In this document: positions 1 to 56,933 of the stretch, piece after piece | Layout: every line of letters begins with the position of its first letter | How positions within the stretch are numbered: position 1 is the first letter of the stretch | DNA from: Woeseiaceae bacterium | Lineage (GTDB): Bacteria; Pseudomonadota; Gammaproteobacteria; Steroidobacterales; Woeseiaceae | Assembly: GCA_041587435.1 (NCBI GenBank) | Contig: JBFGYM010000001.1 | Coordinates: forward strand, 1-56,933 | Length of the DNA: 56,933 nucleotides | Direction of reading: 5' to 3' | Notes under the pieces: generated by a model | Told to the model about the DNA's origin: nothing | Seen by the model: only the letters and a program-made list of their open reading frames with translations | Database searches by the model: none | Made by a program: the position numbers and the translations under genes

Positions 1-579
1 CACGCAGTCGATGACGCCCGAGTTCAGATGCGTGCCGAGCAGCTTGAAGTCGAACTTCTCGAGCGGGCCCCAGACGTCTTCCGTGACGCTCAGTACGACG
101 TTGGCAAACAGCTTTGCAACACTGATCTCACCCGGCGTGAAGAAGTCGGCATCCTGGCGTCCGGAGTCGTCGCTGTTGCCGCCGTAGAACGTCTCGACGA
201 GCAACTCGACCGCCACCGCGTCCAGGTTAATCAATGCCGAGCCCTGCAGCGGCTGCGGAGCAAATTCGATCAGCATCGAGAGTCCGTTGACCCGTTCGCA
301 AAAGTCGCTGAACGTCAGCGTGCGCAGGCGTTCGAACGTCACTTCCGATTCCGTGTTGAGCAATTGCTCGACCAGCTTGTCGATACGCCCGGCGAATTGC
401 CGGTTCAGGCTCTGCAGCCGGGGATAGCTGTCGGTGGTGATCCGCGAGCGCGGCCCGACGTCGAAGTCCTGGACCGACGCATAAGTCGGACCCTTTCTCG
501 AGTGCACCTCGATCTCGCCCGTCGACATGCCGTCGAGCAATGCGTCTTTTTCGTCGTCTGTCAGTACAGGATCGGTCAT
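1..579 (-). CDS. fliM: Flagellar motor switch protein FliM, N-terminal part (gene runs off the left edge)
   Basis: Absent from the ORF track because there is no in-window stop. Reverse complement from ATG 579-577 reads MTDPVLTDDEKDALLDGMSTGEIEVHSRKGPTYASVQDFD... The frame was checked codon by codon and stays open to nt 1. It lies directly after fliL, as in fliLMN operons. The + ORF 28..726 is its antisense shadow. Confidence 0.8.
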   Translation of the reverse strand, partial: MTDPVLTDDEKDALLDGMSTGEIEVHSRKGPTYASVQDFDVGPRSRITTDSYPRLQSLNRQFAGRIDKLVEQLLNTESEVTFERLRTLTFSDFCERVNGLSMLIEFAPQPLQGSALINLDAVAVELLVETFYGGNSDDSGRQDADFFTPGEISVAKLFANVVLSVTEDVWGPLEKFDFKLLGTHLNSGVIDCV

Positions 580-587
580 CGAACGGC

Positions 588-1109
588 CTACTGGATGACG
601 AGTGAAGTGAAATACACGGCCTCGACGCCGGGCTCGCCAATCTGCTCGGTCATGACGCGGCGGATCTCCGCGAGACCGTCGGCCAGCATCTGCTTCTTGC
701 CGTCGTGCGTCGTCACTTCCTCGTAGATGGCGTTTGCGTACAGCAGAATCAGCGCATTGCGAATGACGGGCATGTGTTCGCGCACCGCATTGACGACCAC
801 CTGGTCGCGAGCCATCACTTCCATCGTAATCTGCATGAAATGCGGGTCGCCGAACTCGTCCTTGAAGTTCACGACCAGCGGCGGGTGCAGGCTCTGGTAG
901 ATGGCCGGCCCGTCGGCGGGCTCGGTCTCCATGGCCGCCTCGGCGTCGTCGGCCGGCGATTCACCGCCCAGGAAGGTCATGCCGGCGAACATGCCGGCGC
1001 CGGCTATCGCGAGCGCGCCGACGACCAGCATCAGCTTCTTCATGAGGCCGCCCTTGGCTTCGACGGGTGCCTCGTCCTGTGTGTCTTCTTCAGCCATTGC
1101 TTGCTCCAC
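588..1109 (-). CDS. fliL: Flagellar basal-body-associated protein FliL
   Basis: 173-aa ORF with one TM helix (KKLMLVVGALAIAGAGMFAGMTF). FliL-like C-terminal part (FKDEFGDPHFMQITMEVMARDQ...VIRNALILL). GTG at 1109; ATG at 1097 with a GGAG Shine-Dalgarno is an equally likely start. Confidence 0.88.
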   Translation of the reverse strand: MEQAMAEEDTQDEAPVEAKGGLMKKLMLVVGALAIAGAGMFAGMTFLGGESPADDAEAAMETEPADGPAIYQSLHPPLVVNFKDEFGDPHFMQITMEVMARDQVVVNAVREHMPVIRNALILLYANAIYEEVTTHDGKKQMLADGLAEIRRVMTEQIGEPGVEAVYFTSLVIQ

Positions 1110-1129
1110 TCAAGTGCTGTCCATGGAGA

Positions 1130-1145
1130 TGCAAGGGCCGTGCCA
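1130..1145 (-). promoter_or_regulatory. RpoN (sigma54) promoter upstream of fliL
   Basis: Minus-strand sequence TGGCAC-GGCCC-TTGCA is a perfect -24/-12 consensus. It lies about 20-35 nt upstream of the fliL start. Confidence 0.75.
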
Positions 1146-1240
1146 ATCGCAGAGCGAGAGGGTTTTCTATATATTTTTCAGTGTTTTATGTGATTCCACA
1201 GGCCCCCGGCGGGCGCCCGTCCTGACGGAAAATTGGCGTG

Positions 1241-2578
1241 TCAGGCGAACGTATCGACGAGGCTGTCGGAAGCGACGGTTTTTTGTCGTTCGGCCGGCGC
1301 CAGCTCGTCGGCATCGTTCGACTGGGCGCCATCCGTGCCGGCCGTGCGCGGCGCGTTGTCGCCCTCGCGCTGACCTTCGGCCACGGAGTCGCCGCCGACG
1401 CTGGCCTGCCCGAGAGACAGTCCATTCTCCGCCAGCATGTCACGAAGTCGCGGCATGGCCGCCTCGATGGCTTCGCGCGTAACGGCATGCTGGGCCTGGA
1501 AGGTCACGTGTGCCGCGCCCTCTTCCATAGAGATTCGCACGCGCACCGGTCCCAGCTCGGCCGGCGTGAGGCGGATTTCCGCCTGCTGGGTCTGGCTGCC
1601 GGCCATCATGAGCACGCGTTCACCGATGCGGTCGCCCCAGCCGGGCTCGCCGACCGGCGTGCGTATCAGCTCGCCGGTCGCGCCGGGAATCAGCCCCGCG
1701 GCCCTCGAATCCGCCACGTTAGCCGTCGCGGGCGACTGCGATGGTGCTGCCTGCGACAGCGGTGCCGTCGCCGCCGCTGCCGGGCGTTCGCCTTGCAGCG
1801 CGTTCTCCGGCATGGCCAGCACGCGCGGCACGACCTGGCCTTCGGCAAGGAGGTTGGCCCGCGTGCCGTCCGCCGCCGCCGGCTGGGGGGCCGGCTCGGC
1901 CTGGCGAGGGCTATCGGCGCGCTGGGCCGGCGGCCATTCGACCGGTGCCGCGTCCGCGCGTTGCGGCGATGCCGCCGGGATCCCCTGCGGCATGGCCGGC
2001 GGTTCGGCCGCCGCCGGCTTCAGCGCCTGCGACGCCGTTGGCACCGTCACCGCCGCGGTCTCGGCGGGCCGTTGGGCGCGCTGACCCGCATCGAGCGGCC
2101 AGGACGCCGGCCGCTCGTCCCCGGGGAACGCGTCCTCGACCAGCGCCATCAGGCCGGGGGGCCACATGGACTCCGGCAGGTCCGCGCCGGGCAGGGTCGT
2201 TCCGGGCAAGGCCGTCCCGGTCCCGCTCGCTTCAGGCACCGGCGGCTCGGCCGGCCACCGGGCCGCAAACGCGAGTTCGGCATTGCCGGCGGTCAAGCGG
2301 TCGTCCATGGCAGCCGGCAACTCGAGCAGCGGTTCGCGCCGGGAACCCGATGGCAGCGGTGTCGGTGCCGGCAATTCATTGCCGCCTCTCGGCAGGAACT
2401 CGCCGCGCGGCTCCCCGGCCGCCGGGCCCGGTGCCGCGCGCAGGCGCAGCAGATCGGCAAACCCGCCGTCCACCGTGAGCGGCTGGCGGCCCGGTGTTTG
2501 CGCCGCGGCCGGCGCCATGTCGGACGGGGCATCCGTGGTCAGCGTCGTCAGGAGTTGCAGGTTCATTGTCGCGAGCAT
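1241..2578 (-). CDS. fliK: Flagellar hook-length control protein FliK
   Basis: 445-aa Pro/Ala-rich ORF with a FliK-type C-terminal domain (GAAHVTFQAQHAVTREAIEAAMPRLRDMLAENGLSLGQASV). Lies between fliJ and fliL. Confidence 0.85.
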   Translation of the reverse strand: MLATMNLQLLTTLTTDAPSDMAPAAAQTPGRQPLTVDGGFADLLRLRAAPGPAAGEPRGEFLPRGGNELPAPTPLPSGSRREPLLELPAAMDDRLTAGNAELAFAARWPAEPPVPEASGTGTALPGTTLPGADLPESMWPPGLMALVEDAFPGDERPASWPLDAGQRAQRPAETAAVTVPTASQALKPAAAEPPAMPQGIPAASPQRADAAPVEWPPAQRADSPRQAEPAPQPAAADGTRANLLAEGQVVPRVLAMPENALQGERPAAAATAPLSQAAPSQSPATANVADSRAAGLIPGATGELIRTPVGEPGWGDRIGERVLMMAGSQTQQAEIRLTPAELGPVRVRISMEEGAAHVTFQAQHAVTREAIEAAMPRLRDMLAENGLSLGQASVGGDSVAEGQREGDNAPRTAGTDGAQSNDADELAPAERQKTVASDSLVDTFA

Positions 2579-2619
2579 GCGCGGTCCTCGTCAGTGCGGG
2601 TCAGTATCACGTTTAGAAA

Positions 2620-2635
2620 AGCAAGATGCGTGCCA
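2620..2635 (-). promoter_or_regulatory. RpoN (sigma54) promoter upstream of fliK
   Basis: Minus-strand TGGCAC-GCATC-TTGCT in the fliJ-fliK intergenic gap. Confidence 0.7.
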
Positions 2636-2638
2636 GCT

Positions 2639-3076
2639 TTACTCCTCGCCGATGCCTGCCTCGGGCGGCCGCACCAGGTCGTCGAGCTGCCGTTGCTCGA
2701 GGCGCTCCTGGTAGGCCGCTTCGCGCGCCCGGTTCTTCTCGAGGACCCGGTCGAGGGATTCGAGCCGCTGGCGCTTCACCATCCAGCGCTGGCGCTGGGC
2801 TTCGAGGTTCTTCTCGCAATCCCGCACGATTTGTTGCTGCGACCGCACCGCGCGGTCGAGCCGACTCAGGAAGGACTGGTAGTCCTTCCAGTGCGCCGAG
2901 CTGACGTTGCTTACCGGGCGATTCGCGTAGTTGTGCCGAAACGCGTTCAGTTCGCCGAGCCGTGTAAGCTGCTCATCGAGGCGCTGTTGCAGCCGGCCCG
3001 CAGCCATGCCGCTCTTGCGTTCCTCGGAGCGGGCCAGCGTTCTCACGTTGCCGAGTTTGTCGCTGCTGCGCCTCAT
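2639..3076 (-). CDS. fliJ: Flagellar export chaperone FliJ
   Basis: 145-aa charged coiled-coil-type ORF. ATGA start/stop overlap with fliI. Canonical fliH-I-J order. Confidence 0.8.
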
Positions 3077-4467
3077 TCAGGCTCCGCCGCCGCGTGGGTG
3101 TCGGGTTCGAACAACGCGCGCAGCTGCTTCAGCGCCGACTCTGCGTCGACACGCCGGTTGCGGTGCTGGCGCAGAAAGTCGAGCATCCGGGGCCACAGCG
3201 CAATCGCTTCGTCGAGCTGCGGATTGCTGCCGGCCTGGTAGGCCCCGATCGAGACCAGGTCGCGGTTTTCGCGGTACGTCGAATACGCCTGCCTGAAACG
3301 CATCACCAGTTGCTGTTGGGCATCGGACGTGAACTGGTTCATCGCGCGACTGACCGAGGATTCGACGTCCACGGCCGGGTAGATGCCTGCATCCGCCATC
3401 TCTCTCGACAATACGATGTGTCCGTCGAGAATCGCGCGCGCCGCATCGACGATCGGGTCGGTGTGGTCATCGCCTTCGGCAAGGACCGTGTAGATCGCCG
3501 TGATCGAGCCGCCTCCTTCCGCGCCGTTGCCGGCGCGCTCGACAAGCTGTGGCAGCTTGGCGAATACGGAGGGCGGATAGCCTTTGGTCGCCGGCGGTTC
3601 GCCAATGGCGAGCGCGATCTCGCGCTGCGCCTGGGCAAAGCGCGTCAGTGAATCCATGAGCAGCAACACGTTGTTGCCCTGGTCGCGAAAATACTCCGCG
3701 ACGGCGGTCGCCAGCCACGCGCCGTGCAGGCGCATCAGCGGCGTATCGTCGGCCGGCGTCGCGACGACGACCGAGCGCCGCATACCCTCGTCGCCGAGCG
3801 AGTGTTCGATGAACTCGCGCACTTCCCGGCCTCGTTCGCCGATCAGTCCGACGACGACGATGTCCGCTTCGGTGTTGCGGGTCATCATGCTGAGGAGCAC
3901 GCTCTTGCCGACGCCGCTGCCCGCGAACAGGCCGAGGCGCTGGCCGCGCCCGACCGACAGCAGCGAGTTGATCGATCGAATGCCGACGTCGAGCTGCTGC
4001 CGAATGGGTTGCCGCCGCAACGGGTTGATCGTCTCGCCCATGAGCGGCACCGATGTCGTCGACGCTATCGGTTTGCCGCCGTCCAGCGGCTTGCCGCGGC
4101 CGTCGAGTACCCGGCCGAGCAAGTCGCCCCCGACCGCGATCTTCGGCGCTTCGGCCACCGGGATGACGCGCGCATTGGGCACGACGCCGCGCATGTCGCC
4201 GATCGGCATGAGAAACAGGCGCTCGCCGGCGAATCCGACCACTTCGGTCTCCACCCGCCGTCCGTCCGTGGCCACCACGTCACAACGCCCTCCGAGTGCC
4301 GCGTGGCAGCCTTCCGCCTCCATCGCGAGGCCGACCGTGCGGCGCAGCAAGCCCTCGACGACGAGTTCCGGCGCGTCGTCCAGGGCGCGATCGATGTATC
4401 GCCCGAGCCGCAGGCTGCGCTCGAGATTGCGGTTCCCGTCGGGCCCTGCGATCACGTCCGCGCTCAT
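3073..4467 (-). CDS. fliI: Flagellum-specific ATPase FliI
   Basis: Walker A GSGVGKSV and Walker [12 protein letters not shown]3SS/F1-type ATPase. The ORF-track start 4602 is replaced by ATG 4467 (MSADVIAG...), which overlaps the fliH stop as ATGA. Confidence 0.93.
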
Positions 4468-5060
4468 CGATGCCTCTCGTCGCCCAGGCAGCGGCTGATC
4501 ACCGCGTGCAGGCGCGATTCCGCCGTTGCATCGATCTGCGCCGCGTCTGTCGTAACCCGGCATCCGCCTCGTGTCATGAGCGGGTCCTCGACGACGCGCC
4601 ACATCGTGTCACCCTCGGCGGGGGCCAGCGATTCGCGCACGAGCGTGGCGTCGTCGGGATGCAGATGCACCTGGATACTGCGGCTCGCGACGGGCAATGC
4701 CTGGATCGCTTCGCGCACGACACCGATGACGTGACTCGGGTCGATCCTGATTTCCCGCCGAAACAGCTGCTTGACCAGCGCGATGCTCAGTTCGACGAGC
4801 TGCGTCTCGACCGACTCGTCGAGTTGATCGAAGGGTTCGCAGAGCGCCTGCAGCAGTTGATCGTAGCGGGCGGCGCGTTTCGTGATTTCCGCCTGGCCTG
4901 CGGCGATGCCGTCGGCGAGGCCTTTTTCGTAGGCCTCGTCGTAGGCCTGCTTCTGCAATTCCTGCAGCCGTCCGGCGGTCAGGACGCCCGGGCCGCTCGA
5001 GCCGTCGATGGCCGGCACGTCCCAGCGTGCTGCCTTCTCTGAAGCGCCGCCGTCAGACAT
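4464..5060 (-). CDS. fliH: Flagellar assembly protein FliH
   Basis: FliH-like charged N-terminal half. C-terminus ...[20 protein letters not shown]. Lies between fliG and fliI. ATG 5060 is preferred over ORF start 5117 (8-nt overlap with the fliG stop). Confidence 0.82.
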
Positions 5061-6063
5061 ATTCCTCGCCGCCCGTGCCGAGATTGATGTCGCCCGAATC
5101 CGCGAGGCGCCGCGCAATATCGAGAATCTCCTTCTGCGCCGTTTCGACCTCGCTCAGGCGGATCGGGCCTTTGGCATCCATGTCTTCGCGCAGCAGCGTG
5201 GCGGCGCGTTTCGACATGTTGCCGAGGATCTTGTCGCTGATCGCCGGGTCGCATCCCTTGAGCGCAATGACCAGCATCTCATTGTTGATCTCGCGCAGGA
5301 GGGCCTGGATGCCCCGGTCGTCGACTTCGAGCAGCGTATCGAAAACGAACATCATCTCTTCGATGCGCTCCGACAACTCGACGTTTCTTTCCTTGATCTC
5401 GGCGAGAAGCGCCTCGCCCCGTTCCGGCTTGAGGGCGTTCACGATGCTTGCTGCGACCTTGTCTCCGCCGACGTTGCGCGTCCCACCGCGCCCGGCATCG
5501 GCCGACTTGCTCGCGATGAGCGTCTCGATTTCTGCCAGGGCACTTTGCTGGATGTCGGTCAGCCGAGCGACGCGCATGACGATATCCGAGCGAATCTCGG
5601 CAGGCAGTTTCTCGACGACTTCGGCCGCCTGCGCCGAGTCGAGAAAGGCCAGCACGATCGCGATGATCTGCGGATGCTCATCCTGGATGATGTCGACGAC
5701 TTCGCGCGAGCTCATCCATTTCAGCGCTTCGAGGCCCTTGGCGTCGTCGCCGCTGACGATACGCTCGATGAAGGCGTTGGCCTTGGCTGCGCCGAACGCG
5801 TTTCCGAGGAGTTTGCGCACGTAGTTCTCGGTATCGACACCCAGCGCCGTCTGGTCTTCGACGTCCATGATGAACATCTCCAGTACCCGGTCGGCATCGT
5901 TGCGGCTGACGCTCTTCAGCGAAGCCATCGCCGTGCCGAGCTTCTGGACCTCGTTGGTGCCCATGAACTTGAGCACTTCCGCCGCCTCGTTTTCGCCGAT
6001 CGTCATGAGCAGGAGCGCGGCGCGCTCCGTCCCCGACATCTTGAATTCGCCGGTGCTACTCAT
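5053..6063 (-). CDS. fliG: Flagellar motor switch protein FliG
   Basis: 336 aa. N-terminus ...SGTERAALLLMTIGENEAAEVLKFM. C-terminal torque domain ...KRAATLLREDMDAKGPIRLSEVETAQKEILDIARRL. Confidence 0.93.
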   Translation of the reverse strand: MSSTGEFKMSGTERAALLLMTIGENEAAEVLKFMGTNEVQKLGTAMASLKSVSRNDADRVLEMFIMDVEDQTALGVDTENYVRKLLGNAFGAAKANAFIERIVSGDDAKGLEALKWMSSREVVDIIQDEHPQIIAIVLAFLDSAQAAEVVEKLPAEIRSDIVMRVARLTDIQQSALAEIETLIASKSADAGRGGTRNVGGDKVAASIVNALKPERGEALLAEIKERNVELSERIEEMMFVFDTLLEVDDRGIQALLREINNEMLVIALKGCDPAISDKILGNMSKRAATLLREDMDAKGPIRLSEVETAQKEILDIARRLADSGDINLGTGGEEYV

Positions 6064-7693
6064 CGGCGGTCACCCACTTCTTGACGACCTGCGCCACGCG
6101 CGCGGGATCGTGGCCCGAAATGTTTCTGGCGGCCGCAACTTTTTCGTCGTAGCTCGGCGGCGCAATGGCGGCGGCGCCGCCGCCGATTTGCGACGGGTTG
6201 TAAGCGCCCGCGCCGGCGAAATCGCCGCCGCGCGGTATGTACTCGCCGGACACCACCTGCCCACCGGTCACGACGCCGCGCAATATCGGGCGCAGCACAC
6301 CGAACGCGATCGCCAGCACCAGCCCGGCACCGAGGACCTGCTTGGCTGCGTCGCGGAAAAACGGCTTCTCCCAGAACGCGGGCGGCTCGGCCTCGACCGC
6401 CTGCTCGACACTGAGGAACGCCTCGCTGAGCACGACGACGGTATCGCCGCGATCCTCGCTAAAACCCACCGCCTCCTTGACGAGTGCGGTGTACCGCTCG
6501 ATGTCGGCGTCGGCCACGGCCGTGTCGGACGGTTCGCCACCGGCGGGCGCGCCGTCGACGAGCACGGCAACGGACAGCTTGCGAATCGCGCCCGATTGGG
6601 GTCGCGTATGGCGTATGGTCCTGTCGACCTCGTAATTGCGGGTGCTGCTGCGCGACGAATTGACCGGGCCTGATTGCGAAGACTCCGACCGCGTTTCCTC
6701 GGCGGGCAGCCCGGTCGCCGCCGGCGGCTGGTTGCTCAACGCTCCCGGAATACCGGCGGCGTTCGCCGACTGGCCGACGATCTCGTTTTCGCGCAGCTGC
6801 TCGCTGCGCACGACGGCGCGCGCAGGATCAAACGACTCGCGCGTCTCCTCGACGTAGGTGAAGTCGATGTCGGCAACGACCTCGGCCCGCACGCGTCCGA
6901 CGCCGACCAGCGGCGTCAGCAGGTCTTCGATGCGCCGCTTGTAGTTTTCCTCGAGCTGCCGCGCATACTTGAACTGCGTGGCGGCGAGCGCGTCGGTGGC
7001 CGGCGCGGCGCCAGAACTCAGCAGACGACCGTTCTGGTCGATCAGCGTAACGTCGCTCGCGACAAGGTTAGGCACGCTCGAGGCCACCAGGTGAACGATC
7101 GCCGATGCCTGGTCGGACTCCAGCACGCGCCCGCGGAACAACTGCAGCAGCACGGAGGCGCTGGCCTTTTTCGAATCGCGCAGGAATGCCGTCTCCTTGG
7201 GTAACGCGAGATGCACGCGCGCTTCGCGCACCGCCCCGAGCGACGATATCGTCCGTGCGAGCTCCGCTTCGAGAGCGTGCTGGTAGCGCGCGTTTTCCAT
7301 GAACTGGCTGACGCCGAAACTCGACTGCTCCTGCATCGCACTCATGCCGGCCGTGACGCTTTGCGGCAGTCCCTGCGCGGCCAGTTCCATGCGGGCCTCG
7401 TGGATTCGCCCTCCTGGCACGAGAATGGTGCCATTGTCGCTCAACTTGTACTCGATGTTGGCCGTCTTCAATGCGTCGGCAACCTGCGAGGCTTCGCCGG
7501 GAGCCAGCGCGCCGTAGAGCTGGGTGTATCCGGGCGACTGCGACCAGAGCACGATGGCAAATCCCACGGCGACGGCTGCCGCCACGCCGATGAGGAGAAG
7601 CACCTGCCGTACGGCGGGAATTCGCAGAACACCGAGCAGGCTGATCTGCGTCGGCGTGGCGATCGCGGGTTCTACGACGTGTTGGTTATCCAT
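6056..7693 (-). CDS. fliF: Flagellar MS-ring protein FliF
   Basis: 545 aa with N- and C-terminal TM segments. Conserved FliF core (ELARTISSLGAVREARVHLALP...). Lies between fliE and fliG. Confidence 0.93.
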   Translation of the reverse strand: MDNQHVVEPAIATPTQISLLGVLRIPAVRQVLLLIGVAAAVAVGFAIVLWSQSPGYTQLYGALAPGEASQVADALKTANIEYKLSDNGTILVPGGRIHEARMELAAQGLPQSVTAGMSAMQEQSSFGVSQFMENARYQHALEAELARTISSLGAVREARVHLALPKETAFLRDSKKASASVLLQLFRGRVLESDQASAIVHLVASSVPNLVASDVTLIDQNGRLLSSGAAPATDALAATQFKYARQLEENYKRRIEDLLTPLVGVGRVRAEVVADIDFTYVEETRESFDPARAVVRSEQLRENEIVGQSANAAGIPGALSNQPPAATGLPAEETRSESSQSGPVNSSRSSTRNYEVDRTIRHTRPQSGAIRKLSVAVLVDGAPAGGEPSDTAVADADIERYTALVKEAVGFSEDRGDTVVVLSEAFLSVEQAVEAEPPAFWEKPFFRDAAKQVLGAGLVLAIAFGVLRPILRGVVTGGQVVSGEYIPRGGDFAGAGAYNPSQIGGGAAAIAPPSYDEKVAAARNISGHDPARVAQVVKKWVTADE

Positions 7694-7733
7694 GGCAGCT
7701 CATTGCATCCTGGGTCGATTCTCGGGCGCCGGT

Positions 7734-8048
7734 TCACACCGGCATGTTCATGATGTCCTGGTAGGCCGTAATCAGCTTGTTTCTCACCTCGGTGACGGCG
7801 CGGAATCCCAGGTCGGCCTTTTGCGACGCGATCATCACTTCGGCGAGGCTGTGCTCGCCGGTGCCGCTGACGAAGCCGGCCTTGAGCCTTGCAGATTCCT
7901 GTTGTGCCGAGTTGACCGAGTGCAGCGTCGACTTCAGCACGTTGCCGAACTCACCGGCGGACCCTGGCTGCGACGTCTTGACGGGCTGCAGGTCGCGACC
8001 GAGGGTCCGGATCTGCTGCAGCAGGTGGCTCGTATCGATGGTGTTCAT
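7734..8048 (-). CDS. fliE: Flagellar hook-basal body protein FliE
   Basis: 104 aa. C-terminus TEVRNKLITAYQDIMNMPV is the FliE signature. ATGA overlap with the fleR stop. Confidence 0.9.
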   Translation of the reverse strand: MNTIDTSHLLQQIRTLGRDLQPVKTSQPGSAGEFGNVLKSTLHSVNSAQQESARLKAGFVSGTGEHSLAEVMIASQKADLGFRAVTEVRNKLITAYQDIMNMPV

Positions 8049-9352
8049 GGCGTTTCTCCGGGTATTGCAACGCCTTCCGCGCGCATGCGTGCCAGCTTGT
8101 AGCGCAGACTGCGGGCGCTGATACCGAGCGCTTCGGCAACCGCGGTGCGCCTGCCGCCGTGCGCCCGCAGCGCGTCGACGATCAACTGGAACTCATGGTT
8201 CTTCAGGCCCTCGCTCAGGTCCTGCTCACCGCCGTCGCCGGGCGTTTCTTCGAACGCGAGATCGGCGGCGTCGAGCTCGGTGCCGCTGAGGAGAATCAGC
8301 GAGCGCTGCAAGAGATTATCGAGTTCGCGCACATTGCCGGGCCACGGGTGTGCCAGCAACGCATCGCGCGCCGCCTGGGTCATGCGAACCCCTCGACTGC
8401 CGTGACGCCGCAGCGCGAGTTCGGCCAGTGGCAGAATATCGCCACGCCGCTCCGACAGTGGTGGTACATACAGCGGAAAGACGTTGAGGCGATAGTAGAG
8501 GTCCTCGCGGAACTTGCCCTCCGCAACGTGCTGCCGCAGGTCACGGTTCGTCGTTGCCAGCACGCGCACGTCCAGCGGGATCGGCCGGCTACCGCCAAGC
8601 CGCTCGACTTCCCTTTCCTGCAGGACTCGTAGCAGTTTGGCCTGGAGCGCGAGGTCCATTTCCGACACCTCATCGAGCAACAACGTGCCGCCGTTCGCCT
8701 GCTCGAACTTTCCGGCGTGTGCCACGCTCGCGCCCGTAAAGGCGCCCTTCTCATGACCGAACAGGACAGCCTCGAGCATGGTCTCGGGAATCGCCGCACA
8801 GTTGATTGCCACGAACTGCCGCGCACTTCGCGGTGAGCAGTCGTGAATGTAACGCGCGAAAACCTCTTTGCCGCTGCCGCTCGGTCCGCTGATCGTGACG
8901 GTGACGCTGGTTTGCGCCACGCGTTCCGCGACGGTCAGCAGCGCCACGGTCTTGTCGTCGGCGACGACCGGCCCGGCCTCCGGCACAGACACATTCAGGT
9001 GCCGGTCGACGACAGCCTGCAACGCCGCGGCATCGAACGGTTTCACGAGATAGTCGGCAGCACCCTGGCGCATGACCTCGACCGCATTCTGGATACTGGC
9101 GTGGGCCGTCATCATTACGGCCGGCAACGAGGGGTAGCGTTCGCGAATGCGCGTCAGGAGGCTGATGCCGTCCAGCGGCTGCATGTGCCAGTCCGTGACC
9201 ACGAGGCCCACGCGCTCGGACGCGATGAGATCGAGGGCGGCGTTACCGTTGTCGGCCTCGAGCACCGGGTATTCGCCGGTCGCGAGCGTCTCGCAAAGCG
9301 CCGTGCGCAGGGTGGCGTCGTCATCGACGATCAGTACGGCCGGGTTGCTCAC
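8045..9352 (-). CDS. fleR: Sigma54-dependent two-component response regulator FleR/FlrC
   Basis: REC domain (VLIVDDD...). AAA+ activator domain (GPSGSGKE, GAFTGA loop). C-terminal Fis-type HTH. GTG 9352 is preferred because it gives a GTGA overlap with the fleS stop; the ORF track starts at 9379. Confidence 0.9.
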   Translation of the reverse strand: MSNPAVLIVDDDATLRTALCETLATGEYPVLEADNGNAALDLIASERVGLVVTDWHMQPLDGISLLTRIRERYPSLPAVMMTAHASIQNAVEVMRQGAADYLVKPFDAAALQAVVDRHLNVSVPEAGPVVADDKTVALLTVAERVAQTSVTVTISGPSGSGKEVFARYIHDCSPRSARQFVAINCAAIPETMLEAVLFGHEKGAFTGASVAHAGKFEQANGGTLLLDEVSEMDLALQAKLLRVLQEREVERLGGSRPIPLDVRVLATTNRDLRQHVAEGKFREDLYYRLNVFPLYVPPLSERRGDILPLAELALRRHGSRGVRMTQAARDALLAHPWPGNVRELDNLLQRSLILLSGTELDAADLAFEETPGDGGEQDLSEGLKNHEFQLIVDALRAHGGRRTAVAEALGISARSLRYKLARMRAEGVAIPGETP

Positions 9353-10221
9353 GGCCCGGAACTCCCCGCTGCCTCGCACGGCAGCTGCAGGCTGAAACTT
9401 GTACCGCGTCCGGTCGCGCGAATGTCCACGCTTCCGCCATGCGCTTCGGCGACGGCTTTGACGATCGCCAGCCCGAGTCCCGTGCCATGGCTGCGGGTCG
9501 TGAAAAACGGCTCGAACAAGCGCGCACGAATGCCGTCCGGAATGCCGGGGCCGTCGTCGGTGACGCAGAGGTGCACAGTGTCGGCAAAACGGTGTGCGTG
9601 CAATAGAATGTCAATGCTGCCGGTACTGGCCTGGTCGGCGTTGCACACGAGATTCATCAGTGCGCCCTTGACGCCGTCGCGGTTCGCGAATACGGCGAGC
9701 GACGGATCAGTGACCGAAACGGCGACCTGCGTACCCTCGCCCAATTGCGGCAGGAGAATGTCGCGCACCTCGTGCAACAGTTCGGTGACGTTGACGTGCT
9801 GCCTGGCGCAACCGACGCCGGCGGCAAAGCCGAGCATGTCGTCGATCATGCGTCGCAGCTCCTGGATGCCCGCGACGATCTTGCCGGCGACCTCCGCCTG
9901 GCGCTCGTCCTGTGGCTCGAGCCGGCTCGCGTGCAGCAGCATCGACGCGAGCGGCGTGCGCACCTGGTGCGCAAACTCGGCGGTCGACTCACCGATGGCA
10001 GCCAGCCGCTGGCGTCGCCGGTGCATCTCGTCGCGCGCGGCCTCGGCCTTGTCGGCGCGCACTTCCGCCGCCAGCCGCGCCGCGTGTTCGGTACGCAGTT
10101 GCGCCGTCAGGGCCACGACGGTGTCCTGCAGATCGCGAAGCGACTCGTCGAGCACAGGCGCCGCGAACAGCGCATCGACGCGCGGGCGTTTGCGATGACG
10201 TTGTAACGGCGGTGTGGGCAA
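9349..10221 (-). CDS. fleS: Sensor histidine kinase FleS/FlrB, short form without recognisable sensor domain
   Basis: H-box EFAHQVRTPLASM, G1 DDGPGI, G2 GTGLGLAI. Only about 70 aa of coiled-coil-like sequence precede the DHp domain. Confidence 0.85.
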   Translation of the reverse strand: MPTPPLQRHRKRPRVDALFAAPVLDESLRDLQDTVVALTAQLRTEHAARLAAEVRADKAEAARDEMHRRRQRLAAIGESTAEFAHQVRTPLASMLLHASRLEPQDERQAEVAGKIVAGIQELRRMIDDMLGFAAGVGCARQHVNVTELLHEVRDILLPQLGEGTQVAVSVTDPSLAVFANRDGVKGALMNLVCNADQASTGSIDILLHAHRFADTVHLCVTDDGPGIPDGIRARLFEPFFTTRSHGTGLGLAIVKAVAEAHGGSVDIRATGRGTSFSLQLPCEAAGSSGP

Positions 10222-10265
10222 GACGTCCTCTCTTCGCTGCTTTGCTGGAATCCTGTAAGCAAAAA

Positions 10266-10281
10266 TGCAAAGAACGTGCCA
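10266..10281 (-). promoter_or_regulatory. RpoN (sigma54) promoter upstream of fleS-fleR
   Basis: Minus-strand TGGCAC-GTTCT-TTGCA, perfect consensus, about 45 nt upstream of the fleS start. Confidence 0.75.
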
Positions 10282-10299
10282 AGGGCTGTTTTATAATTA

Positions 10300-10312
10300 A
10301 ATCAATCAATTA
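10300..10312. promoter_or_regulatory. IHF-like site in AT-rich tract upstream of the fleS sigma54 promoter
   Basis: AATCAA-TCAA-TTA matches WATCAA-N4-TTR. It lies in the AT-rich stretch 10289-10321, just upstream of the -24 element. Confidence 0.35.
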
Positions 10313-10409
10313 CAATTTTCCGGCGGGCTCAATCCGGCGCCAAAATATTGTCGCCGTCGAAAAAACGCCGGGAATCGGCCGATCCGGCCGGGGTCGGGGA
10401 ATGCTGGCT

Positions 10410-11741
10410 TCAGGCGATGTTGTACTTGCCGATCTTCTCGACCAGCGTTGTGCGCCGCAGCTTGAGGAGGCGCGCAGCCCTGGCGACGACGCCGTTGCTG
10501 GCCTCCATCGCCTGGCCGATCAGGTCCTGCTCGACGCGCTGCAGGGTGTCCTTGAGGTTGGATTCGGTCAACTGCATGGCAGCGCAGACAGGATTAAGCT
10601 GTCCCGGAGCGGCCGGCTGCGCTTCTCGAAACTTGGGCGGCAGGTCACCGACGTCAATAATGCCGTCCGGCTTGGTGATGACAAGGCGCTCGACCAGGTT
10701 ACTGAGTTCGCGGATATTGCCGGGCCAGCGATACGCGGCCAGGGCCCGAATCGCTTCTGCGGAGACCCTGAATTGCGTGGTGCCGTCGCCGGCGTGCGTC
10801 ATGAACAACTCGTCGAGTAGCTGCGGCAGATCCGACACCCGCTTGTACAAGGGCGGCATCTCGATCGGGAAGACGTTGAGGCGGTAGAAAAGGTCCTCGC
10901 GGAACTCGCCGCTGCTGACGGCCGCGGGCAGATCCTTGTGCGTCGCGGCTATGATCCGTACGTTGCACGCCCGCGTCTCGCCGCTGCCGACGCGCTCGAA
11001 ACAACGCTCCTGCAGGACGCGCAGCAGTTTGACCTGCATGTCGAGGCTCATGTCGCCGATTTCGTCCAGGAACAGCGTGCCGCCTTCAGCGAGTTCGAAA
11101 CGCCCGGTGCGGTCCGCAATCGCGCCGGTGAACGCGCCCTTCTTGTGCCCGAACAACTCGCTTTCGAGCAGGTCGGCCGGAATTGCGCCGCAATTGATGG
11201 GCACGAAAGGCTTGTCGGCGCGGTCGGAGAGATCGTGGATCGTGCGCGCGACGAGTTCCTTGCCGGTGCCCGACTGGCCGGTGACGAGCACCGTCGTGTC
11301 GAAGTCGGCCACCTGTTCGATGAGCGTGCGCACGCGCCGGATCGAGGAGGCCTGGCCGGTCAGCCGCTGGCGCCGGTCAGCGCCGCGATAGCGTTCGGCG
11401 CGCTTCAAAAGGCGCTTGAGCTGAGCGCGCCTGAGCGGCAGCTGCAGCATCCAGCTGTCGGCCTCGGCCAGTTCGGGGCGGGTGCCGGTGGCTTCGGGGA
11501 AGCAGATGAACGGGGTTTCGCGGTGCGCATCCCGGTACGCGACGGCAGCGTCACCGAGCGTGTCGTCGAGTTTGCCGACCACGACGGCAAGCGTGTCCGC
11601 GTCGACGGCATCGAGCCGATCGCCGTCAGGGACGATGGCCTCGTAGTTCAGGTAGCCGAGACGGCCGGCGAAATTCCTGGCTCTCGCCGCGTCAGCGTCG
11701 AGAATCAGGATCTTGCCCGCGTTCGTCCCTTTCGATGCCAT
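10410..11741 (-). CDS. fleQ: Flagellar master regulator FleQ/FlrA (sigma54-dependent Fis-family activator)
   Basis: 443 aa. FleQ-type N-terminal domain. AAA+ domain with GQSGTGKE and GAFTGA. C-terminal HTH. Located upstream of fleSR as in Pseudomonas. Confidence 0.9.
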
Positions 11742-11838
11742 GCCGTCCCCCGGTCGCGCTTATGTCAAGCAAAACAGGTGGATAGCATAGCGCCCTCAAA
11801 TGACCGGCATTGTGACCCGATTCACAAATACGGTAGTT

Positions 11839-12168
11839 TTAACGTAATGCGGGACGCTCCGTCGGCGACTGCGGCTGGGCGTAAGCGCGCTGCGCTACCC
11901 GGCCCCGCCGAATCTCGGACAACCTCGCAAGCACCTCGGCGCGCGACGAGAGTGCACTCGTTTTCACGCGCTCGAACACCTGGCTCAGTGCCATCACCGC
12001 CGCCGCACGTTCCGATTCGGGAATGCGCAGCAGCGCGCTCTTGACCTGCACCGCCAGCTTCTCGGCCCGTTCCCATTCCTGGCGGGCGACGGCACCCTCC
12101 ATCAACGCCACCAGTTCATGGGCTTCTCTTTGCGGACCGCTTTCGATTTCAGCTCGATTCGCCAGCAT
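11839..12168 (-). CDS. Small helical protein in the fliT/fleP position (putative flagellar chaperone)
   Basis: Assigned by position between fliS and fleQ. About 109 aa, helical and charged. ATG 12168 has a GGGAGGG Shine-Dalgarno; the ORF track starts at 12219. Confidence 0.5.
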   Translation of the reverse strand: MLANRAEIESGPQREAHELVALMEGAVARQEWERAEKLAVQVKSALLRIPESERAAAVMALSQVFERVKTSALSSRAEVLARLSEIRRGRVAQRAYAQPQSPTERPALR

Positions 12169-12607
12169 GACTACCCTCCCGCCGTTGGCCTGCCGCTGCC
12201 GACCCGAGCAACTCGGCATCGTCGGCTATCGCGTCCCAGGCTTCCTTGAGTTCCCGCATCAATCCGGCGATCTCGTCCACGATCGCCGCGTCGTTCTTGA
12301 GATTTGCTTCGAGCAGCCGCCGCATCATGTAGGCGTACAGCGCATCGAAGTTCGCCGACATCCGGGCATCCTCCTTGTGATTGAGGCTCGCTTGCAGGCC
12401 GTTGATCACACTGATGGCGGACCCCAGTGCCTGACCCTTCCTGTCGATCTCGTCGCGCAGGATGTGGCCCCGCGCGTGATTCATCTGGGTCAGCGCGTGC
12501 TCCATCATCAGCTGGATCAGGCGGTGCGGCGACGCGTCGCCGATGGCGCCGCGGGTACCGATCTGCTGGTATTGCTGCAATGCGTGGTTCTGGCTGGCTG
12601 TATACAT
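12149..12607 (-). CDS. fliS: Flagellin-specific chaperone FliS
   Basis: 152 aa with typical FliS sequence (ASPHRLIQLMMEHAL...ISVINGLQASLN...YAYMMRRLLEANL). Confidence 0.92.
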   Translation of the reverse strand: MYTASQNHALQQYQQIGTRGAIGDASPHRLIQLMMEHALTQMNHARGHILRDEIDRKGQALGSAISVINGLQASLNHKEDARMSANFDALYAYMMRRLLEANLKNDAAIVDEIAGLMRELKEAWDAIADDAELLGSAAAGQRREGSHAGESS

Positions 12608-12616
12608 ATCGAGTCT

Positions 12617-14005
12617 TTAGTTCTGTTGCCGCTGAATCGTCGGCAGGTTTTCAAGTTGCTGGGCCAGGAAGTTGCTCGTCGACGTCAGCTGTGCCAACAA
12701 CGAGTCGAGCGCGTTGAACTGCCTCAGCAGGCGCGTTTCCAGCGACGCGAGCCGCTCGTTGAGTGCCTGCCGGTCCTCGTTAATGCCGTCGATGATCGCC
12801 GTCAGGCCTTGCGTGCGGGATTCGATGATGCCGTCTGAATCGAGATAGCCGTCCGCCAGCGCATAGAGCCGCGTGGCAAACCCGTCGGTCGTCGAGAACA
12901 ACTGACCGAACTTCACGAAATCGTCGTCGAGCACCGCGTCGAGGCGGGTATCGTCCGCCGACAAGGTGCCGTCGAGCTGTACTTCGATGCCGACGTCGCC
13001 GAGCATCGAGAACGGCGCATCGAGGTCCTGTACGGCCGTACTCATTTCGCGCCGGATCTGGTCGCGAATGCCTCGCACCGTTGAGTCGCCGATGAGCGGA
13101 GCGCCCAGCTCGGCGTCGGCGTCGTAGGCGGTCAGTTGGTCGAACGTCTTGATGAGCGCGTTATAGCTGGCGATAAAATCGTTGACGAGCTGCTTGGCCG
13201 CCTTGTGGTCGTTTTCGACCGTCAGCGTTTCGGCAGGCCCCGTCGTCGCTTCGAGGGCCGTGATCGTGACGCCCTCGACGGCGCCGGCAAACACGTTCGT
13301 GCTGCTGATGACGTCGAGCCCGTCGATGCGAATCAGCGCGTCCTGGGGTGCAATGGATTCGCTCATCGACACCAGCCCGGCGCCCGGGTCGTACTCGAGA
13401 GCGGCCAATCCTCCGTCGCCGCCCGCCTGGTTGATCGTGATCGTGTTGGCGGCACCCGAGTCTTCGGCCGTCATGATCAGGTAGCTGCCGCTTTCGGCGT
13501 TGACGATGGTCGCGGCGACGCCCGGGTTGTCGCTGGCGGCATTGATGGCATCGCGAATGCCGGAAAGCGTGTTGTTGGTCGCGTCGACGTCGACATTCAT
13601 GGTCGCGCCGCCCACGGTGACGGTGAGTGTGCCCGTGCCGACGACAGCGTCGGAACCGGTGAAAGCGCCCGACGTGAGCTTGTGGGCCTGGGCAAGTTGG
13701 ACGACCTCCAGCGAGTAACGCGCGGGCAGCGCACTGGTGCCCGCGCTGACCGTGAATTTGTCCTCGTTGCTCGATGACGCCTTGCGCGCGAGGAACTGGT
13801 CCAGCGAGCGCATGATCTCGAGCTTGTCCCGAACGTCAGACAGGGCCGCCTTAAGGCTGCCGAAAGCGGAGAGCTTCGACTGTGCGCGAATCTCCTGCTG
13901 TCCCAGTCTGGACTCCACCGGTTGCCCCTCCGCGGCGACTAGCTGCTGTACGATACCGGCAATGTCGAGGCCGGATCCGATTCCGGTTGAAACAATACTG
14001 GGCAT
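12617..14005 (-). CDS. fliD: Flagellar filament cap protein FliD
   Basis: 462 aa. N-terminus MPSIVSTGIGSGLDIAGIVQQLVAAE. C-terminal FliD domain ending ...RLLRQFNALDSLLAQL. Confidence 0.92.
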   Translation of the reverse strand: MPSIVSTGIGSGLDIAGIVQQLVAAEGQPVESRLGQQEIRAQSKLSAFGSLKAALSDVRDKLEIMRSLDQFLARKASSSNEDKFTVSAGTSALPARYSLEVVQLAQAHKLTSGAFTGSDAVVGTGTLTVTVGGATMNVDVDATNNTLSGIRDAINAASDNPGVAATIVNAESGSYLIMTAEDSGAANTITINQAGGDGGLAALEYDPGAGLVSMSESIAPQDALIRIDGLDVISSTNVFAGAVEGVTITALEATTGPAETLTVENDHKAAKQLVNDFIASYNALIKTFDQLTAYDADAELGAPLIGDSTVRGIRDQIRREMSTAVQDLDAPFSMLGDVGIEVQLDGTLSADDTRLDAVLDDDFVKFGQLFSTTDGFATRLYALADGYLDSDGIIESRTQGLTAIIDGINEDRQALNERLASLETRLLRQFNALDSLLAQLTSTSNFLAQQLENLPTIQRQQN

Positions 14006-14056
14006 GTCAATTTCTCAAGCTGCGGTCATTGCGGTTCGATTCATAACAAACTGGGT

Positions 14057-14072
14057 TACAAGATCCATGCCA
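14057..14072 (-). promoter_or_regulatory. Weak sigma54-like element upstream of fliD
   Basis: Minus-strand TGGCAT-GGATC-TTGTA. The -24 element is good, but the -12 element lacks the conserved GC. Confidence 0.3.
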
Positions 14073-14100
14073 GATTGACGAAATCGAACATTGCCAGTCC

Positions 14101-14448
14101 CTATACAAGGTCGTCGTAGAGCCTCAGTGCGACCTTTCCATGCTCCGAGATGTAAGTCTTGGCGTTTTCCGGGGGGATCTGGCGAATGATCTCGCCGGTT
14201 TCCCGGTCCAGCACCTGAATCACCGAGCTTCCCGTCTCCATGTTCACCTGGAAACGCAAATCGCGACCGATCGAGCGGGTCGCAATGTTGAGCTTGCGGG
14301 CGAGTACTTCCATATCCGGCGCGTCGGTGTCCGGCACAGAATTGCCGCTGGCGGGTCGGTCGTTGCCGGCTTTCGACTCCAGCGACACCTTCTGTACAGG
14401 AAACGTTCCTGTATGGATGGAGACTGGTTTCACGTCTAGCTCAGACAT
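14101..14448 (-). CDS. flaG: FlaG family flagellar protein
   Basis: 115 aa. C-terminal FlaG motif (LRFQVNMETGSSVIQVLDRETGEIIRQIPPE). Lies between fliC and fliD. Confidence 0.88.
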   Translation of the reverse strand: MSELDVKPVSIHTGTFPVQKVSLESKAGNDRPASGNSVPDTDAPDMEVLARKLNIATRSIGRDLRFQVNMETGSSVIQVLDRETGEIIRQIPPENAKTYISEHGKVALRLYDDLV

Positions 14449-14472
14449 CCAAATTCTCCTTCAACCCTGAGG

Positions 14473-14511
14473 CCCCGTTGGAAGGAGGCGTCCCTGCCCC
14501 CTTCCGCGGGG
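14473..14511 (-). terminator. Stem-loop just downstream of fliC (possible attenuating terminator, no U-tract)
   Basis: Minus-strand CCCCG-C-GGAAGG ...loop... CCTTCC-AA-CGGGG, starting 19 nt after the fliC stop. Confidence 0.4.
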
Positions 14512-14529
14512 TTATTCCTCTAGCTGCCG

Positions 14530-15678
14530 TTACTGCAGCAGGCTCAGAGCCAGCTGCGGCTGGGCATTCGCCTGCGAGAGGACGGCAACGCCAGCCTGCT
14601 GCAGGATCTGTGCCTTGGTCAACGCTGCCGTTTCTGCGGCGAAGTCGGCATCCTGGATGCGGCCACGAGAAGCCGACAGGTTTTCGCTGACCGTCTGCAG
14701 GTTCACGATCGTCGACTCGAAGCGGTTCTGGATAGCACCCAGGTTGCCGCGCAGGCCGTTGACCGCCGTCAGGGCAGAGTCGATGCGTGCGATCGCGAAG
14801 TTGGCGTTCGACACCGAGTCAACACCCAGGCCGGCCAGCGTCGTGGCTGCGGACACAGCCTCGGCAGCGGTCGTCACGCCTGCCAGGCCAGTCACGTTGC
14901 CCGCTCCGCCAACGGCTTCGGTGATTGCGACACCGGGATCGTCAGACAGAACCTGAAGAAACCCGAGGTCGTTCACGAACGCTGAAACGCCGCTAATGTT
15001 TGCGCCGTTGATAGCATCCGCAGCTTCCTGGATGGTCGCACCGGCAGCGACATTAACAGTGCTGGCAGCGCCTACTGCAGGCGTGAATGTGAGCACTGTA
15101 TCGGCCGTTCCCGGCGCCGTAACCGTGTCCATGGCGTAAGCCACACCGGATACCGTGTTGACCGTACCGATCGCACCGGCGGTGACGTCCGTCGTCAGGG
15201 AGACCGAAATCGTCTCGCCGACGTTGGCGCCGACCTGGAACACAGCCGTGCCGAACGAACCGTCGAGCACTTTCACGCCGTTGAAGTTCGTCTGCTTGGC
15301 AATGCGGTCTACCTCGGCGATGCGTTCCTGGACTTCGGCGTTCAGGGCTGCGCGGTCAGAGGCCGAGTTCGTGGCGTTGACCGATTGCACGGCCAGCTCA
15401 CGAATGCGCTGCAGGTTGTTGGTCAGCTCGCCGAGTGCGGACTCGGTCGTCTGCGCGAGGGAAATGCCGTCCGAAGCGTTACGAACAGCCTGGTCCAGGC
15501 CGCGGATCTGCGTCGTGAAACGCTCCGAGATCGCGAGCCCGGCCGCATCGTCCTTGGCGCTGTTGATGCGCAAACCTGTCGACAGACGCTCGAGTGCCGT
15601 GTTCATCATGCCCTGCGAGCGGCTCAGGTTACGCTGCGCGTTCAGCGATGCAACGTTGGTGTTAATCGTCTGTGCCAT
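14530..15678 (-). CDS. fliC: Flagellin
   Basis: 382 aa. Conserved N-terminus MAQTINTNVASLNAQRNL...LRINSAKDDAAGLAISERF. Conserved C-terminus ...LTKAQILQQAGVAVLSQANAQPQLALSLLQ. Ala/Thr/Val-rich variable centre. Confidence 0.95.
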   Translation of the reverse strand: MAQTINTNVASLNAQRNLSRSQGMMNTALERLSTGLRINSAKDDAAGLAISERFTTQIRGLDQAVRNASDGISLAQTTESALGELTNNLQRIRELAVQSVNATNSASDRAALNAEVQERIAEVDRIAKQTNFNGVKVLDGSFGTAVFQVGANVGETISVSLTTDVTAGAIGTVNTVSGVAYAMDTVTAPGTADTVLTFTPAVGAASTVNVAAGATIQEAADAINGANISGVSAFVNDLGFLQVLSDDPGVAITEAVGGAGNVTGLAGVTTAAEAVSAATTLAGLGVDSVSNANFAIARIDSALTAVNGLRGNLGAIQNRFESTIVNLQTVSENLSASRGRIQDADFAAETAALTKAQILQQAGVAVLSQANAQPQLALSLLQ

Positions 15679-15777
15679 TTGGTTAAACTCCTGTCTAAAG
15701 ATATTCCCGGTCTCGCAAGAGCTGCCGGAAGTCCGTCAACGGCCCGGAATCCGACCCGGAACCATCGTACACAGGGT

Positions 15778-15804
15778 TTATCGGTCACCTCGGTGAGACC
15801 TTTA
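15778..15804 (-). promoter_or_regulatory. Sigma28 (FliA)-type promoter of fliC
   Basis: Minus strand reads TAAA-N15-ACCGATAA (consensus TAAA-N15-GCCGATAA), about 100 nt upstream of the fliC ATG. Confidence 0.7.
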
Positions 15805-15903
15805 GCGGAAACTCGAATGGCTCGGGATGCGGGCCCGGCAGGGGCGATCGAAACTTTAGCGGCAAACGCGGATTTTGTGACGTGCCGCACACGGGTCCGC
15901 GGC

Positions 15904-17097
15904 TTACAGGTAGTTGAACAGCGAAAGCCCTTGCGTGCGGATAAAGGTCTGCTGTGCTGCCTCGAGCGTCGTGATCTCGAGGCTCATGCGGGACAGGGCC
16001 TCCGCGTAATCGAGGTCCTCGATCGACGCGAGCGTTTCCCGATGCGTCAGCGCGAAGCCGCCGTTACTGTCGAGCTGCGATTCGATGCTGGCCAATCGCG
16101 CGCCGACCTCGGTCCTCACGCCGAGTACGTTGCCGATCGCCTGGTCGATGTTCTGCAGCTCCGAATTGATGCGGTTGTTTAACGCAGCGCGCGACGCATC
16201 ATCGCCGGCGCCCGACTCCAGTGCCGCGATCATGCGCTCCACGCTCGAGAACATGTCCTGGTTGCGGCTCGGCGCAATGGTGAATTCGTCACCGGCGGCA
16301 GGCTGCCCGCTGATCGAAAACTCGATGCCGTTGAATGCGACGGTATCGCCGGGCTGGTAGCTGCCCGAAACAACGACCGCCGCCGCGGAATCAAGGACTT
16401 CGTAATTGCCAGGGGTGATGAAGCGGACCGTGTACTGGTCCGCTACCCACGCGGTCGGATCGGCCTGGCTGCCGGCACCGACGACGCCGGTCCCCGTGTT
16501 CGTGGCCGAGGCAGTGCTGCTGAATACGCCGTTGCCGTCGCGGATGGCGAAGAACACCGCGCTGCCCGGATCGCCGTCGGCCACCACGCGGCCCTCGCCG
16601 ATCTGGATGAACCGCCGGCCGTCATCGCCGTTGTAGCCGAACGTCGAGCCCGTGCGTGTCACCGGCTGCGTATCCGAGAGATTTCCCGAAAACAGGTAAT
16701 TGCCGTCGCCGTCCTGCTGGTTGGCGAGCTGCACGAGCTGGTCGAGGCGCTGTCGCATCTCGACGGCGATGAGCGCGCGCGATTCGTCGCTCTGCGTGGC
16801 ATTGTTTGCCTGCAGGGCCAGCTCACGGACGCGCTGCAGCACGTTGTTGACCGAGCCCAGCGCCTGTTCCTCTTGCGCAAGCCGGTTCGTTGCAATGTTG
16901 CCGTTGCGGTCGAATTGACCAAGGCGCGCAATCGCTTCGCGCAACTCGAGTGCACGCGACGCGGCGATCGGATCGTCCGACGGCGTCAGGATACGCCGCC
17001 CGCTGGAAATCTGGCGCTGCGTACGATCGAGCGCCTGCTGCAAGCGTTGCATGGCGTCGAGTCCCTGGAGGAATGCGCCGCGCGTCGAGACCCTCAT
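15904..17097 (-). CDS. flgL: Flagellar hook-filament junction protein FlgL
   Basis: 397 aa. Flagellin-like termini (MRVSTRGAFLQGLDAMQRLQ... and ...AAQQTFIRTQGLSLFNYL). Lies after flgK. Confidence 0.9.
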   Translation of the reverse strand: MRVSTRGAFLQGLDAMQRLQQALDRTQRQISSGRRILTPSDDPIAASRALELREAIARLGQFDRNGNIATNRLAQEEQALGSVNNVLQRVRELALQANNATQSDESRALIAVEMRQRLDQLVQLANQQDGDGNYLFSGNLSDTQPVTRTGSTFGYNGDDGRRFIQIGEGRVVADGDPGSAVFFAIRDGNGVFSSTASATNTGTGVVGAGSQADPTAWVADQYTVRFITPGNYEVLDSAAAVVVSGSYQPGDTVAFNGIEFSISGQPAAGDEFTIAPSRNQDMFSSVERMIAALESGAGDDASRAALNNRINSELQNIDQAIGNVLGVRTEVGARLASIESQLDSNGGFALTHRETLASIEDLDYAEALSRMSLEITTLEAAQQTFIRTQGLSLFNYL

Positions 17098-17099
17098 GA

Positions 17100-18986
17100 C
17101 TACCTCCTCGTCGCCTCCAGCAGGCTGTCGAACAGCGTGGCGGCGACTGCGATCACCTGCGCCACGGCCTGGTAGGCCTGCTGGTACTGGATCAGCTTCG
17201 CCGCCTCTTCGTCGAGGTTAACGGCCGAGGTCGCGAGAACTGAATCCTGGACGTTGCGCAGGACGACGCCCTGGGCGTCGAGGTTCGACCGCACCTGGTG
17301 GGTCGTCGAACCGACGTTGGCGACGAGCTGGCCGTAGTTCTCGTTGATGCTGATCGTGCCGCCGTCCAGAATGCCGCGCGACTGGGTATTGCTGAGCAGC
17401 AACGCGTTGCTGTTGTCGCCCGAGGCGCCGTAATTGGCCTCGATCGTAAACTGGTCGCCCAAGGCAGGCGATCCGCTGATTGTCACTTCCGTGCCGTTGA
17501 CGACGATCGGCGCGCCGTCCGTCCAGGCGAAACTCCCGGCCCCGTTGATGCTGTAGGTCGCGGGTCCCGTAAATTCGATCACGGCGCTCGTCAGCAGGGC
17601 CGGATCGGCCGGGTCGGTAACGCGTGCCGGTGTCACGACCGCGTTGCCCGTATTGCCCAGAGAGGCAGATGAGCGCGTCGGTGCCGCAAGCGCCAGCGCC
17701 TGCGGGTCCGAGAGCACGTTTTGCAGGCTGCCGGCGGCATCGGCCGCGGAGCGGATCAGGACGCGATCGCCGGCTGCGGGCGCGCCGCCCGTGACGAAGC
17801 TGATACCGTCAGCGACGAACGGGTCCGCCGGCGTGCCGCTGCCGCTCAGGGCCACGGCGGTGTTCGTATCGGTGCGCGTCAGCGTGTAGCTGCTGCCGTC
17901 GAACTCGAGCACGTAGTCCGCGCCCGTCAGTGCACCGAGATCGCTGATCGCTGCATCGACCGTGCCGCTGCCCGCGTTGTTCGACGAGGACAAGACGGTC
18001 GGCGGTGCGACTGCGAAGAGATCGCCGCCGAGATTGCCGCGCAGGTCCATCCCCGCCGCGTGTTGCTGGTTTAGCGTCTGCGCGAAAGCGAGTGCCGTCT
18101 GACCGAGCGACTGGCGCGCCGGGTCCAGGACCCGGGACTGGAATTCGAGCAGCCCGCCCAGGTTGCCGCCGGTCGATGACGTGTCCAGCGGCGTATTGCC
18201 GGCCGCGCTCTGGTAGACGACGGTCCGGCGCGTCGGATCGAATTCCGAGTTCGTCACGGCCAGGCGACGCGCGTCACCGCCGAGCACGAGCGACTGCCCC
18301 GATCCGATGAACACGCTCATCGTGCCGTCGTCCTGGATCGTCGTGGAGACCGATACCTGCTCCGAAAGCTGCAGCACGAGATTGTCGCGCTCGTCGAGCA
18401 GGTCGTTGGGCTCGTTGCCCGATCCGCTCGCCAGCGAGATCTTGTCGTTGACGGCCGCGATCGACGCGGCCAGCCGGTTGATCTCGTCGACGGCGAGCTC
18501 GATGCGCCCGTTGGCCTCCTTGCCCAGCGCGTCGAACTGCGCGTCCAGCGACCTGAACCGCGCGGCGATGCCCTCCGCTTCACCGAGCAGCGCCTGCCGC
18601 GTCGGGATCGAGGACGGGTCGTTGGCGGCATCCTGGACAGCATTGAAATACGATTGCAGACCGGAATTGAGCCCGGTATCCGGGTCGGCCAGCAGAATGT
18701 CCATGCGGCTCACGAGGCTGTTGAGCGTTTCGAAGCGCGCGAAGCCGGTCGTCGAACCGCGCAGCTGTTCGACCTGCATGGCGTCGTACATGCGCTTGAT
18801 CGACGCAACCTGCACACCGCCGCCGACGTAACCGGCACCGCTGCCGCCGCCGACGCGCGCGGTCAGGTTCACGACCTGCCGGCTGTATCCCGGCGTGTTC
18901 GCGTTGGCAATGTTGTGGCCCGTCACGTCGAGCGCCCGCTGGAACGCCAGCATGCCGGTCAGGCTGGTGTTGAGAATATCAGGCAT
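17100..18986 (-). CDS. flgK: Flagellar hook-filament junction protein FlgK
   Basis: 628 aa. N-terminus MPDILNTSLTGMLAFQRALDVTGHNIANANTPGYSRQ. C-terminus ...EEAAKLIQYQQAYQAVAQVIAVAATLFDSLL. Confidence 0.93.
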   Translation of the reverse strand: MPDILNTSLTGMLAFQRALDVTGHNIANANTPGYSRQVVNLTARVGGGSGAGYVGGGVQVASIKRMYDAMQVEQLRGSTTGFARFETLNSLVSRMDILLADPDTGLNSGLQSYFNAVQDAANDPSSIPTRQALLGEAEGIAARFRSLDAQFDALGKEANGRIELAVDEINRLAASIAAVNDKISLASGSGNEPNDLLDERDNLVLQLSEQVSVSTTIQDDGTMSVFIGSGQSLVLGGDARRLAVTNSEFDPTRRTVVYQSAAGNTPLDTSSTGGNLGGLLEFQSRVLDPARQSLGQTALAFAQTLNQQHAAGMDLRGNLGGDLFAVAPPTVLSSSNNAGSGTVDAAISDLGALTGADYVLEFDGSSYTLTRTDTNTAVALSGSGTPADPFVADGISFVTGGAPAAGDRVLIRSAADAAGSLQNVLSDPQALALAAPTRSSASLGNTGNAVVTPARVTDPADPALLTSAVIEFTGPATYSINGAGSFAWTDGAPIVVNGTEVTISGSPALGDQFTIEANYGASGDNSNALLLSNTQSRGILDGGTISINENYGQLVANVGSTTHQVRSNLDAQGVVLRNVQDSVLATSAVNLDEEAAKLIQYQQAYQAVAQVIAVAATLFDSLLEATRR

Positions 18987-19827
18987 GGTCGTCCCCCGCC
19001 GTCAGGCCCGACAGCACCCTGCGCATCGTCGGGCCGTCGAGTATGTCGTTGATCTTGGCGGCGTAGTCGGGATCGGTCGCGTAGCCGCTGTCCTGCAACG
19101 CCTGCGCGAATCCGGTCGCGTCCTCGCCGCGCCCGCGAACCGCTTCGTAACGCGGACTCTCGCCGATCAGGCGTGCATAGTCCGCAAAAGCCGCGGCAAC
19201 GTCTGCATAAGCGCGAAACCGCTCGCGCTGCGGTTGCATCGTCCCGCCCTCGAATTCGAGGGTGCGGTGCTCGACGTTGTCGCCATGCCAGTTACCGCTT
19301 GCCTTGATGCCGAATACGTTGAAGCTGTTGCCACCACGCCGGTCGTGCATGACGCGGGCGCCCCAGCCAGTCTCGAGGGCCGCCTGCGCCACGATCGCCT
19401 CCGGCGCGACGCCGATGGCCTGCGCGGCCCGCTCGGCATGCGGCCAGATATCCGCGGCGAACGCCTCGGGCGTCGGCCACGCCGGGCGGGACGCGCGGCG
19501 TGCCGGCACGCTGAACTCGCGGCCGGTGTCCCTGATCGACGGTTCGCCGCCGAGCTGGCGCACCAGCATCTCGGCCAGGCCGATACCCTTGCCGCTCGAC
19601 ATTTCCACGCTCAACTGCTGATCCATCATGTCCTGGTACATCTCGTACTGGTCGCTGTTGCCGAGCAACGGTTCGCCCAGCGATGCCTCGCGCATGTTCT
19701 TGAGCATCGTCTGCAGGAACAGCGCCTCGAACTGGCCGGCCACTTCCCGCAGCACGGCCGGATCGTTCCGCACGGCCCCGCTGCGCAGATCGTCAAAGTG
19801 CGAGAAATCGGTTATCGGCGCCGTCAT
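18979..19827 (-). CDS. flgJ: Flagellar rod assembly protein / peptidoglycan hydrolase FlgJ
   Basis: N-terminal rod-binding motif (EVAGQFEALFLQTMLKNMR). C-terminal glucosaminidase-like part (AQAALETGWG...NVFGIK). Confidence 0.88.
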   Translation of the reverse strand: MTAPITDFSHFDDLRSGAVRNDPAVLREVAGQFEALFLQTMLKNMREASLGEPLLGNSDQYEMYQDMMDQQLSVEMSSGKGIGLAEMLVRQLGGEPSIRDTGREFSVPARRASRPAWPTPEAFAADIWPHAERAAQAIGVAPEAIVAQAALETGWGARVMHDRRGGNSFNVFGIKASGNWHGDNVEHRTLEFEGGTMQPQRERFRAYADVAAAFADYARLIGESPRYEAVRGRGEDATGFAQALQDSGYATDPDYAAKINDILDGPTMRRVLSGLTAGDDHA

Positions 19828-19835
19828 CGTCTTCT

Positions 19836-20975
19836 TTAGATCACGACGAGTTCGGCGCGCAGCGCCCCGGCCTGCTTGAGCGCCTCGAGAATCGCAACCA
19901 GGTCGCCCGGCGCCGCGCCGACGCGGTTGACGGCCCTGACGATTTCGTCGAGGCTCGTGCCCGGCTCGAACAGGAACATGCTGGCGTCTTCCTGCCGGAT
20001 GGCGACATCGGAGTCGGACAGCACAACGGTCTCTCCGGCGTCACTGAACGGCGCCCGCGGCTGCGAGACGAACGGCGTTTCGCTGATCGTCACGACCAGG
20101 GAACCGTGGGAAACCGCTGCCGGCGACACGCGCACGTTTGCGCCGATGACGACGGTCCCGGTGCGCGAGTTGACAATGACGCGCGCCCTGACGTCTCCGG
20201 GTTCCACTTCGAGTGACTCGAGCGCCGAGACGAAGGCTGTGCGGTGCCTGACATCGGTCGGCGCGCGTACGGCGACCGATACGGCGTCGATCGACTGGGC
20301 CGTGCCCTCGCCCATCGTGGCGTTGATCTGGTCGGCCAGGCGGTTGGACGTCGTGAAATCCGGCACGTGGAGGTTCAGCACGATAGCCTCCTGCGTCAGG
20401 AAATTGCTCGGCGCAGCGCGCTCGACCGTCGCGCCGTTCGGAATGCGGCCTGCGCTCGGAATATTGACCGTGACGCTCGAACCGTCGGCACTTTCGGCCC
20501 CGAAGCCGCCGACCACGAGGTTGCCCTGCGCGATCGCATAGACGTTGCCGTCCGCACCGCGCAGCGGCGCCATCAGGAGGCTGCCTCCGCGCAGGCTCTT
20601 GGCGTTGCCGATCGAGGCGACCGTGATGTCGATCGTTTGCCCGGGCTTGGCGAACGGCGGCAGCTCCGCGTGTATCGTGACGGCCGCGACGTTCTTCAGC
20701 TGCAGACGCACGCCGGGCGGCACCGTAACGCCGAACTCGGACAGCATGTTGACGATGCCTTGGACCGTGAACGGGGCCTGCGTCGTCTGGTCGCCCGTGC
20801 CGTTCAGGCCGACGACGAGTCCGTAGCCGACGAGCTGGTTGTTGCGCACGCCGGCCACGGTCGCGAGATCCTTGACGCGATCCGCCCACGCCTGCTCGGC
20901 GAGAAACGCGCCGGCCAGCAGCATGACGTAAACCAGGTGTTTGAGAGCGGCCCGGGTGCTCGGTTGATTGTGCAT
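19836..20975 (-). CDS. flgI: Flagellar P-ring protein FlgI
   Basis: Signal peptide followed by [31 protein letters not shown]-terminus ...[18 protein letters not shown]. Confidence 0.95.
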
Positions 20976-20988
20976 GACGGTTCCTCGG

Positions 20989-21666
20989 CTAGTACGGATG
21001 CAGCACGGAATTGAAGAAGCGCGAGATCAGCCCCATCTTGTTCGCTGCGGCTAGAACGCCCTTGCTGCTGTAGGTGATCTGCGCGCTCGCGATGCGGTTC
21101 GACTGCAACGAATTGTCGGGCTCGATATCATCGGGCCGGATGATGCCGGTCAGGCGAATGAACTCCTGACCCTGGTTGAGCGTGACCCATTTGTCGCCGG
21201 CAATAACGAGGTTGCCGTTCGGCAGGCGTTCGATGACGGTCACCGTGATGTCGCCGTCGAGGCTGTTGCTCTGGCTGCTGGAGCCGCGGCCGTCGAAGTT
21301 GCTGTCGCCGCTGAGCTCGCCCTCGAACAGGGAAACGCCGTTGTGGGTGATCCCCCGGCCGAACACGGTCGGATTCAGGAGCGTCGCCTCGGTCGACTTG
21401 CCGGTCGATGTCTGCGAGTTCTTGGACGCGTTGGTCTTCTCGGCCAGCACGACCGTCAGGATGTCGCCGACGCGGCTTGCCTTGCGATCCTCGAACAGGC
21501 GGATCTCCGTCCCTTCGTTGTAGATCGCGCCGGGCTCGGGCGGTTTGCGCGCGGCAGTGTCAACGGTCGGCGGATACCAGCGAGGCTCGGGACCGCGCTG
21601 GCTGGCGCAACCGACGAGAGACGCCAGTCCGAGGAGCGACACGATGAAGAAAATGGGTTTGCTCAT
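20989..21666 (-). CDS. flgH: Flagellar L-ring lipoprotein FlgH
   Basis: Lipobox LASLVGC. Conserved FlgH core ([15 protein letters not shown]...[16 protein letters not shown]). Confidence 0.94.
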
Positions 21667-21676
21667 GCCGGCTTCC

Positions 21677-22462
21677 TTACAGGTTGTTGTTGAGGTATTG
21701 CATCATCTGGTCGCTGGTCGATATCGCCTTGGAGTTCATTTCGTAGGCGCGTTGCGTCTCGATCATGCTGACCAACTCCGATACGACGTTCACGTTCGAT
21801 CCCTCCAGCGCGCCCTGGGCGATCGAGCCGAGCCCGTTCAGCCCCGGAGTCCCGGGTTGCGGTGAGCCGCTCGAGGCCGTTTCGATGTACAGGTTTTCGC
21901 CGACGGCCTGCAGGCCGACCGGATTGATGAAGTCGGCAATCTCGAGCGTACCGACCTGCGTCGGCGTGGCCTGGCCGGCGAGCTTCACGGAGATGACGCC
22001 GTCCGTCCCGATCGTGATGCTCTGTGCCGCATCCGGAATGGCGATGCCGGGCTGCACGAGATAACCGCTCGAGGTCACGAGTTCCCCCTGTGAATTGATC
22101 TGGAAGGTGCCGTCGCGCGTGTACGCGAGCTCACCGTCCGGTTTCAGCACCTGGAAGAAGCCGCGACCGTTGATCGCGACGTCCAGCGCGTTGCCGGTCT
22201 GCAGGACGCTGCCCTGGGTGAAAAGCTTTTCGGTCGCAACGACACGCACGCCCGTACCCAGCGTCATGCCGGACGGCAACAGCGTATCCTGCGAACTCTG
22301 GCCGCCGGACTGGCGGACGTTCTGGTACAGCAGGTCCTCGAACACCGCGCGTCCCTGCTTGAATCCCGTCGTGTTGACGTTGGCCAGGTTATTGGACACG
22401 ACGGCCATGCGCGTCTGCTGCGCGTCGAGCCCGGTCTTTGCCACCCACAGTGCCTGGTTCAT
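21677..22462 (-). CDS. flgG: Flagellar distal rod protein FlgG
   Basis: 261 aa. N-terminus ...[16 protein letters not shown]-terminus ...[26 protein letters not shown]. Confidence 0.95.
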
Positions 22463-22483
22463 TGACTTCTCCTACTCACGCGC

Positions 22484-23224
22484 CTAACCGAGGCGCATTA
22501 AACTGGCGGCGGCCTCGGCGTTTTCTTCCGATGCCTTGATTACGTTGACCTGCATTTCATACTGGCGCGCGAGCTCGATCATATTGACGAGTGTTCGCGC
22601 GACGTTGACGTTGCTCTGTTCGAGCGACCCGGATACCAGCGACACGCTGGCATCCGGCGGCGCCGCGCCTTCGCGCTTCAGGTGCAGCAGGCCGTCCTCG
22701 CCCTTGTAGAGCGCACCGGGATCCGGATTGACGAGCTTGATGCGATCGACGGGCGCAATCGTCTCCGGTCCCTGGCCCAGCGGCTGGATCGAGATCGTGC
22801 CGTCGGTGCCGATCAGCAGGCTCGCGTTCGGCGGAATCGCCACCGGACCTCCATCACCGAGGACCAGGTGTCCGGCGCCCGTCGACAGCAGTCCGCCGGA
22901 CTCGACGCGCAGGTCGCCCGCACGCGTGTACGCCTCGCTGCCGTCCGGTGCCTGCACGGCAATGAACCCCGCGCCGCGCACGGCGACGTCGAGGTCGCGG
23001 CCCGTGTTCTGCAGCGCGCCCTGCGTCATGTCCGTGCCCGAGGAGTCGACGACGGCGTTGATACGCGTGTCCACGCCGGGCCCGTCGATCGGCACCGAGC
23101 TGAACGCATGCAGGTCGGCCCGAAACCCGGTCGTGGACACGTTTGCGAGGTTGTTGGCATTGATGGCCTGCGCGTATTCCGTCTGTCGCGCGCCGGTCAT
23201 CGCCAGGTAGACCATCTCATCCAT
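22484..23224 (-). CDS. flgF: Flagellar proximal rod protein FlgF
   Basis: 246 aa with rod-protein N- and C-terminal repeats (NANNLANVSTTGFR ... MIELARQYEMQVNVI). Confidence 0.92.
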   Translation of the reverse strand: MDEMVYLAMTGARQTEYAQAINANNLANVSTTGFRADLHAFSSVPIDGPGVDTRINAVVDSSGTDMTQGALQNTGRDLDVAVRGAGFIAVQAPDGSEAYTRAGDLRVESGGLLSTGAGHLVLGDGGPVAIPPNASLLIGTDGTISIQPLGQGPETIAPVDRIKLVNPDPGALYKGEDGLLHLKREGAAPPDASVSLVSGSLEQSNVNVARTLVNMIELARQYEMQVNVIKASEENAEAAASLMRLG

Positions 23225-23248
23225 CGTCGCTGTTCCTCAGTCGAGCCG

Positions 23249-24466
23249 CTAGCGGATGTTGATGACGGTCTGCGTAATCGCGTCCGCCGTCTCGATCATC
23301 TGCGCATTCGCCTGGAAGTTGCGCTGCGCCGTGATCATCTGCACGAGCTGCGCGGTCAGGTCGACGTTCGAGGCTTCGAGCGCGCCCGACTGGATGTTGC
23401 CGAACGAGGCCGTGCCGGCTTCGCCGAGCAGCGCATCACCCGACTGGAACGACTCGCCCCACGTCGTGTCGCCGAGCTGCTGCAGGCCCTGCGGGTTGAC
23501 GAAGTTGGCGAGCGCCAGCTTGCCGAGCGACGTCGACTGGCCGTTCGTGAAGCGCGCGAACACGACGCCTTCCGCGTCCACGCTGACACCGGTCAGGCGC
23601 CCCGTCGTGAAGCCGTCCTGGGACAGCGAGTTCACGCCGAAGTTGCCGCCGAACTGCGTGGCCGACCCGAAGTCGAGCGACAGCGTGATGTCGGCCGCGC
23701 CCGTGCCCGGGGTATACGCGGGCAGCGGCAGCAGTCCGCCGGCCGGGGACTGCAGCGCACCGCTCTGGTCGAAGACGATCGGGGTCACGCCGCCCACGTC
23801 GGTGCCGTTGATCTGCACCTGCGTGTTCCAGGTGTTGGGCGCAGGATCCTTGATGAAATACACGGTTGCCGTGTGCGCGGCGCCGAGCGAGTCGTACACC
23901 GTCACCGAGGTCGTGTGGTTGAAGCTCGACGGATCAGTAGGATCGAACGTCGGATTCGCCGGCGGCGGTGCGTCGGCCGGCAGGTTGATGCCGAACGAGG
24001 CACGTGTCGACGCAGCCGGCGGGTTCGCACCGATCGTGAGCTGCAGGTCCTGCGGCGTGCCCGTGTTGAACAGGCCGTTACCGGCGTACGGGTAGGCCTG
24101 CAGGCGGGCGCCCTGTGCATTGATGACGTAGCCCTGGTTGTCGACGCCGAATGCGCCGGCGCGGGTGTAACTGCGTGCGCCGTTTTCGCTGATGACGAAA
24201 AAGCCCTCGCCGCCGATGGCGAGATCGAGCGCGTTGTCCGTGAAATCGATGTTTCCCTGGGTAAACTGCTGCGCGATGGCGGACAGGCGTACGCCACTGC
24301 CCGAGGCGCTCGAGCTGACGCTCTGGGTACCCACGGCAAACACTTCCGCGAATTGCGCGCGGGACATCTTGAAGCCGGTCGTGTTGACGTTCGCGACGTT
24401 GTTCGCGGTCACGCCGAGATCGGCCGAAGCGGCATTCAATCCGCTGAGTGCGACTGCAAATGGCAT
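23249..24466 (-). CDS. flgE: Flagellar hook protein FlgE
   Basis: Starts [33 protein letters not shown] at ATG 24466 (AGGAG Shine-Dalgarno). C-terminus ...MITAQRNFQANAQMIETADAITQTVINIR. The 56-codon Arg-rich N-terminal extension in the ORF track (to 24634) is rejected. Confidence 0.93.
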   Translation of the reverse strand: MPFAVALSGLNAASADLGVTANNVANVNTTGFKMSRAQFAEVFAVGTQSVSSSASGSGVRLSAIAQQFTQGNIDFTDNALDLAIGGEGFFVISENGARSYTRAGAFGVDNQGYVINAQGARLQAYPYAGNGLFNTGTPQDLQLTIGANPPAASTRASFGINLPADAPPPANPTFDPTDPSSFNHTTSVTVYDSLGAAHTATVYFIKDPAPNTWNTQVQINGTDVGGVTPIVFDQSGALQSPAGGLLPLPAYTPGTGAADITLSLDFGSATQFGGNFGVNSLSQDGFTTGRLTGVSVDAEGVVFARFTNGQSTSLGKLALANFVNPQGLQQLGDTTWGESFQSGDALLGEAGTASFGNIQSGALEASNVDLTAQLVQMITAQRNFQANAQMIETADAITQTVINIR

Positions 24467-24491
24467 GTTTCTACTCCTGGTCCTTGGTTCG

Positions 24492-25160
24492 TTATCCGAT
24501 GATCTGGTAGACCCGGCCGAGCGGCATCGACTGCCCGCCCTCCAGGTTGAGCGACAGGCTGCCGCCGAACTGGCCCAGCGTGACGCTCTGAATTCTCGAT
24601 TCGATGACGGTCGGCGCGCTCTCCACGTCGGCACCGCGTATTACCCGTGCCGCAATCCGGTACTGCCCGTCCGGGGCTCGATCGCCGTCACTCGCCGTCC
24701 CGTTCCACGTGAAATTCACGAGCCCGGGCGGCTGTTGCCCGAGCTGGATGCGCTGCACGAGGGCGCCGGAGGCATCGATGATGTCCACTTCCACGTTCGA
24801 CGCGCTGCTGGTCAGTTCGAGGGCGCCGCTGACGGAACCGCTGTCACCCAGGTACGCCGTGTCGCTGACCGCGAGGATGCGGTGACCGACGAGACCGGCC
24901 GCCTGCAGCGCCTGGTTGTCCTGCATGGACCCGGCAAGCCCGCCGAACGACGTGTTCAGGGACTCGATGCCGCTGACCGTGCTGAACTGCGCCAGCTGCC
25001 CGAGAAACTCCCCGTTGTCCATCGGTGCGAACGGGTCCTGGTTCTTGAACTGCGTGATCATAAGCGTCAGGAAGTCTTCCTGACCGAGCCGGTCGCGGCG
25101 CGCCTGGGTCGGCGGCGGGGCGAATCCGGAAAAGTCTTCAATGGGTCCGAGTGTGTTCAT
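24492..25160 (-). CDS. flgD: Flagellar hook capping/assembly protein FlgD
   Basis: 222 aa. N-terminal FlgD motif (QEDFLTLMITQFKNQDPFAPMDN). Ig-like C-terminal part. Confidence 0.9.
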   Translation of the reverse strand: MNTLGPIEDFSGFAPPPTQARRDRLGQEDFLTLMITQFKNQDPFAPMDNGEFLGQLAQFSTVSGIESLNTSFGGLAGSMQDNQALQAAGLVGHRILAVSDTAYLGDSGSVSGALELTSSASNVEVDIIDASGALVQRIQLGQQPPGLVNFTWNGTASDGDRAPDGQYRIAARVIRGADVESAPTVIESRIQSVTLGQFGGSLSLNLEGGQSMPLGRVYQIIG

Positions 25161-25179
25161 GGCGTCTCATCCGCGCTCG

Positions 25180-25596
25180 TTAGCGGCCCAGCTGCAGGGT
25201 CTGCAGCAACAGGTCCTTGGTCGTGTTGATCATCTCGATGTTGTTCTTGTAGGAGCGCGACGCCGAAATCATGTTGACCATCTCCTCAACGGCATTGACG
25301 TTGGTCGCGTATACGTTGCCGTCGGCGTCTGCCTCGGGATGATCCGGCTGGTATCGGACCAGGATCGGCGCCTGGCTCTCGACGACGCCGTCGACCCGCA
25401 CCCCGGCCACCGCGCCCTCGCCGAGCAGCGTGTCGCTGAAGCTCGAAAAAACCGGGTGCCTGGCGCGGTACACCTTGTCCGGGTCGCCGCTGACCTGGCC
25501 CGCGTTGGCGAGGTTGCTGGCCGTCACGTTCATGCGCACCGACTGCGCGTTCATCGCGCTGCCGGCGGTGTCGAAGACATCAAACAGGGACATCAC
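25180..25596 (-). CDS. flgC: Flagellar proximal rod protein FlgC
   Basis: 138 aa. MSLFDVFDTAGSAMNAQSVRMNVTASNLANA... and ...EEMVNMISASRSYKNNIEMINT. Confidence 0.94.
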   Translation of the reverse strand: MMSLFDVFDTAGSAMNAQSVRMNVTASNLANAGQVSGDPDKVYRARHPVFSSFSDTLLGEGAVAGVRVDGVVESQAPILVRYQPDHPEADADGNVYATNVNAVEEMVNMISASRSYKNNIEMINTTKDLLLQTLQLGR

Positions 25597-25982
25597 TCAC
25601 CTCCCTTGATGGCGTACTTGAGCGTGCGGATATGCCCGTCCAGGAAGGCCAGTGCCGCGCGATACTGGAGCGCGTTTTCGGCAAACTCGGCCTGCTCGAC
25701 GTCGGTCTCGACCGTGTTGCCGTCGAGCGTGTACTGGTGCGGCACGCGGAACAGGGCCTCCTGCCCGCCGGGACCCGTATGCCAGGCCCTGCGATGCAGG
25801 TCGCTGGTCGTCGCGAGATCCAGCGATTCGCCGCGTGCCGCTTTGAGCGCACCGGCGAAGTCGATGTCGCGCGCCTTGTAATTGGGCGTATCCGCGTTCG
25901 CGATGTTCGATGCGAGCAACTCGTTGCGCTGGGCGCGCAACCTGAGGGCGTGTTCGAACTGTCCTAATGCCGGAATTTCCAT
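25593..25982 (-). CDS. flgB: Flagellar proximal rod protein FlgB
   Basis: Starts at ATG 25982 (MEIPALGQFEHALRLRAQRNELLASNIANADTPNYKARD). The upstream 91 codons of the ORF-track entry (to 26255) are non-FlgB sequence and contain the promoter. Confidence 0.9.
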   Translation of the reverse strand: MEIPALGQFEHALRLRAQRNELLASNIANADTPNYKARDIDFAGALKAARGESLDLATTSDLHRRAWHTGPGGQEALFRVPHQYTLDGNTVETDVEQAEFAENALQYRAALAFLDGHIRTLKYAIKGGE

Positions 25983-26029
25983 GTTGCCAACCTTGTCCGT
26001 CTCACAACTGACTGTCCTGCAGACCTCTA

Positions 26030-26045
26030 TGCAACTGGCGTGCCA
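26030..26045 (-). promoter_or_regulatory. RpoN (sigma54) promoter of the flgB operon
   Basis: Minus-strand TGGCAC-GCCAG-TTGCA, perfect consensus, about 50 nt upstream of the flgB ATG. Confidence 0.75.
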
Positions 26046-26078
26046 ACCTGGCCCGGGACCTGTCCGGTACGGCATGAC

Positions 26079-26105
26079 TAAAGCAATGCGGATGCCGGCC
26101 GATAC
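26079..26105 (+). promoter_or_regulatory. Sigma28-type promoter facing flgA
   Basis: Plus strand TAAA-N15-GCCGATAC. It lies 34 nt from the divergent flgB sigma54 promoter and about 250 nt upstream of flgA. Confidence 0.6.
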
Positions 26106-26353
26106 CACGCAGTTCGGCCCCTGGTCGGCGCGACGCGGCAATTCCTTGCCGGTCCGCGGCAGCCGCGTGCCGATCCACTGCAGCATGCCGCGCGCCCCGG
26201 TTGCCCGGCGTTGGAGGCCCGTGCCGTCCGCACGCGGCTGGCACAGTTTGTGCATTATGGTTTAGCGGAAGCGCAGCGCTTGCGCGGCGCAGGAATGCCG
26301 GCCATGGCCGGCCGCGCCGCCGCCGGCGGCGCCAGCCTTGGGAATGACGCCCG

Positions 26354-27208
26354 ATGGACGGAGAACACATGCCAGCAGGAAACCGGCAAAACGCCGGGAA
26401 ATTGACGGCCGCAACGGCCGGGCGCCATCAATCCGGCGGCCTGGCGCGGCTGCTGCCGGTGCTCGCGCTGGTGCCCTGCGCGGCGGCCACCGCGATCGAC
26501 TGGCATCCGACCGACGACATTGCCCGCACGGCCGAAGCTTTCCTGGCCCGCCACATGAACAGCGGTCCGGACACGACGGTGGCCGCCTCGACCCTCGACA
26601 CACGGCACCGCCTCGCACGCTGCGACCGCCCGCTGCAGGGATTTCTGCGCGACGGCGTGGAAGTCGCAAGGCGAACCATCGTCGGCGTGCGCTGCGCGGG
26701 CAGCCGTCCGTGGAAAGTCTACGTTCCGGTCGAGGTGGCGGTCTCGGCCACGGTGCTGGTGGCAAGCCGGCCGCTGCCGCGCGGCCACGTGCTGACGGCG
26801 GCCGACGTGCGCGAGGAGCGGCGCGATGTGTCGCGATTGCGCCGCGGCTACCTGTCGGATCTCTCGCAACTCGCCGGGCAGCGCCTCAAGGTGCCGCTGC
26901 TGGCCGGCAAGGTTCTGACGCCCGGCCTGCTCGAATTCGATCGCGTCATTCGTCGGGGCCAGTCGGTGACGGTGATCGCGAACAGCGGCGGTATCGCCGT
27001 CAGCATGGCCGGAACCGCCCTCACCGACGGCGGCCTGAACCAGCGAATCCGCGTCGAGAACGCCAATTCGGGGCGCATTATCGAGGGTATAGTCCGCTCC
27101 AGGGAGCACATCGAAGTGCTGGTACCGGATGGGGCCGGTTTATTTCGCGCTAAATCTAAAGTATCGCCAGCGGTGGCCGATACGGGGATTAGCAACAATG
27201 ATCGTTGA
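26354..27208 (+). CDS. flgA: Flagellar P-ring assembly chaperone FlgA
   Basis: Signal-peptide-like N-terminus. FlgA/SAF-type core (RPLPRGHVLTAADV...GQRLKVPLLAGKVLTPGLL...RGQSVTVIANSGGIAVSMAG...RIRVEN). Divergent from flgB. The start may be ATG 26369. Confidence 0.85.
   Translation: MDGEHMPAGNRQNAGKLTAATAGRHQSGGLARLLPVLALVPCAAATAIDWHPTDDIARTAEAFLARHMNSGPDTTVAASTLDTRHRLARCDRPLQGFLRDGVEVARRTIVGVRCAGSRPWKVYVPVEVAVSATVLVASRPLPRGHVLTAADVREERRDVSRLRRGYLSDLSQLAGQRLKVPLLAGKVLTPGLLEFDRVIRRGQSVTVIANSGGIAVSMAGTALTDGGLNQRIRVENANSGRIIEGIVRSREHIEVLVPDGAGLFRAKSKVSPAVADTGISNNDR
27157..27183 (+). promoter_or_regulatory. Sigma28-type promoter of flgM-flgN, inside the 3' end of flgA
   Basis: TAAA-N15-GCCGATAC, 38 nt upstream of the flgM ATG. 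An internal-to-flgA position is classic for flgM class III promoters. Confidence 0.7.
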
Positions 27209-27220
27209 GGTTTATACGTT

Positions 27221-27550
27221 ATGACAAACAGGATCGGTCCTATGGATCAGGGAACATTGGGGAAAATCGGCAGCAAGGTCGACGAGTCGCGGTCGCTGGC
27301 CAAGGGCGAGCCCGCGAAAGCCGCGCCCGACGCAGCGCCCGCTTCGTCGGCTCGCAGCGACGAGACGGTCAACCTGACCAATGACGCCAAGCTGCTCGCG
27401 CGGCTCGACAAGGCGCTCGAATCGCTGCCGGCGGTCGATCAGCAACGCGTTGCCGAGATCAAGGCGGCGATTGCCAGTGGCGAGTACGAGATCGACGCCG
27501 ACGCCATCGCGGATGCCATGATTCGCCTCGACCGCTCGTTCGGAGACTAG
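27221..27550 (+). CDS. flgM: Anti-sigma28 factor FlgM
   Basis: 109 aa, low complexity N-terminus. C-terminus RVAEIKAAIASGEYEIDADAIADAMI is the FlgM signature. Confidence 0.9.
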   Translation: MTNRIGPMDQGTLGKIGSKVDESRSLAKGEPAKAAPDAAPASSARSDETVNLTNDAKLLARLDKALESLPAVDQQRVAEIKAAIASGEYEIDADAIADAMIRLDRSFGD

Positions 27551-27552
27551 TC

Positions 27553-28044
27553 GTGCCGATAATCTCCCCGGATTTCGCTCGCGAAGAGATCGTCAAGCTT
27601 TTGAACGACATGGTCTACGAGGCGCTGGGCCTCAAAGAGGCGCTCGCGGAGGAGCGCAATGCGCTGCAGGATGCCCAGATGCAGGGACTCGGCGACGCGG
27701 TCAAGCTCAAAGCTGCCTGCGTCGATGCGCTGACCAAACTCGACGACCGGCGCGACGCCCTGTGCCGCTCCTGGGACTTTGCGTCCGGCTCCTCGCAAAT
27801 GCAGGCTGTCATCGAGTGGTGCGATGACGGCGGGCTCGTCGGCGACCTGTGGGACCACCTGATGGTGATTGCCGCCGAATCCAACGCCATGAACCTGACC
27901 AACGGCGCCGCCATCCGAGCGCGAGCGCAGCAGATCGAATCGAGCCTTGCCGTGCTTCGCGGCAAGGAGCCCGGTGTCGGCACCTACGGCCGGCAGGGCG
28001 AGTCGACCGGCGACCTGGGCCAGCAGTCGCTGGCGCAGGCCTGA
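27553..28044 (+). CDS. flgN: Flagellar chaperone FlgN
   Basis: 163-aa helical protein with a GTG start 2 nt after the flgM stop. Position and FlgN-like sequence (LLNDMVYEALGLKEALAEERNALQ). Confidence 0.8.
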   Translation: MPIISPDFAREEIVKLLNDMVYEALGLKEALAEERNALQDAQMQGLGDAVKLKAACVDALTKLDDRRDALCRSWDFASGSSQMQAVIEWCDDGGLVGDLWDHLMVIAAESNAMNLTNGAAIRARAQQIESSLAVLRGKEPGVGTYGRQGESTGDLGQQSLAQA

Positions 28045-28069
28045 GCAGGCCGGATTCAGGGCAACCGCC

Positions 28070-28273
28070 ATGCTGATCGTGAGCCGACGCGACGCGGAGT
28101 CTCTCCTGATCCGGCCCGGTGAAGGCATCGACCCGAGCATGACGCTGGCCGACCTTTTTCGGGACGGCCCGATCGAGATCCGGATTTTTTCATCCACGCA
28201 CGACCGCGTGAAGATGGGCATCCAGGCGCCGACAGCGCTGTCTATCTGGCGCAAGGACGCAGACCCCGCCTGA
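28070..28273 (+). CDS. rsmN: CsrA-family RNA-binding protein of the RsmN/RsmF topology
   Basis: 67 aa from ATG 28070: MLIVSRRDAESLLIRPGEGIDPSMTLADLFRDGPIEIRIFSSTHDRVKMGIQAPTALSIWRKDADPA. It has a CsrA-like beta1 (LIVSRR). A helix-like insert precedes the remaining strands. The (V/M)GI-APxxxxIxR core is conserved. The N-terminal part of ORF 27947..28273 overlaps flgN and is rejected. Confidence 0.7.
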   Translation: MLIVSRRDAESLLIRPGEGIDPSMTLADLFRDGPIEIRIFSSTHDRVKMGIQAPTALSIWRKDADPA

Positions 28274-28320
28274 ACCTCGCCCTACGTCGAATTGCCTACT
28301 GCTTTTCGCCGCCGCATCCG

Positions 28321-28326
28321 TATAAT
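28321..28326 (+). promoter_or_regulatory. Candidate -10 hexamer for pckG
   Basis: Perfect TATAAT in an otherwise GC-rich intergenic region, 61 nt upstream of the pckG ATG. No convincing -35 at 17 bp. Confidence 0.3.
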
Positions 28327-28386
28327 CGCGGAAAAGTTTTACCGGAAACCATCTGTCCGGAATTCCTTCAAGAAAGACGGCGGCAC

Positions 28387-30150
<1,764 letters not shown>

Positions 30151-30175
30151 TTCATCCGAGGTGGCACGCTACTAC

Positions 30176-30199
30176 GGGGACACCTTCAAAGGTGTCCCC
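30176..30199. terminator. Bidirectional hairpin between convergent pckG and the cyclase gene
   Basis: GGGGACACC-TTCAAA-GGTGTCCCC, a perfect 9-bp stem. A third copy of GGTGTCCCC follows at 30202-30210. Confidence 0.6.
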
Positions 30200-30220
30200 A
30201 CGGTGTCCCCGCCGCGGCAC

Positions 30221-31126
30221 TTAATCGATCATCTTGTAGTAGACGGCGAGGTTTGAGCCCGGCGCTTCGGCGCGACCGAGCCCGATCGTGCCCTCGGCGT
30301 CGAGTTCTGCCGTGTCGCGGCGGACGAACGTCTCCCGGCCCTGGGCGCTCTGCAGGAAGGTACCGTTCGTGCTCTGATCGACGAGCACGAACTTGCCGCG
30401 CCGCATCTCGATCTTCGCGTGAATGCGGGAAATCAGATTGCCCTTGATGACCACGTCATTGTCATCGGCGCGCCCGAGATTGATCGACTTGCGCTTGTCG
30501 GACACCTCGACCGTCGTATCCCGAAAATTCAGCAAGAGCTTCGATGCGCGGCGCTCCTTGTTCTCCCACTCGATCGTCGGCAGCATGCTGGTCGCCTCTT
30601 CGGGCTGCCAGACGAGTTCGTAAAGTGCTACCTCGTCGAGTCGCCCGCGCACGGTGGCGACATCGATCTGGCGCGTCTGCTTGCGAAGGTCCGAGCTCAT
30701 CTGCTCCACGGTGAACCCGGAGATTATGATTTGCTTCGCCTTCGCCTGAGAGGTCATGCGGTTCGCCGTGTGCACGGCCGCGCCGAAAATGTCGTTCTGC
30801 TCCTGGACCACCGGACCGTAGTGGCAACCGATACGGATCGAGACGGGGATGCCGTCTTTCTTGGTCTCGGAGGTGACGCGCGACTGCATCATCACCGCCG
30901 CACCCATGGCGTCGTCGACGGTCTCGAAGGTCGACATGACCTCGTCGCCGATCGTCTTGATCACGGTGCCGTTGAACTGGTAGGTCGCGTCTTTCATGAT
31001 CTCGAGACAATGTGCGACCGTCTCGCTGGCCTTGGTATCGCCGAACTTGTCATACAGCTGCGTGCTACCGACGACGTCGGCGAACACGATCGCGACTTCA
31101 AGGTCTTTTGCCATAACCCGGCTCAC
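30221..31126 (-). CDS. Class III adenylate/guanylate cyclase with C-terminal FHA domain
   Basis: Cyclase motifs (VAIVFADVVGST, KTIGDEVM, RIGCHYGPV, GAAVHTANRM). FHA-like C-terminus (INLGRADDNDVVIKGNLISRIHAKIEMRRGKFVLVDQSTNGTF). Confidence 0.85.
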   Translation of the reverse strand: MSRVMAKDLEVAIVFADVVGSTQLYDKFGDTKASETVAHCLEIMKDATYQFNGTVIKTIGDEVMSTFETVDDAMGAAVMMQSRVTSETKKDGIPVSIRIGCHYGPVVQEQNDIFGAAVHTANRMTSQAKAKQIIISGFTVEQMSSDLRKQTRQIDVATVRGRLDEVALYELVWQPEEATSMLPTIEWENKERRASKLLLNFRDTTVEVSDKRKSINLGRADDNDVVIKGNLISRIHAKIEMRRGKFVLVDQSTNGTFLQSAQGRETFVRRDTAELDAEGTIGLGRAEAPGSNLAVYYKMID

Positions 31127-31157
31127 AGCTTCCTAGCCCAAGCAGCTAATAATACTA

Positions 31158-32021
31158 CTATTTCTGCGCGACGATGTACGCGATCCATGCGAGGTCCGCC
31201 TCGCCCCGCTCATCCGGCGTGAACTCGCCGTTGCCCTCGCCGTCCTCGTCCTCGCCTTCCCAGTAGACCGTTGCGGTGCGGAATCCCGCTTCGAGCAGCA
31301 ATTCGCGAAGCTCGGGAGCCGACCACAGTCGCCACTCGTAGGTGAATGCCTTCTTCAGCTTGGAGCCGTCCTTGAATTTGAAGTGAATATGGCAGCGAAT
31401 GTAGTGCGTCACCGGGTGGAATTCCGCCTGGTGCCAGATGTAGGTGAAGCCGTGCTTCTTGTGCTTCGTCTTTTCCCTGGTCTCCTCCTGCGATTCCGGG
31501 CCGCCGAACATGTCGCAGAAGAACACGCCGTCGTCCTGCAGCGCGTCGTAAGCACGTCGAAAATACGCGCGCAGCGTGTCTCGCGTGTCGAAAATGAAAT
31601 AGCTGAAGTTGAACGCCGCGAGCACGTCGACTTTCGGCGTGTCGACCTCCATGACGTCGGACTCGATCAGGCTGACGCGCGCCCGGTCCTCCGGGTCCAG
31701 CCGGCCGACGCGATGCTTGCGCCCCCATTCGAGCACCGCCGGGTCGATGTCGACCCCGATGGCCTGGAACTCCTTGCCCTGGCGCACCCACTCGCACGAG
31801 GCACTCGCGGTACCGCAAAAATCCTCGCGAAACAGGTGCGCGGTGCGGCCGGTCAGCGACTTGAACGTCGTCTGCAGGAATTCCACCTCGTTCTCCACGT
31901 TCTGCACCGAGAGTTCGTAGAGTTCGTGCTTGTCGGCCTGCTCGGCCATCGTCGAGTGTTTGCTGGCTGTTTTCACGCTCATTTGATCCGCTCTTTCAGG
32001 TGCTCTCGTCGGGCCGTGCAT
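31158..32021 (-). CDS. Class I SAM-dependent methyltransferase
   Basis: Motif I-like EDFCGTASAS...AIGVDID. Acidic post-I residue. Rossmann-type pattern. The start may be an internal Met. Confidence 0.75.
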   Translation of the reverse strand: MHGPTRAPERADQMSVKTASKHSTMAEQADKHELYELSVQNVENEVEFLQTTFKSLTGRTAHLFREDFCGTASASCEWVRQGKEFQAIGVDIDPAVLEWGRKHRVGRLDPEDRARVSLIESDVMEVDTPKVDVLAAFNFSYFIFDTRDTLRAYFRRAYDALQDDGVFFCDMFGGPESQEETREKTKHKKHGFTYIWHQAEFHPVTHYIRCHIHFKFKDGSKLKKAFTYEWRLWSAPELRELLLEAGFRTATVYWEGEDEDGEGNGEFTPDERGEADLAWIAYIVAQK

Positions 32022-32030
32022 TGTAGCCGC

Positions 32031-33014
32031 CTACGCGGCGGCAGGCATAGCGTTAAGTGCGTTGACGAGGACCTCGCTCCCCGCCCCCTCGCGGTACGCA
32101 TGCTCACTGATGTACCGCCGCCATGCCCGCGCCCCGGGGCGGCCCGCAAACAGGCCCAGCATGTGACGCGTGACGGCGTGAAGCGGGACGCCGGTGTCGA
32201 GTTGCCGGTCGACGTAGGCGACCATTTTTTCGACCACGTCGTCGCGGCTCGGCGCGACGAATGTCGCGTCGAGATGCTGCTGGAGTTCAACGAGCAGCCA
32301 TGGCCGATGGTACGCCTGCCGACCGATCATCGCCCCGTCAACGTGCCGGAGTGCCGTATCGACCTCGGCAATGCTCGCCAGACCGCCGTTGAGGACGATC
32401 TCGAGGTCGGGGAAATCGCGCTTCAAGCGGTACACGCGCTCGTAGTCGAGCGGTGGCACGCTGCGGTTCTCCTTCGGGCTCAGCCCCTCGAGGACGGCAA
32501 TCCGTGCATGCACGATGAACTTCCTGCAACCGGCCGCGGCCAGTGGCTCGACGAACGCGCGGAGGAAGGCGTAGCTGTCGTGGTTATCGAGACCGATGCG
32601 CGACTTGACCGTGACCGGCACGTCCGTTTCACGCGTCATCGCCGTGTAGCACCGTGCAACGAGATCCGGACGCGCCATGAGGCAGGCACCGAACTGCCCG
32701 CTCTGCACGCGATCGCTCGGGCAACCGACGTTGATGTTGATCTCGTCGTAGCCGTGACGGGATGCCGCGGCGGTTGCCCGGGCCATCCAGTCCGGGTCGG
32801 AGCCACCGAGCTGCAGTGCCACCGGGTGCTCTTCCGCGCTGAACGCGAGCAGGCGCCCGGCATCGCCGTGCACGATCGCGGCCGCGGTCACCATCTCGGT
32901 GTACAGCAGCGCGGACGGGCTCAGCAGCCGCAGGAAATAGCGGCAGTGCCTGTCCGTCCAGTCCATCATGGGAGCGACGGCGATACGCGATGGCTTGTCG
33001 ATCCGATACGCCAT
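32031..33014 (-). CDS. dusA: tRNA dihydrouridine(20/20a) synthase DusA
   Basis: 327 aa. IAVAPMMDWTDRHCRYFLRLL, NINVGCPS, VTVKSRIG are the DusA family signature. Confidence 0.93.
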   Translation of the reverse strand: MAYRIDKPSRIAVAPMMDWTDRHCRYFLRLLSPSALLYTEMVTAAAIVHGDAGRLLAFSAEEHPVALQLGGSDPDWMARATAAASRHGYDEININVGCPSDRVQSGQFGACLMARPDLVARCYTAMTRETDVPVTVKSRIGLDNHDSYAFLRAFVEPLAAAGCRKFIVHARIAVLEGLSPKENRSVPPLDYERVYRLKRDFPDLEIVLNGGLASIAEVDTALRHVDGAMIGRQAYHRPWLLVELQQHLDATFVAPSRDDVVEKMVAYVDRQLDTGVPLHAVTRHMLGLFAGRPGARAWRRYISEHAYREGAGSEVLVNALNAMPAAA

Positions 33015-33052
33015 ATTCCACTTTTAAATCAATTGGTTATTGAAACGAATTC

Positions 33053-33069
33053 TGCACTGAACCAGTGCA
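33053..33069. promoter_or_regulatory. Inverted repeat in the dusA / HAD-PlsC divergent region (possible operator)
   Basis: TGCACTG-AAC-CAGTGCA, perfect 7-3-7 palindrome, 39 nt upstream of the dusA ATG. Confidence 0.25.
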
Positions 33070-33354
33070 CCTTGTCCAAGCCGGCGGGTGCACGCCCGCG
33101 CAGCGAATGATTCTCCGCTGTCGCGCCTCTATCGGCGGTCGACAGAATACCGGCTTGCGATCATGCCTGAAAACAGGGACTTGCGCGCCCAGCTTTCCTG
33201 GCTGCGGCCCTTCGCGATGTTCGCTCTCGCCTGCCGCGCCGTGACATCGGTCGCCCATCGGGCCCTTTTCGGCGCGTTCCGAGCGAATCTGCGCGAAAAA
33301 CGTAGTGCGAGGTACCCCGCTCACCGTACAATGGCGGGCTGAGAGGAGTTTGCC

Positions 33355-34821
33355 GTGTCCCACCACAACGTCGTCGCCGAAGTCGAGAACCTGCCGGACG
33401 GACCGGAAATCGGGGCATTGTTCGATTTCGACGGCACGATCATTGCGGGCTACTCGGCCGTCACGTTCATCCGGGAGCAGCTCAGGCGCGGGCAGCTGTC
33501 GCCGCGCGAATTCGTCGAGCTGGTCAGCGTCATGGCCAGTTTCGGCATCGGCATTCTCGGGTTCCCGGCGCTCGCCCTGGCCGCATCCCAGTTCCTGCGC
33601 GGTGTGCGCGAGGACAGCTACGCCCAGTTCGGTGAAGAGATCTTCCGCTCCCATCTCGCAAAACAGATCTATCCCGAGACGCGCGCCCTCGTCGAGACGC
33701 ACCTCAAGAAGGGCCACACGGTAGCGATCATTTCGTCGGCCTCGCCCTACCAGGTCGTTCCTGCTGCCCGCAGCCTCGATATCGAGCACGTGCTCTGCAC
33801 GCACCTGCAGGTGGAGAACGGCGTGTTCACGGGCGAGGTCAAGCGCCCGATCTGCTTCGGCCCGGGCAAAGTGCTCGCCGCAGAGAAACTCGCCGAGGAG
33901 CGCGGCGTCGACCTCGACAAGAGCTTCTTCTATTCCGACAGCACCGACGACCTGCAATTGCTCGAGCGCGTCGGCAACCCGAGGCCGCTGAATCCGAGCA
34001 GCCGGCTGCTGTCGATATCCGAGGAGCGCGGCTGGCCGGTACGCCGCTTTGCGAGCCGCGGCCGCCCGACGCCGACGGATTGGCTGCGCACGGCGATGGT
34101 CCCGGCGAGCCTGATGGGCAGCTTTTTTGCGGGCCTTCCGATATGGGCCCTGACCGGCTCGCGGCGCGACGCCATCAACTTCTCGATGTCGGTCTTCGCC
34201 GATCTTGCCAGTGCGCTGATCGGTCTGAATCTGCGCATCAAGGGTGAACACCATCTCTGGTCGCATCGTCCGGCCGTGTTCATCTTCAATCACCAGAGCA
34301 ACGTCGACATGGTCATCGTCGCGCGCCTGCTGCGCCGCGACATCAGCGGAGTCGGCAAGAAAGAGATCGGCGATGTTCCGTTGATCGGCCGCATCCTCGA
34401 ATACTCGGGTGTCGTGCTGATCGACAGGAAGGATCACGACAGCGCGGTGGAGGCGCTGTCCGGGCTGGTCGACACGATGCGCATCGAGGGCAAGTCGGTG
34501 TGCGTGTCGCCGGAAGGAACACGCTCGATCACGCCGAAACTTGCGCCGTTCAAGAAAGGTGCGTTCCACCTCGCCATGCAGGCGGGCGTACCGGTCGTCC
34601 CGATCGTGATCCGCAACTCCGTCGACGTTATGCCCAAGGGCTCGGCGATCTACCATCCCGCCACGGTCGACGTCGAGGTGCTGCCGCCGATAGACACCGC
34701 CAACTGGAAGTCCGAGACGATTGACGACCATGTCAACGAGGTGCGCGACCTGTACCTGCGTACACTGGGTCAGGATCGTGATGGGCACCTCGTCAAGCCA
34801 CTACGTGTAGTCAAGAACTAA
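33355..34821 (+). CDS. Fusion protein: HAD-IB family phosphatase + 1-acyl-sn-glycerol-3-phosphate acyltransferase (PlsC/LPLAT)
   Basis: N-terminal half has HAD motifs FDFDGT and YSDSTDD. C-terminal half has NHQSNVD (HX4D) and SPEGTRS acyltransferase motifs. GTG start with a GAGAGGAG Shine-Dalgarno. Confidence 0.85.
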   Translation: MSHHNVVAEVENLPDGPEIGALFDFDGTIIAGYSAVTFIREQLRRGQLSPREFVELVSVMASFGIGILGFPALALAASQFLRGVREDSYAQFGEEIFRSHLAKQIYPETRALVETHLKKGHTVAIISSASPYQVVPAARSLDIEHVLCTHLQVENGVFTGEVKRPICFGPGKVLAAEKLAEERGVDLDKSFFYSDSTDDLQLLERVGNPRPLNPSSRLLSISEERGWPVRRFASRGRPTPTDWLRTAMVPASLMGSFFAGLPIWALTGSRRDAINFSMSVFADLASALIGLNLRIKGEHHLWSHRPAVFIFNHQSNVDMVIVARLLRRDISGVGKKEIGDVPLIGRILEYSGVVLIDRKDHDSAVEALSGLVDTMRIEGKSVCVSPEGTRSITPKLAPFKKGAFHLAMQAGVPVVPIVIRNSVDVMPKGSAIYHPATVDVEVLPPIDTANWKSETIDDHVNEVRDLYLRTLGQDRDGHLVKPLRVVKN

Positions 34822-36287
34822 TGGATCAGCTCAGCCCACAAGACGCCCAGTTCCTCTACATGGAGTCAGAGGACAACCACATCCAGATCACGGCCATCGC
34901 CATCTTTGACCCGTCGACGGTGCCGGACGGCAAGGTCGTGCGCTTCAAGGACATCCTTGCGCACATCGAAAGCCGCCTGCACATGAACCCGCTGTTTCGC
35001 CGGCGCCTCGTGCGCGTGCCGCTGGATCTCGACTTCCCGTACTGGGTCGATGACGAGCATTTCGATCTCGAATACCACGTGCAGCACAGCCGGCTGCCCG
35101 CGCCGGGTGACTGGCGCCAGCTCTGCATCCAGCTGTCACGGTTCCATGCCCGGCCGCTCGACAAGTCGCGCCCGCTCTGGGAGATGCTGGTCATCGAAGG
35201 ACTCGACCACGTTGACGGCGTCCCCGACGGCGCCTACGCGATCGCGACCAAGATGCACCATGCGGCTGTCGACGGCGCCTCGATCGTCAAGTACTTCGGT
35301 GCGTTGATGGACATCGACAACCAGGGAACGCCCGCGGTGCCGCTGGACGCGTTCGAAGCCCGGCGCAGCCCGAAACCGGGCGTGGTCGACATTGCGACGC
35401 GGGCCGTCTGGAATACCGTGCGCTCGCCGATCGGCCTGACCGACGCGATGATGCGCTCGGCGCCGGCGCTGTACCGCTGGGTGCAGGATGCCCTTTCTTC
35501 CCAGCGCGAAGTCTCGGACTCGGTTCCCGACACACGTTTCAATTGCAATGCGTCGCCCCACAAGATGTTCGACGCGACGACCGTCGGACTCGATGAGCTG
35601 AAAGCCATCAAGCAGGCGGTGCCCGGCAGCACCATCAACGACATCGTGCTGTGCATTTGCGGCGGCGCCCTGCGCAAGTACCTGATGCATCACAAGGAGC
35701 TGCCTGCCGAGTCGCTCGTTGCCTGGGTGCCGATCAATGCGAGGAACGGCACCAACGACGACGACGAGAAGATCGGCAACCGGGTCACGTCGATGACGAC
35801 GCGGATCTTCACGAACAAGGCGGATCCCCTCACGCGGCTGCGCGCCATCCATGCCGCGACGCAGAAAAGCAAGGCGGCCCGGTCCGGCGTGTCCGCGCGC
35901 CTCATGACGGACCTGAGCCAGCACGTGCCCGCCGCCACGATGGTCACGGCCGGTCGCCTCGTATTGCGCGCCGGCATGGCCGCGAACATCTGCAACCTGT
36001 TCATCTCGAACGTGCCGGGGCCGCAGGTCCCGATGTACATGAACGGCGCCCGCCAGATTTCGACGTACGGCATCGCCCCGCTCGCCGACGGCATGGGGCT
36101 GTTCATCGCCACGCCGAGCTACAACGGCAAGATGACGTTCAACGTGACGTCTACGCGCGAGACCTTGCCGGATATCGACTTCTTCGTGCGCTGCATCGAC
36201 GAGTCGCTCGCGGAACTGCGCGAGGCGGTGCGCCGGAAACCCGCCGCCCGCAAGAAGGCGGCGTCGCGCAAATCGGCCAAGAAGTAA
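34821..36287 (+). CDS. Wax ester synthase / acyl-CoA:diacylglycerol acyltransferase (WS/DGAT)
   Basis: 488 aa. Catalytic HHAAVDG (HHxxxDG). Family-typical N-terminus MDQLSPQDAQFLYMES. The start overlaps the upstream stop (TAATG). Confidence 0.9.
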   Translation: MDQLSPQDAQFLYMESEDNHIQITAIAIFDPSTVPDGKVVRFKDILAHIESRLHMNPLFRRRLVRVPLDLDFPYWVDDEHFDLEYHVQHSRLPAPGDWRQLCIQLSRFHARPLDKSRPLWEMLVIEGLDHVDGVPDGAYAIATKMHHAAVDGASIVKYFGALMDIDNQGTPAVPLDAFEARRSPKPGVVDIATRAVWNTVRSPIGLTDAMMRSAPALYRWVQDALSSQREVSDSVPDTRFNCNASPHKMFDATTVGLDELKAIKQAVPGSTINDIVLCICGGALRKYLMHHKELPAESLVAWVPINARNGTNDDDEKIGNRVTSMTTRIFTNKADPLTRLRAIHAATQKSKAARSGVSARLMTDLSQHVPAATMVTAGRLVLRAGMAANICNLFISNVPGPQVPMYMNGARQISTYGIAPLADGMGLFIATPSYNGKMTFNVTSTRETLPDIDFFVRCIDESLAELREAVRRKPAARKKAASRKSAKK

Positions 36288-36296
36288 CGCAGGTAC

Positions 36297-37733
36297 CTAG
36301 ATCACGGCGCCGAGATAGATCGTCGAGGCGATCATGAAATACACGAGGACGCCGAGGATGTCGTTGGCGGTCGTGATGAAGACGCCCGTCGCGACCGCGG
36401 GATCGATGTCGAAGTGATTCAGTACGAGCGGGATCGTCGAACCCAGCGTCGCCGCGATCATCGTCACGAGGAGCACGGACAGGCCGGCCGCAATCGCCAG
36501 CCGTATCGGCGCCTCGATGCTGACGAACTCCGCGATCAGCACGACGAGCAGCGCCAGGGCGACCGCGATCAGCGTGCCGTTGATCAACGACCCGAGAAAT
36601 TCCTTGACGACGCGGCGTCCGAGGTCGCCGATCCAGAGATTGCCGGCGGCGAGACCCTGCACCGTGACGGTTGACGCCTGGATGCCGGCGTTGCCCGCCA
36701 TGGCCATGACGACCGGGATGAAGCTCGCCAGGATGGCAGCCTGCTTCAACTGGTCTTCGAATGATCCGACAACGGCGCCGGCGAGCACCGCGCCGATGAG
36801 TCCGCCTGCCAGCCATGGCAGCCGGCCGCGAATGATCCGCCCCACCGAGTCGTCGGGCAAGGCGTCGGGCGCCAGGCCGCTCATCAGCATGATGTCTTCC
36901 TCGGCCTCGTCGCGGACGATTTCCTGGAGTTCTTCGACCGTGATGCGGCCGATGACGTGGCGTCCGGCGTCGACAACCGGAATCGTCTGGACGTCATACA
37001 TGCGCGCGAGTTCGAGCACATCTTCCTGGTCGGCATCCGGGTGTACGAAGACCGGCACCTCCCGCATGATGTCGCGGATCATCGTCTTCTTCTTGTTCAG
37101 CAACAGGTCGCGCAACTGCAGTCGACCCACGAGCTGGCGCGACTCGTTGACGACGTAAACCTCGTAGAAGGTCTCTATCGCCTTCGCCATCTTGCGAACC
37201 GCGCGCGTCGCGGTGCGGACATCCCATTCGTCCAGTACCGCGACGAACTTGTTGGTCATCACCTCGCCGGCCGTGTCCTCCTCGAACTCCAGTCGTTCGC
37301 GGATGTCCCGGCTGTCCGTCAGCTGCGCGAGCACGCGTTCGGCCATCGGGTCGGGCAGGTCGTCGAGCAATTCGACCGCGTCGTCTTCGTCCAGGCCCTC
37401 GATGATCTCGGCGATGCGCGCGATATCGGTATCCTGGACGAGGTTCGCGCGCAGGTCCTGGCTGACCTCGGACAGCACCTCGGCCGCGGTTTCGGATGGC
37501 AGCCAGCCATGGAGGCGTCGCGCCAGCCGGATCGGCAGGTGGATCATGAGCTCCATGACGTCGCCGGGCGACCAGGCGCCGATGATCGCCAGCACCCGCT
37601 CCGGTGCTTCGTCGCGGACCAGTTCCTCGATGCCAGCCAGCAATTCGCGGCTCTCGGGCGCCAGCTCGCCCGGCTCGCCGCGCACCCACTCCGCTCCTGG
37701 CCGTTCCTCGTTCTTTTCGGGTTCGCCTGACAT
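36297..37733 (-). CDS. mgtE: Magnesium transporter MgtE
   Basis: 478 aa. N-domain, CBS pair and a 5-TM C-terminus with GNAGIQAS. Confidence 0.92.
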   Translation of the reverse strand: MSGEPEKNEERPGAEWVRGEPGELAPESRELLAGIEELVRDEAPERVLAIIGAWSPGDVMELMIHLPIRLARRLHGWLPSETAAEVLSEVSQDLRANLVQDTDIARIAEIIEGLDEDDAVELLDDLPDPMAERVLAQLTDSRDIRERLEFEEDTAGEVMTNKFVAVLDEWDVRTATRAVRKMAKAIETFYEVYVVNESRQLVGRLQLRDLLLNKKKTMIRDIMREVPVFVHPDADQEDVLELARMYDVQTIPVVDAGRHVIGRITVEELQEIVRDEAEEDIMLMSGLAPDALPDDSVGRIIRGRLPWLAGGLIGAVLAGAVVGSFEDQLKQAAILASFIPVVMAMAGNAGIQASTVTVQGLAAGNLWIGDLGRRVVKEFLGSLINGTLIAVALALLVVLIAEFVSIEAPIRLAIAAGLSVLLVTMIAATLGSTIPLVLNHFDIDPAVATGVFITTANDILGVLVYFMIASTIYLGAVI

Positions 37734-37836
37734 GCCGATCTCCCGTCGCGCCGGCGGCGCGCGCGTGTTACATACTGGGTCTCGACCTTACTGTATCGGC
37801 CGAGACGGATAAACCCGCCAGCGCCTGCTGAACTCG

Positions 37837-38778
37837 ATGCCGGCGAGGCGGTCCAAACCCCATCACGGGAGACACGGCATCCGACGACTGACATCGATTC
37901 TCGCCGTTCTGGCAGTGCTTGCCGCAACGCGTGCCGGGGCCGCCGAGCACATCGCGGAGATCGATGCCTCGGGCGCGACGCTGCGCATCAGCATTTCGGA
38001 GCGCCTCGACGAACGCACGGCATCGGCACTGATCGAGTGGCTGCGGACCGTCGCCGGCGACCTGCGCGCGCTGTATGGACGCTTTCCTCTGGCGGAGCTG
38101 CGCGTTCGTCTCGTGCCCCGCCGCGGTTGGCGCGCTGACGATGCCGCGGTTTCGTTCGGTCGCGTCACGCGCCGCGGCGGCGAGGCCATCGAACTCTACA
38201 TCAATCCGGACCGGCCGATCGACGAGTTTTACGGTGACTGGACCGCACCGCACGAATTCAGTCACCTGCTGCTGCCGGCGATCAGCTGGCGGCAGCGCTG
38301 GATCTCGGAAGGCTTCGCGAGTTACTACCAGAACGTGCTGCTGGCCCGGGCCGGGCGCTACACGCCCGATACCGCCATTCGCAAGCTGCGCGAGGGCTTC
38401 GATCGCGGCCGCGCCTCGCGGCCCGAGCTGTCGCCGAACGAGGCGTCGCGCGAGGGCATACGCCGCGCGCGTTACAAGATCTACTGGAGCGGCGCGGCGA
38501 TCGCCTTGCTGGCGGACCTGGCATTGCGCGAACGGTCCGGCGGGCGTGACAGCCTCGACGCCGTCCTGGGCCGGTTCCAGGCCTGCTGCCTGCCCTCGCA
38601 GCGCCGTTGGTCCGGCGTCGAATTCTTCGCAACTCTCGACGAACTGGCCGGCGAGCCCGTGTTCCTGCCGCTGTACCGCCGCTACGCGGACCGGCCGGGA
38701 TTTCCCGACGTCGATGCGGCGCTCGCGAACCCGGTCCTGCGTGACAACGTCTTCGCAGTGCGTAATTACACTGATTGA
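37837..38778 (+). CDS. Secreted putative zinc metallopeptidase (HEXXH, gluzincin-like)
   Basis: Signal peptide (LTSILAVLAVLAATRAGAA). HEFSH followed by ...WISEGFASYYQ (candidate third-ligand Glu). Confidence 0.6.
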   Translation: MPARRSKPHHGRHGIRRLTSILAVLAVLAATRAGAAEHIAEIDASGATLRISISERLDERTASALIEWLRTVAGDLRALYGRFPLAELRVRLVPRRGWRADDAAVSFGRVTRRGGEAIELYINPDRPIDEFYGDWTAPHEFSHLLLPAISWRQRWISEGFASYYQNVLLARAGRYTPDTAIRKLREGFDRGRASRPELSPNEASREGIRRARYKIYWSGAAIALLADLALRERSGGRDSLDAVLGRFQACCLPSQRRWSGVEFFATLDELAGEPVFLPLYRRYADRPGFPDVDAALANPVLRDNVFAVRNYTD

Positions 38779-38851
38779 CCCCTGGTGATTTCCGCGCTCA
38801 TAGTGAAGCTGGCGTCGACTCCCGGGCGCGAGCGCAATACGAGGTGAAGCG

Positions 38852-39250
38852 ATGAATACGATCCGGACCGGAACCCTGCTACTCGCATTGGCATTGTTCT
38901 TGGCCGGCTGCGGCCGCGGCGATGTCAGCTATGCGGACGACGTCAAGCCGATTTTCGACCGCTACTGCATCAGCTGCCACAGCGGTTCCGGGGAAGGTGC
39001 CAGCGTCAGCGAGTACCTGATGACCAGCTACGACGAAGTAATGAAGGGCACGAAGTTCGGCAAGGTTGTCGTCCCGGGAAGCCGGATGTCGAGTTCGCTG
39101 TTCCTCGTCATCGCCGGCAAGACCGCACCGGAAATTCGCATGCCGCCGCATAACGACGAGTCGTTTGCTCAGGGCCGCGGCGTCATGCTCTCCGCGGACG
39201 CCATCGAGACGATCGGGCTATGGATAGACCAGGGAGCCCGGAACAACTAG
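38852..39250 (+). CDS. Lipoprotein with one c-type heme-binding motif
   Basis: Lipobox LFLAGC. Single CISCH (CXXCH) motif. Downstream MPP as a possible Met ligand region. Confidence 0.65.
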   Translation: MNTIRTGTLLLALALFLAGCGRGDVSYADDVKPIFDRYCISCHSGSGEGASVSEYLMTSYDEVMKGTKFGKVVVPGSRMSSSLFLVIAGKTAPEIRMPPHNDESFAQGRGVMLSADAIETIGLWIDQGARNN

Positions 39251-40953
39251 TGCCGCTGCTGCTCGTCGTCGGGAAGCGCAAAGAACTGCAGTTCACCGAG
39301 ATCGCCGCCGAGTGATACGAGCCTCGCCTCGGGCTCGTGCCTGAGTTTGTCGGCAATTCTCTGCGCCTCCGCGAGGTAGTGGCGGTAGAGCTGCCGTCTG
39401 AGCGGCAGCGTCAGGGTCGCGGGCTCGCCCTCTTCCCCGGCCACGGCGGCGTCGAGCGAAAACTGCGGCAGACTGGCGGACGCGTACTTGTGTGCCCAGG
39501 TTCCCGTCGCCAGGTCGAAATCGTACAGCCCGAGGAACCGGTGCCCTTCGCGCGCAAGGAAATGCACGGCCTCGATCACGTAGTCGGCCTCGGCATCGTC
39601 CATGACCCAGTGCAGGCCGACGCGGCACCAGCCCGGCTTCAGCCCGCAATGCCCCTGCTTCACGGCCGAACGGTACTTTTCCGAGGTTGCTTCGTCGATG
39701 TGCAGCAGCCGGTGCCCGTATGGCCCTGCGCACGAACAACCCGCGCGCGACTGGATGCCGAACAGGTCGTTCAGCAGAACGGTCAGGAATTTGTGGTGCA
39801 GGTATTTGCCGCGCGCGTCGCGGATGTTGAACGAGATGATGCCGACACGGCTGTCGGGATCCGGATTGCCGAGAATCTCGATGTTGTCATCCCGGCCCCA
39901 GCTTCCCAGAGCCCGACAGGCGTATTCGTGTTCGCGTGCGTGGATGACGTCCGTGCCAACCGCGTCCTTGACCTGGAACACGAGCGCCGCCTTGAGCGTC
40001 TGCAGGACACCGGGCGTGCCGGCTTTCTCGCGTTCCTCGATGTTCGCGATGAAGTCCTGGTCGTGCATGCCGACGTAGTCGACGGTACCGCCGGCGCTGA
40101 CGCTCGGAGGCAATTCGCGATCGTAGATACGCTCGTTGAACAAGAGCACGCCGCTCGAGCCGGGTCCGCCCAGGAACTTGTGCGGTGAGATGAATATCGC
40201 GTCGATACTGGGGTCGTCGCCTTCATGCGCGGGCTCGGGGTTCATGTCGATGTCGACATAGGGCGCGCACGCGGCGTAGTCAAAACACGCAATCGCGCCA
40301 TGACGGTGCAGGAGGCTCGCGATGCGGTGCACGTCGGTGCGCATGCCGGTGACGTTGGACGCGGCCGAAAAGGAACCGATGCGCTGGCGGTTTCGATAAC
40401 GCGGGTCCTGCAGCAGTTCCTCGAGGTGCCCGAGATCGATGTGACCGCTCGCATCGAGACGCACCTGGACCGTCGTGGCCAGCGACTGGCGCCACGACAG
40501 TTCGTTCGAATGATGTTCGTAAGGACCGATGAACACGACCGGCTGAGTGCGTAGCAGCACGTCGTCATCAAGCAGGCCGCGGAGGTTCTTGCGTGTCGCG
40601 GGCGGCAGCGTCACGCCGATGATCTGTTGCAGCTTGTCGATGGCGCCGGTTGCGCCCGTGCCGCAGGCGATGATGCGCCCGTGAGGGCCGGCATTGACCG
40701 AGTCCTTGATGGCCTGCTCGGCCTCGTGCAGCAACTGGCTCATGCTGCGGCCCGTAATGTCGTCCTCGGTGTGCGTGTTGGCGTAAACGCGCTGCAGGCT
40801 CTGCAGATACGACTCGACGAAACGCAGGCAGCGCCCCGACGCGGTGTAGTCGCAATACACCATGAGCCGCTCGCCGAACGGTGTCTCGAACGTGGAATCG
40901 ACCCCGACGATCTGTTCGCGCAAGTAGGCGGGATCGAGACGCCGTTTGTTCAT
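39247..40953 (-). CDS. Class V aminotransferase-fold PLP enzyme (cysteine desulfurase/lyase-like), long form
   Basis: 568 aa. PLP-lysine motif ISPHKFLGGPGSSGVL. Cys-containing loop SRAGCSCAGPYGH. Convergent 4-nt overlap with the cytochrome gene. Confidence 0.8.
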   Translation of the reverse strand: MNKRRLDPAYLREQIVGVDSTFETPFGERLMVYCDYTASGRCLRFVESYLQSLQRVYANTHTEDDITGRSMSQLLHEAEQAIKDSVNAGPHGRIIACGTGATGAIDKLQQIIGVTLPPATRKNLRGLLDDDVLLRTQPVVFIGPYEHHSNELSWRQSLATTVQVRLDASGHIDLGHLEELLQDPRYRNRQRIGSFSAASNVTGMRTDVHRIASLLHRHGAIACFDYAACAPYVDIDMNPEPAHEGDDPSIDAIFISPHKFLGGPGSSGVLLFNERIYDRELPPSVSAGGTVDYVGMHDQDFIANIEEREKAGTPGVLQTLKAALVFQVKDAVGTDVIHAREHEYACRALGSWGRDDNIEILGNPDPDSRVGIISFNIRDARGKYLHHKFLTVLLNDLFGIQSRAGCSCAGPYGHRLLHIDEATSEKYRSAVKQGHCGLKPGWCRVGLHWVMDDAEADYVIEAVHFLAREGHRFLGLYDFDLATGTWAHKYASASLPQFSLDAAVAGEEGEPATLTLPLRRQLYRHYLAEAQRIADKLRHEPEARLVSLGGDLGELQFFALPDDEQQRH

Positions 40954-41044
40954 CTGTCCTTACCTGTCTGTGTCGAAACGTACCGGCCGTCAACGCAGAC
41001 ACCGGCACCGCGCGGCCACCGGGCCGCCGACCCCGGATTATGCA

Positions 41045-42193
41045 CTAATACGTCAGTTCGAACCGCAGACCGACGACGAGCGCGTGGCCGGGCGTGGCCA
41101 GCGCGGCCGGGTTCACGACGTATTGCAGGTCGGGCTGCACGCTGAGCCGCTCGCCGACGGCTGCCCGGTAGGTCAGTTCCCAGGCCGTCTCGCGGCTACG
41201 CGTCGCCGTGCCCCCGGTTTCGAGAACCCGGCGATACGGCGATCCCGCGGCGGCGGAGGCGACCGCCAGTCCCAACTGATCCTCCGGCCGTCCCGGGAAC
41301 GGCGCGTCGATGACGATCCCGGCCCCGGCGTAACCGCCGAAGACGTTGAGCGCTTCCCGCGCTTCGCCGTAGCGCAGAAACCAGCCGACGTCGTGCCCGG
41401 CGACGGTCACGGTCGATTCGATGCCGAGGTACCAGCCCTCGTCGCGGCTGCGTCGCGGGGGGTCGGCCAGGTAAGCGGATGCCGACGAGTACCTCCAGTA
41501 GCCGGCCCATACGCGGTGCGTCGCAGCGACCGGGCGATCGTACTCGACGACGGCCAGTATCCCGTCGTCGCCGTCGAGACTGATCCGGTTGCTGGCCGGG
41601 TCGGTCGGGTGCCCGGGGACGCCGTCGAGCAGCGCCATTCTCGCGGTACCCGGTCCAACGGTAACGGCGCCGCGGATCGCGAGAGCGGAAACCGGGAAGA
41701 TACCGGGACCGTTGCGCCCCGTCTGACCGACATCCGCGCCGATGCCGTGCGAGCTGTGGATGAACAACGACCCGACCGTGTTGACGTCAAATTCGCTGTT
41801 GAGGTCGTACAGGCCCGTCTTTAGCGACCACGCCTCCGCACCGAACTCGTACCAGGCCTCGTAAATCCGCCAGGCTCGGACCGCCTCGATGTTGCTGACC
41901 GCCTGCAGGTCGCCGACCAGGTCGGCGGAAAAGCCCGTACCGTTGTTATACAGGCCGTGCACGTACAGGGAACCCGGTCCGAGGTCGTGCGTGAATTCGA
42001 GGTCGAGGTTGTCGAGGTAGCGAACGCCCCGCCGGATGCCGCCGCCCGTGTTGGCCAGGAACTCGCCCGTGTAGCGGACGTCCACCTCGAAAGCCGGGGC
42101 CGGAGGCGCCAGCAGAAGGAACAACGCGCCACACACGCCGAAACGCCGGCGGCGCTGTAGCGGTCGATGGCACCCGGTGGCGGGAATTCGCAT
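41045..42193 (-). CDS. OprB-family (carbohydrate-selective type) outer-membrane porin
   Basis: Signal sequence. Beta-barrel pattern. VQPDLQYVVNP motif. Terminal aromatic residue ...LRFELTY. Confidence 0.75.
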   Translation of the reverse strand: MRIPATGCHRPLQRRRRFGVCGALFLLLAPPAPAFEVDVRYTGEFLANTGGGIRRGVRYLDNLDLEFTHDLGPGSLYVHGLYNNGTGFSADLVGDLQAVSNIEAVRAWRIYEAWYEFGAEAWSLKTGLYDLNSEFDVNTVGSLFIHSSHGIGADVGQTGRNGPGIFPVSALAIRGAVTVGPGTARMALLDGVPGHPTDPASNRISLDGDDGILAVVEYDRPVAATHRVWAGYWRYSSASAYLADPPRRSRDEGWYLGIESTVTVAGHDVGWFLRYGEAREALNVFGGYAGAGIVIDAPFPGRPEDQLGLAVASAAAGSPYRRVLETGGTATRSRETAWELTYRAAVGERLSVQPDLQYVVNPAALATPGHALVVGLRFELTY

Positions 42194-42233
42194 GGCAGGA
42201 TCCGTTACTGGCAGCGCAGTATCGTATCCTAAA

Positions 42234-42254
42234 TACGAATCACTCTCATTCGTA
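42234..42254. promoter_or_regulatory. Inverted repeat in AT-rich leader of the porin gene (possible operator)
   Basis: TACGAAT-CACTCTC-ATTCGTA, 7-bp arms, 41 nt upstream of the porin ATG. Confidence 0.3.
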
Positions 42255-42307
42255 ATACGTAGTTGTCACAACCCCGGGCGGCCGTCGTTTAATTGCCGCA
42301 AACGAAA

Positions 42308-42329
42308 GCGGCGCTGAAATCAGCGCCGC
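42308..42329 (-). terminator. Rho-independent terminator ending the shdr-lbpA-fadL transcription unit
   Basis: GCGGCGCTG-N4-CAGCGCCGC, 9-bp GC stem, followed on the minus strand by TTTCGTTTGC. It lies 46 nt after the FadL-like stop. It is the only such structure seen downstream of 56567 on this strand. Confidence 0.75.
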
Positions 42330-42374
42330 AATCGTGACGACGGCCAGATGTATCCTGGCCTTAATCATTGACTC

Positions 42375-43769
42375 CTAGAATCGATAAGCGACTTCGAATT
42401 CGAACTGGCTCATCTCGAGCGTGATCGTCTGCGTCGGGTCGAACGTGCTCGGACCCTGGATCTCGAAACTCGGCGCGTACATCATGGACAGCGACAATGT
42501 ATGGCCGTTTGCGCGGCGACGCGTCCAGCCCACGGTCATGTGCTGTTCCATGACGCCCGGCGCGAGAATATTGAACAGCATCTCGCTGCGCGGAATCGGC
42601 TGGTCGCCGAAGCTGTAGCCGATGCGCCAGGTGTTGTCCTCGTTGGCCGCCCATTCGAAACCTAACTTGTAAACGGTCACGTCGTCCCAGCCGAAGCCCG
42701 CGCCATTCGGTCCGCCGAGGCAGCCGTTCGTCGCCGGCGCAACGCCGGGGTTCGCCGTGAAGCATCCCGTCAGCAGGTTCACGATCGGGTTGTGCACCGA
42801 GTCGACGTCGCTGTAGGCAATGTGCTCGATGTCGACGTTGACGCGTGCCGATTCACCCGGCTTGAAGGACAGGCCGGCCTTGATCGACGACGGGATATCG
42901 AAGCCGCCGTCCTGTGCAAACAGGTCCGCGTAGTCGTCGAACTCGCTCATCGACAGTTTCGACTGGTAGGCCAGGCCGACACTGAAGGTGTCGCTGCCCG
43001 CCCAGAGTCCGGCGGCCACGCCGAACCCGGTCGACATGTCACTGCCGTTGTCGGTCAGGCTCGTTACCGGTGCGCCCATGCCGTTCTGCAGGAACGCGTC
43101 GGCGAAAGTCTGCGTGTACGGCGCGAACGTAGCGACCCCGGTCGCCTCGAACATCTGGGCCGCGACCACCGGGCCGATGCCGATCGCCAGGTTCGGCGTG
43201 AGCTTGCGCGCATAGTTGACGCTCAGGAACGCCTGCATCAGGTCGACGCCGGCCTTGCCGGCGCCGTACACGCCGGGGAACGTGCCGGGCGCACCGCCCT
43301 GCCCGGTCGGGTCGAACAGGGCAGACTGACCGCTGTCCCACTCGGTGTTCATGCCACCGCGGCCGTAAAAGACGAGCGACAGCGCGCTGTCGGCAGACAG
43401 TTCCCAGTTCTTCGCGAGGTAGGGAATCGGGAACGCCTCGTTCTTGCTGTCGTGCTTGCCCTGGCTCAGCGTCAACGCGCCGAAGTTGCCGTTGGCAAAG
43501 CTCGCCGAGGCTTCGTAGGAACGCATCGGGCTGAAGATTGCCAGGCCGAACTGCCAGCTCTCGTCCGCGAACACGCCCAGTGCGGGGTTCGTCGCGGCGC
43601 TGATGCCGCCCATGTTCTCGGGACTGCCGACACCCGTGCCGGCCATGCCTTTCGACTCGGTGCCGACGCCGTGCGTGAAATAGCCGTTGGTCGCCAGTGC
43701 GGAGCTGCTGAAAGCGAACAACCCGGACGCCACCAGGGCGACTGCGGCTTTCGTGGGTGTAACTCTCAT
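42375..43769 (-). CDS. FadL/OmpP1/TodX-family outer-membrane channel for hydrophobic compounds
   Basis: Signal peptide MRVTPTKAAVALVASGLFAFSSSALA, then TNGYFTHGVGTESKGMAGTGVG (FadL N-terminal hatch motif). C-terminus ...FEVAYRF. ATG 43769 overlaps the ArsR stop as ATGA. Confidence 0.85.
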   Translation of the reverse strand: MRVTPTKAAVALVASGLFAFSSSALATNGYFTHGVGTESKGMAGTGVGSPENMGGISAATNPALGVFADESWQFGLAIFSPMRSYEASASFANGNFGALTLSQGKHDSKNEAFPIPYLAKNWELSADSALSLVFYGRGGMNTEWDSGQSALFDPTGQGGAPGTFPGVYGAGKAGVDLMQAFLSVNYARKLTPNLAIGIGPVVAAQMFEATGVATFAPYTQTFADAFLQNGMGAPVTSLTDNGSDMSTGFGVAAGLWAGSDTFSVGLAYQSKLSMSEFDDYADLFAQDGGFDIPSSIKAGLSFKPGESARVNVDIEHIAYSDVDSVHNPIVNLLTGCFTANPGVAPATNGCLGGPNGAGFGWDDVTVYKLGFEWAANEDNTWRIGYSFGDQPIPRSEMLFNILAPGVMEQHMTVGWTRRRANGHTLSLSMMYAPSFEIQGPSTFDPTQTITLEMSQFEFEVAYRF

Positions 43770-44113
43770 CGTTTTTCTCCCTGCGATTCGCAAAATACTT
43801 CGTGAAGCGTTTTCATTACCATGGGCGCCTCTTCCCCCGCCAGCGAATAGCTGACCGATTGCGCATGTTTCCTGGCTTTGACGATCTTTTCGCGGCGCAG
43901 CACAGCGAGGTGCTGGGACAGCGCGGACTGGCTGAGCCCGAGAATCTCCTGCAGTTCGCTGACGGTCTTTTCACCCTCCGACAGCTGGCACAGGATCATC
44001 AGGCGCCATTCGTTGGCCATGGCCTTGAGCAGCTCGACGGCATGCGCCGCGACGTCGTGCAGCTCCGTGAGTTTTTCGAAGTCCTCCACTGTGTTGACGG
44101 TGTCCTCGATCAT
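43766..44113 (-). CDS. ArsR/SmtB-family transcriptional regulator with two cysteines (sHdrR/SoxR-like)
   Basis: Winged HTH ...LLKAMANEWRLMILCQLSEGEKTVSELQEILGLSQSALSQHLAVLRREKIV... ATG 44113 overlaps the lbpA stop as ATGA; the TTG at 44122 in the ORF track is the alternative start. Confidence 0.85.
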   Translation of the reverse strand: MIEDTVNTVEDFEKLTELHDVAAHAVELLKAMANEWRLMILCQLSEGEKTVSELQEILGLSQSALSQHLAVLRREKIVKARKHAQSVSYSLAGEEAPMVMKTLHEVFCESQGEKR

Positions 44114-44553
44114 GCGCCGCAACCGCCGAATCCCTCGGAATCCATCTTGGCTTCGTAAGCGCCGCTGACGTTGCTGCCGATGACGAGCGAACCCTTCACC
44201 GAGTCCCAGTCCTCGGGTTTGAGGATAATCAGCCAGCCCTTCTCGTAGGGATCCTCGTTGGCGATGCTCGGATCCGCGACGAGGTCTTCGTTCACCGCCA
44301 CGACTTCACCGCCCGCAGCGGACTTCGCCGGCCCGACCCACTTGCCGGACTCGAGCGTGCCGCAGGACTTGCCGGCCCGCACGCTGCGACCGACCTTCTT
44401 CGGCGTAAACGCAACGAGCTTGCCGGCCATTGCCGTTGCCACGGTCGTCATACCGATCTTGACCGTCCCGTCGCCGACTTCGGTGAACCAGATGTGGTTG
44501 TCGACGTCGTAGAGCAATTCGTCAGGAAGGTTACATCCCCTTACAGATGGCAT
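44110..44553 (-). CDS. lbpA: GcvH-like lipoate-binding protein LbpA
   Basis: 147 aa with a glycine-cleavage-H fold pattern. Lipoyl-lysine context GTLESGKWVGP. AAGGAGG Shine-Dalgarno. No gcvP or gcvT nearby; instead embedded in the shdr cluster. Confidence 0.88.
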   Translation of the reverse strand: MPSVRGCNLPDELLYDVDNHIWFTEVGDGTVKIGMTTVATAMAGKLVAFTPKKVGRSVRAGKSCGTLESGKWVGPAKSAAGGEVVAVNEDLVADPSIANEDPYEKGWLIILKPEDWDSVKGSLVIGSNVSGAYEAKMDSEGFGGCGA

Positions 44554-44555
44554 AC

Positions 44556-44999
44556 CTATGCCTCCTTTGTGTTGGTCGTCTTGGAGTCCTGCGCGGATCG
44601 GATCGGTTTCGACGAACAGCAGAATTCGCCCAGACCAGCCACCTGCAGCTTTCCGGCAATGAACAAATACAGGTGCTTGGATACCAGAGCCATCATCGAC
44701 AAGCGATCCGTAATATCCGCATGCCCGGGCTGCATCGTAACGAGGTTGTAATGATACGCAACCTCGCGGCAGGTCTCCCGGCAGGCATTGAAGCTCGGGT
44801 CGCCGCGCGCGCCCTGCCGGTGCAGGGCCAGCAGCCGGAATCCTTCGCGGGTCTCGCCGGTCGGGACTTCGCCCCTCGCGACGATCCAGTGCTCGAGCAC
44901 CTCCTCGCTCGCCCGCAACAGCCCGTCGGCCGACGCCGTGCAGTCCCCGGACCGCGGCGGCGCGTCGAAGAACGCCTCGAGTTCGGCAAGGGTTCTCAA
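44556..44999 (-). CDS. Conserved-looking hypothetical Cys-rich protein between shdrB2 and lbpA
   Basis: 147 codons with host-like GC3-rich codon usage. TTG start overlapping the shdrB2 stop (TTGA). Six Cys (GDCTAS, NACRETCRE, EFCCSS). No family recognised. Confidence 0.6.
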   Translation of the reverse strand: MRTLAELEAFFDAPPRSGDCTASADGLLRASEEVLEHWIVARGEVPTGETREGFRLLALHRQGARGDPSFNACRETCREVAYHYNLVTMQPGHADITDRLSMMALVSKHLYLFIAGKLQVAGLGEFCCSSKPIRSAQDSKTTNTKEA

Positions 45000-45937
45000 C
45001 CGAGGCCCCTTTCTTTCAGGAACGCGATCGAGTCATTGACGTTCTCGTGAACACCAACCTTCCTGGGTTTGAGGCCGAGCGCCATGCCGAGCAGCTGCGT
45101 GAAGTAGAGGATCTTGATGTCCACGGTTTCGCCGAGCGTTTTTTCGGCCCGAATCTGGTGCATCTCGAGGCCTGAATGGCAGGTCGGACACTCGGTCGCG
45201 ATAACGTCGGCGCCCGACAGCTTCGCGGCCTTCAGGATATTGAGCACGAGCTTGGTCGACGTGTCGCTGTCCGACAGCGTGTGCGCGCCGCCGCAGCAGG
45301 CCGTCTTCAGCGGGAAATCGACGTTCTCGGCGCCGGCCGCGGCCAGCAAGTCGTCCATGAAATGCGGCTTTGACGTCGATTCGCTGCCCGGACCCTGGTC
45401 CTTCTCGGGAAATATGTGCCGCGGACGCGTGTACATGCATCCGTAGTAATTCGCGACCTTGATGCCCTCGAGGGAGTTCTTTACGCGCGCCTTGAGGCCC
45501 TCCTCGCCGATGGCGTCCTTGATCCAGTCCAGCGCGTGGATGGTCTCGACCTGGCCGGCCTCGTACGTCTTGTGCCCGGCTTTTTGCGACAGGCGATCGA
45601 CAACCTCCGCCGATTCCTTGTCATTGGCGAGGTCGTATTCGGCTTTCTTCAGGTTGTGATAGCAGCCGTTGCAGGGCGCCATCACGACGTCCATGTTCAT
45701 CTCGTTGGCCGCCGTCGACATCACACGCGACGACAGGTACGTCTGGATCTTCGGGTCGATGTTCTTAACTTCCATCGCGCCGCAGCAGTTCCAGTTCTTG
45801 ACCTCGACGAGGTCCAGGCCCAGCGCCTTGCCGACCGCCTTCGTCGAGCGGTTGTACGCGTGGCCGGTGCCCTCGAGCGCGCAGCCCGGGTAATAGGCGA
45901 CCTTCTTGTACTTGTCTTTGGTCGTGCTCATCCGCAA
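44996..45937 (-). CDS. shdrB2: sHdrB2, heterodisulfide reductase-like subunit B (two CCG domains)
   Basis: YYPGCALEG...NWNCCGA and YYGCMYTRP...KTACCGGAH are CCG-domain motifs. Confidence 0.9.
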   Translation of the reverse strand: MRMSTTKDKYKKVAYYPGCALEGTGHAYNRSTKAVGKALGLDLVEVKNWNCCGAMEVKNIDPKIQTYLSSRVMSTAANEMNMDVVMAPCNGCYHNLKKAEYDLANDKESAEVVDRLSQKAGHKTYEAGQVETIHALDWIKDAIGEEGLKARVKNSLEGIKVANYYGCMYTRPRHIFPEKDQGPGSESTSKPHFMDDLLAAAGAENVDFPLKTACCGGAHTLSDSDTSTKLVLNILKAAKLSGADVIATECPTCHSGLEMHQIRAEKTLGETVDIKILYFTQLLGMALGLKPRKVGVHENVNDSIAFLKERGLG

Positions 45938-45943
45938 TCCTCG

Positions 45944-46711
45944 TCAGGCCGCAACGTCTTGCTTGGCCGTTTCAACCAGTTCCGCGAGGCTCAGCGCCTG
46001 CTCGTGCTTTTCGTTCTGCTCGTCGATGTATTCCTGGATCGCGGCGGACGCTTTCGACCAGTCGCTCGTCTTCGGGGCGAACAGTGTCGCAAGCCCCATG
46101 CGCGTCAACAGGCTCATCGGCAAACCCTTCAACATGCGCTTGACCATCTCGATCATCCACGGCTGCATCAGGCCCTGGCCGGTGCGCGCAAAAAAGCGAC
46201 GGATCGTGCGGCTCTCCTCGATCTTGCCCGTCTTCACGATCTGCTCCGTGAACACCTCGTCGAAGTGCATCGACGGCGATTTTTCCGTGTGGCCTTTCAT
46301 CTCGAGCCAGTGCGACGTCGCCTTCATGACGCCTTCCGGGAAGACGTCGCGCGGGCAGGCATACGTGCACTTGTTGCACGAAATGCATTGCCAGATGATG
46401 TCCTTGTCGCGCAGCAATTCGGACTCGTAGCCCATGCGGATCAGGTAAATCCAGTATCGCGGATTGAAGTCGTTGTTGATCGCGTTGACCGTGCACGCGT
46501 TGGTGCAGGACCCGCATTGCCAGCAGCGGTGAATATTCTCGCCGCCCGGTAACGCCGCGATTTCCTCCTCCAGGCTTTCGTTGTAGTCATTCACCACGCG
46601 CGATTCGATGAACGTGCTCCAGTGCCCCGATACGTCGACACCGTCCAGCACGAGGTGCTCGTGTTCCTTGAGGTTCTCCGGGCGAATCAGCGATTTTTCA
46701 TGAATAGGCAT
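45944..46711 (-). CDS. shdrC2: sHdrC2, heterodisulfide reductase-like subunit C (2x[4Fe-4S])
   Basis: CWQCGSCTNACT and CISCNKCTYACP ferredoxin-type motifs. HdrC-like helical C-terminus. Confidence 0.88.
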   Translation of the reverse strand: MPIHEKSLIRPENLKEHEHLVLDGVDVSGHWSTFIESRVVNDYNESLEEEIAALPGGENIHRCWQCGSCTNACTVNAINNDFNPRYWIYLIRMGYESELLRDKDIIWQCISCNKCTYACPRDVFPEGVMKATSHWLEMKGHTEKSPSMHFDEVFTEQIVKTGKIEESRTIRRFFARTGQGLMQPWMIEMVKRMLKGLPMSLLTRMGLATLFAPKTSDWSKASAAIQEYIDEQNEKHEQALSLAELVETAKQDVAA

Positions 46712-46724
46712 GCGGGTCTTCCGT

Positions 46725-47567
46725 CTAATTCAGCTTGCTGTCGTCGATGCGAAACGCCTCGCCGTCGATCGACTTGAGTCGGGTACGGCCATCGCCGGGC
46801 TGCACGCCGTCCAGGCCGAGCAGTCGCCGTGTGTGTTGCATCGGGTCCTCGGGCGCCGTGAAGTCGGCCCTCAGGTAGGAACCGCCCTGCTCGCAGATGT
46901 ACTGCGCGTAGATCTGCGCGCACACCACGTCGACGTAAAAGAGGACGTCGCGAAACACGCCGTTGTCGCTGAGAAACTGCGATAACTCCTCGCGCAGCAT
47001 GATGTAGGTACCGAAACCGTCGGCGACCGGGATCGTCATCGCGTCGACGTCTTCGCCGTGCCAGATTTCCCGGATGACGCCCGTGTTCGCCTTGGCGTCC
47101 CAGACCCAGCGATTCATCAGCGGCACGCGCTCGGGATCGGCGTTGTGCAGCAACTCGGCGGCCAGGTCACGCACCCAGCGGTGTTTCTTGTCCCGGGGAA
47201 ACGCGTCACAGAAACGGCCGACGCGATTGTCGATGTGATCGCCGTCGTCAAACAGGCCGACAATGTGGCTGCGCATCTCCGTGAATGCGTGGTCGTTCAG
47301 CCAGCCACCGATGCGGCGACGCACGGTCGACATGAAGGTGCAAAGCCCCTTGAAGGTTTCGAGATCGAGCTCTGCCAGGTCCCGCTCGACGAGCGCCTGG
47401 CGAAACATCGTGCTCTTCAGCTTGACTGCGTCGACATAGCGTTCGATTCCGCCGGTTTGCTCGGCGCGCGTGACCGCGTCCTGGAACGCCGCGCGTATCG
47501 CGGGGCCGTGAAGGTCGAGCACGGGACGCTCGAATTCTTGCGGCTTGAGTGCGGTGGTCGACGGCAT
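46725..47567 (-). CDS. shdrH: sHdrH, conserved hypothetical protein of shdr clusters
   Basis: 280-aa ORF in the invariant position between shdrA and shdrC2. No cofactor motif. Confidence 0.7.
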   Translation of the reverse strand: MPSTTALKPQEFERPVLDLHGPAIRAAFQDAVTRAEQTGGIERYVDAVKLKSTMFRQALVERDLAELDLETFKGLCTFMSTVRRRIGGWLNDHAFTEMRSHIVGLFDDGDHIDNRVGRFCDAFPRDKKHRWVRDLAAELLHNADPERVPLMNRWVWDAKANTGVIREIWHGEDVDAMTIPVADGFGTYIMLREELSQFLSDNGVFRDVLFYVDVVCAQIYAQYICEQGGSYLRADFTAPEDPMQHTRRLLGLDGVQPGDGRTRLKSIDGEAFRIDDSKLN

Positions 47568-47574
47568 CGCGGGA

Positions 47575-48618
47575 CTACGCGGACTTCAGGGACTTGGTGC
47601 TGGAGAGGACCGCCATTGCGGCGGCGTGGCCCTGCGCAATCGAATCGTCGATGGTCTCGGGGCCCGTCGCCGAGCCCGCCACGAAAACGCCGGGGCGTGA
47701 CGTGGCGCCCATCACGCCGTAGCGGTTGGCAACGCCGATGTAACCGTGCGGCTCGAGATCGATGCCGAAGGTCTCGGCAATCTGCGGGTTATCGACGTTC
47801 GGATCCATGCCGATCGCGTGCACGACCATGTCGAACGGGATCGTGATCGGGCGTTTCACCAGCGTGTCCTCGCCCTTGACGATGAGCTTCTCACCGTCTG
47901 ACGTCACTTCGGCAATGCGCGCCTTGATGTACTTGACCTTGAACTCTTCCTGGCTCTTCCAGTAGTACTTGGTTTCGTACAAGCCGAACGTGCGAATGTC
48001 CATGTAGTAAATGTAGACGTGGCAATCCGGCAACTCCTCGCGAATTTCCATCGCGAGGTTCGACGAGACGGTGCAGCAGATCTTCGAACACCATTCCCGG
48101 CCGATCTGGCGGTCGCGCGAACCGACGCAGAGCAGGATCGCGACGCGCTGCGGCTTGCGGCCATCCGACGGGCAGCGAACCCCCTGCCCCGACGAGATCA
48201 TCTGCTCGACCTGCGTCGTGGTGACGACGTCGGCATACGAGCCGAAGCCCCATTCGGGCTTGTTCACCGAGTCGAAGTGCGTGAATCCGCTGCACAGGAT
48301 CACGGCCTCGGCTTCGACCGCGTCGCCGTTCGACAGGTGCGCCGTGAAATTGCCGGGCGCGCCGTCGAACGTCGTCACCGTGGCGCCGGTGACGACGTTG
48401 ACGCGACCTTCGTCTTCGACGCGCTTCACCATGCCGCCGATGGCGTCTTTCGCCCACTCACCCGTCGGCACGAGCTTGGCGTAGCCGGACAGGATCGGCG
48501 CCCCGCCCAGGCGGTCTTCCTTTTCGACAAGGACGCAATCCTTGCCCACGGTCGCGAGACTGTGAGCGGCGGCCAACCCTGCGGGTCCGCCGCCTACGAT
48601 CAGAACGGGTTTACTCAT
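47575..48618 (-). CDS. shdrA: sHdrA, FAD- and [4Fe-4S]-containing heterodisulfide reductase-like subunit A (short form)
   Basis: VLIVGGGPAGLAAA dinucleotide fold. Cys cluster CVGSRD...WCSKICC. 347 aa, so it lacks the ferredoxin/MvhD extensions of methanogen HdrA. Confidence 0.9.
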   Translation of the reverse strand: MSKPVLIVGGGPAGLAAAHSLATVGKDCVLVEKEDRLGGAPILSGYAKLVPTGEWAKDAIGGMVKRVEDEGRVNVVTGATVTTFDGAPGNFTAHLSNGDAVEAEAVILCSGFTHFDSVNKPEWGFGSYADVVTTTQVEQMISSGQGVRCPSDGRKPQRVAILLCVGSRDRQIGREWCSKICCTVSSNLAMEIREELPDCHVYIYYMDIRTFGLYETKYYWKSQEEFKVKYIKARIAEVTSDGEKLIVKGEDTLVKRPITIPFDMVVHAIGMDPNVDNPQIAETFGIDLEPHGYIGVANRYGVMGATSRPGVFVAGSATGPETIDDSIAQGHAAAMAVLSSTKSLKSA

Positions 48619-48651
48619 GGTCTGTTGCCTGTTTCGTTTGGCGTGTAAGGG

Positions 48652-50001
48652 TCAGCCCTTGTGCTCCACGGCCTTGTAGCCGGGACCGGACGTAATCATC
48701 AAGCGCGGATCGTAGAGGGTCTCCCCACGCCCGGCTTCGACTTCCTTGAGGTAGTCCTCGAATTCCTTCTTCTTGGCCTGCCAGTCGATACCGAGCTTCT
48801 CGAACAGCGTTTCCGTCGGCGAAGCGTGCCAGTGCGACTGCACGATCTTGTAGGGATGCGCGCCGCAGGCAAGGGCGGCTAACTGCACATCCGCCAGCAC
48901 CGGCAGCTCGACGGGCTTGCCGGCCGCTGCACCGATCCACTGGTTCTTGTCGAGTGTCGTGATGCAGCCCGTGTCGTGGCCCACCATCACGTCGGCACGG
49001 GCCTCTTCCTGCGCGACACGGAGCTTGCGATCGATTGCAAACGAGCGCGTGAATTCGCGTTCCGAAATAATGTGGCGGAAGCCGAATCCGCAGCAGTCGT
49101 ACCAGGTCGAGTAGTCGATGACCTGCGCTCCCAGGGTTTCGAGGACGCCGGTCGTCACAGCCACACGGTTGCCGTCGAGCACGTCGTCGTCGTAGATGGC
49201 GTCCTGCGGGACCATCTTGTACACGTGACACGCCGGATGGACGGTCGCGCGGATGGACGCGAGGTCGATCACCTGGTGCTCCTTGATGCGCTTGCGCATG
49301 ACGTGCACCCACTCGGAGTAATGCACGACTTCCTCGGGAATGAGCAGCTTGCCGTCGACGAGGCGGCCGAGCTTGCCGAGAATGGTCTTCACACGATCGC
49401 GCAGCTTGGCCGAGTGAACCAGGTATTCGCGGACTTCCTTGTAGTTGCCGAAAGACGTGCCGCAATGCACGAGCGGGTAGAAGTAGCCCTCCGGCAGTCC
49501 CTGCGCCTTGGCGGAGACGTAGGCCTGGTGGAAGTTGCGCAGGAAGACGGCGGCCAGGCTCTCGATGTTGCCGATACCGGAGCCGTGGTAGTTCCAGGCC
49601 GTGCACGAGGTCTGGTCGGTCTCGTCCAGGTAGCGGATGTCCATCTTGTTCATGAGCCACAGGAGGGACGCGGGATAGCCCGGAATGTTGCCGCACTGGC
49701 CGCAGGACTTGTGGTGCCACAACTGGTTGGTGGGGACTTTCTTGTCCCAGCCGTACAGCGTCTTGGCAATGACGGGCTCGTGCTCGTCGGTGACGCGGTG
49801 CACGGCGATCTCGCCGTCCTTTTCGAGTTCCCACATCGCATCGCGCACGTCTTCGACGCGATCCTTGTTGGTCAGCATCGAGCGCTTGTTGATAATCTGG
49901 TCGACCCAGACCGTCGCGGTGTGCGCATCCTGTTTCGACAAGTTCGAGTCGACCCACTCCGACCCGTGTCCCGTAAACCGTTCTCCGCCGTTACCCGCCA
50001 T
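48652..50001 (-). CDS. shdrB1: sHdrB1, heterodisulfide reductase-like subunit B
   Basis: 449 aa. Cys-rich CCG-type motifs (HKSCGQCG, DCCGFGFRH, GHDTGCITT). Confidence 0.88.
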   Translation of the reverse strand: MAGNGGERFTGHGSEWVDSNLSKQDAHTATVWVDQIINKRSMLTNKDRVEDVRDAMWELEKDGEIAVHRVTDEHEPVIAKTLYGWDKKVPTNQLWHHKSCGQCGNIPGYPASLLWLMNKMDIRYLDETDQTSCTAWNYHGSGIGNIESLAAVFLRNFHQAYVSAKAQGLPEGYFYPLVHCGTSFGNYKEVREYLVHSAKLRDRVKTILGKLGRLVDGKLLIPEEVVHYSEWVHVMRKRIKEHQVIDLASIRATVHPACHVYKMVPQDAIYDDDVLDGNRVAVTTGVLETLGAQVIDYSTWYDCCGFGFRHIISEREFTRSFAIDRKLRVAQEEARADVMVGHDTGCITTLDKNQWIGAAAGKPVELPVLADVQLAALACGAHPYKIVQSHWHASPTETLFEKLGIDWQAKKKEFEDYLKEVEAGRGETLYDPRLMITSGPGYKAVEHKG

Positions 50002-50037
50002 GGCACCCCTCCAAAAAAATGTTACCCGCTTGCGCGG

Positions 50038-50784
50038 CTAATCGTCGTCCTGCTCGTCGAGCCAGTCTTCGTAGTCGTCACGCTTCTCGTCCATGATGTC
50101 CATGATGACGTCGAAAAGGTTTTCATCGATGGTCTCGAGGCTGTCGAGGACACCGGTCTCTTCCCAGATGGTGTAGAGCTCGACCGAGGTCTTGAGATTC
50201 ACTTCCCAGGCCGTCGCCGTGGTATGCAGCGTGGGCATCGGAATCGCCTTGCGCAGCGTCGTGAGCGGCGCATCGACCTTGGAAACGTTCGGTCCCCAGT
50301 CGGCGAAGCCTTCCGGGTTGATCATGTCGGGCGACAACTGGTTGCCCGTCGAGATCAGCTTGAGCATGACGCGGCTGAACGGGCGCAGCACGCTCTTCGC
50401 CGACTCCATGCCGTGTTTGATTGCCGCCTCGCGCATCAGCATGACCAGGCCGCCCGGCGAATTGCCGAACGGACACCGCGCGGCACACGTGTAGCACTGG
50501 GCACAGGACCAGATCTTCTCCTGCATCGCATCGTGGATGCCCTCCAGATTCTCGGTCCAGAGAAGCTGCACGATTTCGCGCGGGCTGAAATCGTAGTAGT
50601 GAGCCGCCGGGCACGTCGCGGTGCAGATGCCGCAATTGAGGCAGCCGTTCAGCTCGTGGTCGAAGCGCAGGTCCGCCTGGATGTCCTGGAAAATCTCCTC
50701 CAGCTGAGCGCGATCGACGGGTGGCGAATCCGAAACCGGGTCGCCAATGTATTCCTGTACCCGGGAAGCCGAGGAATGGGACAT
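50038..50784 (-). CDS. shdrC1: sHdrC1, heterodisulfide reductase-like subunit C (2x[4Fe-4S])
   Basis: CLNCGICTATCP and CAQCYTCAARCP motifs. Confidence 0.88.
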   Translation of the reverse strand: MSHSSASRVQEYIGDPVSDSPPVDRAQLEEIFQDIQADLRFDHELNGCLNCGICTATCPAAHYYDFSPREIVQLLWTENLEGIHDAMQEKIWSCAQCYTCAARCPFGNSPGGLVMLMREAAIKHGMESAKSVLRPFSRVMLKLISTGNQLSPDMINPEGFADWGPNVSKVDAPLTTLRKAIPMPTLHTTATAWEVNLKTSVELYTIWEETGVLDSLETIDENLFDVIMDIMDEKRDDYEDWLDEQDDD

Positions 50785-50798
50785 GAGTCAGCCTCCTG

Positions 50799-51176
50799 TC
50801 AGTAGGAAAGTACCCGGCAGTCGCCTTCCATGACTTCTTCAATGAGGTGCGCGCCGCCGACGATACCTTCGCATTCGGGAATCAGGTCTTCCTTGGTCAT
50901 GTCGAACAGGTCGAGGTTCGGCGAGCAGCAGTAGAACTTGGCACCGGCTTCGTGCGCATCCTGGATAAAGCTGTACACCGATTTCGGCGAGCCCTCCTTG
51001 ACGAACAGCTTCTCGGCAACGCCCTTTTTCATGAGCCGTCCCGAGGTCGCCGTGCAGATGACGTCGACGTCGTAGTCCATCGCAGCCGCGACGGTCGCCT
51101 GGAAAATCGGCGCCCCGAGTTCCTCGCCGTTGCGCGGGTCGGTGTTCGCCATGACGATGATCAGTTTTTCAGCCAT
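50799..51176 (-). CDS. dsrE3: DsrE3-type sulfurtransferase (DsrE/DsrF family)
   Basis: MAEKLIIVMANTDPRNGEELGAPIFQATVAAAMDYDVDVICTATSGRL... with conserved Cys in AKFYCCSPN. ATG 51176 is preferred over ORF start 51206. Confidence 0.8.
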   Translation of the reverse strand: MAEKLIIVMANTDPRNGEELGAPIFQATVAAAMDYDVDVICTATSGRLMKKGVAEKLFVKEGSPKSVYSFIQDAHEAGAKFYCCSPNLDLFDMTKEDLIPECEGIVGGAHLIEEVMEGDCRVLSY

Positions 51177-51229
51177 TTCTCGTGTGTCCCCTCGAGCCTG
51201 ACGCAAGTCAAACAGTTAATTAGGATATA

Positions 51230-52018
51230 CTAAACTACCGGCGCCTCCAAATCCCTGGCGGCCCGCGGAGCGGCCATCAGGGACGTGCATTGCACGAGTC
51301 CGGTCATGATGGGCACGAGCTCGTCCGCGAGGACGGGCTGCAGCCCGCGCAGGCGTTCGAGCTGCCGCGCCGCGTCCGCCGGCACCTCCTCGAACTCCAT
51401 GATCAGGTCCTCGACCATGCCCAGCTTGATGCCGGGGTTGGCCGAAAAACCAAAGGCGTTCTCGCCGACCTGCCATACGGCGGGCCGATCCCGCTCGTCG
51501 CGGGCCAGGATCACAGCATCCGGCGGCGGCACGGGCCAGTCGCGCATGTAGACGACCTGGTGAAAAGACGCCGGCAGGTAGCCGTTCAGCGCGTCGTCGC
51601 GCGTGCGCGTCACGGCGAGGTGTTCGAGGGTCAGCGCCCGCGCCTCGACGCCTCCGCCCGCGGCCAGTGCCAGGATCTGCGCGCCGAGGCCGAAGCCCAC
51701 GACCGGTGTGCCCTCGTCGAGGCGCTGCCTCGTAATGTCGATTTCCTGCCCGAGCGTCGGCAGGTCACGTCCGCCGGCCGCGCCCCAGGGCCCCCCGCCG
51801 AGCAGGATCAGCGCGTCCGCCGGCAGGTCGGGCGCCGGCAGCCTGCCGGCTGCGAACGGGCGGTAATACTGGAAACGGATGCGGCGACCTTCGAGGTGGT
51901 CCTCGATCAGGCCGAGGTACTCGCCGGCCGTGTGCTGGATCACGGCGACGACGTTCATGGGGTTCGCTTCGCTGGCAGCGAGCATGAAGGCATCGTCGGG
52001 GTTCTTGCACTGCGCCAT
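51230..52018 (-). CDS. Class I glutamine amidotransferase-like protein lacking the catalytic triad
   Basis: GATase1 fold pattern (ALILLGGGPWG...PVVGFGLGAQILA). The nucleophile Cys position reads Gly (GFGLGAQ vs G-x-C-x-G-x-Q). The HPE-type motif reads ANPG. Confidence 0.7.
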   Translation of the reverse strand: MAQCKNPDDAFMLAASEANPMNVVAVIQHTAGEYLGLIEDHLEGRRIRFQYYRPFAAGRLPAPDLPADALILLGGGPWGAAGGRDLPTLGQEIDITRQRLDEGTPVVGFGLGAQILALAAGGGVEARALTLEHLAVTRTRDDALNGYLPASFHQVVYMRDWPVPPPDAVILARDERDRPAVWQVGENAFGFSANPGIKLGMVEDLIMEFEEVPADAARQLERLRGLQPVLADELVPIMTGLVQCTSLMAAPRAARDLEAPVV

Positions 52019-52020
52019 GG

Positions 52021-53097
52021 CTAGGCGCCTTCCCGCTTCGACAACGCGTCGTTGATCGATGCAATGAAGTCCTCGGCGCCCGCGCTGAGCATGCCGATCT
52101 CCGACTCTTCGAAAAAGCGCTTCACGGTTGCCTCGACGTCCTCGAGGCGCGTGCCGGCCAGGGCAGCTTCGAGATCGAACACGACGCGCGGCGGCGTCAC
52201 GAAGAAGTCCCCGGTGATCAGGACCCGCTGCAGGATGCCGAGCTTCGGGCCCTCGAGCTTGACGAACGCGTTAATCGAACCGCCGGGACCCGTGCACGAC
52301 CCCTCGAGCAACTGGTCTGTGCCGCCCGGGTTGTCGATTTCGCGCAGGAAGTCCTCGGTGCCGATTTCTTCGTCGAAATGCGCCTGCGCCCGCGCCTCCT
52401 CGGCAGCGGTGATCTCGCCGGGTTCGGCCTCGATGCCGAGTCCCGCCTCGAAGCCGCGCACCAGGGCGGCCTGGATTGTCTCCATATCGGGCAGGTCGTC
52501 GCCGAGCAACTCTTTCAGCGTCACGACGCGTTGTTCGGCCGAGTCGAGATCGTGCTTGGCGACCTTGGCGGCGGGAATGTTCAGCGCCCGCACCATCTGC
52601 GCCGGGTTCATGTCGACGAGCACGGTGCCCTGGTAAATGAGAATATCGCCGTCGAAGAAGCCGCCGGTCCCGCTGATCTTGCGGCCGTCGACTTCGATGT
52701 CGTTGCGTGGACGGAACTTTGCCTTCACGCCGAGCTCTCGCAGTCCTGTTGCCGCCGCATTGCAGATCGCCGCGGCCAGGTCCGGCAGGTTCGCGATGCC
52801 GAGCGACGCGCGGTGAAACACGAGTTCCCAGCCGAGCTGGCCTTCGTCGAGGTAGATCGCACCACCGCCCGTAACGCGGCGCACGACGCCGACGCCGTCC
52901 TCGGCGCAATAGTCGAGGTTGACCTCGCGGCTGAGGTCCTGATGCCTGCCGATCAACGCCGTCGGCGGAAAGCGCATGAAACGGATCGTGTCCGGCACCC
53001 TGTCCTGCTGCCGGAGTTCGATCAGGGCCGGGTCGAACGCAATATTGGCGCGGCCTTCGCGAACACCGGTATCAATGATGCGAAACGGCGCGCCCAT
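52021..53097 (-). CDS. Lipoate-protein ligase, LplA type with fused C-terminal domain (sLpl(AB)-like)
   Basis: RFMRFPPTALIGRHQ..., RRVTGGGAIYLD, GRKISGTGGF (lipoyl-AMP lysine motif). About 100-aa accessory C-terminal domain. Confidence 0.88.
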   Translation of the reverse strand: MGAPFRIIDTGVREGRANIAFDPALIELRQQDRVPDTIRFMRFPPTALIGRHQDLSREVNLDYCAEDGVGVVRRVTGGGAIYLDEGQLGWELVFHRASLGIANLPDLAAAICNAAATGLRELGVKAKFRPRNDIEVDGRKISGTGGFFDGDILIYQGTVLVDMNPAQMVRALNIPAAKVAKHDLDSAEQRVVTLKELLGDDLPDMETIQAALVRGFEAGLGIEAEPGEITAAEEARAQAHFDEEIGTEDFLREIDNPGGTDQLLEGSCTGPGGSINAFVKLEGPKLGILQRVLITGDFFVTPPRVVFDLEAALAGTRLEDVEATVKRFFEESEIGMLSAGAEDFIASINDALSKREGA

Positions 53098-53100
53098 CGA

Positions 53101-54282
53101 TTACTCGACCGTAACCGGGATATCGAGCTGCTTGCGGATTTTCCTGAGGTCTTTCTTCTGCGGCTGGAACGGGTAACTCGCGATGTCGCTCGGCGGCGAG
53201 TCGCCGTACGGCCGGTCGCAGGCCGAGATGTCGTCCTGGAACTTGCCAGGGCAGCCCGAGGTGCGGAACGCGATGCCGGCGTCGATGACGTCGTTCAGCT
53301 CGGCATCGCCGATGCCGTAGCTCTTGACCCTGCCCTGGTCGTCGAACGTCATCTGTCCGACACGGACGCCGCGGTAGTCGATCAGGTAGCGCGCGAGCTG
53401 CACGCGGCGCCACTGGTCGCGCGGCGTCGCGGGCAGGTGATCCATGAGCGAACCGTCCTCCGGGAAGAAGCAGAACATGTGGCTGTGACCGCCGAGGTCC
53501 ACGAGCTCCTGGACCAGGTTCAGGACCTCGTACTCCGTTTCGCCCATGCCGACGATGATGTGTGCGCCGAATTTGCCGGCGCCGAAAATGTCCCTCGCCT
53601 CTAGCAGGATATCCCAGTATTTCTGCCACTTGTGCGGCGACTGCACGCCCTTGCCGCGCGTCCGGTCGAAGATCTCGGGCGTTGCGGCGTCCAGTGCCAC
53701 GGTGAAGATATCCGCGCCGAGGTCCTTGCATTGCTGGACGTCGTCGCGGGTCATCGTCGTGGGGTTCGACAGGATCGACACGGGAATTGCGCCGGGGTCG
53801 ATGCGGTCCGTCCATTGCTTGAGAACCGTGAACGTATCGTCCTCGGAGCGCGGGTGCGTAATCATCGAAATGCACATGCGGTGGAACGGGCTGGCGTCGG
53901 GATCCCTGGCGACGATGTCGACGATGTCGGCCATCGGCACGGCCGGCCAGTCGACGCGGATGAAGTTGCGATCGGCGTAATCGCGCTCGGCTTCGCGATG
54001 GCGCGCAAGGCCGCAGTAGGCGCAGTTCGCGCGGCATCCTTCCGGGTACGTCAGCAACAGGTTCAGGCAGCGCGTGCAGTCGCAACCGTACATGCGGCCC
54101 CCCATGATCCCGAGCGTGATGGCGGCCGCGTTCGACAGCTGCACGTATTCCGGCGACTTCATGTGCGGCGCGAGGAAATTGTTGTTCGGCAGGTAAACGC
54201 CTTCGGGCGGAATGTCGTTCGCCTTGACGGGCTTGCCGTTGCGCCGTTCGACGGGCGTCTTGCCGGGCAAGCGGGGCTCCAT
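53101..54282 (-). CDS. LipS-type radical SAM protein (archaeal-type lipoyl synthase component, LipS1/LipS2 family)
   Basis: CRANCAYCG (CX3CX2C) radical SAM cluster motif. BioB/LipS-like. Adjacent to the ligase. The start is uncertain: ATG 54282 has no Shine-Dalgarno, and the frame is also open to ATG 54408 (GAGGA Shine-Dalgarno) and TTG 54423. Confidence 0.8.
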   Translation of the reverse strand: MEPRLPGKTPVERRNGKPVKANDIPPEGVYLPNNNFLAPHMKSPEYVQLSNAAAITLGIMGGRMYGCDCTRCLNLLLTYPEGCRANCAYCGLARHREAERDYADRNFIRVDWPAVPMADIVDIVARDPDASPFHRMCISMITHPRSEDDTFTVLKQWTDRIDPGAIPVSILSNPTTMTRDDVQQCKDLGADIFTVALDAATPEIFDRTRGKGVQSPHKWQKYWDILLEARDIFGAGKFGAHIIVGMGETEYEVLNLVQELVDLGGHSHMFCFFPEDGSLMDHLPATPRDQWRRVQLARYLIDYRGVRVGQMTFDDQGRVKSYGIGDAELNDVIDAGIAFRTSGCPGKFQDDISACDRPYGDSPPSDIASYPFQPQKKDLRKIRKQLDIPVTVE

Positions 54283-54285
54283 ATT

Positions 54286-54384
54286 GGTGACAGTTTCGGT
54301 GACAGTCACCTTAACTCCGGCCGAGCTGTCGCCCCTGCCACGTTGGTCAGGGGAGTTAAGGTGACTGTCACCGAAACTGTCACC
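54286..54384. repeat. Perfect 33-bp inverted repeat with 33-nt spacer (99-nt palindromic element)
   Basis: 54286-54318 GGTGACAGTTTCGGTGACAGTCACCTTAACTCC is the exact reverse complement of 54352-54384. Each arm contains the 6-1-6 palindrome GGTGAC-N-GTCACC. Confidence 0.9.
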
Positions 54385-54419
54385 ATTCTTGTGCTGTCTG
54401 CAACCCATATTGTCTGTCC

Positions 54420-55457
54420 TCAAGCGGCGAACGACGCCTGCAGTCGTGATTTGATGTCGCTGCCCACCTTGATCGAGCAGCAGGAATGCGCCTGTTCGAA
54501 CGGGCGCCCGATCGTGTGCGCGACCGACACGGCCCCGTCGGCCGGGAACGCGATGCCGTCAAGCCCGGCCATGATGGCGTAGGCGTCCGTGACGCGCTTG
54601 TGCATGCCGGGCGGCCGCGCACAGCCGAGCAGCACCTGCTGGTCGGCGAGCCGCTCGCGCGCCTCGAGGAAGATGCGGCCGACGTCCGAGGTTCCGGGCG
54701 TGACGAACGTGCCCGGTTTCGCGTAGAACGGCATGATCACGACGAGCACGAGCGCGTTGACGTCGTAGCGGCTGATCATGTCCAGCGCATTGGCCTCGCC
54801 GAGGATCTGCCCGTAGTGCAGCCCGACGACTATGTGCGGCGTGACCTCCATCGACGTGGAACACAGTGCTGCCAGCGTCTTCTCGAAGTCCTCCACGGGA
54901 CGCCGGAGCTTGTATACCTGCTCGATCGTCTCCTGCGCGCCGATGACGTCCATCATCACCGTGTCGACGCCGGCCGATTCCATCTGCTTCGCGCGGCGCT
55001 CGTCGAGCAGCGCCGTGTGCACGGCGATCTTGAGGCCCGGGAAGTCGCGCTTGAGCCCCTCGATGACCGGCATGTAACGGCCGTACGGAATCTCGTTCTT
55101 GCGGTTCGAGCCGCCCGACAGGAGAAAGCCGCTCAGGGCCTGCGTCTTCACCAGGTGGCGGACTTTTTCGTCCAGCATGGCCGGGCTCGTCGCCGGAATC
55201 ATCGGCTCGAGGATCTTCTTCTGGCAATGATCGCAGTTCAGTCCGCACTCGCCGGCCGTGATGGAAAACGCCGGGAAGCTGTTCTTGCCGCAGCCCTCGA
55301 GCTCCGACGTCTCGTACTCCTTGAAAGTCGGGGTCGAAAATCGGATCGGCCGCGATACGACACGGTCGGCGCGGCGTTCGAACTGCGCGACGAGATCCGC
55401 GTCGAAAGCGGCGTCCTCGAGGTCCTCGATCGTGAGCAGCGCATTCAGCCAGGTCAT
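54420..55457 (-). CDS. LipS-type radical SAM protein (second lipoyl synthase component)
   Basis: CGLNCDHCQ (CX3CX2C). 345 aa. 12 nt downstream of the HDAC-like gene. Confidence 0.8.
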   Translation of the reverse strand: MTWLNALLTIEDLEDAAFDADLVAQFERRADRVVSRPIRFSTPTFKEYETSELEGCGKNSFPAFSITAGECGLNCDHCQKKILEPMIPATSPAMLDEKVRHLVKTQALSGFLLSGGSNRKNEIPYGRYMPVIEGLKRDFPGLKIAVHTALLDERRAKQMESAGVDTVMMDVIGAQETIEQVYKLRRPVEDFEKTLAALCSTSMEVTPHIVVGLHYGQILGEANALDMISRYDVNALVLVVIMPFYAKPGTFVTPGTSDVGRIFLEARERLADQQVLLGCARPPGMHKRVTDAYAIMAGLDGIAFPADGAVSVAHTIGRPFEQAHSCCSIKVGSDIKSRLQASFAA

Positions 55458-55469
55458 ACCGTCGTTTCC

Positions 55470-56567
55470 TCAAAAAGCGTCAACGAGCAATCGTATCTCG
55501 TCGCGGATGGGCCCGGGGTGCGGAGTGTCCGCCAGCGTCGTCAACCATTCCTCGCGCATGTGGTCCTCGTCAACGAGATCGCACTTCATGTTGCACAGGT
55601 ACTCCGTCGCTTCCGGCGGCAGGCGCTCCGGGAACGGCCGCCCGCTGATGCGGCCCCACATGCCGGCCCAGTAACGGGTCACGGTCCATGGATTATAGCC
55701 GCCGCCGCCGAGGATGACGGTCGGCAGCCCGCGCGCGATCAGCTTGTCGACGGCGTCCCAGAGCGCGACGTTGGACAGTTCCATCGTCGACAGCGGGTCT
55801 CCCGCGAGGCAGTCCGCGCCGCAACACAGCACGAGCGCATCGGCCTGCACCCAGTCCACGAGCGGCACCACGGCGCCTTCGAAGAGAAACCCGAACTCGC
55901 TGTCGTTCAGGCCGCGCGGCACCGCGAGATTGTAAACACCCGCCTCGGGCCGCGAGCTCGTGCCGCTGAAGGGCCAGCGTTTCGCCTCGTGCAGCGACAG
56001 GGTCGTCGCGCGTGGCTCGTCGACGAACGCATCCTCGACGCCGTCGCCATGATGGGCGTCGAGATCGACATAGAGAACGCTGCGCCGGCCTTCCTTCAGG
56101 AGGGTCAGGATGGCAAACACGGGATCGTTGAAATAGCAGAAGCCGCTGGCACGGTCCGACCGCCCGTGGTGCGTGCCGCCGGTCGGATGGAACACGACGT
56201 GCCCGCGGCTCGCGAGTTCGGCCGAGAGGATCGAACCGCCGACCGTCATCGACGCACGTTCGAACAGTCCCTCAAAGAGCGGATTCTCGAAGGTGCCGAC
56301 CCGGTAGCGCTCGCGCACGTCGCGCTCGACGGACCCTGTGGCGTTTGCGTATTGCAGTGCCCGCACGTACGCACGACTATGAAACTCGACCAGCTGTTCG
56401 ACGGTGGCGGGGCGGCTCTCGCGGAACGCGGCTTCGTCGAGCCAGCCGAGCATCTTCAACAGGTCGACGACGGCTGCATGGCGGACGATGTTGAGCGGGT
56501 GATTGCGAGCGAAAGCCGGCTTTCGGTAGATCTCGCTGCCCACGAAAAACGGCGCGCTGACGGTCAT
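55470..56567 (-). CDS. Histone-deacetylase-family Zn-dependent deacylase (AcuC/Aph-like)
   Basis: All catalytic motifs are present: GGTHHG (tandem His), DLDAHHGDG (Asp/His Zn ligands), GADCLAGDPL (third ligand Asp), GGGGYN (catalytic Tyr). Confidence 0.88.
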   Translation of the reverse strand: MTVSAPFFVGSEIYRKPAFARNHPLNIVRHAAVVDLLKMLGWLDEAAFRESRPATVEQLVEFHSRAYVRALQYANATGSVERDVRERYRVGTFENPLFEGLFERASMTVGGSILSAELASRGHVVFHPTGGTHHGRSDRASGFCYFNDPVFAILTLLKEGRRSVLYVDLDAHHGDGVEDAFVDEPRATTLSLHEAKRWPFSGTSSRPEAGVYNLAVPRGLNDSEFGFLFEGAVVPLVDWVQADALVLCCGADCLAGDPLSTMELSNVALWDAVDKLIARGLPTVILGGGGYNPWTVTRYWAGMWGRISGRPFPERLPPEATEYLCNMKCDLVDEDHMREEWLTTLADTPHPGPIRDEIRLLVDAF

Positions 56568-56661
56568 CGAACGAGAATATTATATTTCCCTAATAAAGAC
56601 AATTCTGATAATCTGATATGCGCTAGCTGCATACCCCTTACCATGACCGAGGTGCCGAGAA
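56568..56661. promoter_or_regulatory. AT-rich divergent promoter region between the HDAC-like gene and the dsrE2-like gene
   Basis: Markedly AT-rich for this genome. Perfect TATAAT on the minus strand (56579-56584). GATAAT on the plus strand (56607-56612). Tandem 8-mers TCTGATAA/TCTGATAT (56604-56619). Confidence 0.5.
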
Positions 56662-56933
56662 ATGTCCGCTGAAGAAAAAAGCATGTCCATCATTGTGACC
56701 AAGGGGTCTCTCGACTGGGCGTACCCGCCGTTCATCCTGGCCACGACGGCCGCGGCGATGGGCCTGCCCGTCACGATGTTTTTCACCTTCTACGGCCTGC
56801 CCCTGTTGCTCAAGAAACTCAACCTGCAGGTAACCGCCGCCGGCAACCCGGCGATGAAGATGCCGATGATGGGCATGCACATGGGCTTGCCGAACATACT
56901 GACGGCCATTCCGGGCATCGACGCCGGCTGTTC
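56662..56933 (+). CDS. DsrE2-like (DsrE/DsrF/DrsH family) protein, N-terminal part (runs off the right edge)
   Basis: Not in the ORF track (no stop). Own translation: MSAEEKSMSIIVTKGSLDWAYPPFILATTAAAMGLPVTMFFTFYGLPLLLKKLNLQV...; the GSLDxAYPP...FFTFYGL pattern is typical of this family. GAGG Shine-Dalgarno 9 nt upstream. Confidence 0.65.
   Translation, partial: MSAEEKSMSIIVTKGSLDWAYPPFILATTAAAMGLPVTMFFTFYGLPLLLKKLNLQVTAAGNPAMKMPMMGMHMGLPNILTAIPGIDAGC

Follow-up and report, generated by a model that had tools for sequence, protein, structure and literature searches.

The ancestral function of CsrA is considered to be the control of flagellin and to be tied to FliW, as in the CsrA-FliW-flagellin switch of Bacillus subtilis, Campylobacter and Borrelia. 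The csrA gene of B. subtilis shares its transcription unit with flgM and flgN (yvyG). Gammaproteobacteria are thought to have given up the FliW-CsrA link in favour of sponge RNAs; their canonical CsrA is domain-swapped, carries a C-terminal helix and is usually encoded in an alaS-csrA-tRNA neighbourhood. RsmN (RsmF) of Pseudomonas aeruginosa is the product of an orphan gene between PA5183 and PA5184 (PMC3791407) and has been described as Pseudomonas-specific, derived from a duplication of rsmA (PMC3791407, PMC7366521). In a heterologous assay, P. aeruginosa RsmN, not RsmA, repressed translation of B. subtilis flagellin (PMC12247646). In the literature searched, no paper joined RsmN and flgN. 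The locus described here carries an RsmN-fold paralogue in what appears to be the sigma28-dependent flgMN operon of a FleQ/sigma54/sigma28 lineage without FliW.

The window (the whole stretch of DNA analysed, 56,933 nt, from a 2.04-Mb Woeseiaceae MAG that is 71% complete) contains at 28070-28273 an ORF encoding the protein MLIVSRRDAESLLIRPGEGIDPSMTLADLFRDGPIEIRIFSSTHDRVKMGIQAPTALSIWRKDADPA (67 aa), which an earlier note had read as a CsrA paralogue. That reading was borne out. The protein matched the Pfam CsrA profile (PF02599) at 37.5 bits against a cut-off of 27, placing it in the CsrA/RsmA family; its residues 1-63 aligned to positions 1-46 of the 53-position profile, equivalent to an insert of ~17 residues with the C-terminal helix region missing. 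The NCBIfam equivalogs for canonical CsrA gave 31 bits against a cut-off of 73 and matched the C-terminal half only, as is expected of a divergent paralogue. The CsrA RNA-contact set (L2/L4/R6/R7 in the first strand, GxxAP and the R44-equivalent Arg) was found as L2, V4, R6, R7, G50-I-Q-A53-P54 and R61, with V4 standing where CsrA has L4 and R61 being the equivalent of CsrA R44 and RsmN R62. Over 49 diverse homologues (alignment A1), L2, R6 and F30 were invariant and M1, G33, I35, A53, P54 and R61 were conserved in at least 90%; R7 was kept in at least 90% of 47 Woeseiaceae orthologues. The gene is under purifying selection (dN/dS ~0.09, 47 orthologues), and its GC3 of 0.82 is similar to that of the adjoining genes. 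Coordinates are collected in Table 1.

Table 1. Features of the locus and of its candidate target, in positions of the window.
Feature	Position	Strand	Basis or remark
flgA (P-ring chaperone)	26354..27208	+	Pfam ChapFlgA, 120.5 bits
sigma28-type promoter, TAAA-N15-GCCGATA	27157..27182	+	within the flgA 3' end, ahead of flgM; sequence read
flgM (anti-sigma28 factor)	27221..27550	+	Pfam FlgM, 64.3 bits; TIGR03824, 73.4 bits
flgN (FlgK/FlgL export chaperone)	27553..28044	+	GTG start; Pfam FlgN, 63.9 bits
flgN-rsmN spacer, 25 nt	28045..28069	+	GGA at -19..-17; CAGGGC ahead of the ATG
rsmN/rsmF-fold csrA paralogue	28070..28273	+	ATG 28070, TGA 28273; 67 aa plus stop
pckG (GTP-dependent PEP carboxykinase)	28387..30150	+	downstream of the rsmN-like gene
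fliC (flagellin), proposed main target mRNA	14530..15678	-	ORF; orthologues of 59-83% identity in flagellated relatives
fliC sigma28-type promoter, TAAA-N15-ACCGATAA	15778..15804	-	sequence read; leader ~96 nt
candidate binding site 1, hairpin CCGGG-UCGGAU-UCCGG	15744..15759	-	GGA in hexaloop; minimum-energy fold
candidate binding site 2, fliC Shine-Dalgarno GACAGGAGUU	15686..15695	-	GGA within the Shine-Dalgarno; sequence read

Alignment and structure prediction against RsmN/RsmF and CsrA, as the earlier note had proposed, gave a CsrA-like fold with the strand order of RsmN/RsmF. The AlphaFold2 model (alignment A1, pLDDT 89.7) was ordered b1-b2-helix-b3-b4-b5, with predicted strands at residues 2-7, 11-16, 36-43, 46-52 and 57-62 and a predicted helix at 26-32; as in the RsmN/RsmF subfamily, the helix lay between b2 and b3 with none at the C-terminus, and just 5 residues remained after strand 5 before the protein ended at residue 67. 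The best four Foldseek matches in the PDB were RsmF/RsmN structures (4k59, 4kji, 4krw; TM 0.73-0.79, rmsd 2.2-2.6 A, probability 1.0), and all other PDB matches had E>1. When PDB chains were searched with the single sequence, RsmF 4k59 and RsmN 4kji likewise came out on top (residues 2-63 collinear with 7-67), at a weak E of 0.05. The A1 profile of 49 homologues matched the same two chains at E 2.6e-13, collinear across the insert (2-67 against 7-71 of RsmF, with a single 1-residue gap), while canonical CsrA chains aligned to this profile in two separate pieces only, 1-15 and 35-64. Because profile, model and Foldseek results agree on RsmF/RsmN, the RsmN/RsmF topology claimed in the earlier note is confirmed at the level of alignment and predicted structure.

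The gene was also said to lie directly behind flgM-flgN with a sigma28 promoter at 27157, and its position agrees with this: the element at 27157-27182 is a perfect match, and neither a terminator nor a sigma70 promoter was called by scans of the 25-nt spacer between flgN and the rsmN-like gene. The latter is thus probably co-transcribed with flgMN from the sigma28 promoter, as far as can be read from the sequence. The other genes of the window are fleQ, fleS, fleR, fliF, fliG, fliS, fliD, fliC and flgB-L; with fleQ, fleS and fleR present, the proposed FleQ/FleSR sigma54 hierarchy is therefore real. Close relatives of the protein (72-82% identity) are encoded at 46 genome loci, nearly all from Woeseiaceae or unclassified Gammaproteobacteria and from sediments. 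The order flgA-flgM-flgN-rsmN-like was intact in 44 of these 46, the sigma28 promoter was at the same position in 44/45 loci, and an AAGGA-type Shine-Dalgarno stood 8-12 nt ahead of the rsmN-like ATG in 45/46; the gap from the flgN stop to this ATG was 15-53 nt in the 27/45 loci whose flgN stop could be located. Across the loci FlgN was 31-60% and FlgM 42-71% identical, against 72-82% for the RsmN-like protein, which makes the latter the best-conserved product of the unit. The flagellar position extended to more distant homologues: a gene of 54% identity (L125) also followed flgA-flgM-flgN and was itself followed by a PilZ gene, and Woeseiaceae genus g9 (55% identity) showed the same placement.

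Additional copies and elements were noted at some of these loci. In L030 (155-352) a second, divergent flgA-flgM-...-rsmN-like module (60% identity) is arranged head-to-head with the first, and in L045 (4001-4192) a second rsmN-like copy occurs by itself, flanked by a ParA-like gene and a Csu/SCPU-type pilus operon. One sub-clade (L017, L023, L024, L025, L031, L047) carries a hairpin, GCGGGCA-AGGA-UGxCCGC, ~20-45 nt past the rsmN-like stop, whose sequence CAAGGAUG matches the CsrA SELEX consensus; the hairpin is absent from the window, and in L017 and L023 a GC-rich hairpin comes next after it. It may act as a site of autoregulation or as a decoy within the 3' UTR of the rsmN-like gene, or it may belong to the leader of the next gene. 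A gene for a predicted lipoprotein of 284 aa separates the rsmN-like gene from pckG in most relatives (e.g. L006 4256-5110); it is missing in the window, L002 and L034, leaving spacers of 113-180 nt to pckG. The spacer of the window (28274-28386, 113 nt) holds a TATAAT box and two GGA motifs, ACCGGAAAC and UCCGGAAUU.

The phyletic distribution was determined in 41 Woeseiaceae genomes of 15 genera. FlhA was found in 26/41 and the rsmN-like gene in 19/41, distributed as 19/26 FlhA+ versus 0/15 FlhA- genomes (Fisher p = 2.7e-6); genera g5 and g14 each contain genomes with and without the gene. Its distance to flhA was 32-52 kb wherever the assembly was contiguous. Since the gene is located at the border of the flagellar cluster, its loss together with flagella may be due in part to physical linkage. 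Seven flagellated genomes were without it, namely those of genera g3 and g12 and one of g9 whose assembly is fragmentary; in genus g3 an amidase-like gene stands directly behind flgN. A 2.8-Mb assembly without FlhA (L002, genome G440) retains an intact rsmN-like gene (region 3940-4400) with 180 nt between it and the downstream pckG; ahead of it lies what looks like a short leftover of the flgN 3' end (last codons), and a DinG-like helicase gene, tsaB and a phoB-like gene occupy the place where the flagellar cluster would be. The role of the gene may therefore not be purely flagellar. FliW (PF02623) was detected in 0/41 genomes, the source genome included, with B. subtilis and Thermotoga as positive controls; the absence of fliW that the earlier note had remarked on in the window thus holds for this genome and for 40 other Woeseiaceae genomes.

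The frequent proximity of pckG raises the question of a classical "carbon storage regulator" role, in which the RsmN-like protein would regulate pckG and gluconeogenesis. Such a role would account for pckG lying on the same strand within 0.1-1.5 kb in 32/46 loci, for the adjacency of the two genes in the FlhA-less L002 and for the two GGA motifs ahead of pckG in the window. It is very improbable, however, as the lipoprotein gene intervenes in most relatives and presence of the rsmN-like gene tracks flagella across Woeseiaceae.

Canonical CsrA (~87-95 bits, contiguous match) was present in ~32/41 genomes of the family, among them all three near-complete members of the source MAG's genus, and was not found in the source MAG, where its absence is probably due to incompleteness (71% complete); the search for a canonical csrA thus came out negative for the MAG and positive for most of the family. 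Genus g3 (G002, G016, G028, G038) has, beside canonical CsrA and away from the flagellar cluster, a third CsrA-type match of 65.9 bits that covers profile positions 1-42 only (e.g. G016:C1:400452-400577). With canonical CsrA so common in the family (~90 bits), with RsmN and RsmA overlapping functionally in Pseudomonas (PMC3791407) and with seven flagellated genomes managing without the gene, the RsmN-like protein might be a largely redundant paralogue that shares the targets and function of canonical CsrA and owes its place behind flgN to an accident of inherited gene order. We consider this improbable: the sequence is far better conserved than those of its flagellar neighbours, with a low dN/dS, the sigma28 operon position is kept in 44/46 loci and in the homologue of 54% identity, and the gene was in none of the sampled FlhA- genomes.

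Rsm-type sRNAs were not recovered. RsmY and RsmZ (RF00195, RF00166) gave nothing over the gathering score in the source genome and 12 relatives, and sub-threshold matches were no better than those in the E. coli and B. subtilis controls. An Rfam scan of the whole window returned no match, and GGA-dense 140-nt windows across the 2.04-Mb MAG fell mostly in coding regions and yielded no convincing sponge RNA, an absence that means little as the MAG is 71% complete.

The leader of fliC was analysed as a candidate target. It contains four GGA in ~96 nt; one is in the loop of the upstream hairpin (candidate site 1), and the Shine-Dalgarno AGGA was predicted to lie in the loop of a small hairpin (minimum-energy fold). 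A homologue of the upstream hairpin was found in 8 other gene-carrying genomes (genera g1, g4, g5, g11 and g14), with the RNAalifold form GGUCUUGA-AUGGAUA-UCGCGACC and GGA in the loop, so that the element is common to nine genomes of five genera when the source genome is counted. It showed no compensatory changes, and the whole fliC leader folds no better than shuffles (z = -0.94). Among genomes with the rsmN-like gene, GGA is absent from the hairpin in genus g8, and the GGA hairpin was not seen in g9. Of the two g15 genomes sampled, one showed no such hairpin, and the second has further GGA motifs in its fliC leader. Genomes of g3, without the rsmN-like gene, have other GGAs near the fliC Shine-Dalgarno, where CGGAAGGAG was noted. 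A sigma28 promoter with a leader of 85-97 nt was found at 21/25 Woeseiaceae fliC loci (L095-L120), the -10 box of the other four (G032, G007, G009, G023) having been mislocated or missed by the script. In the leaders of these 21 loci a second conserved hairpin, CCGGCGGC-AUAA-GCAGACCGG, lies ~30 nt upstream of the Shine-Dalgarno. The GGA sites of the leader are compatible with control by the RsmN-like protein and do not discriminate, as the canonical CsrA of relatives could use them equally; by analogy, the repression of B. subtilis flagellin by P. aeruginosa RsmN cited above lends indirect support.

The RsmN-type fold was then followed beyond the family. Searching the whole library with phmmer gave 213 representative clusters (50% identity) at E<=1e-3, and among the best 150 of the 213, nearly all were collinear over positions 1 to ~63; a profile search of a set of 5.8 billion proteins was saturated with near-identical Woeseiaceae proteins. 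Full-length collinear matches occurred in at least 10 other gammaproteobacterial families (sample of 400 genomes), where the neighbours examined were non-flagellar: a TagF-like type VI secretion protein with RNase HII, a Ser/Thr kinase with a C39 peptidase, MvaT, DUF1015, DUF6498, a Mu-like prophage protein and an S4-domain protein. Metagenomic homologues of 45-54% identity adjoin LysR, EAL, GGDEF+MCP or SRAP genes, and several distant homologues lie on contigs too short for gene context. The neighbours in L069 (family f5; TagF-like) and in L072/L073/L075 (family f53; Ser/Thr kinase and C39 peptidase) recall Pseudomonas, in which RsmA/RsmF are known to control type VI secretion. Tandem RsmN-type proteins with two domains per chain, which would be covalently linked pseudo-dimers, were seen in metagenomes (P0124, 154 aa; P0138, 202 aa; P0151, 123 aa). 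As far as sampled, the fold is widespread and its flagellar linkage is confined to Woeseiaceae and close kin. In the other gammaproteobacterial families the examined neighbours of RsmN-fold genes are not flagellar, and the link to flagella thus looks like a recruitment specific to this lineage, in line with the independent recruitment that had been suggested. The same fold and a homologous insert in Woeseiaceae, a widespread family of marine sediments, and in at least 10 other families point to an older, broader CsrA lineage; if true, the RsmN fold would be old and widespread rather than a Pseudomonas invention.

These neighbourhoods bear on a further reading, modelled on the global action of RsmA/RsmN in Pseudomonas. 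The protein could be an output of the flagellar regulon, made late and directed chiefly at transcripts outside the flagellar system (those for adhesion, pili, c-di-GMP signalling and secretion), with completion of the flagellum switching a lifestyle programme. The intact copy of L002, the extra paralogue beside Csu/SCPU-type pilus genes in L045 and the EAL, GGDEF+MCP, PilZ and TagF genes that adjoin distant RsmN-fold genes fit this reading, as does the binding of hundreds of transcripts by P. aeruginosa RsmN (PMC6061880). The gene is nevertheless strictly limited to flagellated genomes in the 41-genome sample, the GGA hairpin is conserved in fliC leaders and no candidate non-flagellar target emerged, and we regard such an output role as unlikely.

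Our preferred reading is that the RsmN-like protein controls translation of flagellin or other late flagellar mRNAs, to which we assign a probability of roughly 0.55. The ORF product would be an RNA-binding CsrA-family protein that forms dimers and has the RsmN/RsmF fold, encoded by the last gene of a sigma28-dependent flgM-flgN transcription unit; being last in this unit, it is proposed to be made only after completion of the hook-basal body and export of FlgM. By analogy with the rest of the CsrA family, its most likely ligands are GGA motifs in hairpin loops and in Shine-Dalgarno sequences. The best candidate target would be the ~96-nt fliC leader with its GGA-loop hairpin and GGA Shine-Dalgarno, and other late mRNAs may be bound as well. 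Sigma28 would then activate fliC and, in parallel, an RsmN-like repressor of fliC (sigma28 -> fliC plus sigma28 -> RsmN-like -| fliC), a feed-forward loop that could serve as a brake or timer on flagellin translation without FliW. What we infer here, besides co-transcription with flgMN, is that the protein binds RNA, which transcript it targets and in which direction it regulates. The placement of the gene behind flgMN suggests a FliW-independent coupling of translational control to flagellum assembly. In a more elaborate form of this scheme, which we think doubtful, the coupling would be a FliW-less flagellin checkpoint, with a protein antagonist of the RsmN-fold protein that is encoded in the same operon or belongs to the export pathway. 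This antagonist, for which FlgN set free by export of FlgK/FlgL, FlgM and FliS would be candidates, would stand in for FliW or sponge RNAs. If true, such a checkpoint would link to the effect of FlgN in Salmonella, where FlgN is described as stimulating translation of class-3 flgM mRNA by an unexplained mechanism (Karlinsey et al., 2000, cited in PMC4054197).

Three described systems serve for comparison. Canonical CsrA/RsmA of Gammaproteobacteria resembles the Woeseiaceae protein in Pfam family, RNA-contact residues and probably GGA recognition, but is encoded by a separate gene that relatives carry besides the rsmN-like one. RsmN/RsmF of P. aeruginosa (4kji, 4krw, 4k59) has the same b1-b2-helix-b3-b4-b5 order without a C-terminal helix, an insert equal in length and place, the R62-equivalent Arg and the GxxAP motif. 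The Woeseiaceae protein is, however, merely ~29% identical to RsmF over the aligned stretch, and its family is much wider than the Pseudomonas-specific RsmA offshoot of the literature. RsmN works in the Gac/Rsm network with RsmY/Z sponge RNAs, whereas the Woeseiaceae gene ends a putative sigma28 flgM-flgN unit in genomes where no RsmY/RsmZ exceeded the Rfam threshold (13 genomes); neither the genomic setting nor the RsmY/RsmZ control that would mark orthology to the Pseudomonas Gac/Rsm proteins was found.

The CsrA-FliW-flagellin switch differs from the Woeseiaceae system in fold topology and in its partner: Woeseiaceae have no FliW (0/41), and the protein has no C-terminal extension for binding it, because it stops 5 residues past strand 5. 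In both systems a CsrA-family gene belongs to a late flagellar operon (sigma28/sigmaD; putative in Woeseiaceae), and the flagellin leader combines a GGA hairpin with a GGA Shine-Dalgarno; the late-operon position and the two-GGA leader were both found here, the upstream hairpin being present in some but not all gene-carrying genomes. The Woeseiaceae locus would thus offer a natural test of how CsrA-type control can become coupled to flagellar assembly anew and of which factor takes over from FliW.

Follow-up and report, generated by a model that had tools for sequence, protein, structure and literature searches.

A predicted type I sHdr-LbpA locus with an HDLP-like deacylase gene in a Woeseiaceae-like gammaproteobacterium

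A co-directional minus-strand block of 16 genes, running from 56567 to 42375 in a 56,933-nucleotide stretch of DNA (the window), is, as judged by sequence, a type I sHdr-LbpA locus, a known kind of cytoplasmic sulfur-oxidation cluster. The window comes from the MAG of a Woeseiaceae-like marine-sediment bacterium, and all the evidence is MAG sequence. It is highly likely that the block serves cytoplasmic sulfane-sulfur oxidation in this gammaproteobacterium, along the lines of the full working model given below. Three features set the Woeseiaceae variant apart: i) lipT is absent; ii) an HDLP-like deacylase gene heads the lip module; and iii) the gene of a conserved four-Cys helical protein lies between shdrB2 and lbpA.

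The block is chromosomal, with flagellar and housekeeping genes as neighbours. All 16 products were given family assignments by Pfam and NCBIfam searches (Table 1), and these agree throughout with the product names in the original prediction. The gene check also bore out the co-directional block, although 16 genes were found rather than the 15 claimed; the list accompanying that claim already names 16. The start/stop overlaps described earlier are present at shdrB2/Cys-rich ORF (TTGA), lbpA/arsR (ATGA) and arsR/fadL (ATGA). With refined starts the other gaps are at most 53 nt, as stated, but the supposed 137-nt gap is not intergenic, since lipS2 starts at 54408.

Table 1. Features of the sHdr-LbpA block and its flanks, in order from the divergent neighbour to the last gene and the hairpin past it
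Feature	Coordinates	Strand	Basis
Divergent dsrE2, cut by window end	56662..56933	+	tusA next in source contig
Conserved ~45-bp block in 94-bp divergent intergenic region	56573..56618	.	Cross-locus conservation
HDLP/class-I-HDAC-like Zn-dependent deacylase, first gene	55470..56567	-	Pfam Hist_deacetyl; PDB 1C3R
LipS1-type radical-SAM lipoyl synthase	54420..55457	-	LipS1 NF053742 best NCBIfam match; CGLNCDHC
Palindromic element in lipS2 N-terminal linker	54276..54394	.	43-nt arms, 33-nt loop, in frame
LipS2-type radical-SAM lipoyl synthase, 435 aa	53101..54408	-	LipS2 NF053743 best NCBIfam match
sLpl(AB) lipoate:protein ligase, fused LplA catalytic and LplB accessory domains	52021..53097	-	Pfam and NCBIfam
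LipX, GATase1-like pseudo-enzyme without catalytic triad	51230..52018	-	Weak GATase matches (Pfam, NCBIfam)
Operator-like inverted repeat TTAG-N6-CTAA	51220..51233	.	Overlaps lipX stop codon, lipX-dsrE3C gap
DsrE3C-like sulfurtransferase, 125 aa	50799..51176	-	Pfam DrsE_2 2e-11
sHdrC1, two-[4Fe-4S] ferredoxin subunit	50038..50784	-	Pfam Fer4; HdrC best NCBIfam match; two CxxCxxCxxxCP
sHdrB1, CCG-domain subunit	48652..50001	-	Pfam CCG; HdrB best NCBIfam match, 2.7e-28
sHdrA, short Fe/S flavoprotein, 347 aa	47575..48618	-	PDB 6TJR; GGGPAG
sHdrH, conserved hypothetical, 280 aa	46725..47567	-	Between shdrA and shdrC2
sHdrC2	45944..46711	-	Pfam Fer4; motifs CWQCGSCTNACT and CISCNKCTYACP
sHdrB2, two CCG domains, 311 aa (gene callers)	44996..45931	-	Pfam CCG 4.4e-24, two matched stretches
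Conserved four-Cys helical protein, 'hyp'	44556..44999	-	Between shdrB2 and lbpA
LbpA, GcvH-like lipoate-binding protein	44110..44553	-	Pfam GCV_H 9.7e-32; lipoyl-Lys71 in ESGKWVGP
sHdrR-like ArsR/BigR-type repressor, 115 aa	43766..44113	-	HTH_5 5.4e-15
FadL/TodX-family outer-membrane channel, signal peptide	42375..43769	-	Pfam Toluene_X; N-terminus MRVTPTKAAVALVASGLFAFSSSALA
Terminator-like hairpin past last gene	42308..42329	-	9-bp stem, 8 G-C pairs

The sHdr complex, LbpA and a working model

sHdrA matches the H. denitrificans protein (PDB 6TJR) nearly full-length and with the same architecture (E=7.5e-182, residues 3-344), whereas methanogen HdrA gives only a partial match (~1e-55, residues 100-338). 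The GGGPAG motif and Cys cluster of sHdrA, the CCG motifs of the HdrB proteins and the ESGK site of LbpA were confirmed. Two CxxCxxCxxxCP motifs had been claimed for each HdrC; both are there in sHdrC1, but the first of sHdrC2 ends in CT instead of CP. sHdrH has no Pfam or NCBIfam match; all related loci that extend far enough carry it between shdrA and shdrC2. The Cys83-Cys84 pair of DsrE3C is invariant in 68/68 homologues, and HdDsrE3C, the product of a 378-bp gene, has its functional cysteines at the same two numbers (PMC11094781). LbpA scores below both NCBIfam GcvH cut-offs; its conserved residues are K71, which is invariant, C7, C64 and C145.

Among the NCBIfam matches are HdrA, HdrB, HdrC, QmoC and GcvH, as would be expected if the Hdr-like genes were of the methanogen Hdr, Qmo or Tmc type and the GcvH-like protein belonged to glycine cleavage. 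All of these matches are far below the cut-offs, however, and both the short length of sHdrA and the disparity of its two matches contradict a methanogen-type Hdr; membership of the Hdr, Qmo or Tmc groups was tested and not supported. A glycine-cleavage H protein is opposed by the failure to find gcvT or gcvP in the window and by the position of lbpA, fixed in 65/65 shdr loci. This alternative is extremely improbable. The sHdrA match and the context of LbpA instead support the cytoplasmic sHdr-LbpA system, with its own sLpl(AB), LipS1 and LipS2 lipoate-assembly genes, that had been proposed.

Synteny holds across 80 species-level loci. These are the closest relatives by sHdrA (76-92% identity), so the frequencies given here do not apply to the clusters of Acidithiobacillus, Thioalkalivibrio, Aquifex or archaea. 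The order lipS1-lipS2-slpl(AB)-lipX-dsrE3C-shdrC1B1AHC2B2-hyp-lbpA is shared with Hden_0683-0696 of the H. denitrificans locus Hden_0682-0696 (PMC10451225, PMC6067878), as are, beyond the sHdrA match and the DsrE3C cysteines, an ArsR-type two-Cys repressor and a regulatory repeat in the lipX-dsrE3C gap. The H. denitrificans locus differs in carrying lipT between lipS1 and lipS2, and shdrR before lipS1 where the window has the deacylase gene. In the window, the repressor is encoded after lbpA by a gene that overlaps the FadL-family one, dsrE2-tusA are divergent neighbours, and neither sox nor soxT is present.

The Cys-rich ORF is the known 'hyp' of the H. denitrificans gene string shdrB2-hyp-lbpA (PMC6067878). 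It occupies this place in 65/65 loci, a constancy not found reported in the searched literature, and its SFNACRETC and FCC motifs are invariant or near-invariant across homologues. The protein belongs to a small family (136 clusters at 50% identity) without a Pfam or NCBIfam match. In its AF2 model (pLDDT 72) four helices form a bundle and the Cys-Cys tail is disordered; Foldseek against the PDB returned nothing better than E=0.35. As an accessory to the sHdr complex, the protein may relay thiols or persulfides or bind a metal.

In the working model, drawn from literature on H. denitrificans, Thioalkalivibrio and Aquifex, sulfur would enter a relay of DsrE2/TusA, encoded by the divergent genes, and DsrE3C, be presented on the lipoamide arm of LbpA, and be oxidised by the sHdrC1B1AHC2B2 Fe/S-flavoprotein complex. 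LbpA would be matured by the dedicated module: sLpl(AB) would join octanoate or lipoate to Lys71, LipS1 and LipS2 would insert the two sulfurs, and the triad-less LipX presumably acts as a non-catalytic partner.

The lipoate-assembly module and the palindromic element

Both radical-SAM proteins score below the equivalog cut-offs of their best NCBIfam models (LipS1, 9.9e-59, 199 bits against 230; LipS2, 6.4e-53, 180 bits against 270). The CX3CX2C motif, reported to occur twice, is found once in each, in LipS1 at residue 71. The lipS2 start was revised from 54282 to 54408, in line with the gene callers. The new ATG lies 11 nt past the lipS1 stop and 8 nt after a GAGGA Shine-Dalgarno sequence; the N-terminus that it opens, M(G/S/T)C(I/V/L)(E/K), is kept at the protein level in ~60 loci, and the frame is open in all loci. 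sLpl(AB) matches Pfam LplA-B_cat (3.3e-45) and NCBIfam lipoyltrans (2.3e-42), with the LplB match at residues 285-352.

The revised start places the palindrome inside lipS2. Its arms (54276-54318 and 54352-54394) are 91% complementary and it is present as a single copy within the 57-kb window. The original prediction counted it among the role-less members of the cluster; it is better described as an inserted repeat than as a member. The RNA fold is very stable (-85.6 kcal/mol, z=-9.2) and several Woeseiaceae lineages retain the element at this one site, observations compatible with a functional regulatory RNA structure separating lipS1 from lipS2 (an attenuator, a processing site or a translational brake, for example). 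This is unlikely, since the full element is found at the lipS2 site in only some sister lineages while many carry a short 62-nt version, arm length and loop vary even between near-identical strains (L001 and L003), the insertion always keeps the lipS2 frame, and Rfam gives no match. The arm core also forms hairpins in 13 metagenome contigs unrelated to lipS2, 12 of which have no open frame of at least 80 aa spanning the hairpin. The element is rather a copy of a dispersed palindromic repeat, not a functional RNA, and probably inserted where the lipS2 linker tolerates it, keeping the frame. It resembles Rickettsia palindromic elements and REP-type repeats in that a short palindrome occurs at many unrelated sites and, here, in a coding gene with the frame intact; it differs in sequence family and in its one copy in the window.

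The pseudo-GATase has already been named LipX (PMC10332631), in a paper that also covers pathway roles, LipY and LipT. Alignment with PDB entries places a Gly (in GFGLGAQ) where G-x-C-L-G-x-Q has its nucleophile Cys; this position is Gly in 40/40 homologues, the HPE equivalent is GNPG, and the gene adjoins dsrE3C in 61/66 loci. At least five members had been said to have no known role; this holds for the HDAC-like gene and not for most of the others, LipX and 'hyp' having been named already.

In other loci a 1.2-kb insert between lipS1 and lipS2 encodes a geranylgeranyl-reductase-family flavoprotein. lipT is absent from the Woeseiaceae clusters, the flavoprotein has no homologue anywhere in the window, and the absence was not found reported in the searched literature. 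The Thioalkalivibrio sp. K90mix module, lipS1-slpl(AB)-lipT-lipS2-lipY (PMC10332631), likewise provides dedicated sLpl(AB)/LipS1/LipS2 maturation of LbpA in a gammaproteobacterial sulfur oxidiser. Its gene order is different, it has the lipT that is missing here, and no deacylase is described there.

The HDLP-like deacylase

The first gene of the block encodes a conserved enzyme that is, by its residues, catalytically intact. It matches Pfam Hist_deacetyl at 2.3e-60 and, as its best solved structure, Aquifex aeolicus HDLP (PDB 1C3R/1C3P; 1C3R, E=4.7e-70, 36% identity) over the full length, C-terminal region included. All Zn-binding and catalytic residues of HDLP are present; H133/H134, D170/H172/D257 and Y291 are invariant in 46/46 homologues. 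We know of no physiological substrate for either enzyme.

Of the 53 testable species loci, from Gamma- and Alphaproteobacteria, 43 have the gene immediately upstream of lipS1, and the arrangement recurs in 3/3 metagenome contexts of HDAC homologues. In two loci (L064, L069) it is divergent to dsrE2-tusA and not beside lipS1. Neither this placement nor any link between an HDAC-like gene and the sHdr-LbpA pathway was found in the searched literature. The position suggests that the enzyme may act on an N-acyl-lysine tied to LbpA maturation; it could strip off an acetyl, an octanoyl or a damaged lipoyl group, or supply the ligase with free octanoate or lipoate.

The protein might also be a general AcuC-type deacetylase of proteins or small molecules that shares a promoter region and has no specific LbpA or sulfur role. 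Source annotations call it 'AcuC', the gene is missing from 9/53 loci and, unlike in the window, the Aquificaceae HDLP orthologues (Aquifex pyrophilus, Hydrogenobacter thermophilus) sit among housekeeping genes, away from shdr and lip. Such a general role is nevertheless rather doubtful in view of the adjacency to lipS1 across two proteobacterial classes, in clusters with and without lipT, the spacing of only 12 nt, and the location behind a conserved operator-like block. lipS1 has its own Shine-Dalgarno sequence.

Regulation and the outer-membrane channel

The ArsR protein is sHdrR-like. It shares with the sulfane-sulfur-sensing repressors BigR, SqrR, SoxR and sHdrR the HTH_5 domain and two cysteines, Cys42 and Cys108, invariant in 39/39 homologues. 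BigR is the best equivalog match (3.6e-23), yet the protein falls below the BigR cut-off (81.5 against 155 bits); it is a putative sensor. This two-Cys repressor probably controls expression of the block at the operator-like repeats.

Within the window, TTAG-N6-CTAA occurs in perfect form only in the lipX-dsrE3C gap (53 nt), and a small stem comes after it. The window count of 3 against an expected 2.0 is by itself not above chance, so the argument comes from position and cross-species conservation: loci from Woeseiaceae through to Hyphomicrobiales keep ATTAG-N6-CTAAT-type palindromes here. In H. denitrificans, the repressors SoxR and sHdrR bind a fragment of the lipX-dsrE3C intergenic region and one from upstream of lipS1 (PMC10451225, PMC12423496). 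The ~45-bp block before the deacylase gene is near-invariant across Woeseiaceae loci, its 3' half being recognisable in 'Lysobacterales' loci; it holds a TATAAT (56579-56584), 11 nt before the ATG, and a one-mismatch TTAG-N6-CTAA site (56580-56593). The two copies thus suggest two regulated promoters, not one proven transcript.

The whole 14-kb block had been predicted to form one transcription unit, which would be read from a single promoter upstream of the deacylase gene. The short junctions and three overlapping gene pairs are consistent with this, as is the lack of a sigma-70 consensus match in the lipX-dsrE3C gap. The only strong terminator-like hairpin is past fadL; located earlier at 42308-42329, it was confirmed as the best in a scan of 41000-56933. 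A single unit is nonetheless not supported, and seems unlikely, against the repeat and stem in the gap, the conservation of the repeat across orders and repressor binding at the homologous H. denitrificans region. In six related loci (L077, L081, L082, L084, L086, L091), moreover, the lip module is on the strand opposite to the shdr genes, so the halves can be expressed separately. Two operons, lip and dsrE3C-shdr-lbpA-shdrR-fadL, would be the preferred arrangement, with read-through possible.

The last gene encodes a FadL-family channel (Pfam Toluene_X, 37.1 bits against a cut-off of 29.7) and follows arsR in 27 loci; in 'Lysobacterales' loci it adjoins tusA-dsrE2. A 'putative fatty acid transporter', LipY, is likewise attached to the Thioalkalivibrio lip genes (PMC10332631) and may or may not belong to the FadL family. 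The predicted substrate of the channel is hydrophobic, either octanoate or lipoate or a sulfur compound of that character, and would be imported through the outer membrane. On the divergent side, the full-length DsrE2 homologue in L003 scores above the NCBIfam equivalog cut-off for DsrE2 (222.9 against 210), and TusA carries CPLP.

The sHdr-LbpA locus and its relatives

The Woeseiaceae are described as cosmopolitan and abundant and as belonging to the core of marine-sediment communities. The sHdr-LbpA pathway ranks among the major routes by which sulfur is oxidized in the cytoplasm. The sHdr-LbpA genes of the window form a co-directional block on the minus strand, for which the original prediction gave the correct span but 15 genes; ORF listing and translation yield 16, the number that its own list names. 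The same analysis recovered the three start/stop overlaps it had described, and its terminator is the best terminator-like hairpin. The predicted cofactor motifs are also present, except that one sHdrC2 motif ends in CT instead of CP. Searches of Pfam and NCBIfam return, from the start of the block, a Hist_deacetyl protein, two radical-SAM proteins with LipS1 and LipS2 as the respective best matches, an LplA-B catalytic plus LplB domain protein, a weak GATase1 match, a DsrE-family protein, HdrC-like, HdrB-like (CCG) and HdrA-like proteins, a protein without a family, HdrC-like and HdrB-like (two CCG) proteins, a second protein without a family, and finally GCV_H, ArsR/HTH_5 and Toluene_X (FadL) proteins. 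No known RNA family or tandem repeat was found within the block. Contigs of several NCBI MAGs (e.g., GCA_041567135.1) carry the block proteins too, and the nearest species-level relatives are labeled Woeseiaceae, Chromatiales or Gammaproteobacteria.

The order shdrC1-B1-A-H-C2-B2 is identical in all related loci. Each HdrC subunit has two [4Fe-4S] motifs, and the HdrB subunits have CCG domains. sHdrA is short, as expected of type I sHdr (about 340 aa, vs 650 aa for methanogen HdrA), and sides with the Hyphomicrobium denitrificans protein: it matches the solved sHdrA (6TJR) at E=7.5e-182 over residues 3-344, but methanogen HdrA at ~1e-55 over residues 100-338 only. This settles in favor of sHdr the main doubt raised beforehand, that the subunits might be of the methanogen type. 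LbpA has the GcvH fold (GCV_H, 9.7e-32 in Pfam) and scores under both NCBIfam GcvH cut-offs (106 vs 117 and 76.6 vs 115.85); its gene lies within the shdr cluster, and K71 of its ESGK motif is invariant among homologues. DsrE3C retains Cys83/Cys84, the residues studied in HdDsrE3C (PMC11094781). The FadL-like protein matches Toluene_X (37.1 vs a cut-off of 29.7 bits in Pfam) and carries an N-terminal signal sequence; LipY, for which no protein family is named, is described as a putative fatty-acid transporter of lip clusters (PMC10332631).

The gene order of the block equals that of H. denitrificans (lipS1 Hden_0683, lipX 0687, dsrE3C 0688, lbpA2 0696), published as dsrE-hdrC1B1A-hyp-hdrC2B2-hyp-lbpA (PMC10451225, PMC6067878). 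Judged by sequence comparison, the block is a genuine sHdr-LbpA locus of type I sHdr order and a variant of the known system. Type I sHdr systems are characterized by being required to oxidize thiosulfate or sulfane sulfur. The Woeseiaceae version appears complete and self-contained, yet without LipT.

One genome per GTDB species was scanned with a four-sequence sHdrA alignment, which retrieved 80 loci, each with its 10-kb flanks; they belong to Woeseiaceae, 'Lysobacterales', Hyphomicrobiales, Rhodospirillales, Burkholderiales and other MAGs. A FadL homologue is also found beside tusA-dsrE2 in 'Lysobacterales' loci.

Features of the block and its surroundings, with their conservation counted by tblastn with the window's proteins; the survey covers the loci closest in sHdrA (76-92% identity), and the frequencies do not extend to distant sHdr systems
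Feature	Window position (strand)	Survey loci
sHdr-LbpA block	42375-56567 (-)	
HDAC-like deacylase gene	55470-56567 (-)	immediately upstream of lipS1, 43/53 testable loci; elsewhere in locus, 1/53; absent, 9/53
HDAC gene start and TATAAT	56565-56584	
lipS2 start, revised	54408	
lipS2 palindrome, two arms	54276-54318 and 54352-54394	
lipX		adjoining dsrE3C, 61/66
Operator-like repeat, lipX-dsrE3C gap	51220-51233	
Stem-loop after operator-like repeat	51196-51213	
Cys-rich ORF (hyp)	44556-44999 (-)	between shdrB2 and lbpA, 65/65
lbpA		position kept, 65/65
arsR		after lbpA, 37/56
fadL		after arsR, 27 loci
Terminator-like hairpin	42308-42329	
OprB-family porin gene	41045-42193 (-)	
SufS-like gene	39247-40953 (-)	

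Lipoate assembly, the deacylase and the four-Cys protein

Three points of the locus are worth following up: a conserved deacylase, a missing LipT and a four-Cys protein. They provide candidates for how LbpA gains and keeps its cofactor, for the electron supply to LipS1/LipS2 where LipT is lacking, and for further partners of the complex.

The ligase fuses LplA catalytic and LplB accessory domains (LplA-B_cat, 3.3e-45; LplB match at residues 285-352). LbpA proteins of sHdr systems are reported to be modified by sLpl(AB) alone and not by canonical LplA/LipB (PMC6067878). The two radical-SAM proteins, both with a CX3CX2C motif, have LipS1 and LipS2 as their best NCBIfam matches at 199 and 180 bits, below the curated equivalog cut-offs of 230 and 270; synteny with the characterized H. 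denitrificans genes supports these probable assignments. LipS2 homologues from about 60 loci all start with M-(G/S/T)-C-(I/V/L/F)-(E/K), and their invariant N-terminal Cys sits outside the region covered by the archaeal LipS2 model.

The protein predicted to be a "triad-less" GATase1-like protein is correctly so described and is the LipX of the literature. Its similarity to GATase1 is sub-threshold (21.9 vs a Pfam cut-off of 22.8), the nucleophile Cys aligns with Gly in GFGLGAQ in PDB alignments, and the Cys and Glu positions are both Gly in 40/40 homologues. The triad His is kept in 7 of these 40, and the equivalent of His-Pro-Glu is GNPG. As read from these alignments, LipX is not an amidotransferase.

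The FAD oxidoreductase gene lipT is common but not universal, occurring in about 53% of bacteria with LipS1/S2 (PMC10332631). Nineteen loci have, between lipS1 and lipS2 or close by, an insert of 1.17-1.23 kb that codes for a flavoprotein of the geranylgeranyl-reductase family, the LipT type (PMC10332631). The lipS1-lipS2 junction of the window is 11 nt, a search of the whole window found no LipT homologue, and the insert-encoded lipT is missing from the Woeseiaceae and most 'Lysobacterales' loci of the survey.

The first gene of the block encodes an HDAC-like protein whose best solved relative is Aquifex HDLP (36% identity, full length). The His-His pair, the Asp-His-Asp zinc ligands and the catalytic Tyr of its Hist_deacetyl domain are invariant in 46 homologues; therefore, the enzyme should be active. 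Homologues at 72-85% identity are abundant and annotated as AcuC, and in 3/3 metagenome contexts tusA-dsrE2 and the divergent HDAC-lipS1-lipS2-slpl-lipX-dsrE3C-shdr arrangement are kept. A catalytically intact deacylase is tied to lipoate-assembly genes across two proteobacterial classes; H. denitrificans itself appears to be without the HDAC gene. The openly searchable literature makes no mention of a deacetylase or AcuC together with sHdr, LbpA or LipS1/S2.

The favored reading, drawn solely from gene position, is that the protein would be a lysine deacylase of LbpA maturation or repair. Two roles are conceivable. The deacylase could remove acetyl, octanoyl or damaged lipoyl groups from Lys71 of LbpA as part of a cycle of repair or recycling. 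Alternatively, it could free octanoate or lipoate from other acylated proteins for the ATP-dependent sLpl(AB) ligase. If correct, a source would be indicated for the free octanoate/lipoate that sLpl(AB) consumes, and a bacterial HDLP-type enzyme would gain a physiological role. That the HDLP-like deacylase is an N-epsilon-acyl-lysine amidohydrolase dedicated to LbpA maturation in many proteobacterial sHdr systems, with the four-Cys protein serving the sHdr-LbpA complex as a further subunit or sulfur relay, is a tentative proposal and on balance an improbable one.

The HDAC gene occurs in clusters with and without lipT, and every testable locus (L012-L091 of the survey) has one or the other or both, none lacking both. 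This pattern may be mere phylogeny. A role of the deacylase as functional stand-in for LipT was rejected, as seven loci carry both genes. A tie of HDLP to sulfur oxidation in Aquificota was rejected as well: the orthologues in Aquifex pyrophilus and Hydrogenobacter thermophilus, the two Aquificaceae genomes examined, sit among housekeeping genes and have no linkage to shdr or lip genes. In two alphaproteobacterial loci (L064, L069) the HDAC gene lies away from lipS1, divergent to dsrE2-tusA and after lbpA-arsR; because of this arrangement the conserved unit may be the divergent promoter pair, not HDAC-lipS1.

The four-Cys helical protein between shdrB2 and lbpA is the counterpart of the 'hyp' left unnamed in H. 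denitrificans and is positionally as conserved as the sHdr subunits. It belongs to no family in Pfam or NCBIfam, and look-ups of its clusters, about 6,000 at 90% and 136 at 50% identity, return no names. Two motifs are invariant or almost so among homologues: SFNACRETC, which places a CxxxC on a helix, and FCC at the C-terminus. Its AF2 model predicts a generic four-helix bundle with a disordered Cys-Cys tail, to which Foldseek finds nothing in the PDB better than E=0.35.

Candidate control elements and the lipS2 palindrome

The ArsR-type protein (HTH_5, 5.4e-15) has BigR as its best match, and C42 and C108, invariant in 39/39 homologues, correspond to the two conserved cysteines described for sHdrR and SoxR. 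By analogy it would be a repressor that dissociates on persulfidation from operators in the shdr/lip region; those located here are candidate operators only. The TTAG-N6-CTAA repeat in the lipX-dsrE3C gap has no other perfect copy in the window, and ATTAG-N6-CTAAT-type palindromes are kept at this position in distant loci, making it a candidate sHdrR binding motif. In H. denitrificans, SoxR and sHdrR bind a lipX-dsrE3C fragment and a fragment upstream of lipS1 (PMC10451225, PMC12423496). Taken together, the candidate repeats and this binding make two regulated promoters appear more likely than one obligatory 14-kb transcript. Of the predicted single transcription unit, the co-directional block stands; the single obligatory transcript is made less likely by the operator-like repeats.

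The 94-bp divergent region contains an almost invariant block of ~45 bp, in which a TATAAT lies. With the HDAC ATG 11 nt behind the TATAAT and no Shine-Dalgarno before it, the mRNA from which the gene is translated may lack a leader or have a very short one. The HDAC genes of other Woeseiaceae have a longer 5' region.

A stem-loop (GTTTGAC-TTGC-GTCAGGC) lies between the operator-like repeat and dsrE3C, and sister loci have a stem of other sequence at the same spot (TTAGAC/GTCTAA, TTGGAC/GTCCGG), which suggests compensatory change. A covariation check, in which MAFFT misaligned the loops and folding was done by regular expressions, yielded stems of just 4-9 bp, weak and with z-scores that were modest.

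The block had been thought to contain a 137-nt intergenic gap occupied by a palindrome. With the lipS2 start moved to an ATG with a Shine-Dalgarno, the region is coding, and the palindrome, a very stable hairpin, lies in the lipS2 frame, where it encodes ..GDSFGDSHLNS..GVKVTVTETVT... in the N-terminal linker. The start M(G/S/T)C(I/V/L)(E/K) and a D(F/Y)N(P/A) motif are kept at the protein level in about 60 loci; the window's species has lost the otherwise conserved linker motif D(Y/F)N(P/A)(F/Y)E. The insert is missing from many sister lineages; where present it is in frame in each lineage, and lipS2 is open through every version. Between two strains whose flanking proteins are about 99-100% identical, the palindromes (L001 2715-2860 and L003 4217-4360) differ in loop and arm length; the palindrome evolves much faster than its surroundings.

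A search of the window and of the flanks of the cluster at 91 loci turned up no further copy. Hairpins built from the arm core GACAGTYACCTTAAYTCC occur in 13 metagenome contigs unrelated to lipS2 (L114, L120, L127, L128, L139, L153, L163, L167, L174, L183, L187, L191, L192), of 51-63% G+C and without lipS1/lipS2; in 12 of them no open frame of at least 80 aa crosses the hairpin. The analysis draws only on these 13, in which the matches are paired and inverted and lie outside lipS2 loci; the majority of the 118 matches in metagenomes are single and, by estimate, of the order expected by chance. The arm-core family looks like a widespread palindromic repeat family. Absence from sisters, strain variability, the kept frame and the hairpins in unrelated contigs together identify the palindrome as a dispersed (REP/RPE-like) repeat that inserted in frame into a lipS2 linker able to tolerate it.

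Genes flanking the cluster

The genes dsrE2 and tusA are divergent and upstream of the block, with DsrE2 above its NCBIfam equivalog cut-off; an OprB porin and a SufS-like PLP enzyme are encoded downstream, and the remainder of the window consists of flagellar and housekeeping genes. The porin gene, between fadL and the SufS-like gene, probably lies outside the sHdr system, since a homologue is seen only in this species and at one related locus (L028). The SufS-like protein is a divergent cysteine desulfurase homologue of 568 aa. Its gene is kept downstream in most Woeseiaceae loci (73-85% identity) and, in several 'Lysobacterales' loci, also lies near the cluster on the opposite strand; it may be linked to the supply of Fe-S or sulfur for LipS1/S2. 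On three related Woeseiaceae contigs (L009, L010, L011), genes for a SorA-like molybdoenzyme, ATP sulfurylase and APS reductase and a NiFe hydrogenase operon lie upstream of tusA-dsrE2, and together with the cluster they form a larger sulfur/hydrogen lithotrophy island that extends beyond the reach of the window.

Follow-up and report, generated by a model that had tools for sequence, protein, structure and literature searches.

A probable RAYT-associated, REPIN-like palindrome carried in frame in the N-terminal linker of a Woeseiaceae LipS2-like protein

A 99-nt palindrome with perfectly complementary arms is found where two adjoining genes for LipS1-like and LipS2-like radical-SAM proteins meet in a 56.9-kb stretch of Woeseiaceae DNA (the window), and the locus raises the question of what this element is and how an enzyme gene cluster can accommodate it. 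The first-pass annotation of the window listed four options: an mRNA hairpin acting on the two genes, a double operator for a dimeric regulator, a recently inserted REP/MITE-like element, and an in-frame insertion tolerated at the protein N-terminus. The last two hold together and are not alternatives. The palindrome is probably a REP/REPIN-like, RAYT-associated repeat that lies in frame in a tolerant linker of the LipS2-like protein and is translated with it.

Host gene and true start codon

The neighborhood is an sHdr/lipoate-assembly cluster with HdrB/C-like genes, DsrE, a GATase-like gene, an LplA-B ligase gene, two radical-SAM genes, and a deacetylase-family gene. In the sHdr-LbpA lipoylation pathway, the products of LipS1 and LipS2 act together (PMC10332631). 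The following features define the host gene and its boundaries.

53101..54408, minus strand: LipS2-like radical-SAM lipoyl-synthase gene, 435 aa, host of the element (Pfam Radical_SAM; NCBIfam LipS2, 180 bits)
54420..55457, minus strand: LipS1-like radical-SAM gene, adjoining upstream (NCBIfam LipS1, 199 bits, cutoff 230)
54406..54408, minus strand: true LipS2 start codon (MGCRQHKN...), with a GAGGA Shine-Dalgarno sequence at 54417-54421 and a conserved N-terminus
54280..54282, minus strand: internal invariant Met43 codon (M-x-P-R), not a start, from the homologue alignment

Both radical-SAM genes score under their NCBIfam equivalog cutoffs; that of LipS2 is 270 bits, and the model begins at residue 90. 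Nearly all of the 120 best LipS2-like homologues, mostly from Woeseiaceae MAGs, have the N-terminus M-[G/S]-C-[I/V]-E-x-K (M-[G/S]-C in ~105 of the 120), and this tag is followed by a variable-length stretch and then by an invariant M-x-P-R. M1, C3, and M43 are invariant in an alignment of 64 LipS2-like proteins. This conservation identifies ATG 54408 as the true start, and the GAGGA sequence 8 nt upstream of it and the TTG at 54423 overlapping the upstream stop are both confirmed as first described. ATG 54282, which had been considered a possible start, is refuted, being the invariant internal Met43.

The intercistronic gap between the LipS1 stop (54420) and the LipS2 start is 11 nt. The element had been thought to fill the only large gap of the operon; no such gap exists, and its apparent presence came from a misplaced start. 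On the aligned N-termini, the palindrome is placed within predicted coding sequence, as residues 9-41 of the LipS2-like protein, and not between genes. The corrected annotation has its start at ATG 54408, no intergenic gap, and a conserved M-G-C tag joined to the core by a linker of free length. Several database entries of the LipS2-like protein begin at Met43 or within the element, and the locus is a useful case of gene callers misplacing starts near palindromic elements.

Architecture of the palindrome

The element is composed of two inverted copies of a 21-nt unit, each extended by a duplicated unit head, around a spacer.

54286..54384, minus strand: whole 99-nt palindromic element, a REPIN-like inverted doublet (33/33 arms, frame and peptide, RNA fold)
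54286..54318, plus strand: mRNA-distal arm, encoding GVKVTVTETVT on the mRNA; identical in sequence to the other arm, with plus strand GGTGACAGTTTCGGTGACAGTCACCTTAACTCC
54352..54384, minus strand: mRNA-proximal arm, GGTGACAGTTTC plus GGTGACAGTCACCTTAACTCC, encoding GDSFGDSHLNS (reverse-complement match, translation)
54352..54372, minus strand: core 21-nt repeat unit GGTGACAGTCACCTTAACTCC, common to dispersed copies elsewhere
54298..54318, plus strand: core 21-nt repeat unit, inverted partner, common to dispersed copies elsewhere
54376..54384, minus strand: duplicated unit head GGTGACAGT (the "extra half-site"), mirrored at 54286-54294 on the plus strand
54319..54351, minus strand: 33-nt spacer (loop) with a small stem CCCCTG...CAGGGG, the hypervariable part of the element

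The arms at 54286-54318 and 54352-54384 are exact reverse complements (33/33) on either side of the 33-nt spacer, as originally reported, and none of 100 shuffles of the window matches them, even at 3 mismatches. The two operator-like GGTGAC-N-GTCACC palindromes are also present, as GGTGACAGTCACC (54298-54310) and GGTGACTGTCACC (54360-54372), and the extra half-site noticed in each arm is located at 54286 and 54384 as the duplicated unit head, which is found in L012 as well. These 13-nt dyads are the sole exact ones in the 56.9 kb; the only other near-match, at 21232, has 1 mismatch (chance expectation, 0.16).

The frame is open across the element and its translation, GDSFGDSHLNSPDQRGRGDSSAGVKVTVTETVT, bears out the peptide first proposed; NGDSFGDSHLNSPDQR and GDSSAGVK are predicted peptides within it. 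The codons are as atypical as the first-pass annotation had them: GC3 is 0.61 versus 0.86 for neighboring genes, and codon typicality is 0.37 versus 0.56 +/- 0.05, lower than in all 217 reference windows. In the folding-energy calculation that had been proposed as a check, a 166-nt stretch of the mRNA-sense (minus) strand around the element folds to -87.7 kcal/mol (z = -9.9).

Several other identities of a palindrome of this kind were considered and rejected. Comparison with Rfam structured RNAs gave only sub-threshold chance matches (mir-764, 26.5 bits versus a gathering threshold of 82, and SNORA5). No terminator was found at the element, and the one terminator-like match is at chance level and lies outside it. 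An integron attC site or CRISPR repeat, suggested by a CTTAAC/GTTAAG pair and by the palindromy, was dismissed, as the conserved motifs are misplaced, neither cassettes nor arrays are present, and copies of the unit are dispersed. A target-site duplication of ATG was suggested by the 8-bp repeat CCATATTG at 54279-54286 and 54405-54412; the ancestral protein already had both Met1 and Met43, and the repeat is attributed to chance because in the closest relatives, L001 and L002, GAC stands in place of the window's AAT. No consistent flanking duplications were seen in L005 to L012.

The arm core is a dispersed repeat unit

Copies of the arm core, GG(T/G)GACAGTCACCTTAA(C/T)TCC, are scattered over 46 loci (8 genome and 38 metagenome). 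A collection of species-representative genomes was scanned for GGKGACAGTCACCTTAAYTCC, with ~1 chance match expected (1 to 2 per collection), and the exact 21-mer was found at 8 loci, including six sites on five contigs of a single Woeseiaceae MAG, Site_B35 (L007 to L012). One of the six is the LipS2 gene of this MAG; of the others, one lies 3' of secF, one 5' of trxC, and one in the gmk-rpoZ spacer, a fourth overlaps the stop codon of an MsrQ-like gene, and a fifth is contained in an M23-peptidase-like ORF. The unit is also located in the gmk-rpoZ spacer of another gammaproteobacterial MAG, and three copies are found on one contig binned as Acidobacteriota. The metagenome collection yielded 38 further loci, and the viral contig collection contained no copy. 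The first-pass annotation had named dispersed copies in unrelated intergenic regions as the mark of a generic REP element, and these were found; with the RAYT association described below, its REP/MITE-like option is borne out.

Units occur singly, as inverted doublets (loops of 2 to ~40 nt), nested, and in direct tandem. At ~35 of 45 distinct sites no ORF spans the unit, i.e., the family is mostly extragenic and the window copy is an exception. Sub-families differ in the outer stem, and the TTTCGGTGAC extension of the window element is common to the "Acidobacteriota" and wetland copies. Loops differ from copy to copy, and those of L008 and L010 are themselves palindromic. The window contains one element in 56.9 kb, and a search allowing 4 mismatches per 21 nt turned up no second copy of the unit; one MAG has 6 or more exact-core sites. 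As counterpoints to a REPIN reading, copy number looks low relative to the hundreds in classical REPINs, and the loop differs per copy, so replication of whole REPINs is not evident. Nothing was found in the literature on Woeseia together with repetitive palindromes, and as far as the literature was searched, the family with the head GGGGACAGT and its putatively translated LipS2 copy appear undescribed.

The distribution of the unit bears directly on the proposal of a double operator, in which the pair of GGTGAC-N-GTCACC sequences, 62 bp apart, would bind an ArsR/HxlR-type dimer and mark an internal promoter. Although each arm carries a 13-nt dyad, with centers about six helical turns apart, and relatives have an HxlR/HTH_20-type gene in the same cluster, GGGGAC in most family members breaks the dyad, and the unit is found at gmk-rpoZ, secF, trxC, RAYT flanks, and in other phyla, whereas most sHdr/LipS clusters lack the element. 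Within the window, no sigma-70-like promoter is found in 53900-54800, no further dyad occurs, the cluster's own upstream regions included, and the site is inside the CDS, at least 11 nt downstream of a translationally coupled junction. With no promoter-like site, no other copy in the window, and the unit at unrelated loci, the first-pass suggestion of an ArsR double operator is not supported, and an operator of this type is extremely improbable.

Association with RAYT transposases

A motif search of the collected loci revealed one Y1 transposase gene, in L038. It matches Pfam Y1_Tnp (8e-12, 45.7 bits versus a 23-bit cutoff) and scores 74.8 bits with NCBIfam REP_Tyr_transpos ("REP-associated tyrosine transposase"), just under the 80-bit equivalog cutoff. 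Units of the LipS2-element family are located on both flanks of this gene. The L038 transposase family contains >7,800 proteins at E < 1e-20, and RAYT homologues with 53 to 60% identity in other organisms have inverted flanking units that share the head GGGGACAGT.

GGGGGACAGTATACC: RAYT-flanking unit in L051 and L052
TAGGGACAGTATACC: RAYT-flanking unit in L053 and L054
GGGGACAGTTAACCTAACTC: RAYT-flanking unit in L055
GGGGACAGTTTACC: RAYT-flanking unit in L059, labelled Woeseiaceae
GGGGACAGTTAACCTAACTCC: RAYT-flanking unit in L061, sharing the 9-nt head and 7-nt tail of the LipS2 unit

In Woeseiaceae relatives, the RAYT-flanking unit has both the head GGGGACAGT and the tail TAACTCC in common with the LipS2 unit. 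L055 lies on a 3.7-Mb contig from an organism closely related to that of the window (83 to 85% nucleotide identity); the contig is syntenic with the window end and encodes TusA and DsrE proteins 90 to 91% identical to those of the window. Neither motif search nor tblastn detected a RAYT in the 56.9-kb window or the collected LipS loci. The head GG(G/T)GACAGT is conserved in all copies and in the RAYT flanks, and the classical 5' GTAG head is absent. Because its recognition head differs from GTAG, the family is at most a different class of REP. The units point to an apparently new REP-like family with the head GGGGACAGT that occurs across bacteria of sediments and wetlands and is linked to a very large clade of RAYTs.

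A tolerant N-terminal linker

The linker is ~8 to 11 aa long in 402- to 406-aa forms of the homologues and ~24 to 26 aa in 417- to 419-aa forms, and it ranges from 8 to 11 up to 44 aa among homologues. AlphaFold2 with the homologue alignment gives a confident radical-SAM core and residues 1-62 with a pLDDT of <50 and no secondary structure; in this model, the element site is a flexible, lineage-specific N-terminal tail that is predicted to be disordered. Just one of the three frames across the unit pair is stop-free, and this is the frame in use; the other two contain stops. All seven LipS2-site variants are in frame and stop-free, and the element is presumably translated as part of the LipS2-like protein. 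The option of an in-frame insertion tolerated at the N-terminus is upheld in this form, with the insertion downstream of the conserved M-G-C start and in a length-variable, predicted disordered linker.

Conserved arms and variable loops at the LipS2 site

Versions of the element at the LipS2 site are 45 to 99 nt long and are confined to one LipS2 subclade. The 99-nt form is present in the window and L001; in L002 and P0243, long arms enclose a different loop. L004 and L011 carry a 45-nt form, GDSHLNSGGVKVTV, with a perfect 21-bp stem and a 3-nt loop. A decaying 45-nt version is found in L003, and L015 has an intermediate that retains the ancestral DYNAFE motif; an example of an ancestral-type linker sequence is ...SPATHDTGQDYNPYDV. 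Between lineages, stems are 18 to 33 bp and loops 3 to ~40 nt long.

Element-bearing and element-free genes are interspersed in a neighbor-joining tree drawn without support values. The element-free sisters L056, L057, and L058 carry head-like GACACGGGACAC or GGTGACAACGGTCAC at the site, and exact insertion boundaries are therefore not drawable. Either one old gain followed by losses and remodeling or repeated gains at a favored site may explain this pattern.

The 21-nt arm cores match at 17 to 21 of 21 positions between lineages with a four-fold synonymous identity of 47 to 66%, and those of L011 and L004 are identical (42/42). Across five lineages, arm four-fold sites are invariant at 5 of 6 positions, versus a gene-core background of 22% (P = 0.0025). 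This conservation at synonymous sites, together with the foreign codon usage, indicates that the constraint is on the DNA and not on the peptide. No covariation is seen, which indicates conservation of sequence and not only of pairing, and the conserved entity is the family sequence. As a counterpoint to a passenger role, synonymous-site conservation of the arms also fits selection for a functional hairpin.

Loops behave differently. Over 1179 nt of core gene, the window and L002 share 99.7% identity, but their loops are unrelated, and their elements also differ by a 12-nt indel in the arm, located at the direct repeat CTGTCACCGA, and by a 3-nt insertion. P0243 represents a third allele, and all alleles are in frame. 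A loop inversion between the window and L002 was considered and rejected, as the alignment is no better than that of shuffles in either orientation. The combination of arms conserved at synonymous sites with loop turnover between near-identical strains, inside a CDS, is the most unusual aspect of the element.

A hairpin in the mRNA is physically plausible, and a regulatory role for it is possible. In its specific form, this proposal holds that an exapted hairpin in the lipS1-lipS2 transcript, 25 nt after the lipS2 start codon, sets LipS1:LipS2 expression; candidate routes would be slowed early elongation, RNase III cleavage of the 33-bp duplex, and protection of the lipS1 message from 3' exonucleases. 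The predicted fold is highly stable (-87.7 kcal/mol, z = -9.9), synonymous-site conservation in the arms exceeds the gene background, and the element is kept at one site in several lineages, at the junction of two genes with cooperating products (PMC10332631). In addition, REP hairpins are known to influence mRNA turnover (PMC3479197). However, what is conserved in the arms is the sequence of the family, which is also present at unrelated loci, and most LipS2 genes, including those of close sisters, lack the element. The stem (18 to 33 bp) and loop (3 to ~40 nt) also vary between lineages, and the L003 version is decaying, so that a hairpin with this particular function is considered unlikely.

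An actively remodeled cassette is judged distinctly unlikely; in it, hairpin- or RAYT-driven loop turnover and enforced arms would either diversify the LipS2 N-terminal linker or supply a tunable RNA hairpin or RNase III site for LipS1:LipS2 stoichiometry in the sHdr-LbpA lipoylation pathway of sulfur oxidation. If true, either version would represent a domesticated REPIN that acts in cis from within an ORF.

Proposed origin and growth of the element

In the favored reading, a RAYT-associated repeat inserted in frame, two inverted ~21-nt units of the form GG(T/G)GACAGTCACCTTAA(C/T)TCC would form a hairpin around a variable spacer, and RAYT-type (IS200-like, Y1) transposases are the presumed agents spreading or maintaining the units. 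In the ancestor of one Woeseiaceae LipS2 subclade, a copy may have come into the linker DNA between the M-G-C tag and the radical-SAM core. It would survive there because the sole stop-free frame is used, the length stays a multiple of three, and the linker tolerates almost any sequence; it is probably mainly a tolerated passenger and not a regulator. In the window lineage, a ~45-nt form would have grown to 99 nt as a 12-nt head unit was duplicated in each arm and the spacer became larger, with loss of the ancestral D-[Y/F]-N-x-F motif. Hairpin-templated copying (template switching) or conversion from other copies may be the simplest explanation of why the arms are perfectly symmetrical, and RAYT activity would be a further alternative for arm growth and loop change. 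Template switching homogenizes and expands inverted-repeat arms (PMC8794818, PMC8604942, PMC13100816).

Template switching might also be taken as the whole explanation, i.e., a purely local hairpin arising in the linker with no mobile or RAYT element and with similarity elsewhere due to convergence or conversion. The head-like sequence already held at the site by element-free sisters fits such an origin, as does the resemblance to inverted duplication of both the symmetric 12-nt extension on the two arms and the palindromic loops of L008 and L010; furthermore, template switching creates and perfects hairpins (PMC8794818, PMC8604942). Nevertheless, independent local events cannot account for exact 21-nt identity at unrelated loci, both in the same MAG (Site_B35) and in other genomes, where ~1 to 2 chance matches are expected, or for units flanking RAYT genes. 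A purely local origin is very improbable, and template switching probably accounts for how the element grew and became perfect but not for how it arose.

Comparison with known repeat systems

REP/REPIN-RAYT systems and in-frame palindromic elements are both already known. REPINs were defined by Bertels and Rainey in 2011 (PMC3116915), and RAYT groups, one of them low copy and widely distributed, were described by Bertels et al. in 2017 (PMC5581495). The family described here resembles these systems (PMC3116915, PMC5581495, and PMC3479197, Messing et al. 2012) in having a short palindromic unit at many loci, in forming hairpins from inverted doublets with a spacer less conserved than the units, and in the mostly extragenic location of copies, with the same unit at several loci of one genome (Site_B35). 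Inverted units also flank a Y1 (IS200-like) transposase gene of single-copy type, and copies persist at orthologous sites across species (gmk-rpoZ and LipS2). Unlike those systems, the head is GGGGACAGT and not GTAG, copy number is apparently low, each copy has its own loop, and the window copy is inside a CDS and presumably translated. The wide spread of the family (Woeseiaceae, other Gammaproteobacteria, and an Acidobacteriota-labelled MAG) and its low copy number resemble "group 1" RAYTs by description (PMC5581495).

The position of the element within an ORF has its closest parallel in Rickettsia palindromic elements (RPEs), in-frame palindromic repeats of ~100 to 150 bp that lie in unrelated metabolic genes, are read through by the ribosome, and add a peptide compatible with function (PMC10969869). 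Taxon, sequence, and presumed mobilizing enzyme are all different, and RPEs hit dozens of genes, whereas the LipS2 element is known from one host gene and possibly two. The likeness is one of analogy and not of membership, because the host belongs to the Woeseiaceae and the element is set beside RPEs by description and not by sequence. Intragenic MITEs and ERIC-type elements are likewise small, non-autonomous, open-frame repeats that join a host ORF (PMC10969869), but their layout of terminal inverted repeats and target-site duplication was not seen in the LipS2 element. Hairpins produced by template switching (PMC8794818, PMC8604942, PMC13100816) share perfect arms, arms that expand symmetrically, and multinucleotide changes limited to an inverted repeat in a CDS; alone, the process explains neither identical units at unrelated loci nor the RAYT association.

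Repeat DNA that is tolerated and translated within a protein is not unprecedented. The LipS2 element provides a case outside Rickettsia of a palindromic repeat kept in frame in an enzyme gene across speciation, and a useful one for the persistence of REPIN-type elements and the upkeep of perfect palindromes.

N-terminal extension and gene calling

The NCBIfam LipS2 model begins at residue 90 of the LipS2-like protein, leaving uncovered an N-terminal extension that contains the 99-nt palindromic element in frame:

53101-54408, minus strand, LipS2-like gene; residues 1-89 of its product form the extension, outside the NCBIfam LipS2 model

Met1, Cys3 and Met43 of the extension are invariant, and the intervening linker varies in length. 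Cys3, conserved on a flexible tether, might act as an additional ligand to an Fe-S cluster or might relay sulfur. Database gene calls for this LipS2 family place the start at Met43 in several cases, giving 393 aa, and for homologue P0073 at a GTG within the hairpin. Annotation thus often overlooks the conserved M-[G/S]-C start. Database entries with a start problem are P0012, P0052, P0060, P0061, P0065, P0073 and P0076.

An antisense ORF of 316 aa (53632-54582, plus strand) also passes through the element. Because the element is palindromic, this ORF encodes the same arm peptides as the LipS2 frame (GDSFGDSHLNS ... GVKVTVTETVT). It is almost certainly spurious, and represents a trap for gene callers.

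Synteny of the lipS cluster and the RAYT gene region

Two genes border the lipS1-lipS2-slpl(AB) genes of the window:

55470-56567, minus strand, histone-deacetylase-family gene, heading these genes
51230-52018, minus strand, GATase-like gene, following these genes

This gene order is kept in five loci from other genomes or metagenomes (L001, L002, L004, L057 and L058). Unlike the clusters of PMC10332631, the window cluster has no lipT-like gene between lipS1 and lipS2.

The gene for the REP-associated tyrosine transposase (RAYT) in one close relative of the window's organism has a fatty-acid-oxidation gene on one side and a NiFe-hydrogenase cluster on the other; the TusA-DsrE genes, which adjoin the sHdr cluster, lie about 9.5 kb away:

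L055 10001-10663 and L061 8001-8663, RAYT gene

Beyond TusA, the gene content of L002 is unlike that of this relative, indicating that the region past TusA is not syntenic among relatives.

Repeat copies at other sites

Two different gammaproteobacterial genomes carry a repeat copy in the gmk-rpoZ-spoT operon, directly 5' of the rpoZ Shine-Dalgarno sequence:

L005 2542-2605, repeat copy
L010 7485-7548, repeat copy

Their position and arms are the same and their loops differ, so this is a second orthologous, long-lived repeat site. A contig binned as Acidobacteriota has three long-stem-subfamily copies, all inside 2 kb; either the family has genuinely spread across phyla or the contig is misbinned:

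L006 (= L017) 3130-5120, three copies flanking small genes

Units also touch other coding sequences:

L007 2992-3020, single unit in frame in an M23-peptidase-like ORF (..GNKVTVTLIP..)
L046 1434-1454, single unit in frame in an M23-peptidase-like ORF (..GIKVTVTIIE..)
L012 1930-1988, duplicated unit head GGGGACAGTGAAAAA plus full hairpin at the 3' end of an MsrQ-like gene

The units in M23-peptidase-like ORFs come from two genomes, and the L007 unit is lengthened into a 27/29 palindrome. They are either another instance of the repeat lying in frame or a product of coding convergence. In L012, the duplicated head supplies the last residues and stop of the MsrQ-like gene (..WGQ*), and is followed by the full hairpin and then by a separate terminator-like stem.

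Follow-up and report, generated by a model that had tools for sequence, protein, structure and literature searches.

The HDAC-family gene at the head of a 16-gene unit in this Woeseiaceae genome is best explained as a dedicated, co-transcribed accessory part of the sLpl(AB)-LipS1/LipS2 module, recruited for type I sHdr. Its conserved position heading the lip operon suggests that the pathway includes a step, not yet described, in which acyl groups are removed from lysine. Among the possible substrates, reset or repair of the acceptor lysine of LbpA, by an enzyme that would act as a dedicated accessory of the lip module, is favoured at a probability of roughly 40%. The sLpl(AB)-LipS1/S2 route and LbpA/sHdr sulfur oxidation have only recently been described, and the roles of lipT, lipX and lipY are unproven. 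The present gene adds a further enzyme embedded in the lip module, a hydrolase with chemistry opposite to that of the ligase. It is carried by no fewer than 75 species-level genomes, with sediment Woeseiaceae strongly represented, and by dozens of metagenomic contigs; this breadth implies that the pathway as published lacks a step of removal, editing or supply. The gene was not mentioned in the pathway papers or supplements examined, and a search of the openly accessible literature returned no mention of an HDAC, AcuC, deacetylase or lipoamidase linked to LbpA, LipS1 or sHdr.

Gene arrangement and conservation of the linkage

The window, a stretch of 56,933 nucleotides, contains a unit with the gene order HDAC-lipS1-lipS2-slpl(AB)-lipX-dsrE-shdrC1B1A-hyp-C2B2-orf-lbpA-arsR-fadL. 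Coordinates and supporting matches are given in Table 1. The initial annotation had placed an HDAC-family ORF first in this unit and had its end 12 nt before the first LipS-type gene, and both observations were confirmed: the ORF starts with ATG, encodes a 365-residue PF00850 protein, and its stop codon is separated from the lipS1 start by exactly 12 nt (GGAAACGACGGT). The remaining junctions inside the unit range from -28 to +36 nt.

Table 1 Features of the 16-gene unit and its upstream region.
Feature	Position	Strand	Evidence or remark
DsrE-like gene, divergent, 5' part	56662..56933	+	PF13686, E 2e-22; runs off window
Divergent intergenic region	56568..56661	.	94 nt, GC 0.41
HDAC-family (HDLP/AcuC-like, class-I-type) Zn-dependent acyl-lysine amidohydrolase (predicted)	55470..56567	-	365 aa; first gene of unit
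LipS1-type radical SAM lipoyl synthase subunit	54420..55457	-	Pfam Radical_SAM; NF053742, E 9.9e-59, below curated cut-off; synteny
LipS2-type radical SAM lipoyl synthase subunit	53101..54423	-	NF053743 LipS2, E 9.2e-53
sLpl(AB)-type lipoate:protein ligase	52021..53097	-	PF21948 LplA-B_cat, E 3.3e-45; lipoate-protein ligase match and LplB-like C-terminus
LipX, GATase1-like	51230..52018	-	Weak GATase matches (Pfam, NCBIfam)
DsrE-family sulfur transferase	50799..51206	-	PF13686
Type I sHdr genes	44996..50784	-	Pfam/NCBIfam matches and gene arrangement
shdrC1	50038..50784	-	
shdrB1	48652..50001	-	
shdrA	47575..48618	-	
hyp	46725..47567	-	
shdrC2	45944..46711	-	
shdrB2	44996..45937	-	
Conserved 147-aa ORF between shdrB2 and lbpA	44556..44999	-	No Pfam match
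LbpA, GcvH-like lipoate-binding protein	44110..44553	-	PF01597 GCV_H, E 9.7e-32
ArsR-type regulator (sHdrR/SoxR-like)	43766..44122	-	PF01022 HTH_5
FadL/TodX-like outer-membrane transporter (LipY-like putative fatty-acid transporter)	42375..43793	-	PF03349

LipS1 was the best NCBIfam match of the protein encoded directly downstream of the HDAC gene. The lipS1 and lipS2 genes overlap by 4 nt with no lipT between them; a lipT-sized gap is present in 17 other loci. LipX, named as in PMC10332631, is without the nucleophile Cys (GFGLGAQ), and Gly occupies the Cys position in all loci. The sHdr genes follow the type I arrangement shdrC1B1AHC2B2 (PMC11094781), and lipY has been named as a putative fatty-acid transporter (PMC10332631). 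The 147-aa ORF showed no similarity when compared with LbpA, and a 63% identical homolog occupies the same place in locus L060. The acceptor lysine of LbpA, the candidate substrate of the HDAC protein, lies in LESGKWVG. On the other side of the HDAC gene, the divergent DsrE-like gene is its conserved upstream neighbour in most loci.

Of 78 species-level genome loci, 75 had an HDAC ortholog immediately upstream of lipS1. A LipS1-seeded search placed the HDAC gene upstream in 69 of 72 metagenomic loci, all of them from close relatives (LipS1 identity 77–91%). Taken together, 144 of the 150 informative loci, drawn from several classes of proteobacteria, showed the adjacency, and the linkage spans several orders of Gamma-, Beta- and Alphaproteobacteria. 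Recurrence in related genomes, on which the initial annotation had made its proposal depend, was therefore borne out. The two genes were found co-directional across divergent genomes, including an independent locus with lipT, and the junctions between them fell mostly between -14 and +50 nt, with frequent 4-nt overlaps.

Where the lip and shdr modules are split, the HDAC gene remains with lip. In L060, shdr-lbpA-arsR is followed by HDAC-lipS1-lipT-lipS2-slpl-lipX, and in L064, L057 and L061 the HDAC and lip genes occur with no shdr genes in the locus sequence examined. The HDAC gene is retained with or without lipT, and is present in L059 and L062, in which slpl(AB) is not in the cluster. Its adjacency to lipS1 also survives changes of the upstream neighbour, which may be dsrE, tusA-sox, arsR, an AurF-like gene or fadL.

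The HDAC gene is missing from three loci, in which independent deletions have left remnants and lipS1-lipS2-slpl(AB) is intact. No HDAC gene is described in the model clusters as published, and the Thioalkalivibrio genes lipS1-slpl(AB)-lipT-lipS2 alone are enough for formation of holo-LbpA in E. coli (PMC10332631). The deletions, together with the absence from the model clusters, identify the HDAC step as accessory rather than core, and the gene is dispensable in some lineages. In being variably present and embedded in the lipS1/lipS2/slpl(AB) cluster by shdr-lbpA it resembles lipT, lipX and lipY (Tanabe et al. 2023), but it comes from a different enzyme family, one whose chemistry is hydrolysis and not redox or transport.

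A search for Rosetta-stone fusions returned none informative for LbpA, GcvH or the ligase. One apparent fusion, P0257, has the look of a frameshifted or corrupted gene call. The one real fusion, AurF-like::HDAC (P0243), matches a single Kiloniellales locus, L074.

The encoded protein and its relatives

The HDAC protein matched PF00850 Hist_deacetyl with an E value of 2.3e-60 (204.9 bits against a Pfam cut-off of 27.9), residues 23–304 aligning with profile positions 1–295 of 298. Domain, catalytic residues and the alpha/beta deacetylase fold all place it in this superfamily. HDLP from Aquifex aeolicus (1C3P/1C3R/1C3S) was the closest solved structure by sequence and fold. The best sequence match was 1C3R (E 4.7e-70, residues 9–359 aligned), and the alignment includes the C-terminal helical extension that is absent from eukaryotic HDACs. 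An AF2 model (pLDDT 93.2, pTM 0.93) gave HDLP 1c3r as top Foldseek match with a TM score of 0.93 at 35% identity, compared with 0.83–0.86 for HDAC8/HDAC2.

Catalytic residues were assigned by alignment to Aquifex HDLP (1C3P numbering, in parentheses). The His dyad in THHG is H133/H134 (H131/H132), the charge-relay Asp residues are D168 and D175 (D166, D173), the Zn ligands in DLDAHHGDG are D170 and H172 (D168, H170), the third Zn ligand is D252 in GADCL (D258), and the transition-state Tyr is Y291 in GGGGY (Y297). The initial annotation was correct in finding every catalytic element present and intact, but its choice of the GDPL Asp (D257) as third Zn ligand is replaced by D252; GDPL itself is conserved and contributes the channel residue Leu259. 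All eight catalytic residues (H133, H134, D168, D170, H172, D175, D252 and Y291) are invariant in 81 of 81 lip-linked homologs. From its sequence, the protein is accordingly predicted to belong to the class-I/HDLP/AcuC-like branch and to be a cytoplasmic, catalytically competent amidohydrolase that depends on Zn and acts on N-epsilon-acyl-lysine.

Resemblance to HDLP extends to identity at the catalytic His-His, the Asp-His-Asp Zn site, the Tyr and the channel P, G, F and L. Overall identity is nevertheless only ~35–40% (33–39% in one alignment), the two proteins fall in separate clades, and HDLP carries GGMHHA (116–120 HDLP-group sequences) where the HDAC protein has GGTHHG. By clade and by the GGMHHA signature, the HDAC protein thus falls outside the HDLP orthologous group of Aquificota. 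The sHdr system occurs in Aquificota, and to our knowledge no natural substrate has been established for HDLP. HDLP was rejected as a lip-linked ortholog: the orthologs of Aquifex pyrophilus and Hydrogenobacter thermophilus are not near lip or shdr and have Usp/GyrB/GlyS and dCache/PurD as neighbours.

Bacillus subtilis AcuC (acuABC; AcsA K549 deacetylase; cluster 2c, Graf et al. 2024) belongs to the same class-I-type bacterial branch and shares with the HDAC protein a (G/A)GGY motif and a foot-pocket motif instead of RPP. Public sources label homologs of the HDAC protein 'AcuC'. However, AcuC has GGGLHH in place of GGTHHG, and its context is acuA/acuB/acsA, whereas that of the HDAC gene is dsrE, lipS1, lipS2 and slpl(AB), with no GNAT, CBS-domain partner or acsA in the unit. 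No NCBIfam family, AcuC included, matched the HDAC protein at E ≤ 0.001. Operon context and the curated naming model therefore both set it apart from AcuC sensu stricto. Acetylpolyamine amidohydrolases (APAH, cluster 4 of Graf et al.) were also considered and rejected, as the best 50–60 matches were class I proteins (HDLP, RPD3, HDAC1/2, HDAC8) with no APAH or HDAH among them.

In a neighbour-joining tree, the lip-linked HDAC proteins formed one monophyletic clade apart from DUF192-linked and HDLP-type relatives. The nearest outgroup, the DUF192-linked HDAC-like proteins P0244, P0245 and P0246 (44–47% identity), is encoded directly ahead of a DUF192 gene, sometimes with Usp nearby, and with no lip or shdr genes around. 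Since the linked proteins form one clade, the outgroups are DUF192-paired and the HDLP orthologs are not lip-linked, the name 'AcuC' or 'acetoin utilization' is a misleading misnomer for the lip-linked clade. The lip linkage instead places bacterial HDAC homologs of the class-I type in a concrete biological setting.

GGTHHG is invariant in all lip-linked sequences, and other groups have GGMHHA or GGLHHA. It was rejected as a marker of linkage or of the acyl pocket, as it is also present in DUF192-linked P0245. Just three invariant positions (V109, T295 and C329) set the linked clade apart; none coincides with the catalytic or channel positions checked, so they permit no substrate inference. 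With GGTHHG in a non-linked relative and no clade-specific catalytic or channel change, nothing in the sequences suggests that the pocket has been adapted to C8 or dithiolane groups.

Candidate substrates of the deacylase

HDAC-family enzymes hydrolyse N-epsilon-acyl-lysines, and the lipoyl and octanoyl groups on LbpA are bonds of this type. The known lipoamidases and delipoylases are sirtuins (E. coli CobB, SIRT4) and the amidase-signature enzyme Lpa of Enterococcus. For CobB, lipoamidase activity is documented in bacteria (PMC5596343). HDAC11 can deoctanoylate and delipoylate lysine in vitro, with a KM of 10.6 µM for a lipoyl peptide (bioRxiv 10.1101/212043), which demonstrates that a Zn-dependent HDAC is capable of this hydrolysis and slightly weakens the earlier statement that no lipoamidase of the HDAC type is known. 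These four enzymes catalyze the reaction proposed here, N-epsilon-lipoyl/octanoyl-lysine amide hydrolysis. The HDAC protein is not homologous to the sirtuins or the amidase-signature enzymes, HDAC11 belongs to another branch (class IV), and none of the sirtuin, Lpa or HDAC11 genes lies inside a lipoate-assembly operon, unlike the HDAC gene. BsAcuC is acyl-promiscuous and removes diverse acyl chains (PMC11532494).

In the favoured mechanism, the HDAC protein would deacylate the LbpA lysine that accepts the cofactor. The group removed might be a blocking acetyl, an acyl of the wrong length, an octanoyl stalled after partial sulfuration or a lipoyl damaged by sulfur. LbpA would return to the apo form, sLpl(AB) would re-octanoylate it and LipS1/S2 would rebuild the dithiolane, the reset or repair step being co-expressed with the rebuilding enzymes. 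The intact HDAC active site, the lip linkage and the LbpA acceptor lysine encoded in the same 16-gene unit all speak for this mechanism, as does the lack of a nucleophile Cys in LipX, the sole other hydrolase-like protein of the module. On the other hand, a ligase and a deacylase acting on one lysine risk a futile cycle unless correct lipoyl-LbpA is spared, no pocket signature for C8 or dithiolane was present, the Thioalkalivibrio genes suffice without the enzyme, and the three natural deletions with lipS1-lipS2-slpl(AB) intact demonstrate that the step is not essential. The proposal of the initial annotation that the enzyme deacylates LbpA is consequently supported in part: the linkage and the plausible chemistry uphold it, while LbpA as the substrate, and octanoyl or lipoyl rather than acetyl as the group removed, are inferred. 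Gel-shift and mass-spectrometry assays already in use for LbpA make the proposal testable, and the three natural deletion variants provide comparison material.

Alternatively, the enzyme could serve precursor supply or relay as a lipoamidase or octanoyl-lysine amidase acting on donors other than LbpA, a role we regard as doubtful. The donors would be octanoyl- or lipoyl-GcvH/E2 from housekeeping LipB/LipA, or imported lipoyl- or octanoyl-amides, and the product would be octanoate or lipoate in the free form, which is a strict requirement of sLpl(AB). Such hydrolysis and religation would form a functional analogue of the LipL amidotransfer relay. The HDAC gene goes with the lip module and not with shdr, the FadL-like putative fatty-acid importer within the unit fits such a supply, and LipX without its nucleophile Cys cannot be the hydrolase. 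Retention of the HDAC gene in L059 and L062 without slpl(AB) in the cluster also indicates that its coupling to the ligase gene is not strict. However, stripping cofactors from essential GcvH/E2 would be costly, the model organisms do without the HDAC gene, the gene co-occurs with the FadL-like importer and does not replace it, and here too the substrate is inferred, with no pocket signature for C8 acyl groups.

Regulatory deacetylation of the AcuC kind is unlikely, although the closest relatives are protein deacetylases of the generic AcuC/HDLP type. The enzyme would remove acetyl, of enzymatic or acetyl-phosphate origin, from functional non-cofactor lysines and so keep the module active; targets could be the adenylate-binding lysine of sLpl(AB) (cf. 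activation of AcsA by AcuC), LipS1/S2 or sHdr subunits. The lack of clade-specific change at the checked catalytic and channel positions suggests an ancestral acyl preference kept with a new protein target, and the tight coupling specifically to lipS1 is compatible with this. Nevertheless, no AcuA-type acetyltransferase partner was found in the 16-gene unit, acetylation of sLpl(AB), LipS1/S2 or sHdr proteins is not documented, and the strict following of the lip module by the HDAC gene is left unexplained.

Hydrolysis of a small molecule (acetylpolyamine or another N-acyl metabolite) to a product useful in sulfur oxidation appears quite improbable. Bacterial HDAC-family small-molecule amidases do exist, namely DmhA, PrpH and the cluster 4 polyamine deacetylases, but these belong to clusters 1b and 4, whereas the HDAC protein matches class-I-type proteins best and the BsAcuC-type enzymes of cluster 2 are lysine deacylases (PMC11532494). 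Least probable, and strongly disfavoured, is an unrelated housekeeping deacetylase that came to lie upstream of lipS1 by chance: the three deletions with the rest intact and the absence from published model clusters agree with such a hitch-hiker, but the linked proteins are monophyletic and the adjacency, with overlapping or short junctions, is kept in 144/150 loci through rearrangement of every other neighbour, so strong a conservation that the earlier fallback, chance fusion of an AcuC-like protein into the operon, was rejected.

It is possible, and can be put forward only tentatively, that the clade represents the first physiological Zn-dependent HDAC-type lipoyl/octanoyl-lysine amidase, a dedicated 'eraser' within a cofactor-assembly operon. 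One mode would be the recycling, by strip and rebuild, of LbpA with a lipoyl arm chemically damaged by its own reactive sulfur cargo; in a second, hydrolysis followed by religation would transfer C8 or lipoyl units to LbpA from lipoyl proteins of housekeeping metabolism. If true, this would be the first biological role for a bacterial HDLP relative.

Intergenic region upstream of the HDAC gene

The initial annotation described the unit as having a single AT-rich promoter-like region, located in front of the HDAC gene, and this description holds. The region (56568–56661) is the sole sizeable AT-rich intergenic region of the unit, the only other AT-rich junction being the 23-nt lipX-dsrE gap; GC fractions of 100-nt windows inside the unit are ~0.51–0.77. 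It is probably a promoter plus operator. A sigma-70 promoter scan found 3 sites against 1.7 expected, no significant excess, and the conserved minus-strand element was not among its calls; the promoter assignment is based on conservation. No sHdrR/SoxR operator consensus for comparison with this element was found in PMC12423496.

A TATAAT-like hexamer lies 11 nt 5' of the HDAC ATG. The conserved element covers ~45–50 nt within 56568–56620, with its core TCTTTATTAGGGAAATATAATATTCT at 56574–56599 on the minus strand, and occurs once in the window, with 0 occurrences expected by chance. It is near-identical in more than 30 Woeseiaceae-type loci, and its core TTTATTAG..AAA..GAATA was also found in Lysobacterales and others.

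The HDAC gene and its transcription unit

The HDAC gene is an ATG-started ORF of 365 codons, the product of which is covered end to end by the Pfam model PF00850 (Hist_deacetyl; E 2.3e-60) and matches no NCBIfam naming model. Among solved structures, HDLP, the Aquifex aeolicus histone-deacetylase-like protein, was the closest by sequence by a wide margin (E 4.7e-70, residues 9–359 aligned), with RPD3, HDAC2 and HDAC8 scoring about 1e-47. A confident AlphaFold2 model (pLDDT 93.2, pTM 0.93) likewise had HDLP as its top structural match (TM 0.93), followed by HDAC8 and HDAC2, in agreement with the family assigned in the initial annotation.

Catalytic residues were mapped by alignment to HDLP, using 81 lip-linked homologs and 116 HDLP-group sequences. 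The His-His dyad corresponds to H133/H134, its charge-relay partners to D168 and D175, the zinc ligands to D170, H172 and D252, and the transition-state tyrosine to Y291, all of which are invariant in 81/81 lip-linked homologs. The catalytic elements listed earlier were correct except for the third zinc ligand, which is D252 of the GADCL motif and not the Asp of GDPL. By sequence and modelled fold, the gene is shown to encode an intact acyl-lysine amidohydrolase, the activity of which is predicted.

Features of the HDAC-headed unit and its flanks
Feature	Position	Strand	Remark
Conserved upstream element	56568-56620	(-)	core 56574-56599
HDAC-family deacylase	55470-56567	(-)	
LipS1-like radical SAM protein	54420-55457	(-)	score below curated cut-off, so named by best NCBIfam match plus synteny
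LipS2-like radical SAM protein	53101-54423	(-)	score below curated cut-off, so named by best NCBIfam match plus synteny
sLpl(AB)-type lipoate:protein ligase	52021-53097	(-)	
LipX, GATase1-like protein	51230-52018	(-)	
DsrE, HdrC1, HdrB1, HdrA, hypothetical protein, HdrC2, HdrB2		(-)	in this order, 3' of lipX
147-aa ORF without family	44556-44999	(-)	TTG start; between shdrB2 and lbpA
LbpA, GcvH-like	44110-44553	(-)	acceptor lysine in LESGKWVG
ArsR-type regulator	43766-44122	(-)	3' of lbpA
FadL-like outer-membrane protein		(-)	last gene of unit, 3' of ArsR-type gene
OprB-family porin	41045-42193	(-)	beyond the unit
Class-V aminotransferase-like protein	39247-40953	(-)	beyond the unit

The type I shdrC1B1AHC2B2 order with sLpl(AB)-LipS1/S2 genes matches descriptions from the Dahl group (PMC10332631, PMC11094781). 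The gap between the HDAC stop and the lipS1 start is exactly 12 nt, as originally read, and all other junctions through the FadL-like gene fall in the range -28 to +36 nt, which suggests that the sixteen genes form a single transcription unit. A DsrE-like gene upstream of the HDAC gene runs divergently, and the 94-nt spacer between them has a GC content of 0.41 versus about 0.51-0.77 inside the unit, which bears out the AT-rich region noted before. Immediately before the HDAC start lies an element some 45-50 nt long, TATCAGAATTGTCTTTATTAGKGAAATATAATATTCTCG, which occurs once in the window, with 0 expected by chance. It is near-invariant among Woeseiaceae-type loci and was found in the same position in relatives L001-L037, L153, L159, L160 and others; its core, TTTATTAG..AAA..GAATA, is also seen in Lysobacterales, Steroidobacteraceae and further loci. 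Since the TATAAT-like hexamer of the element ends 11 nt before the HDAC ATG in the window, the leader would be very short or absent. The element probably combines a promoter with an operator to which the ArsR-type regulator of the unit would bind.

Linkage of the HDAC gene to lipS1

One genome per GTDB species was scanned, and the best 80 of 562 relatives were kept (53-86% identity), from Woeseiaceae, Chromatiales, Lysobacterales, Steroidobacteraceae, Nevskiaceae, Burkholderiales, Casimicrobiaceae and several Alphaproteobacteria. Neighbours were called by tblastn with the proteins of the window, and loci with 300 nt or more of sequence 3' of the HDAC gene were counted. Within this best-80 set, lipS1 lies directly downstream on the same strand in 75/78 loci, mostly at -14 to +50 nt, with 4-nt overlaps common; 42 loci carry the full HDAC-lipS1-lipS2-slpl(AB)-lipX-dsrE-shdrC1-B1-A series within a 10-kb flank. 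A reverse scan of metagenomes with an alignment of ten LipS1 sequences returned 80 loci of close relatives (77-91% LipS1 identity), and among those in which the sequence extends 300 nt or more beyond the lipS1 start the HDAC gene is directly upstream in 69/72. The initial annotation had made its proposal depend on conservation of this linkage, which was thus found in both directions. The HDAC gene is shown to be co-inherited with lipS1 in three proteobacterial classes. For scale, 397 assemblies in GTDB R207 carry core shdr genes (PMC11094781).

The HDAC-lipS1 pair is kept although the upstream gene varies (dsrE, fadL, arsR, tusA and sox genes, or an AurF-like gene) and although 17 loci carry lipT between lipS1 and lipS2. 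In L060, shdr-lbpA-arsR comes first and HDAC-lipS1-lipT-lipS2-slpl(AB)-lipX forms a separate block, while L064, L057 and L061 have the HDAC-lip block without shdr genes within the available locus sequence. Because the pair outlasts rearrangement and separation from shdr, the constant partner of the HDAC gene is the lipoate-assembly module, not sHdr.

In L059 and L062 the order is HDAC-lipS1-lipT-lipS2-lipX-dsrE-shdr with no slpl(AB) in the cluster; their ligase may be encoded elsewhere or absent. A Kiloniellales MAG (L074) has an AurF-like di-iron oxygenase gene (PF11583; 451-1278) directly upstream of HDAC-lipS1, and in the related protein P0243 (659 aa) AurF-like and HDAC parts are fused in one ORF.

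Relatives, clade position and natural losses

When 1.84 billion representatives were searched exhaustively and without a profile (E <= 1e-30), 455 proteins were returned. P0242 (52% identity) lies in an HDAC-lipS1-lipT-lipS2-slpl(AB)-lipX-dsrE-shdrC1B1A context with tusA and sox genes upstream, while P0244, P0245 and P0246 (44-47% identity) each have a DUF192 gene next and no lip or shdr neighbours. By neighbour-joining, without support values, the lip-linked sequences form one clade, with DUF192-linked sequences just outside and the HDLP group further out. Unlike the lip-linked genes, the HDLP orthologs of Aquifex pyrophilus and Hydrogenobacter thermophilus lie in unrelated housekeeping contexts. 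In these nearest non-lip-linked relatives, the HDAC-like ORF and the DUF192 (PF02643) ORF after it form a conserved, uncharacterised pair that overlaps or abuts (L085:8001-9616, L086:3052-4612, L089:1831-3449), at 44-47% identity of the HDAC-like member to the enzyme; a Usp gene is nearby in L085 and next to the A. pyrophilus ortholog (L081).

The catalytic-His motif is GGTHHG in the linked clade versus GGMHHA in HDLP and GGLHHA in class I HDACs; as P0245 also has GGTHHG, it was ruled out as specific to lip linkage. V109, T295 and C329 are the only positions both unvarying within the linked clade and confined to it, and none is among the catalytic and channel positions checked, so nothing in the sequence at those positions points to a pocket remodelled to take C8 or dithiolane groups.

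Homologs are annotated in public sources as 'acetoin utilization protein AcuC'. Bacterial AcuC-type enzymes occupy sub-clusters 2c and 2d, adjoining eukaryotic class I, and BsAcuC is a promiscuous yet slow deacylase with AcsA K549 as physiological target (Graf et al. 2024; PMC11532494). Since its surroundings lack acuA, acuB and acsA and no curated model matches it, the present protein is not AcuC sensu stricto. No deacetylase, HDAC, AcuC or lipoamidase is mentioned in connection with LbpA, LipS1/S2 or sHdr in the openly accessible papers searched or in the supplementary text of PMC10332631. The protein represents a new and apparently undescribed subfamily, defined by gene context, within a known kind of enzyme.

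The three exceptions of the reverse scan each keep the upstream element at least partly, together with a short HDAC remnant: an N-terminal stub of 27 codons in L153 (3363-3446; MHNLQPKSTPEKAPLFVGSELFASQAI followed by a stop), a C-terminal stub of 23 codons in L159 (3439-3510), and a C-terminal stretch matching residues 317-353 in L160 (1536-1646; tblastn E 2e-4). These losses are independent secondary deletions. The match to lipS1 is uninterrupted in all three, as are those to lipS2 and slpl(AB) in L159 and L160; L159 has further lost lipX and every shdr gene, so that lipS1-lipS2-slpl(AB)-dsrE-lbpA-arsR-fadL remains. In the model clusters of Thioalkalivibrio, Thiorhodospira and Hyphomicrobium, lipS1/slpl(AB)/lipT/lipS2 occur with lipX or lipY and no HDAC gene is described (PMC10332631). 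The HDAC gene is thus shown to be accessory, not essential, in the lip-shdr-lbpA unit.

Candidate role and other features of the window

The lipoamidases known so far comprise sirtuins (CobB, SIRT4) and Lpa, an enzyme of the amidase-signature type, and to that extent the earlier statement that they are not HDAC-type stands. It does not extend to HDAC11, which in vitro strips lysine peptides of octanoyl and of lipoyl groups (KM 10.6 uM for lipoyl; bioRxiv 10.1101/212043), so that a zinc-dependent HDAC can perform this chemistry. In the described pathway, LipS1/S2 insert sulfur once free octanoate has been ligated to the lysine of LbpA (PMC10332631). No acyl-lysines other than those on LbpA are intrinsic to the lip module. 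We favour, at a probability of roughly 0.4, an enzyme that would reset the LbpA acceptor lysine by removing blocking, wrong, stalled or sulfur-damaged acyl groups, after which the co-expressed ligase and synthases would rebuild the cofactor. This is essentially the 'repair/recycling' variant of the LbpA de-acylase first proposed, of which comparative genomics strongly supports the association with lipoate assembly, while LbpA as substrate is a reasoned guess. If delipoylation or de-octanoylation holds, the enzyme would rank as the first physiological lipoamidase of the HDAC type, adding a new step to a recently discovered pathway.

The main rival, which we consider unlikely but worth weighing, is precursor supply: the enzyme would release free octanoate or lipoate from housekeeping octanoyl-/lipoyl-proteins or imported amides, which would fill a gap on the source of free octanoate. 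Noted beside it is LipX, the other hydrolase-like protein, labelled 'putative glutamine amidotransferase' in the literature. In the window and every homologous locus (about 55), Gly replaces its GATase1 nucleophile Cys (G-[IFMLV]-G-[LV]-G-[AST]-Q), so LipX is unlikely to be an amidotransferase or Cys hydrolase. Somewhat less probable still is AcuC-style regulatory deacetylation of pathway enzymes, which is in line with the lack of changes particular to the linked clade at those active-site positions that were checked. A small-molecule amidase is improbable and a pure hitch-hiker even more so, because of the class-I-type similarity and the synteny statistics.

The 147-aa ORF matches no Pfam family and does not resemble LbpA; it carries a CC pair near its C-terminus, and L060 has a 63%-identical homolog in the same position. 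The window (at 53101-55457) and most Woeseiaceae-type loci lack lipT, with lipS1 and lipS2 overlapping by 4 nt, while the 17 other HDAC-linked loci with an insert of about 1.0-1.1 kb there include L048, L051, L055, L057, L059, L060, L062, L064, L066, L069, L070, L073-L075, L079 and L087; in L087 it encodes a geranylgeranyl-reductase-like FAD protein, i.e. lipT. Beyond the FadL-like end, the class-V aminotransferase/cysteine-desulfurase-like protein is unusually long (568 aa). The remaining window (12617-24634, 28387-38778) is ordinary chromosome with a flagellar hook/rod/ring/filament cluster (FliD, flagellins, FlgK, FlgJ, FlgI, FlgH, FlgG, FlgF, FlgE), GTP-PEPCK, an adenylate cyclase-FHA protein, Dus, a WS/DGAT wax-ester synthase and MgtE.
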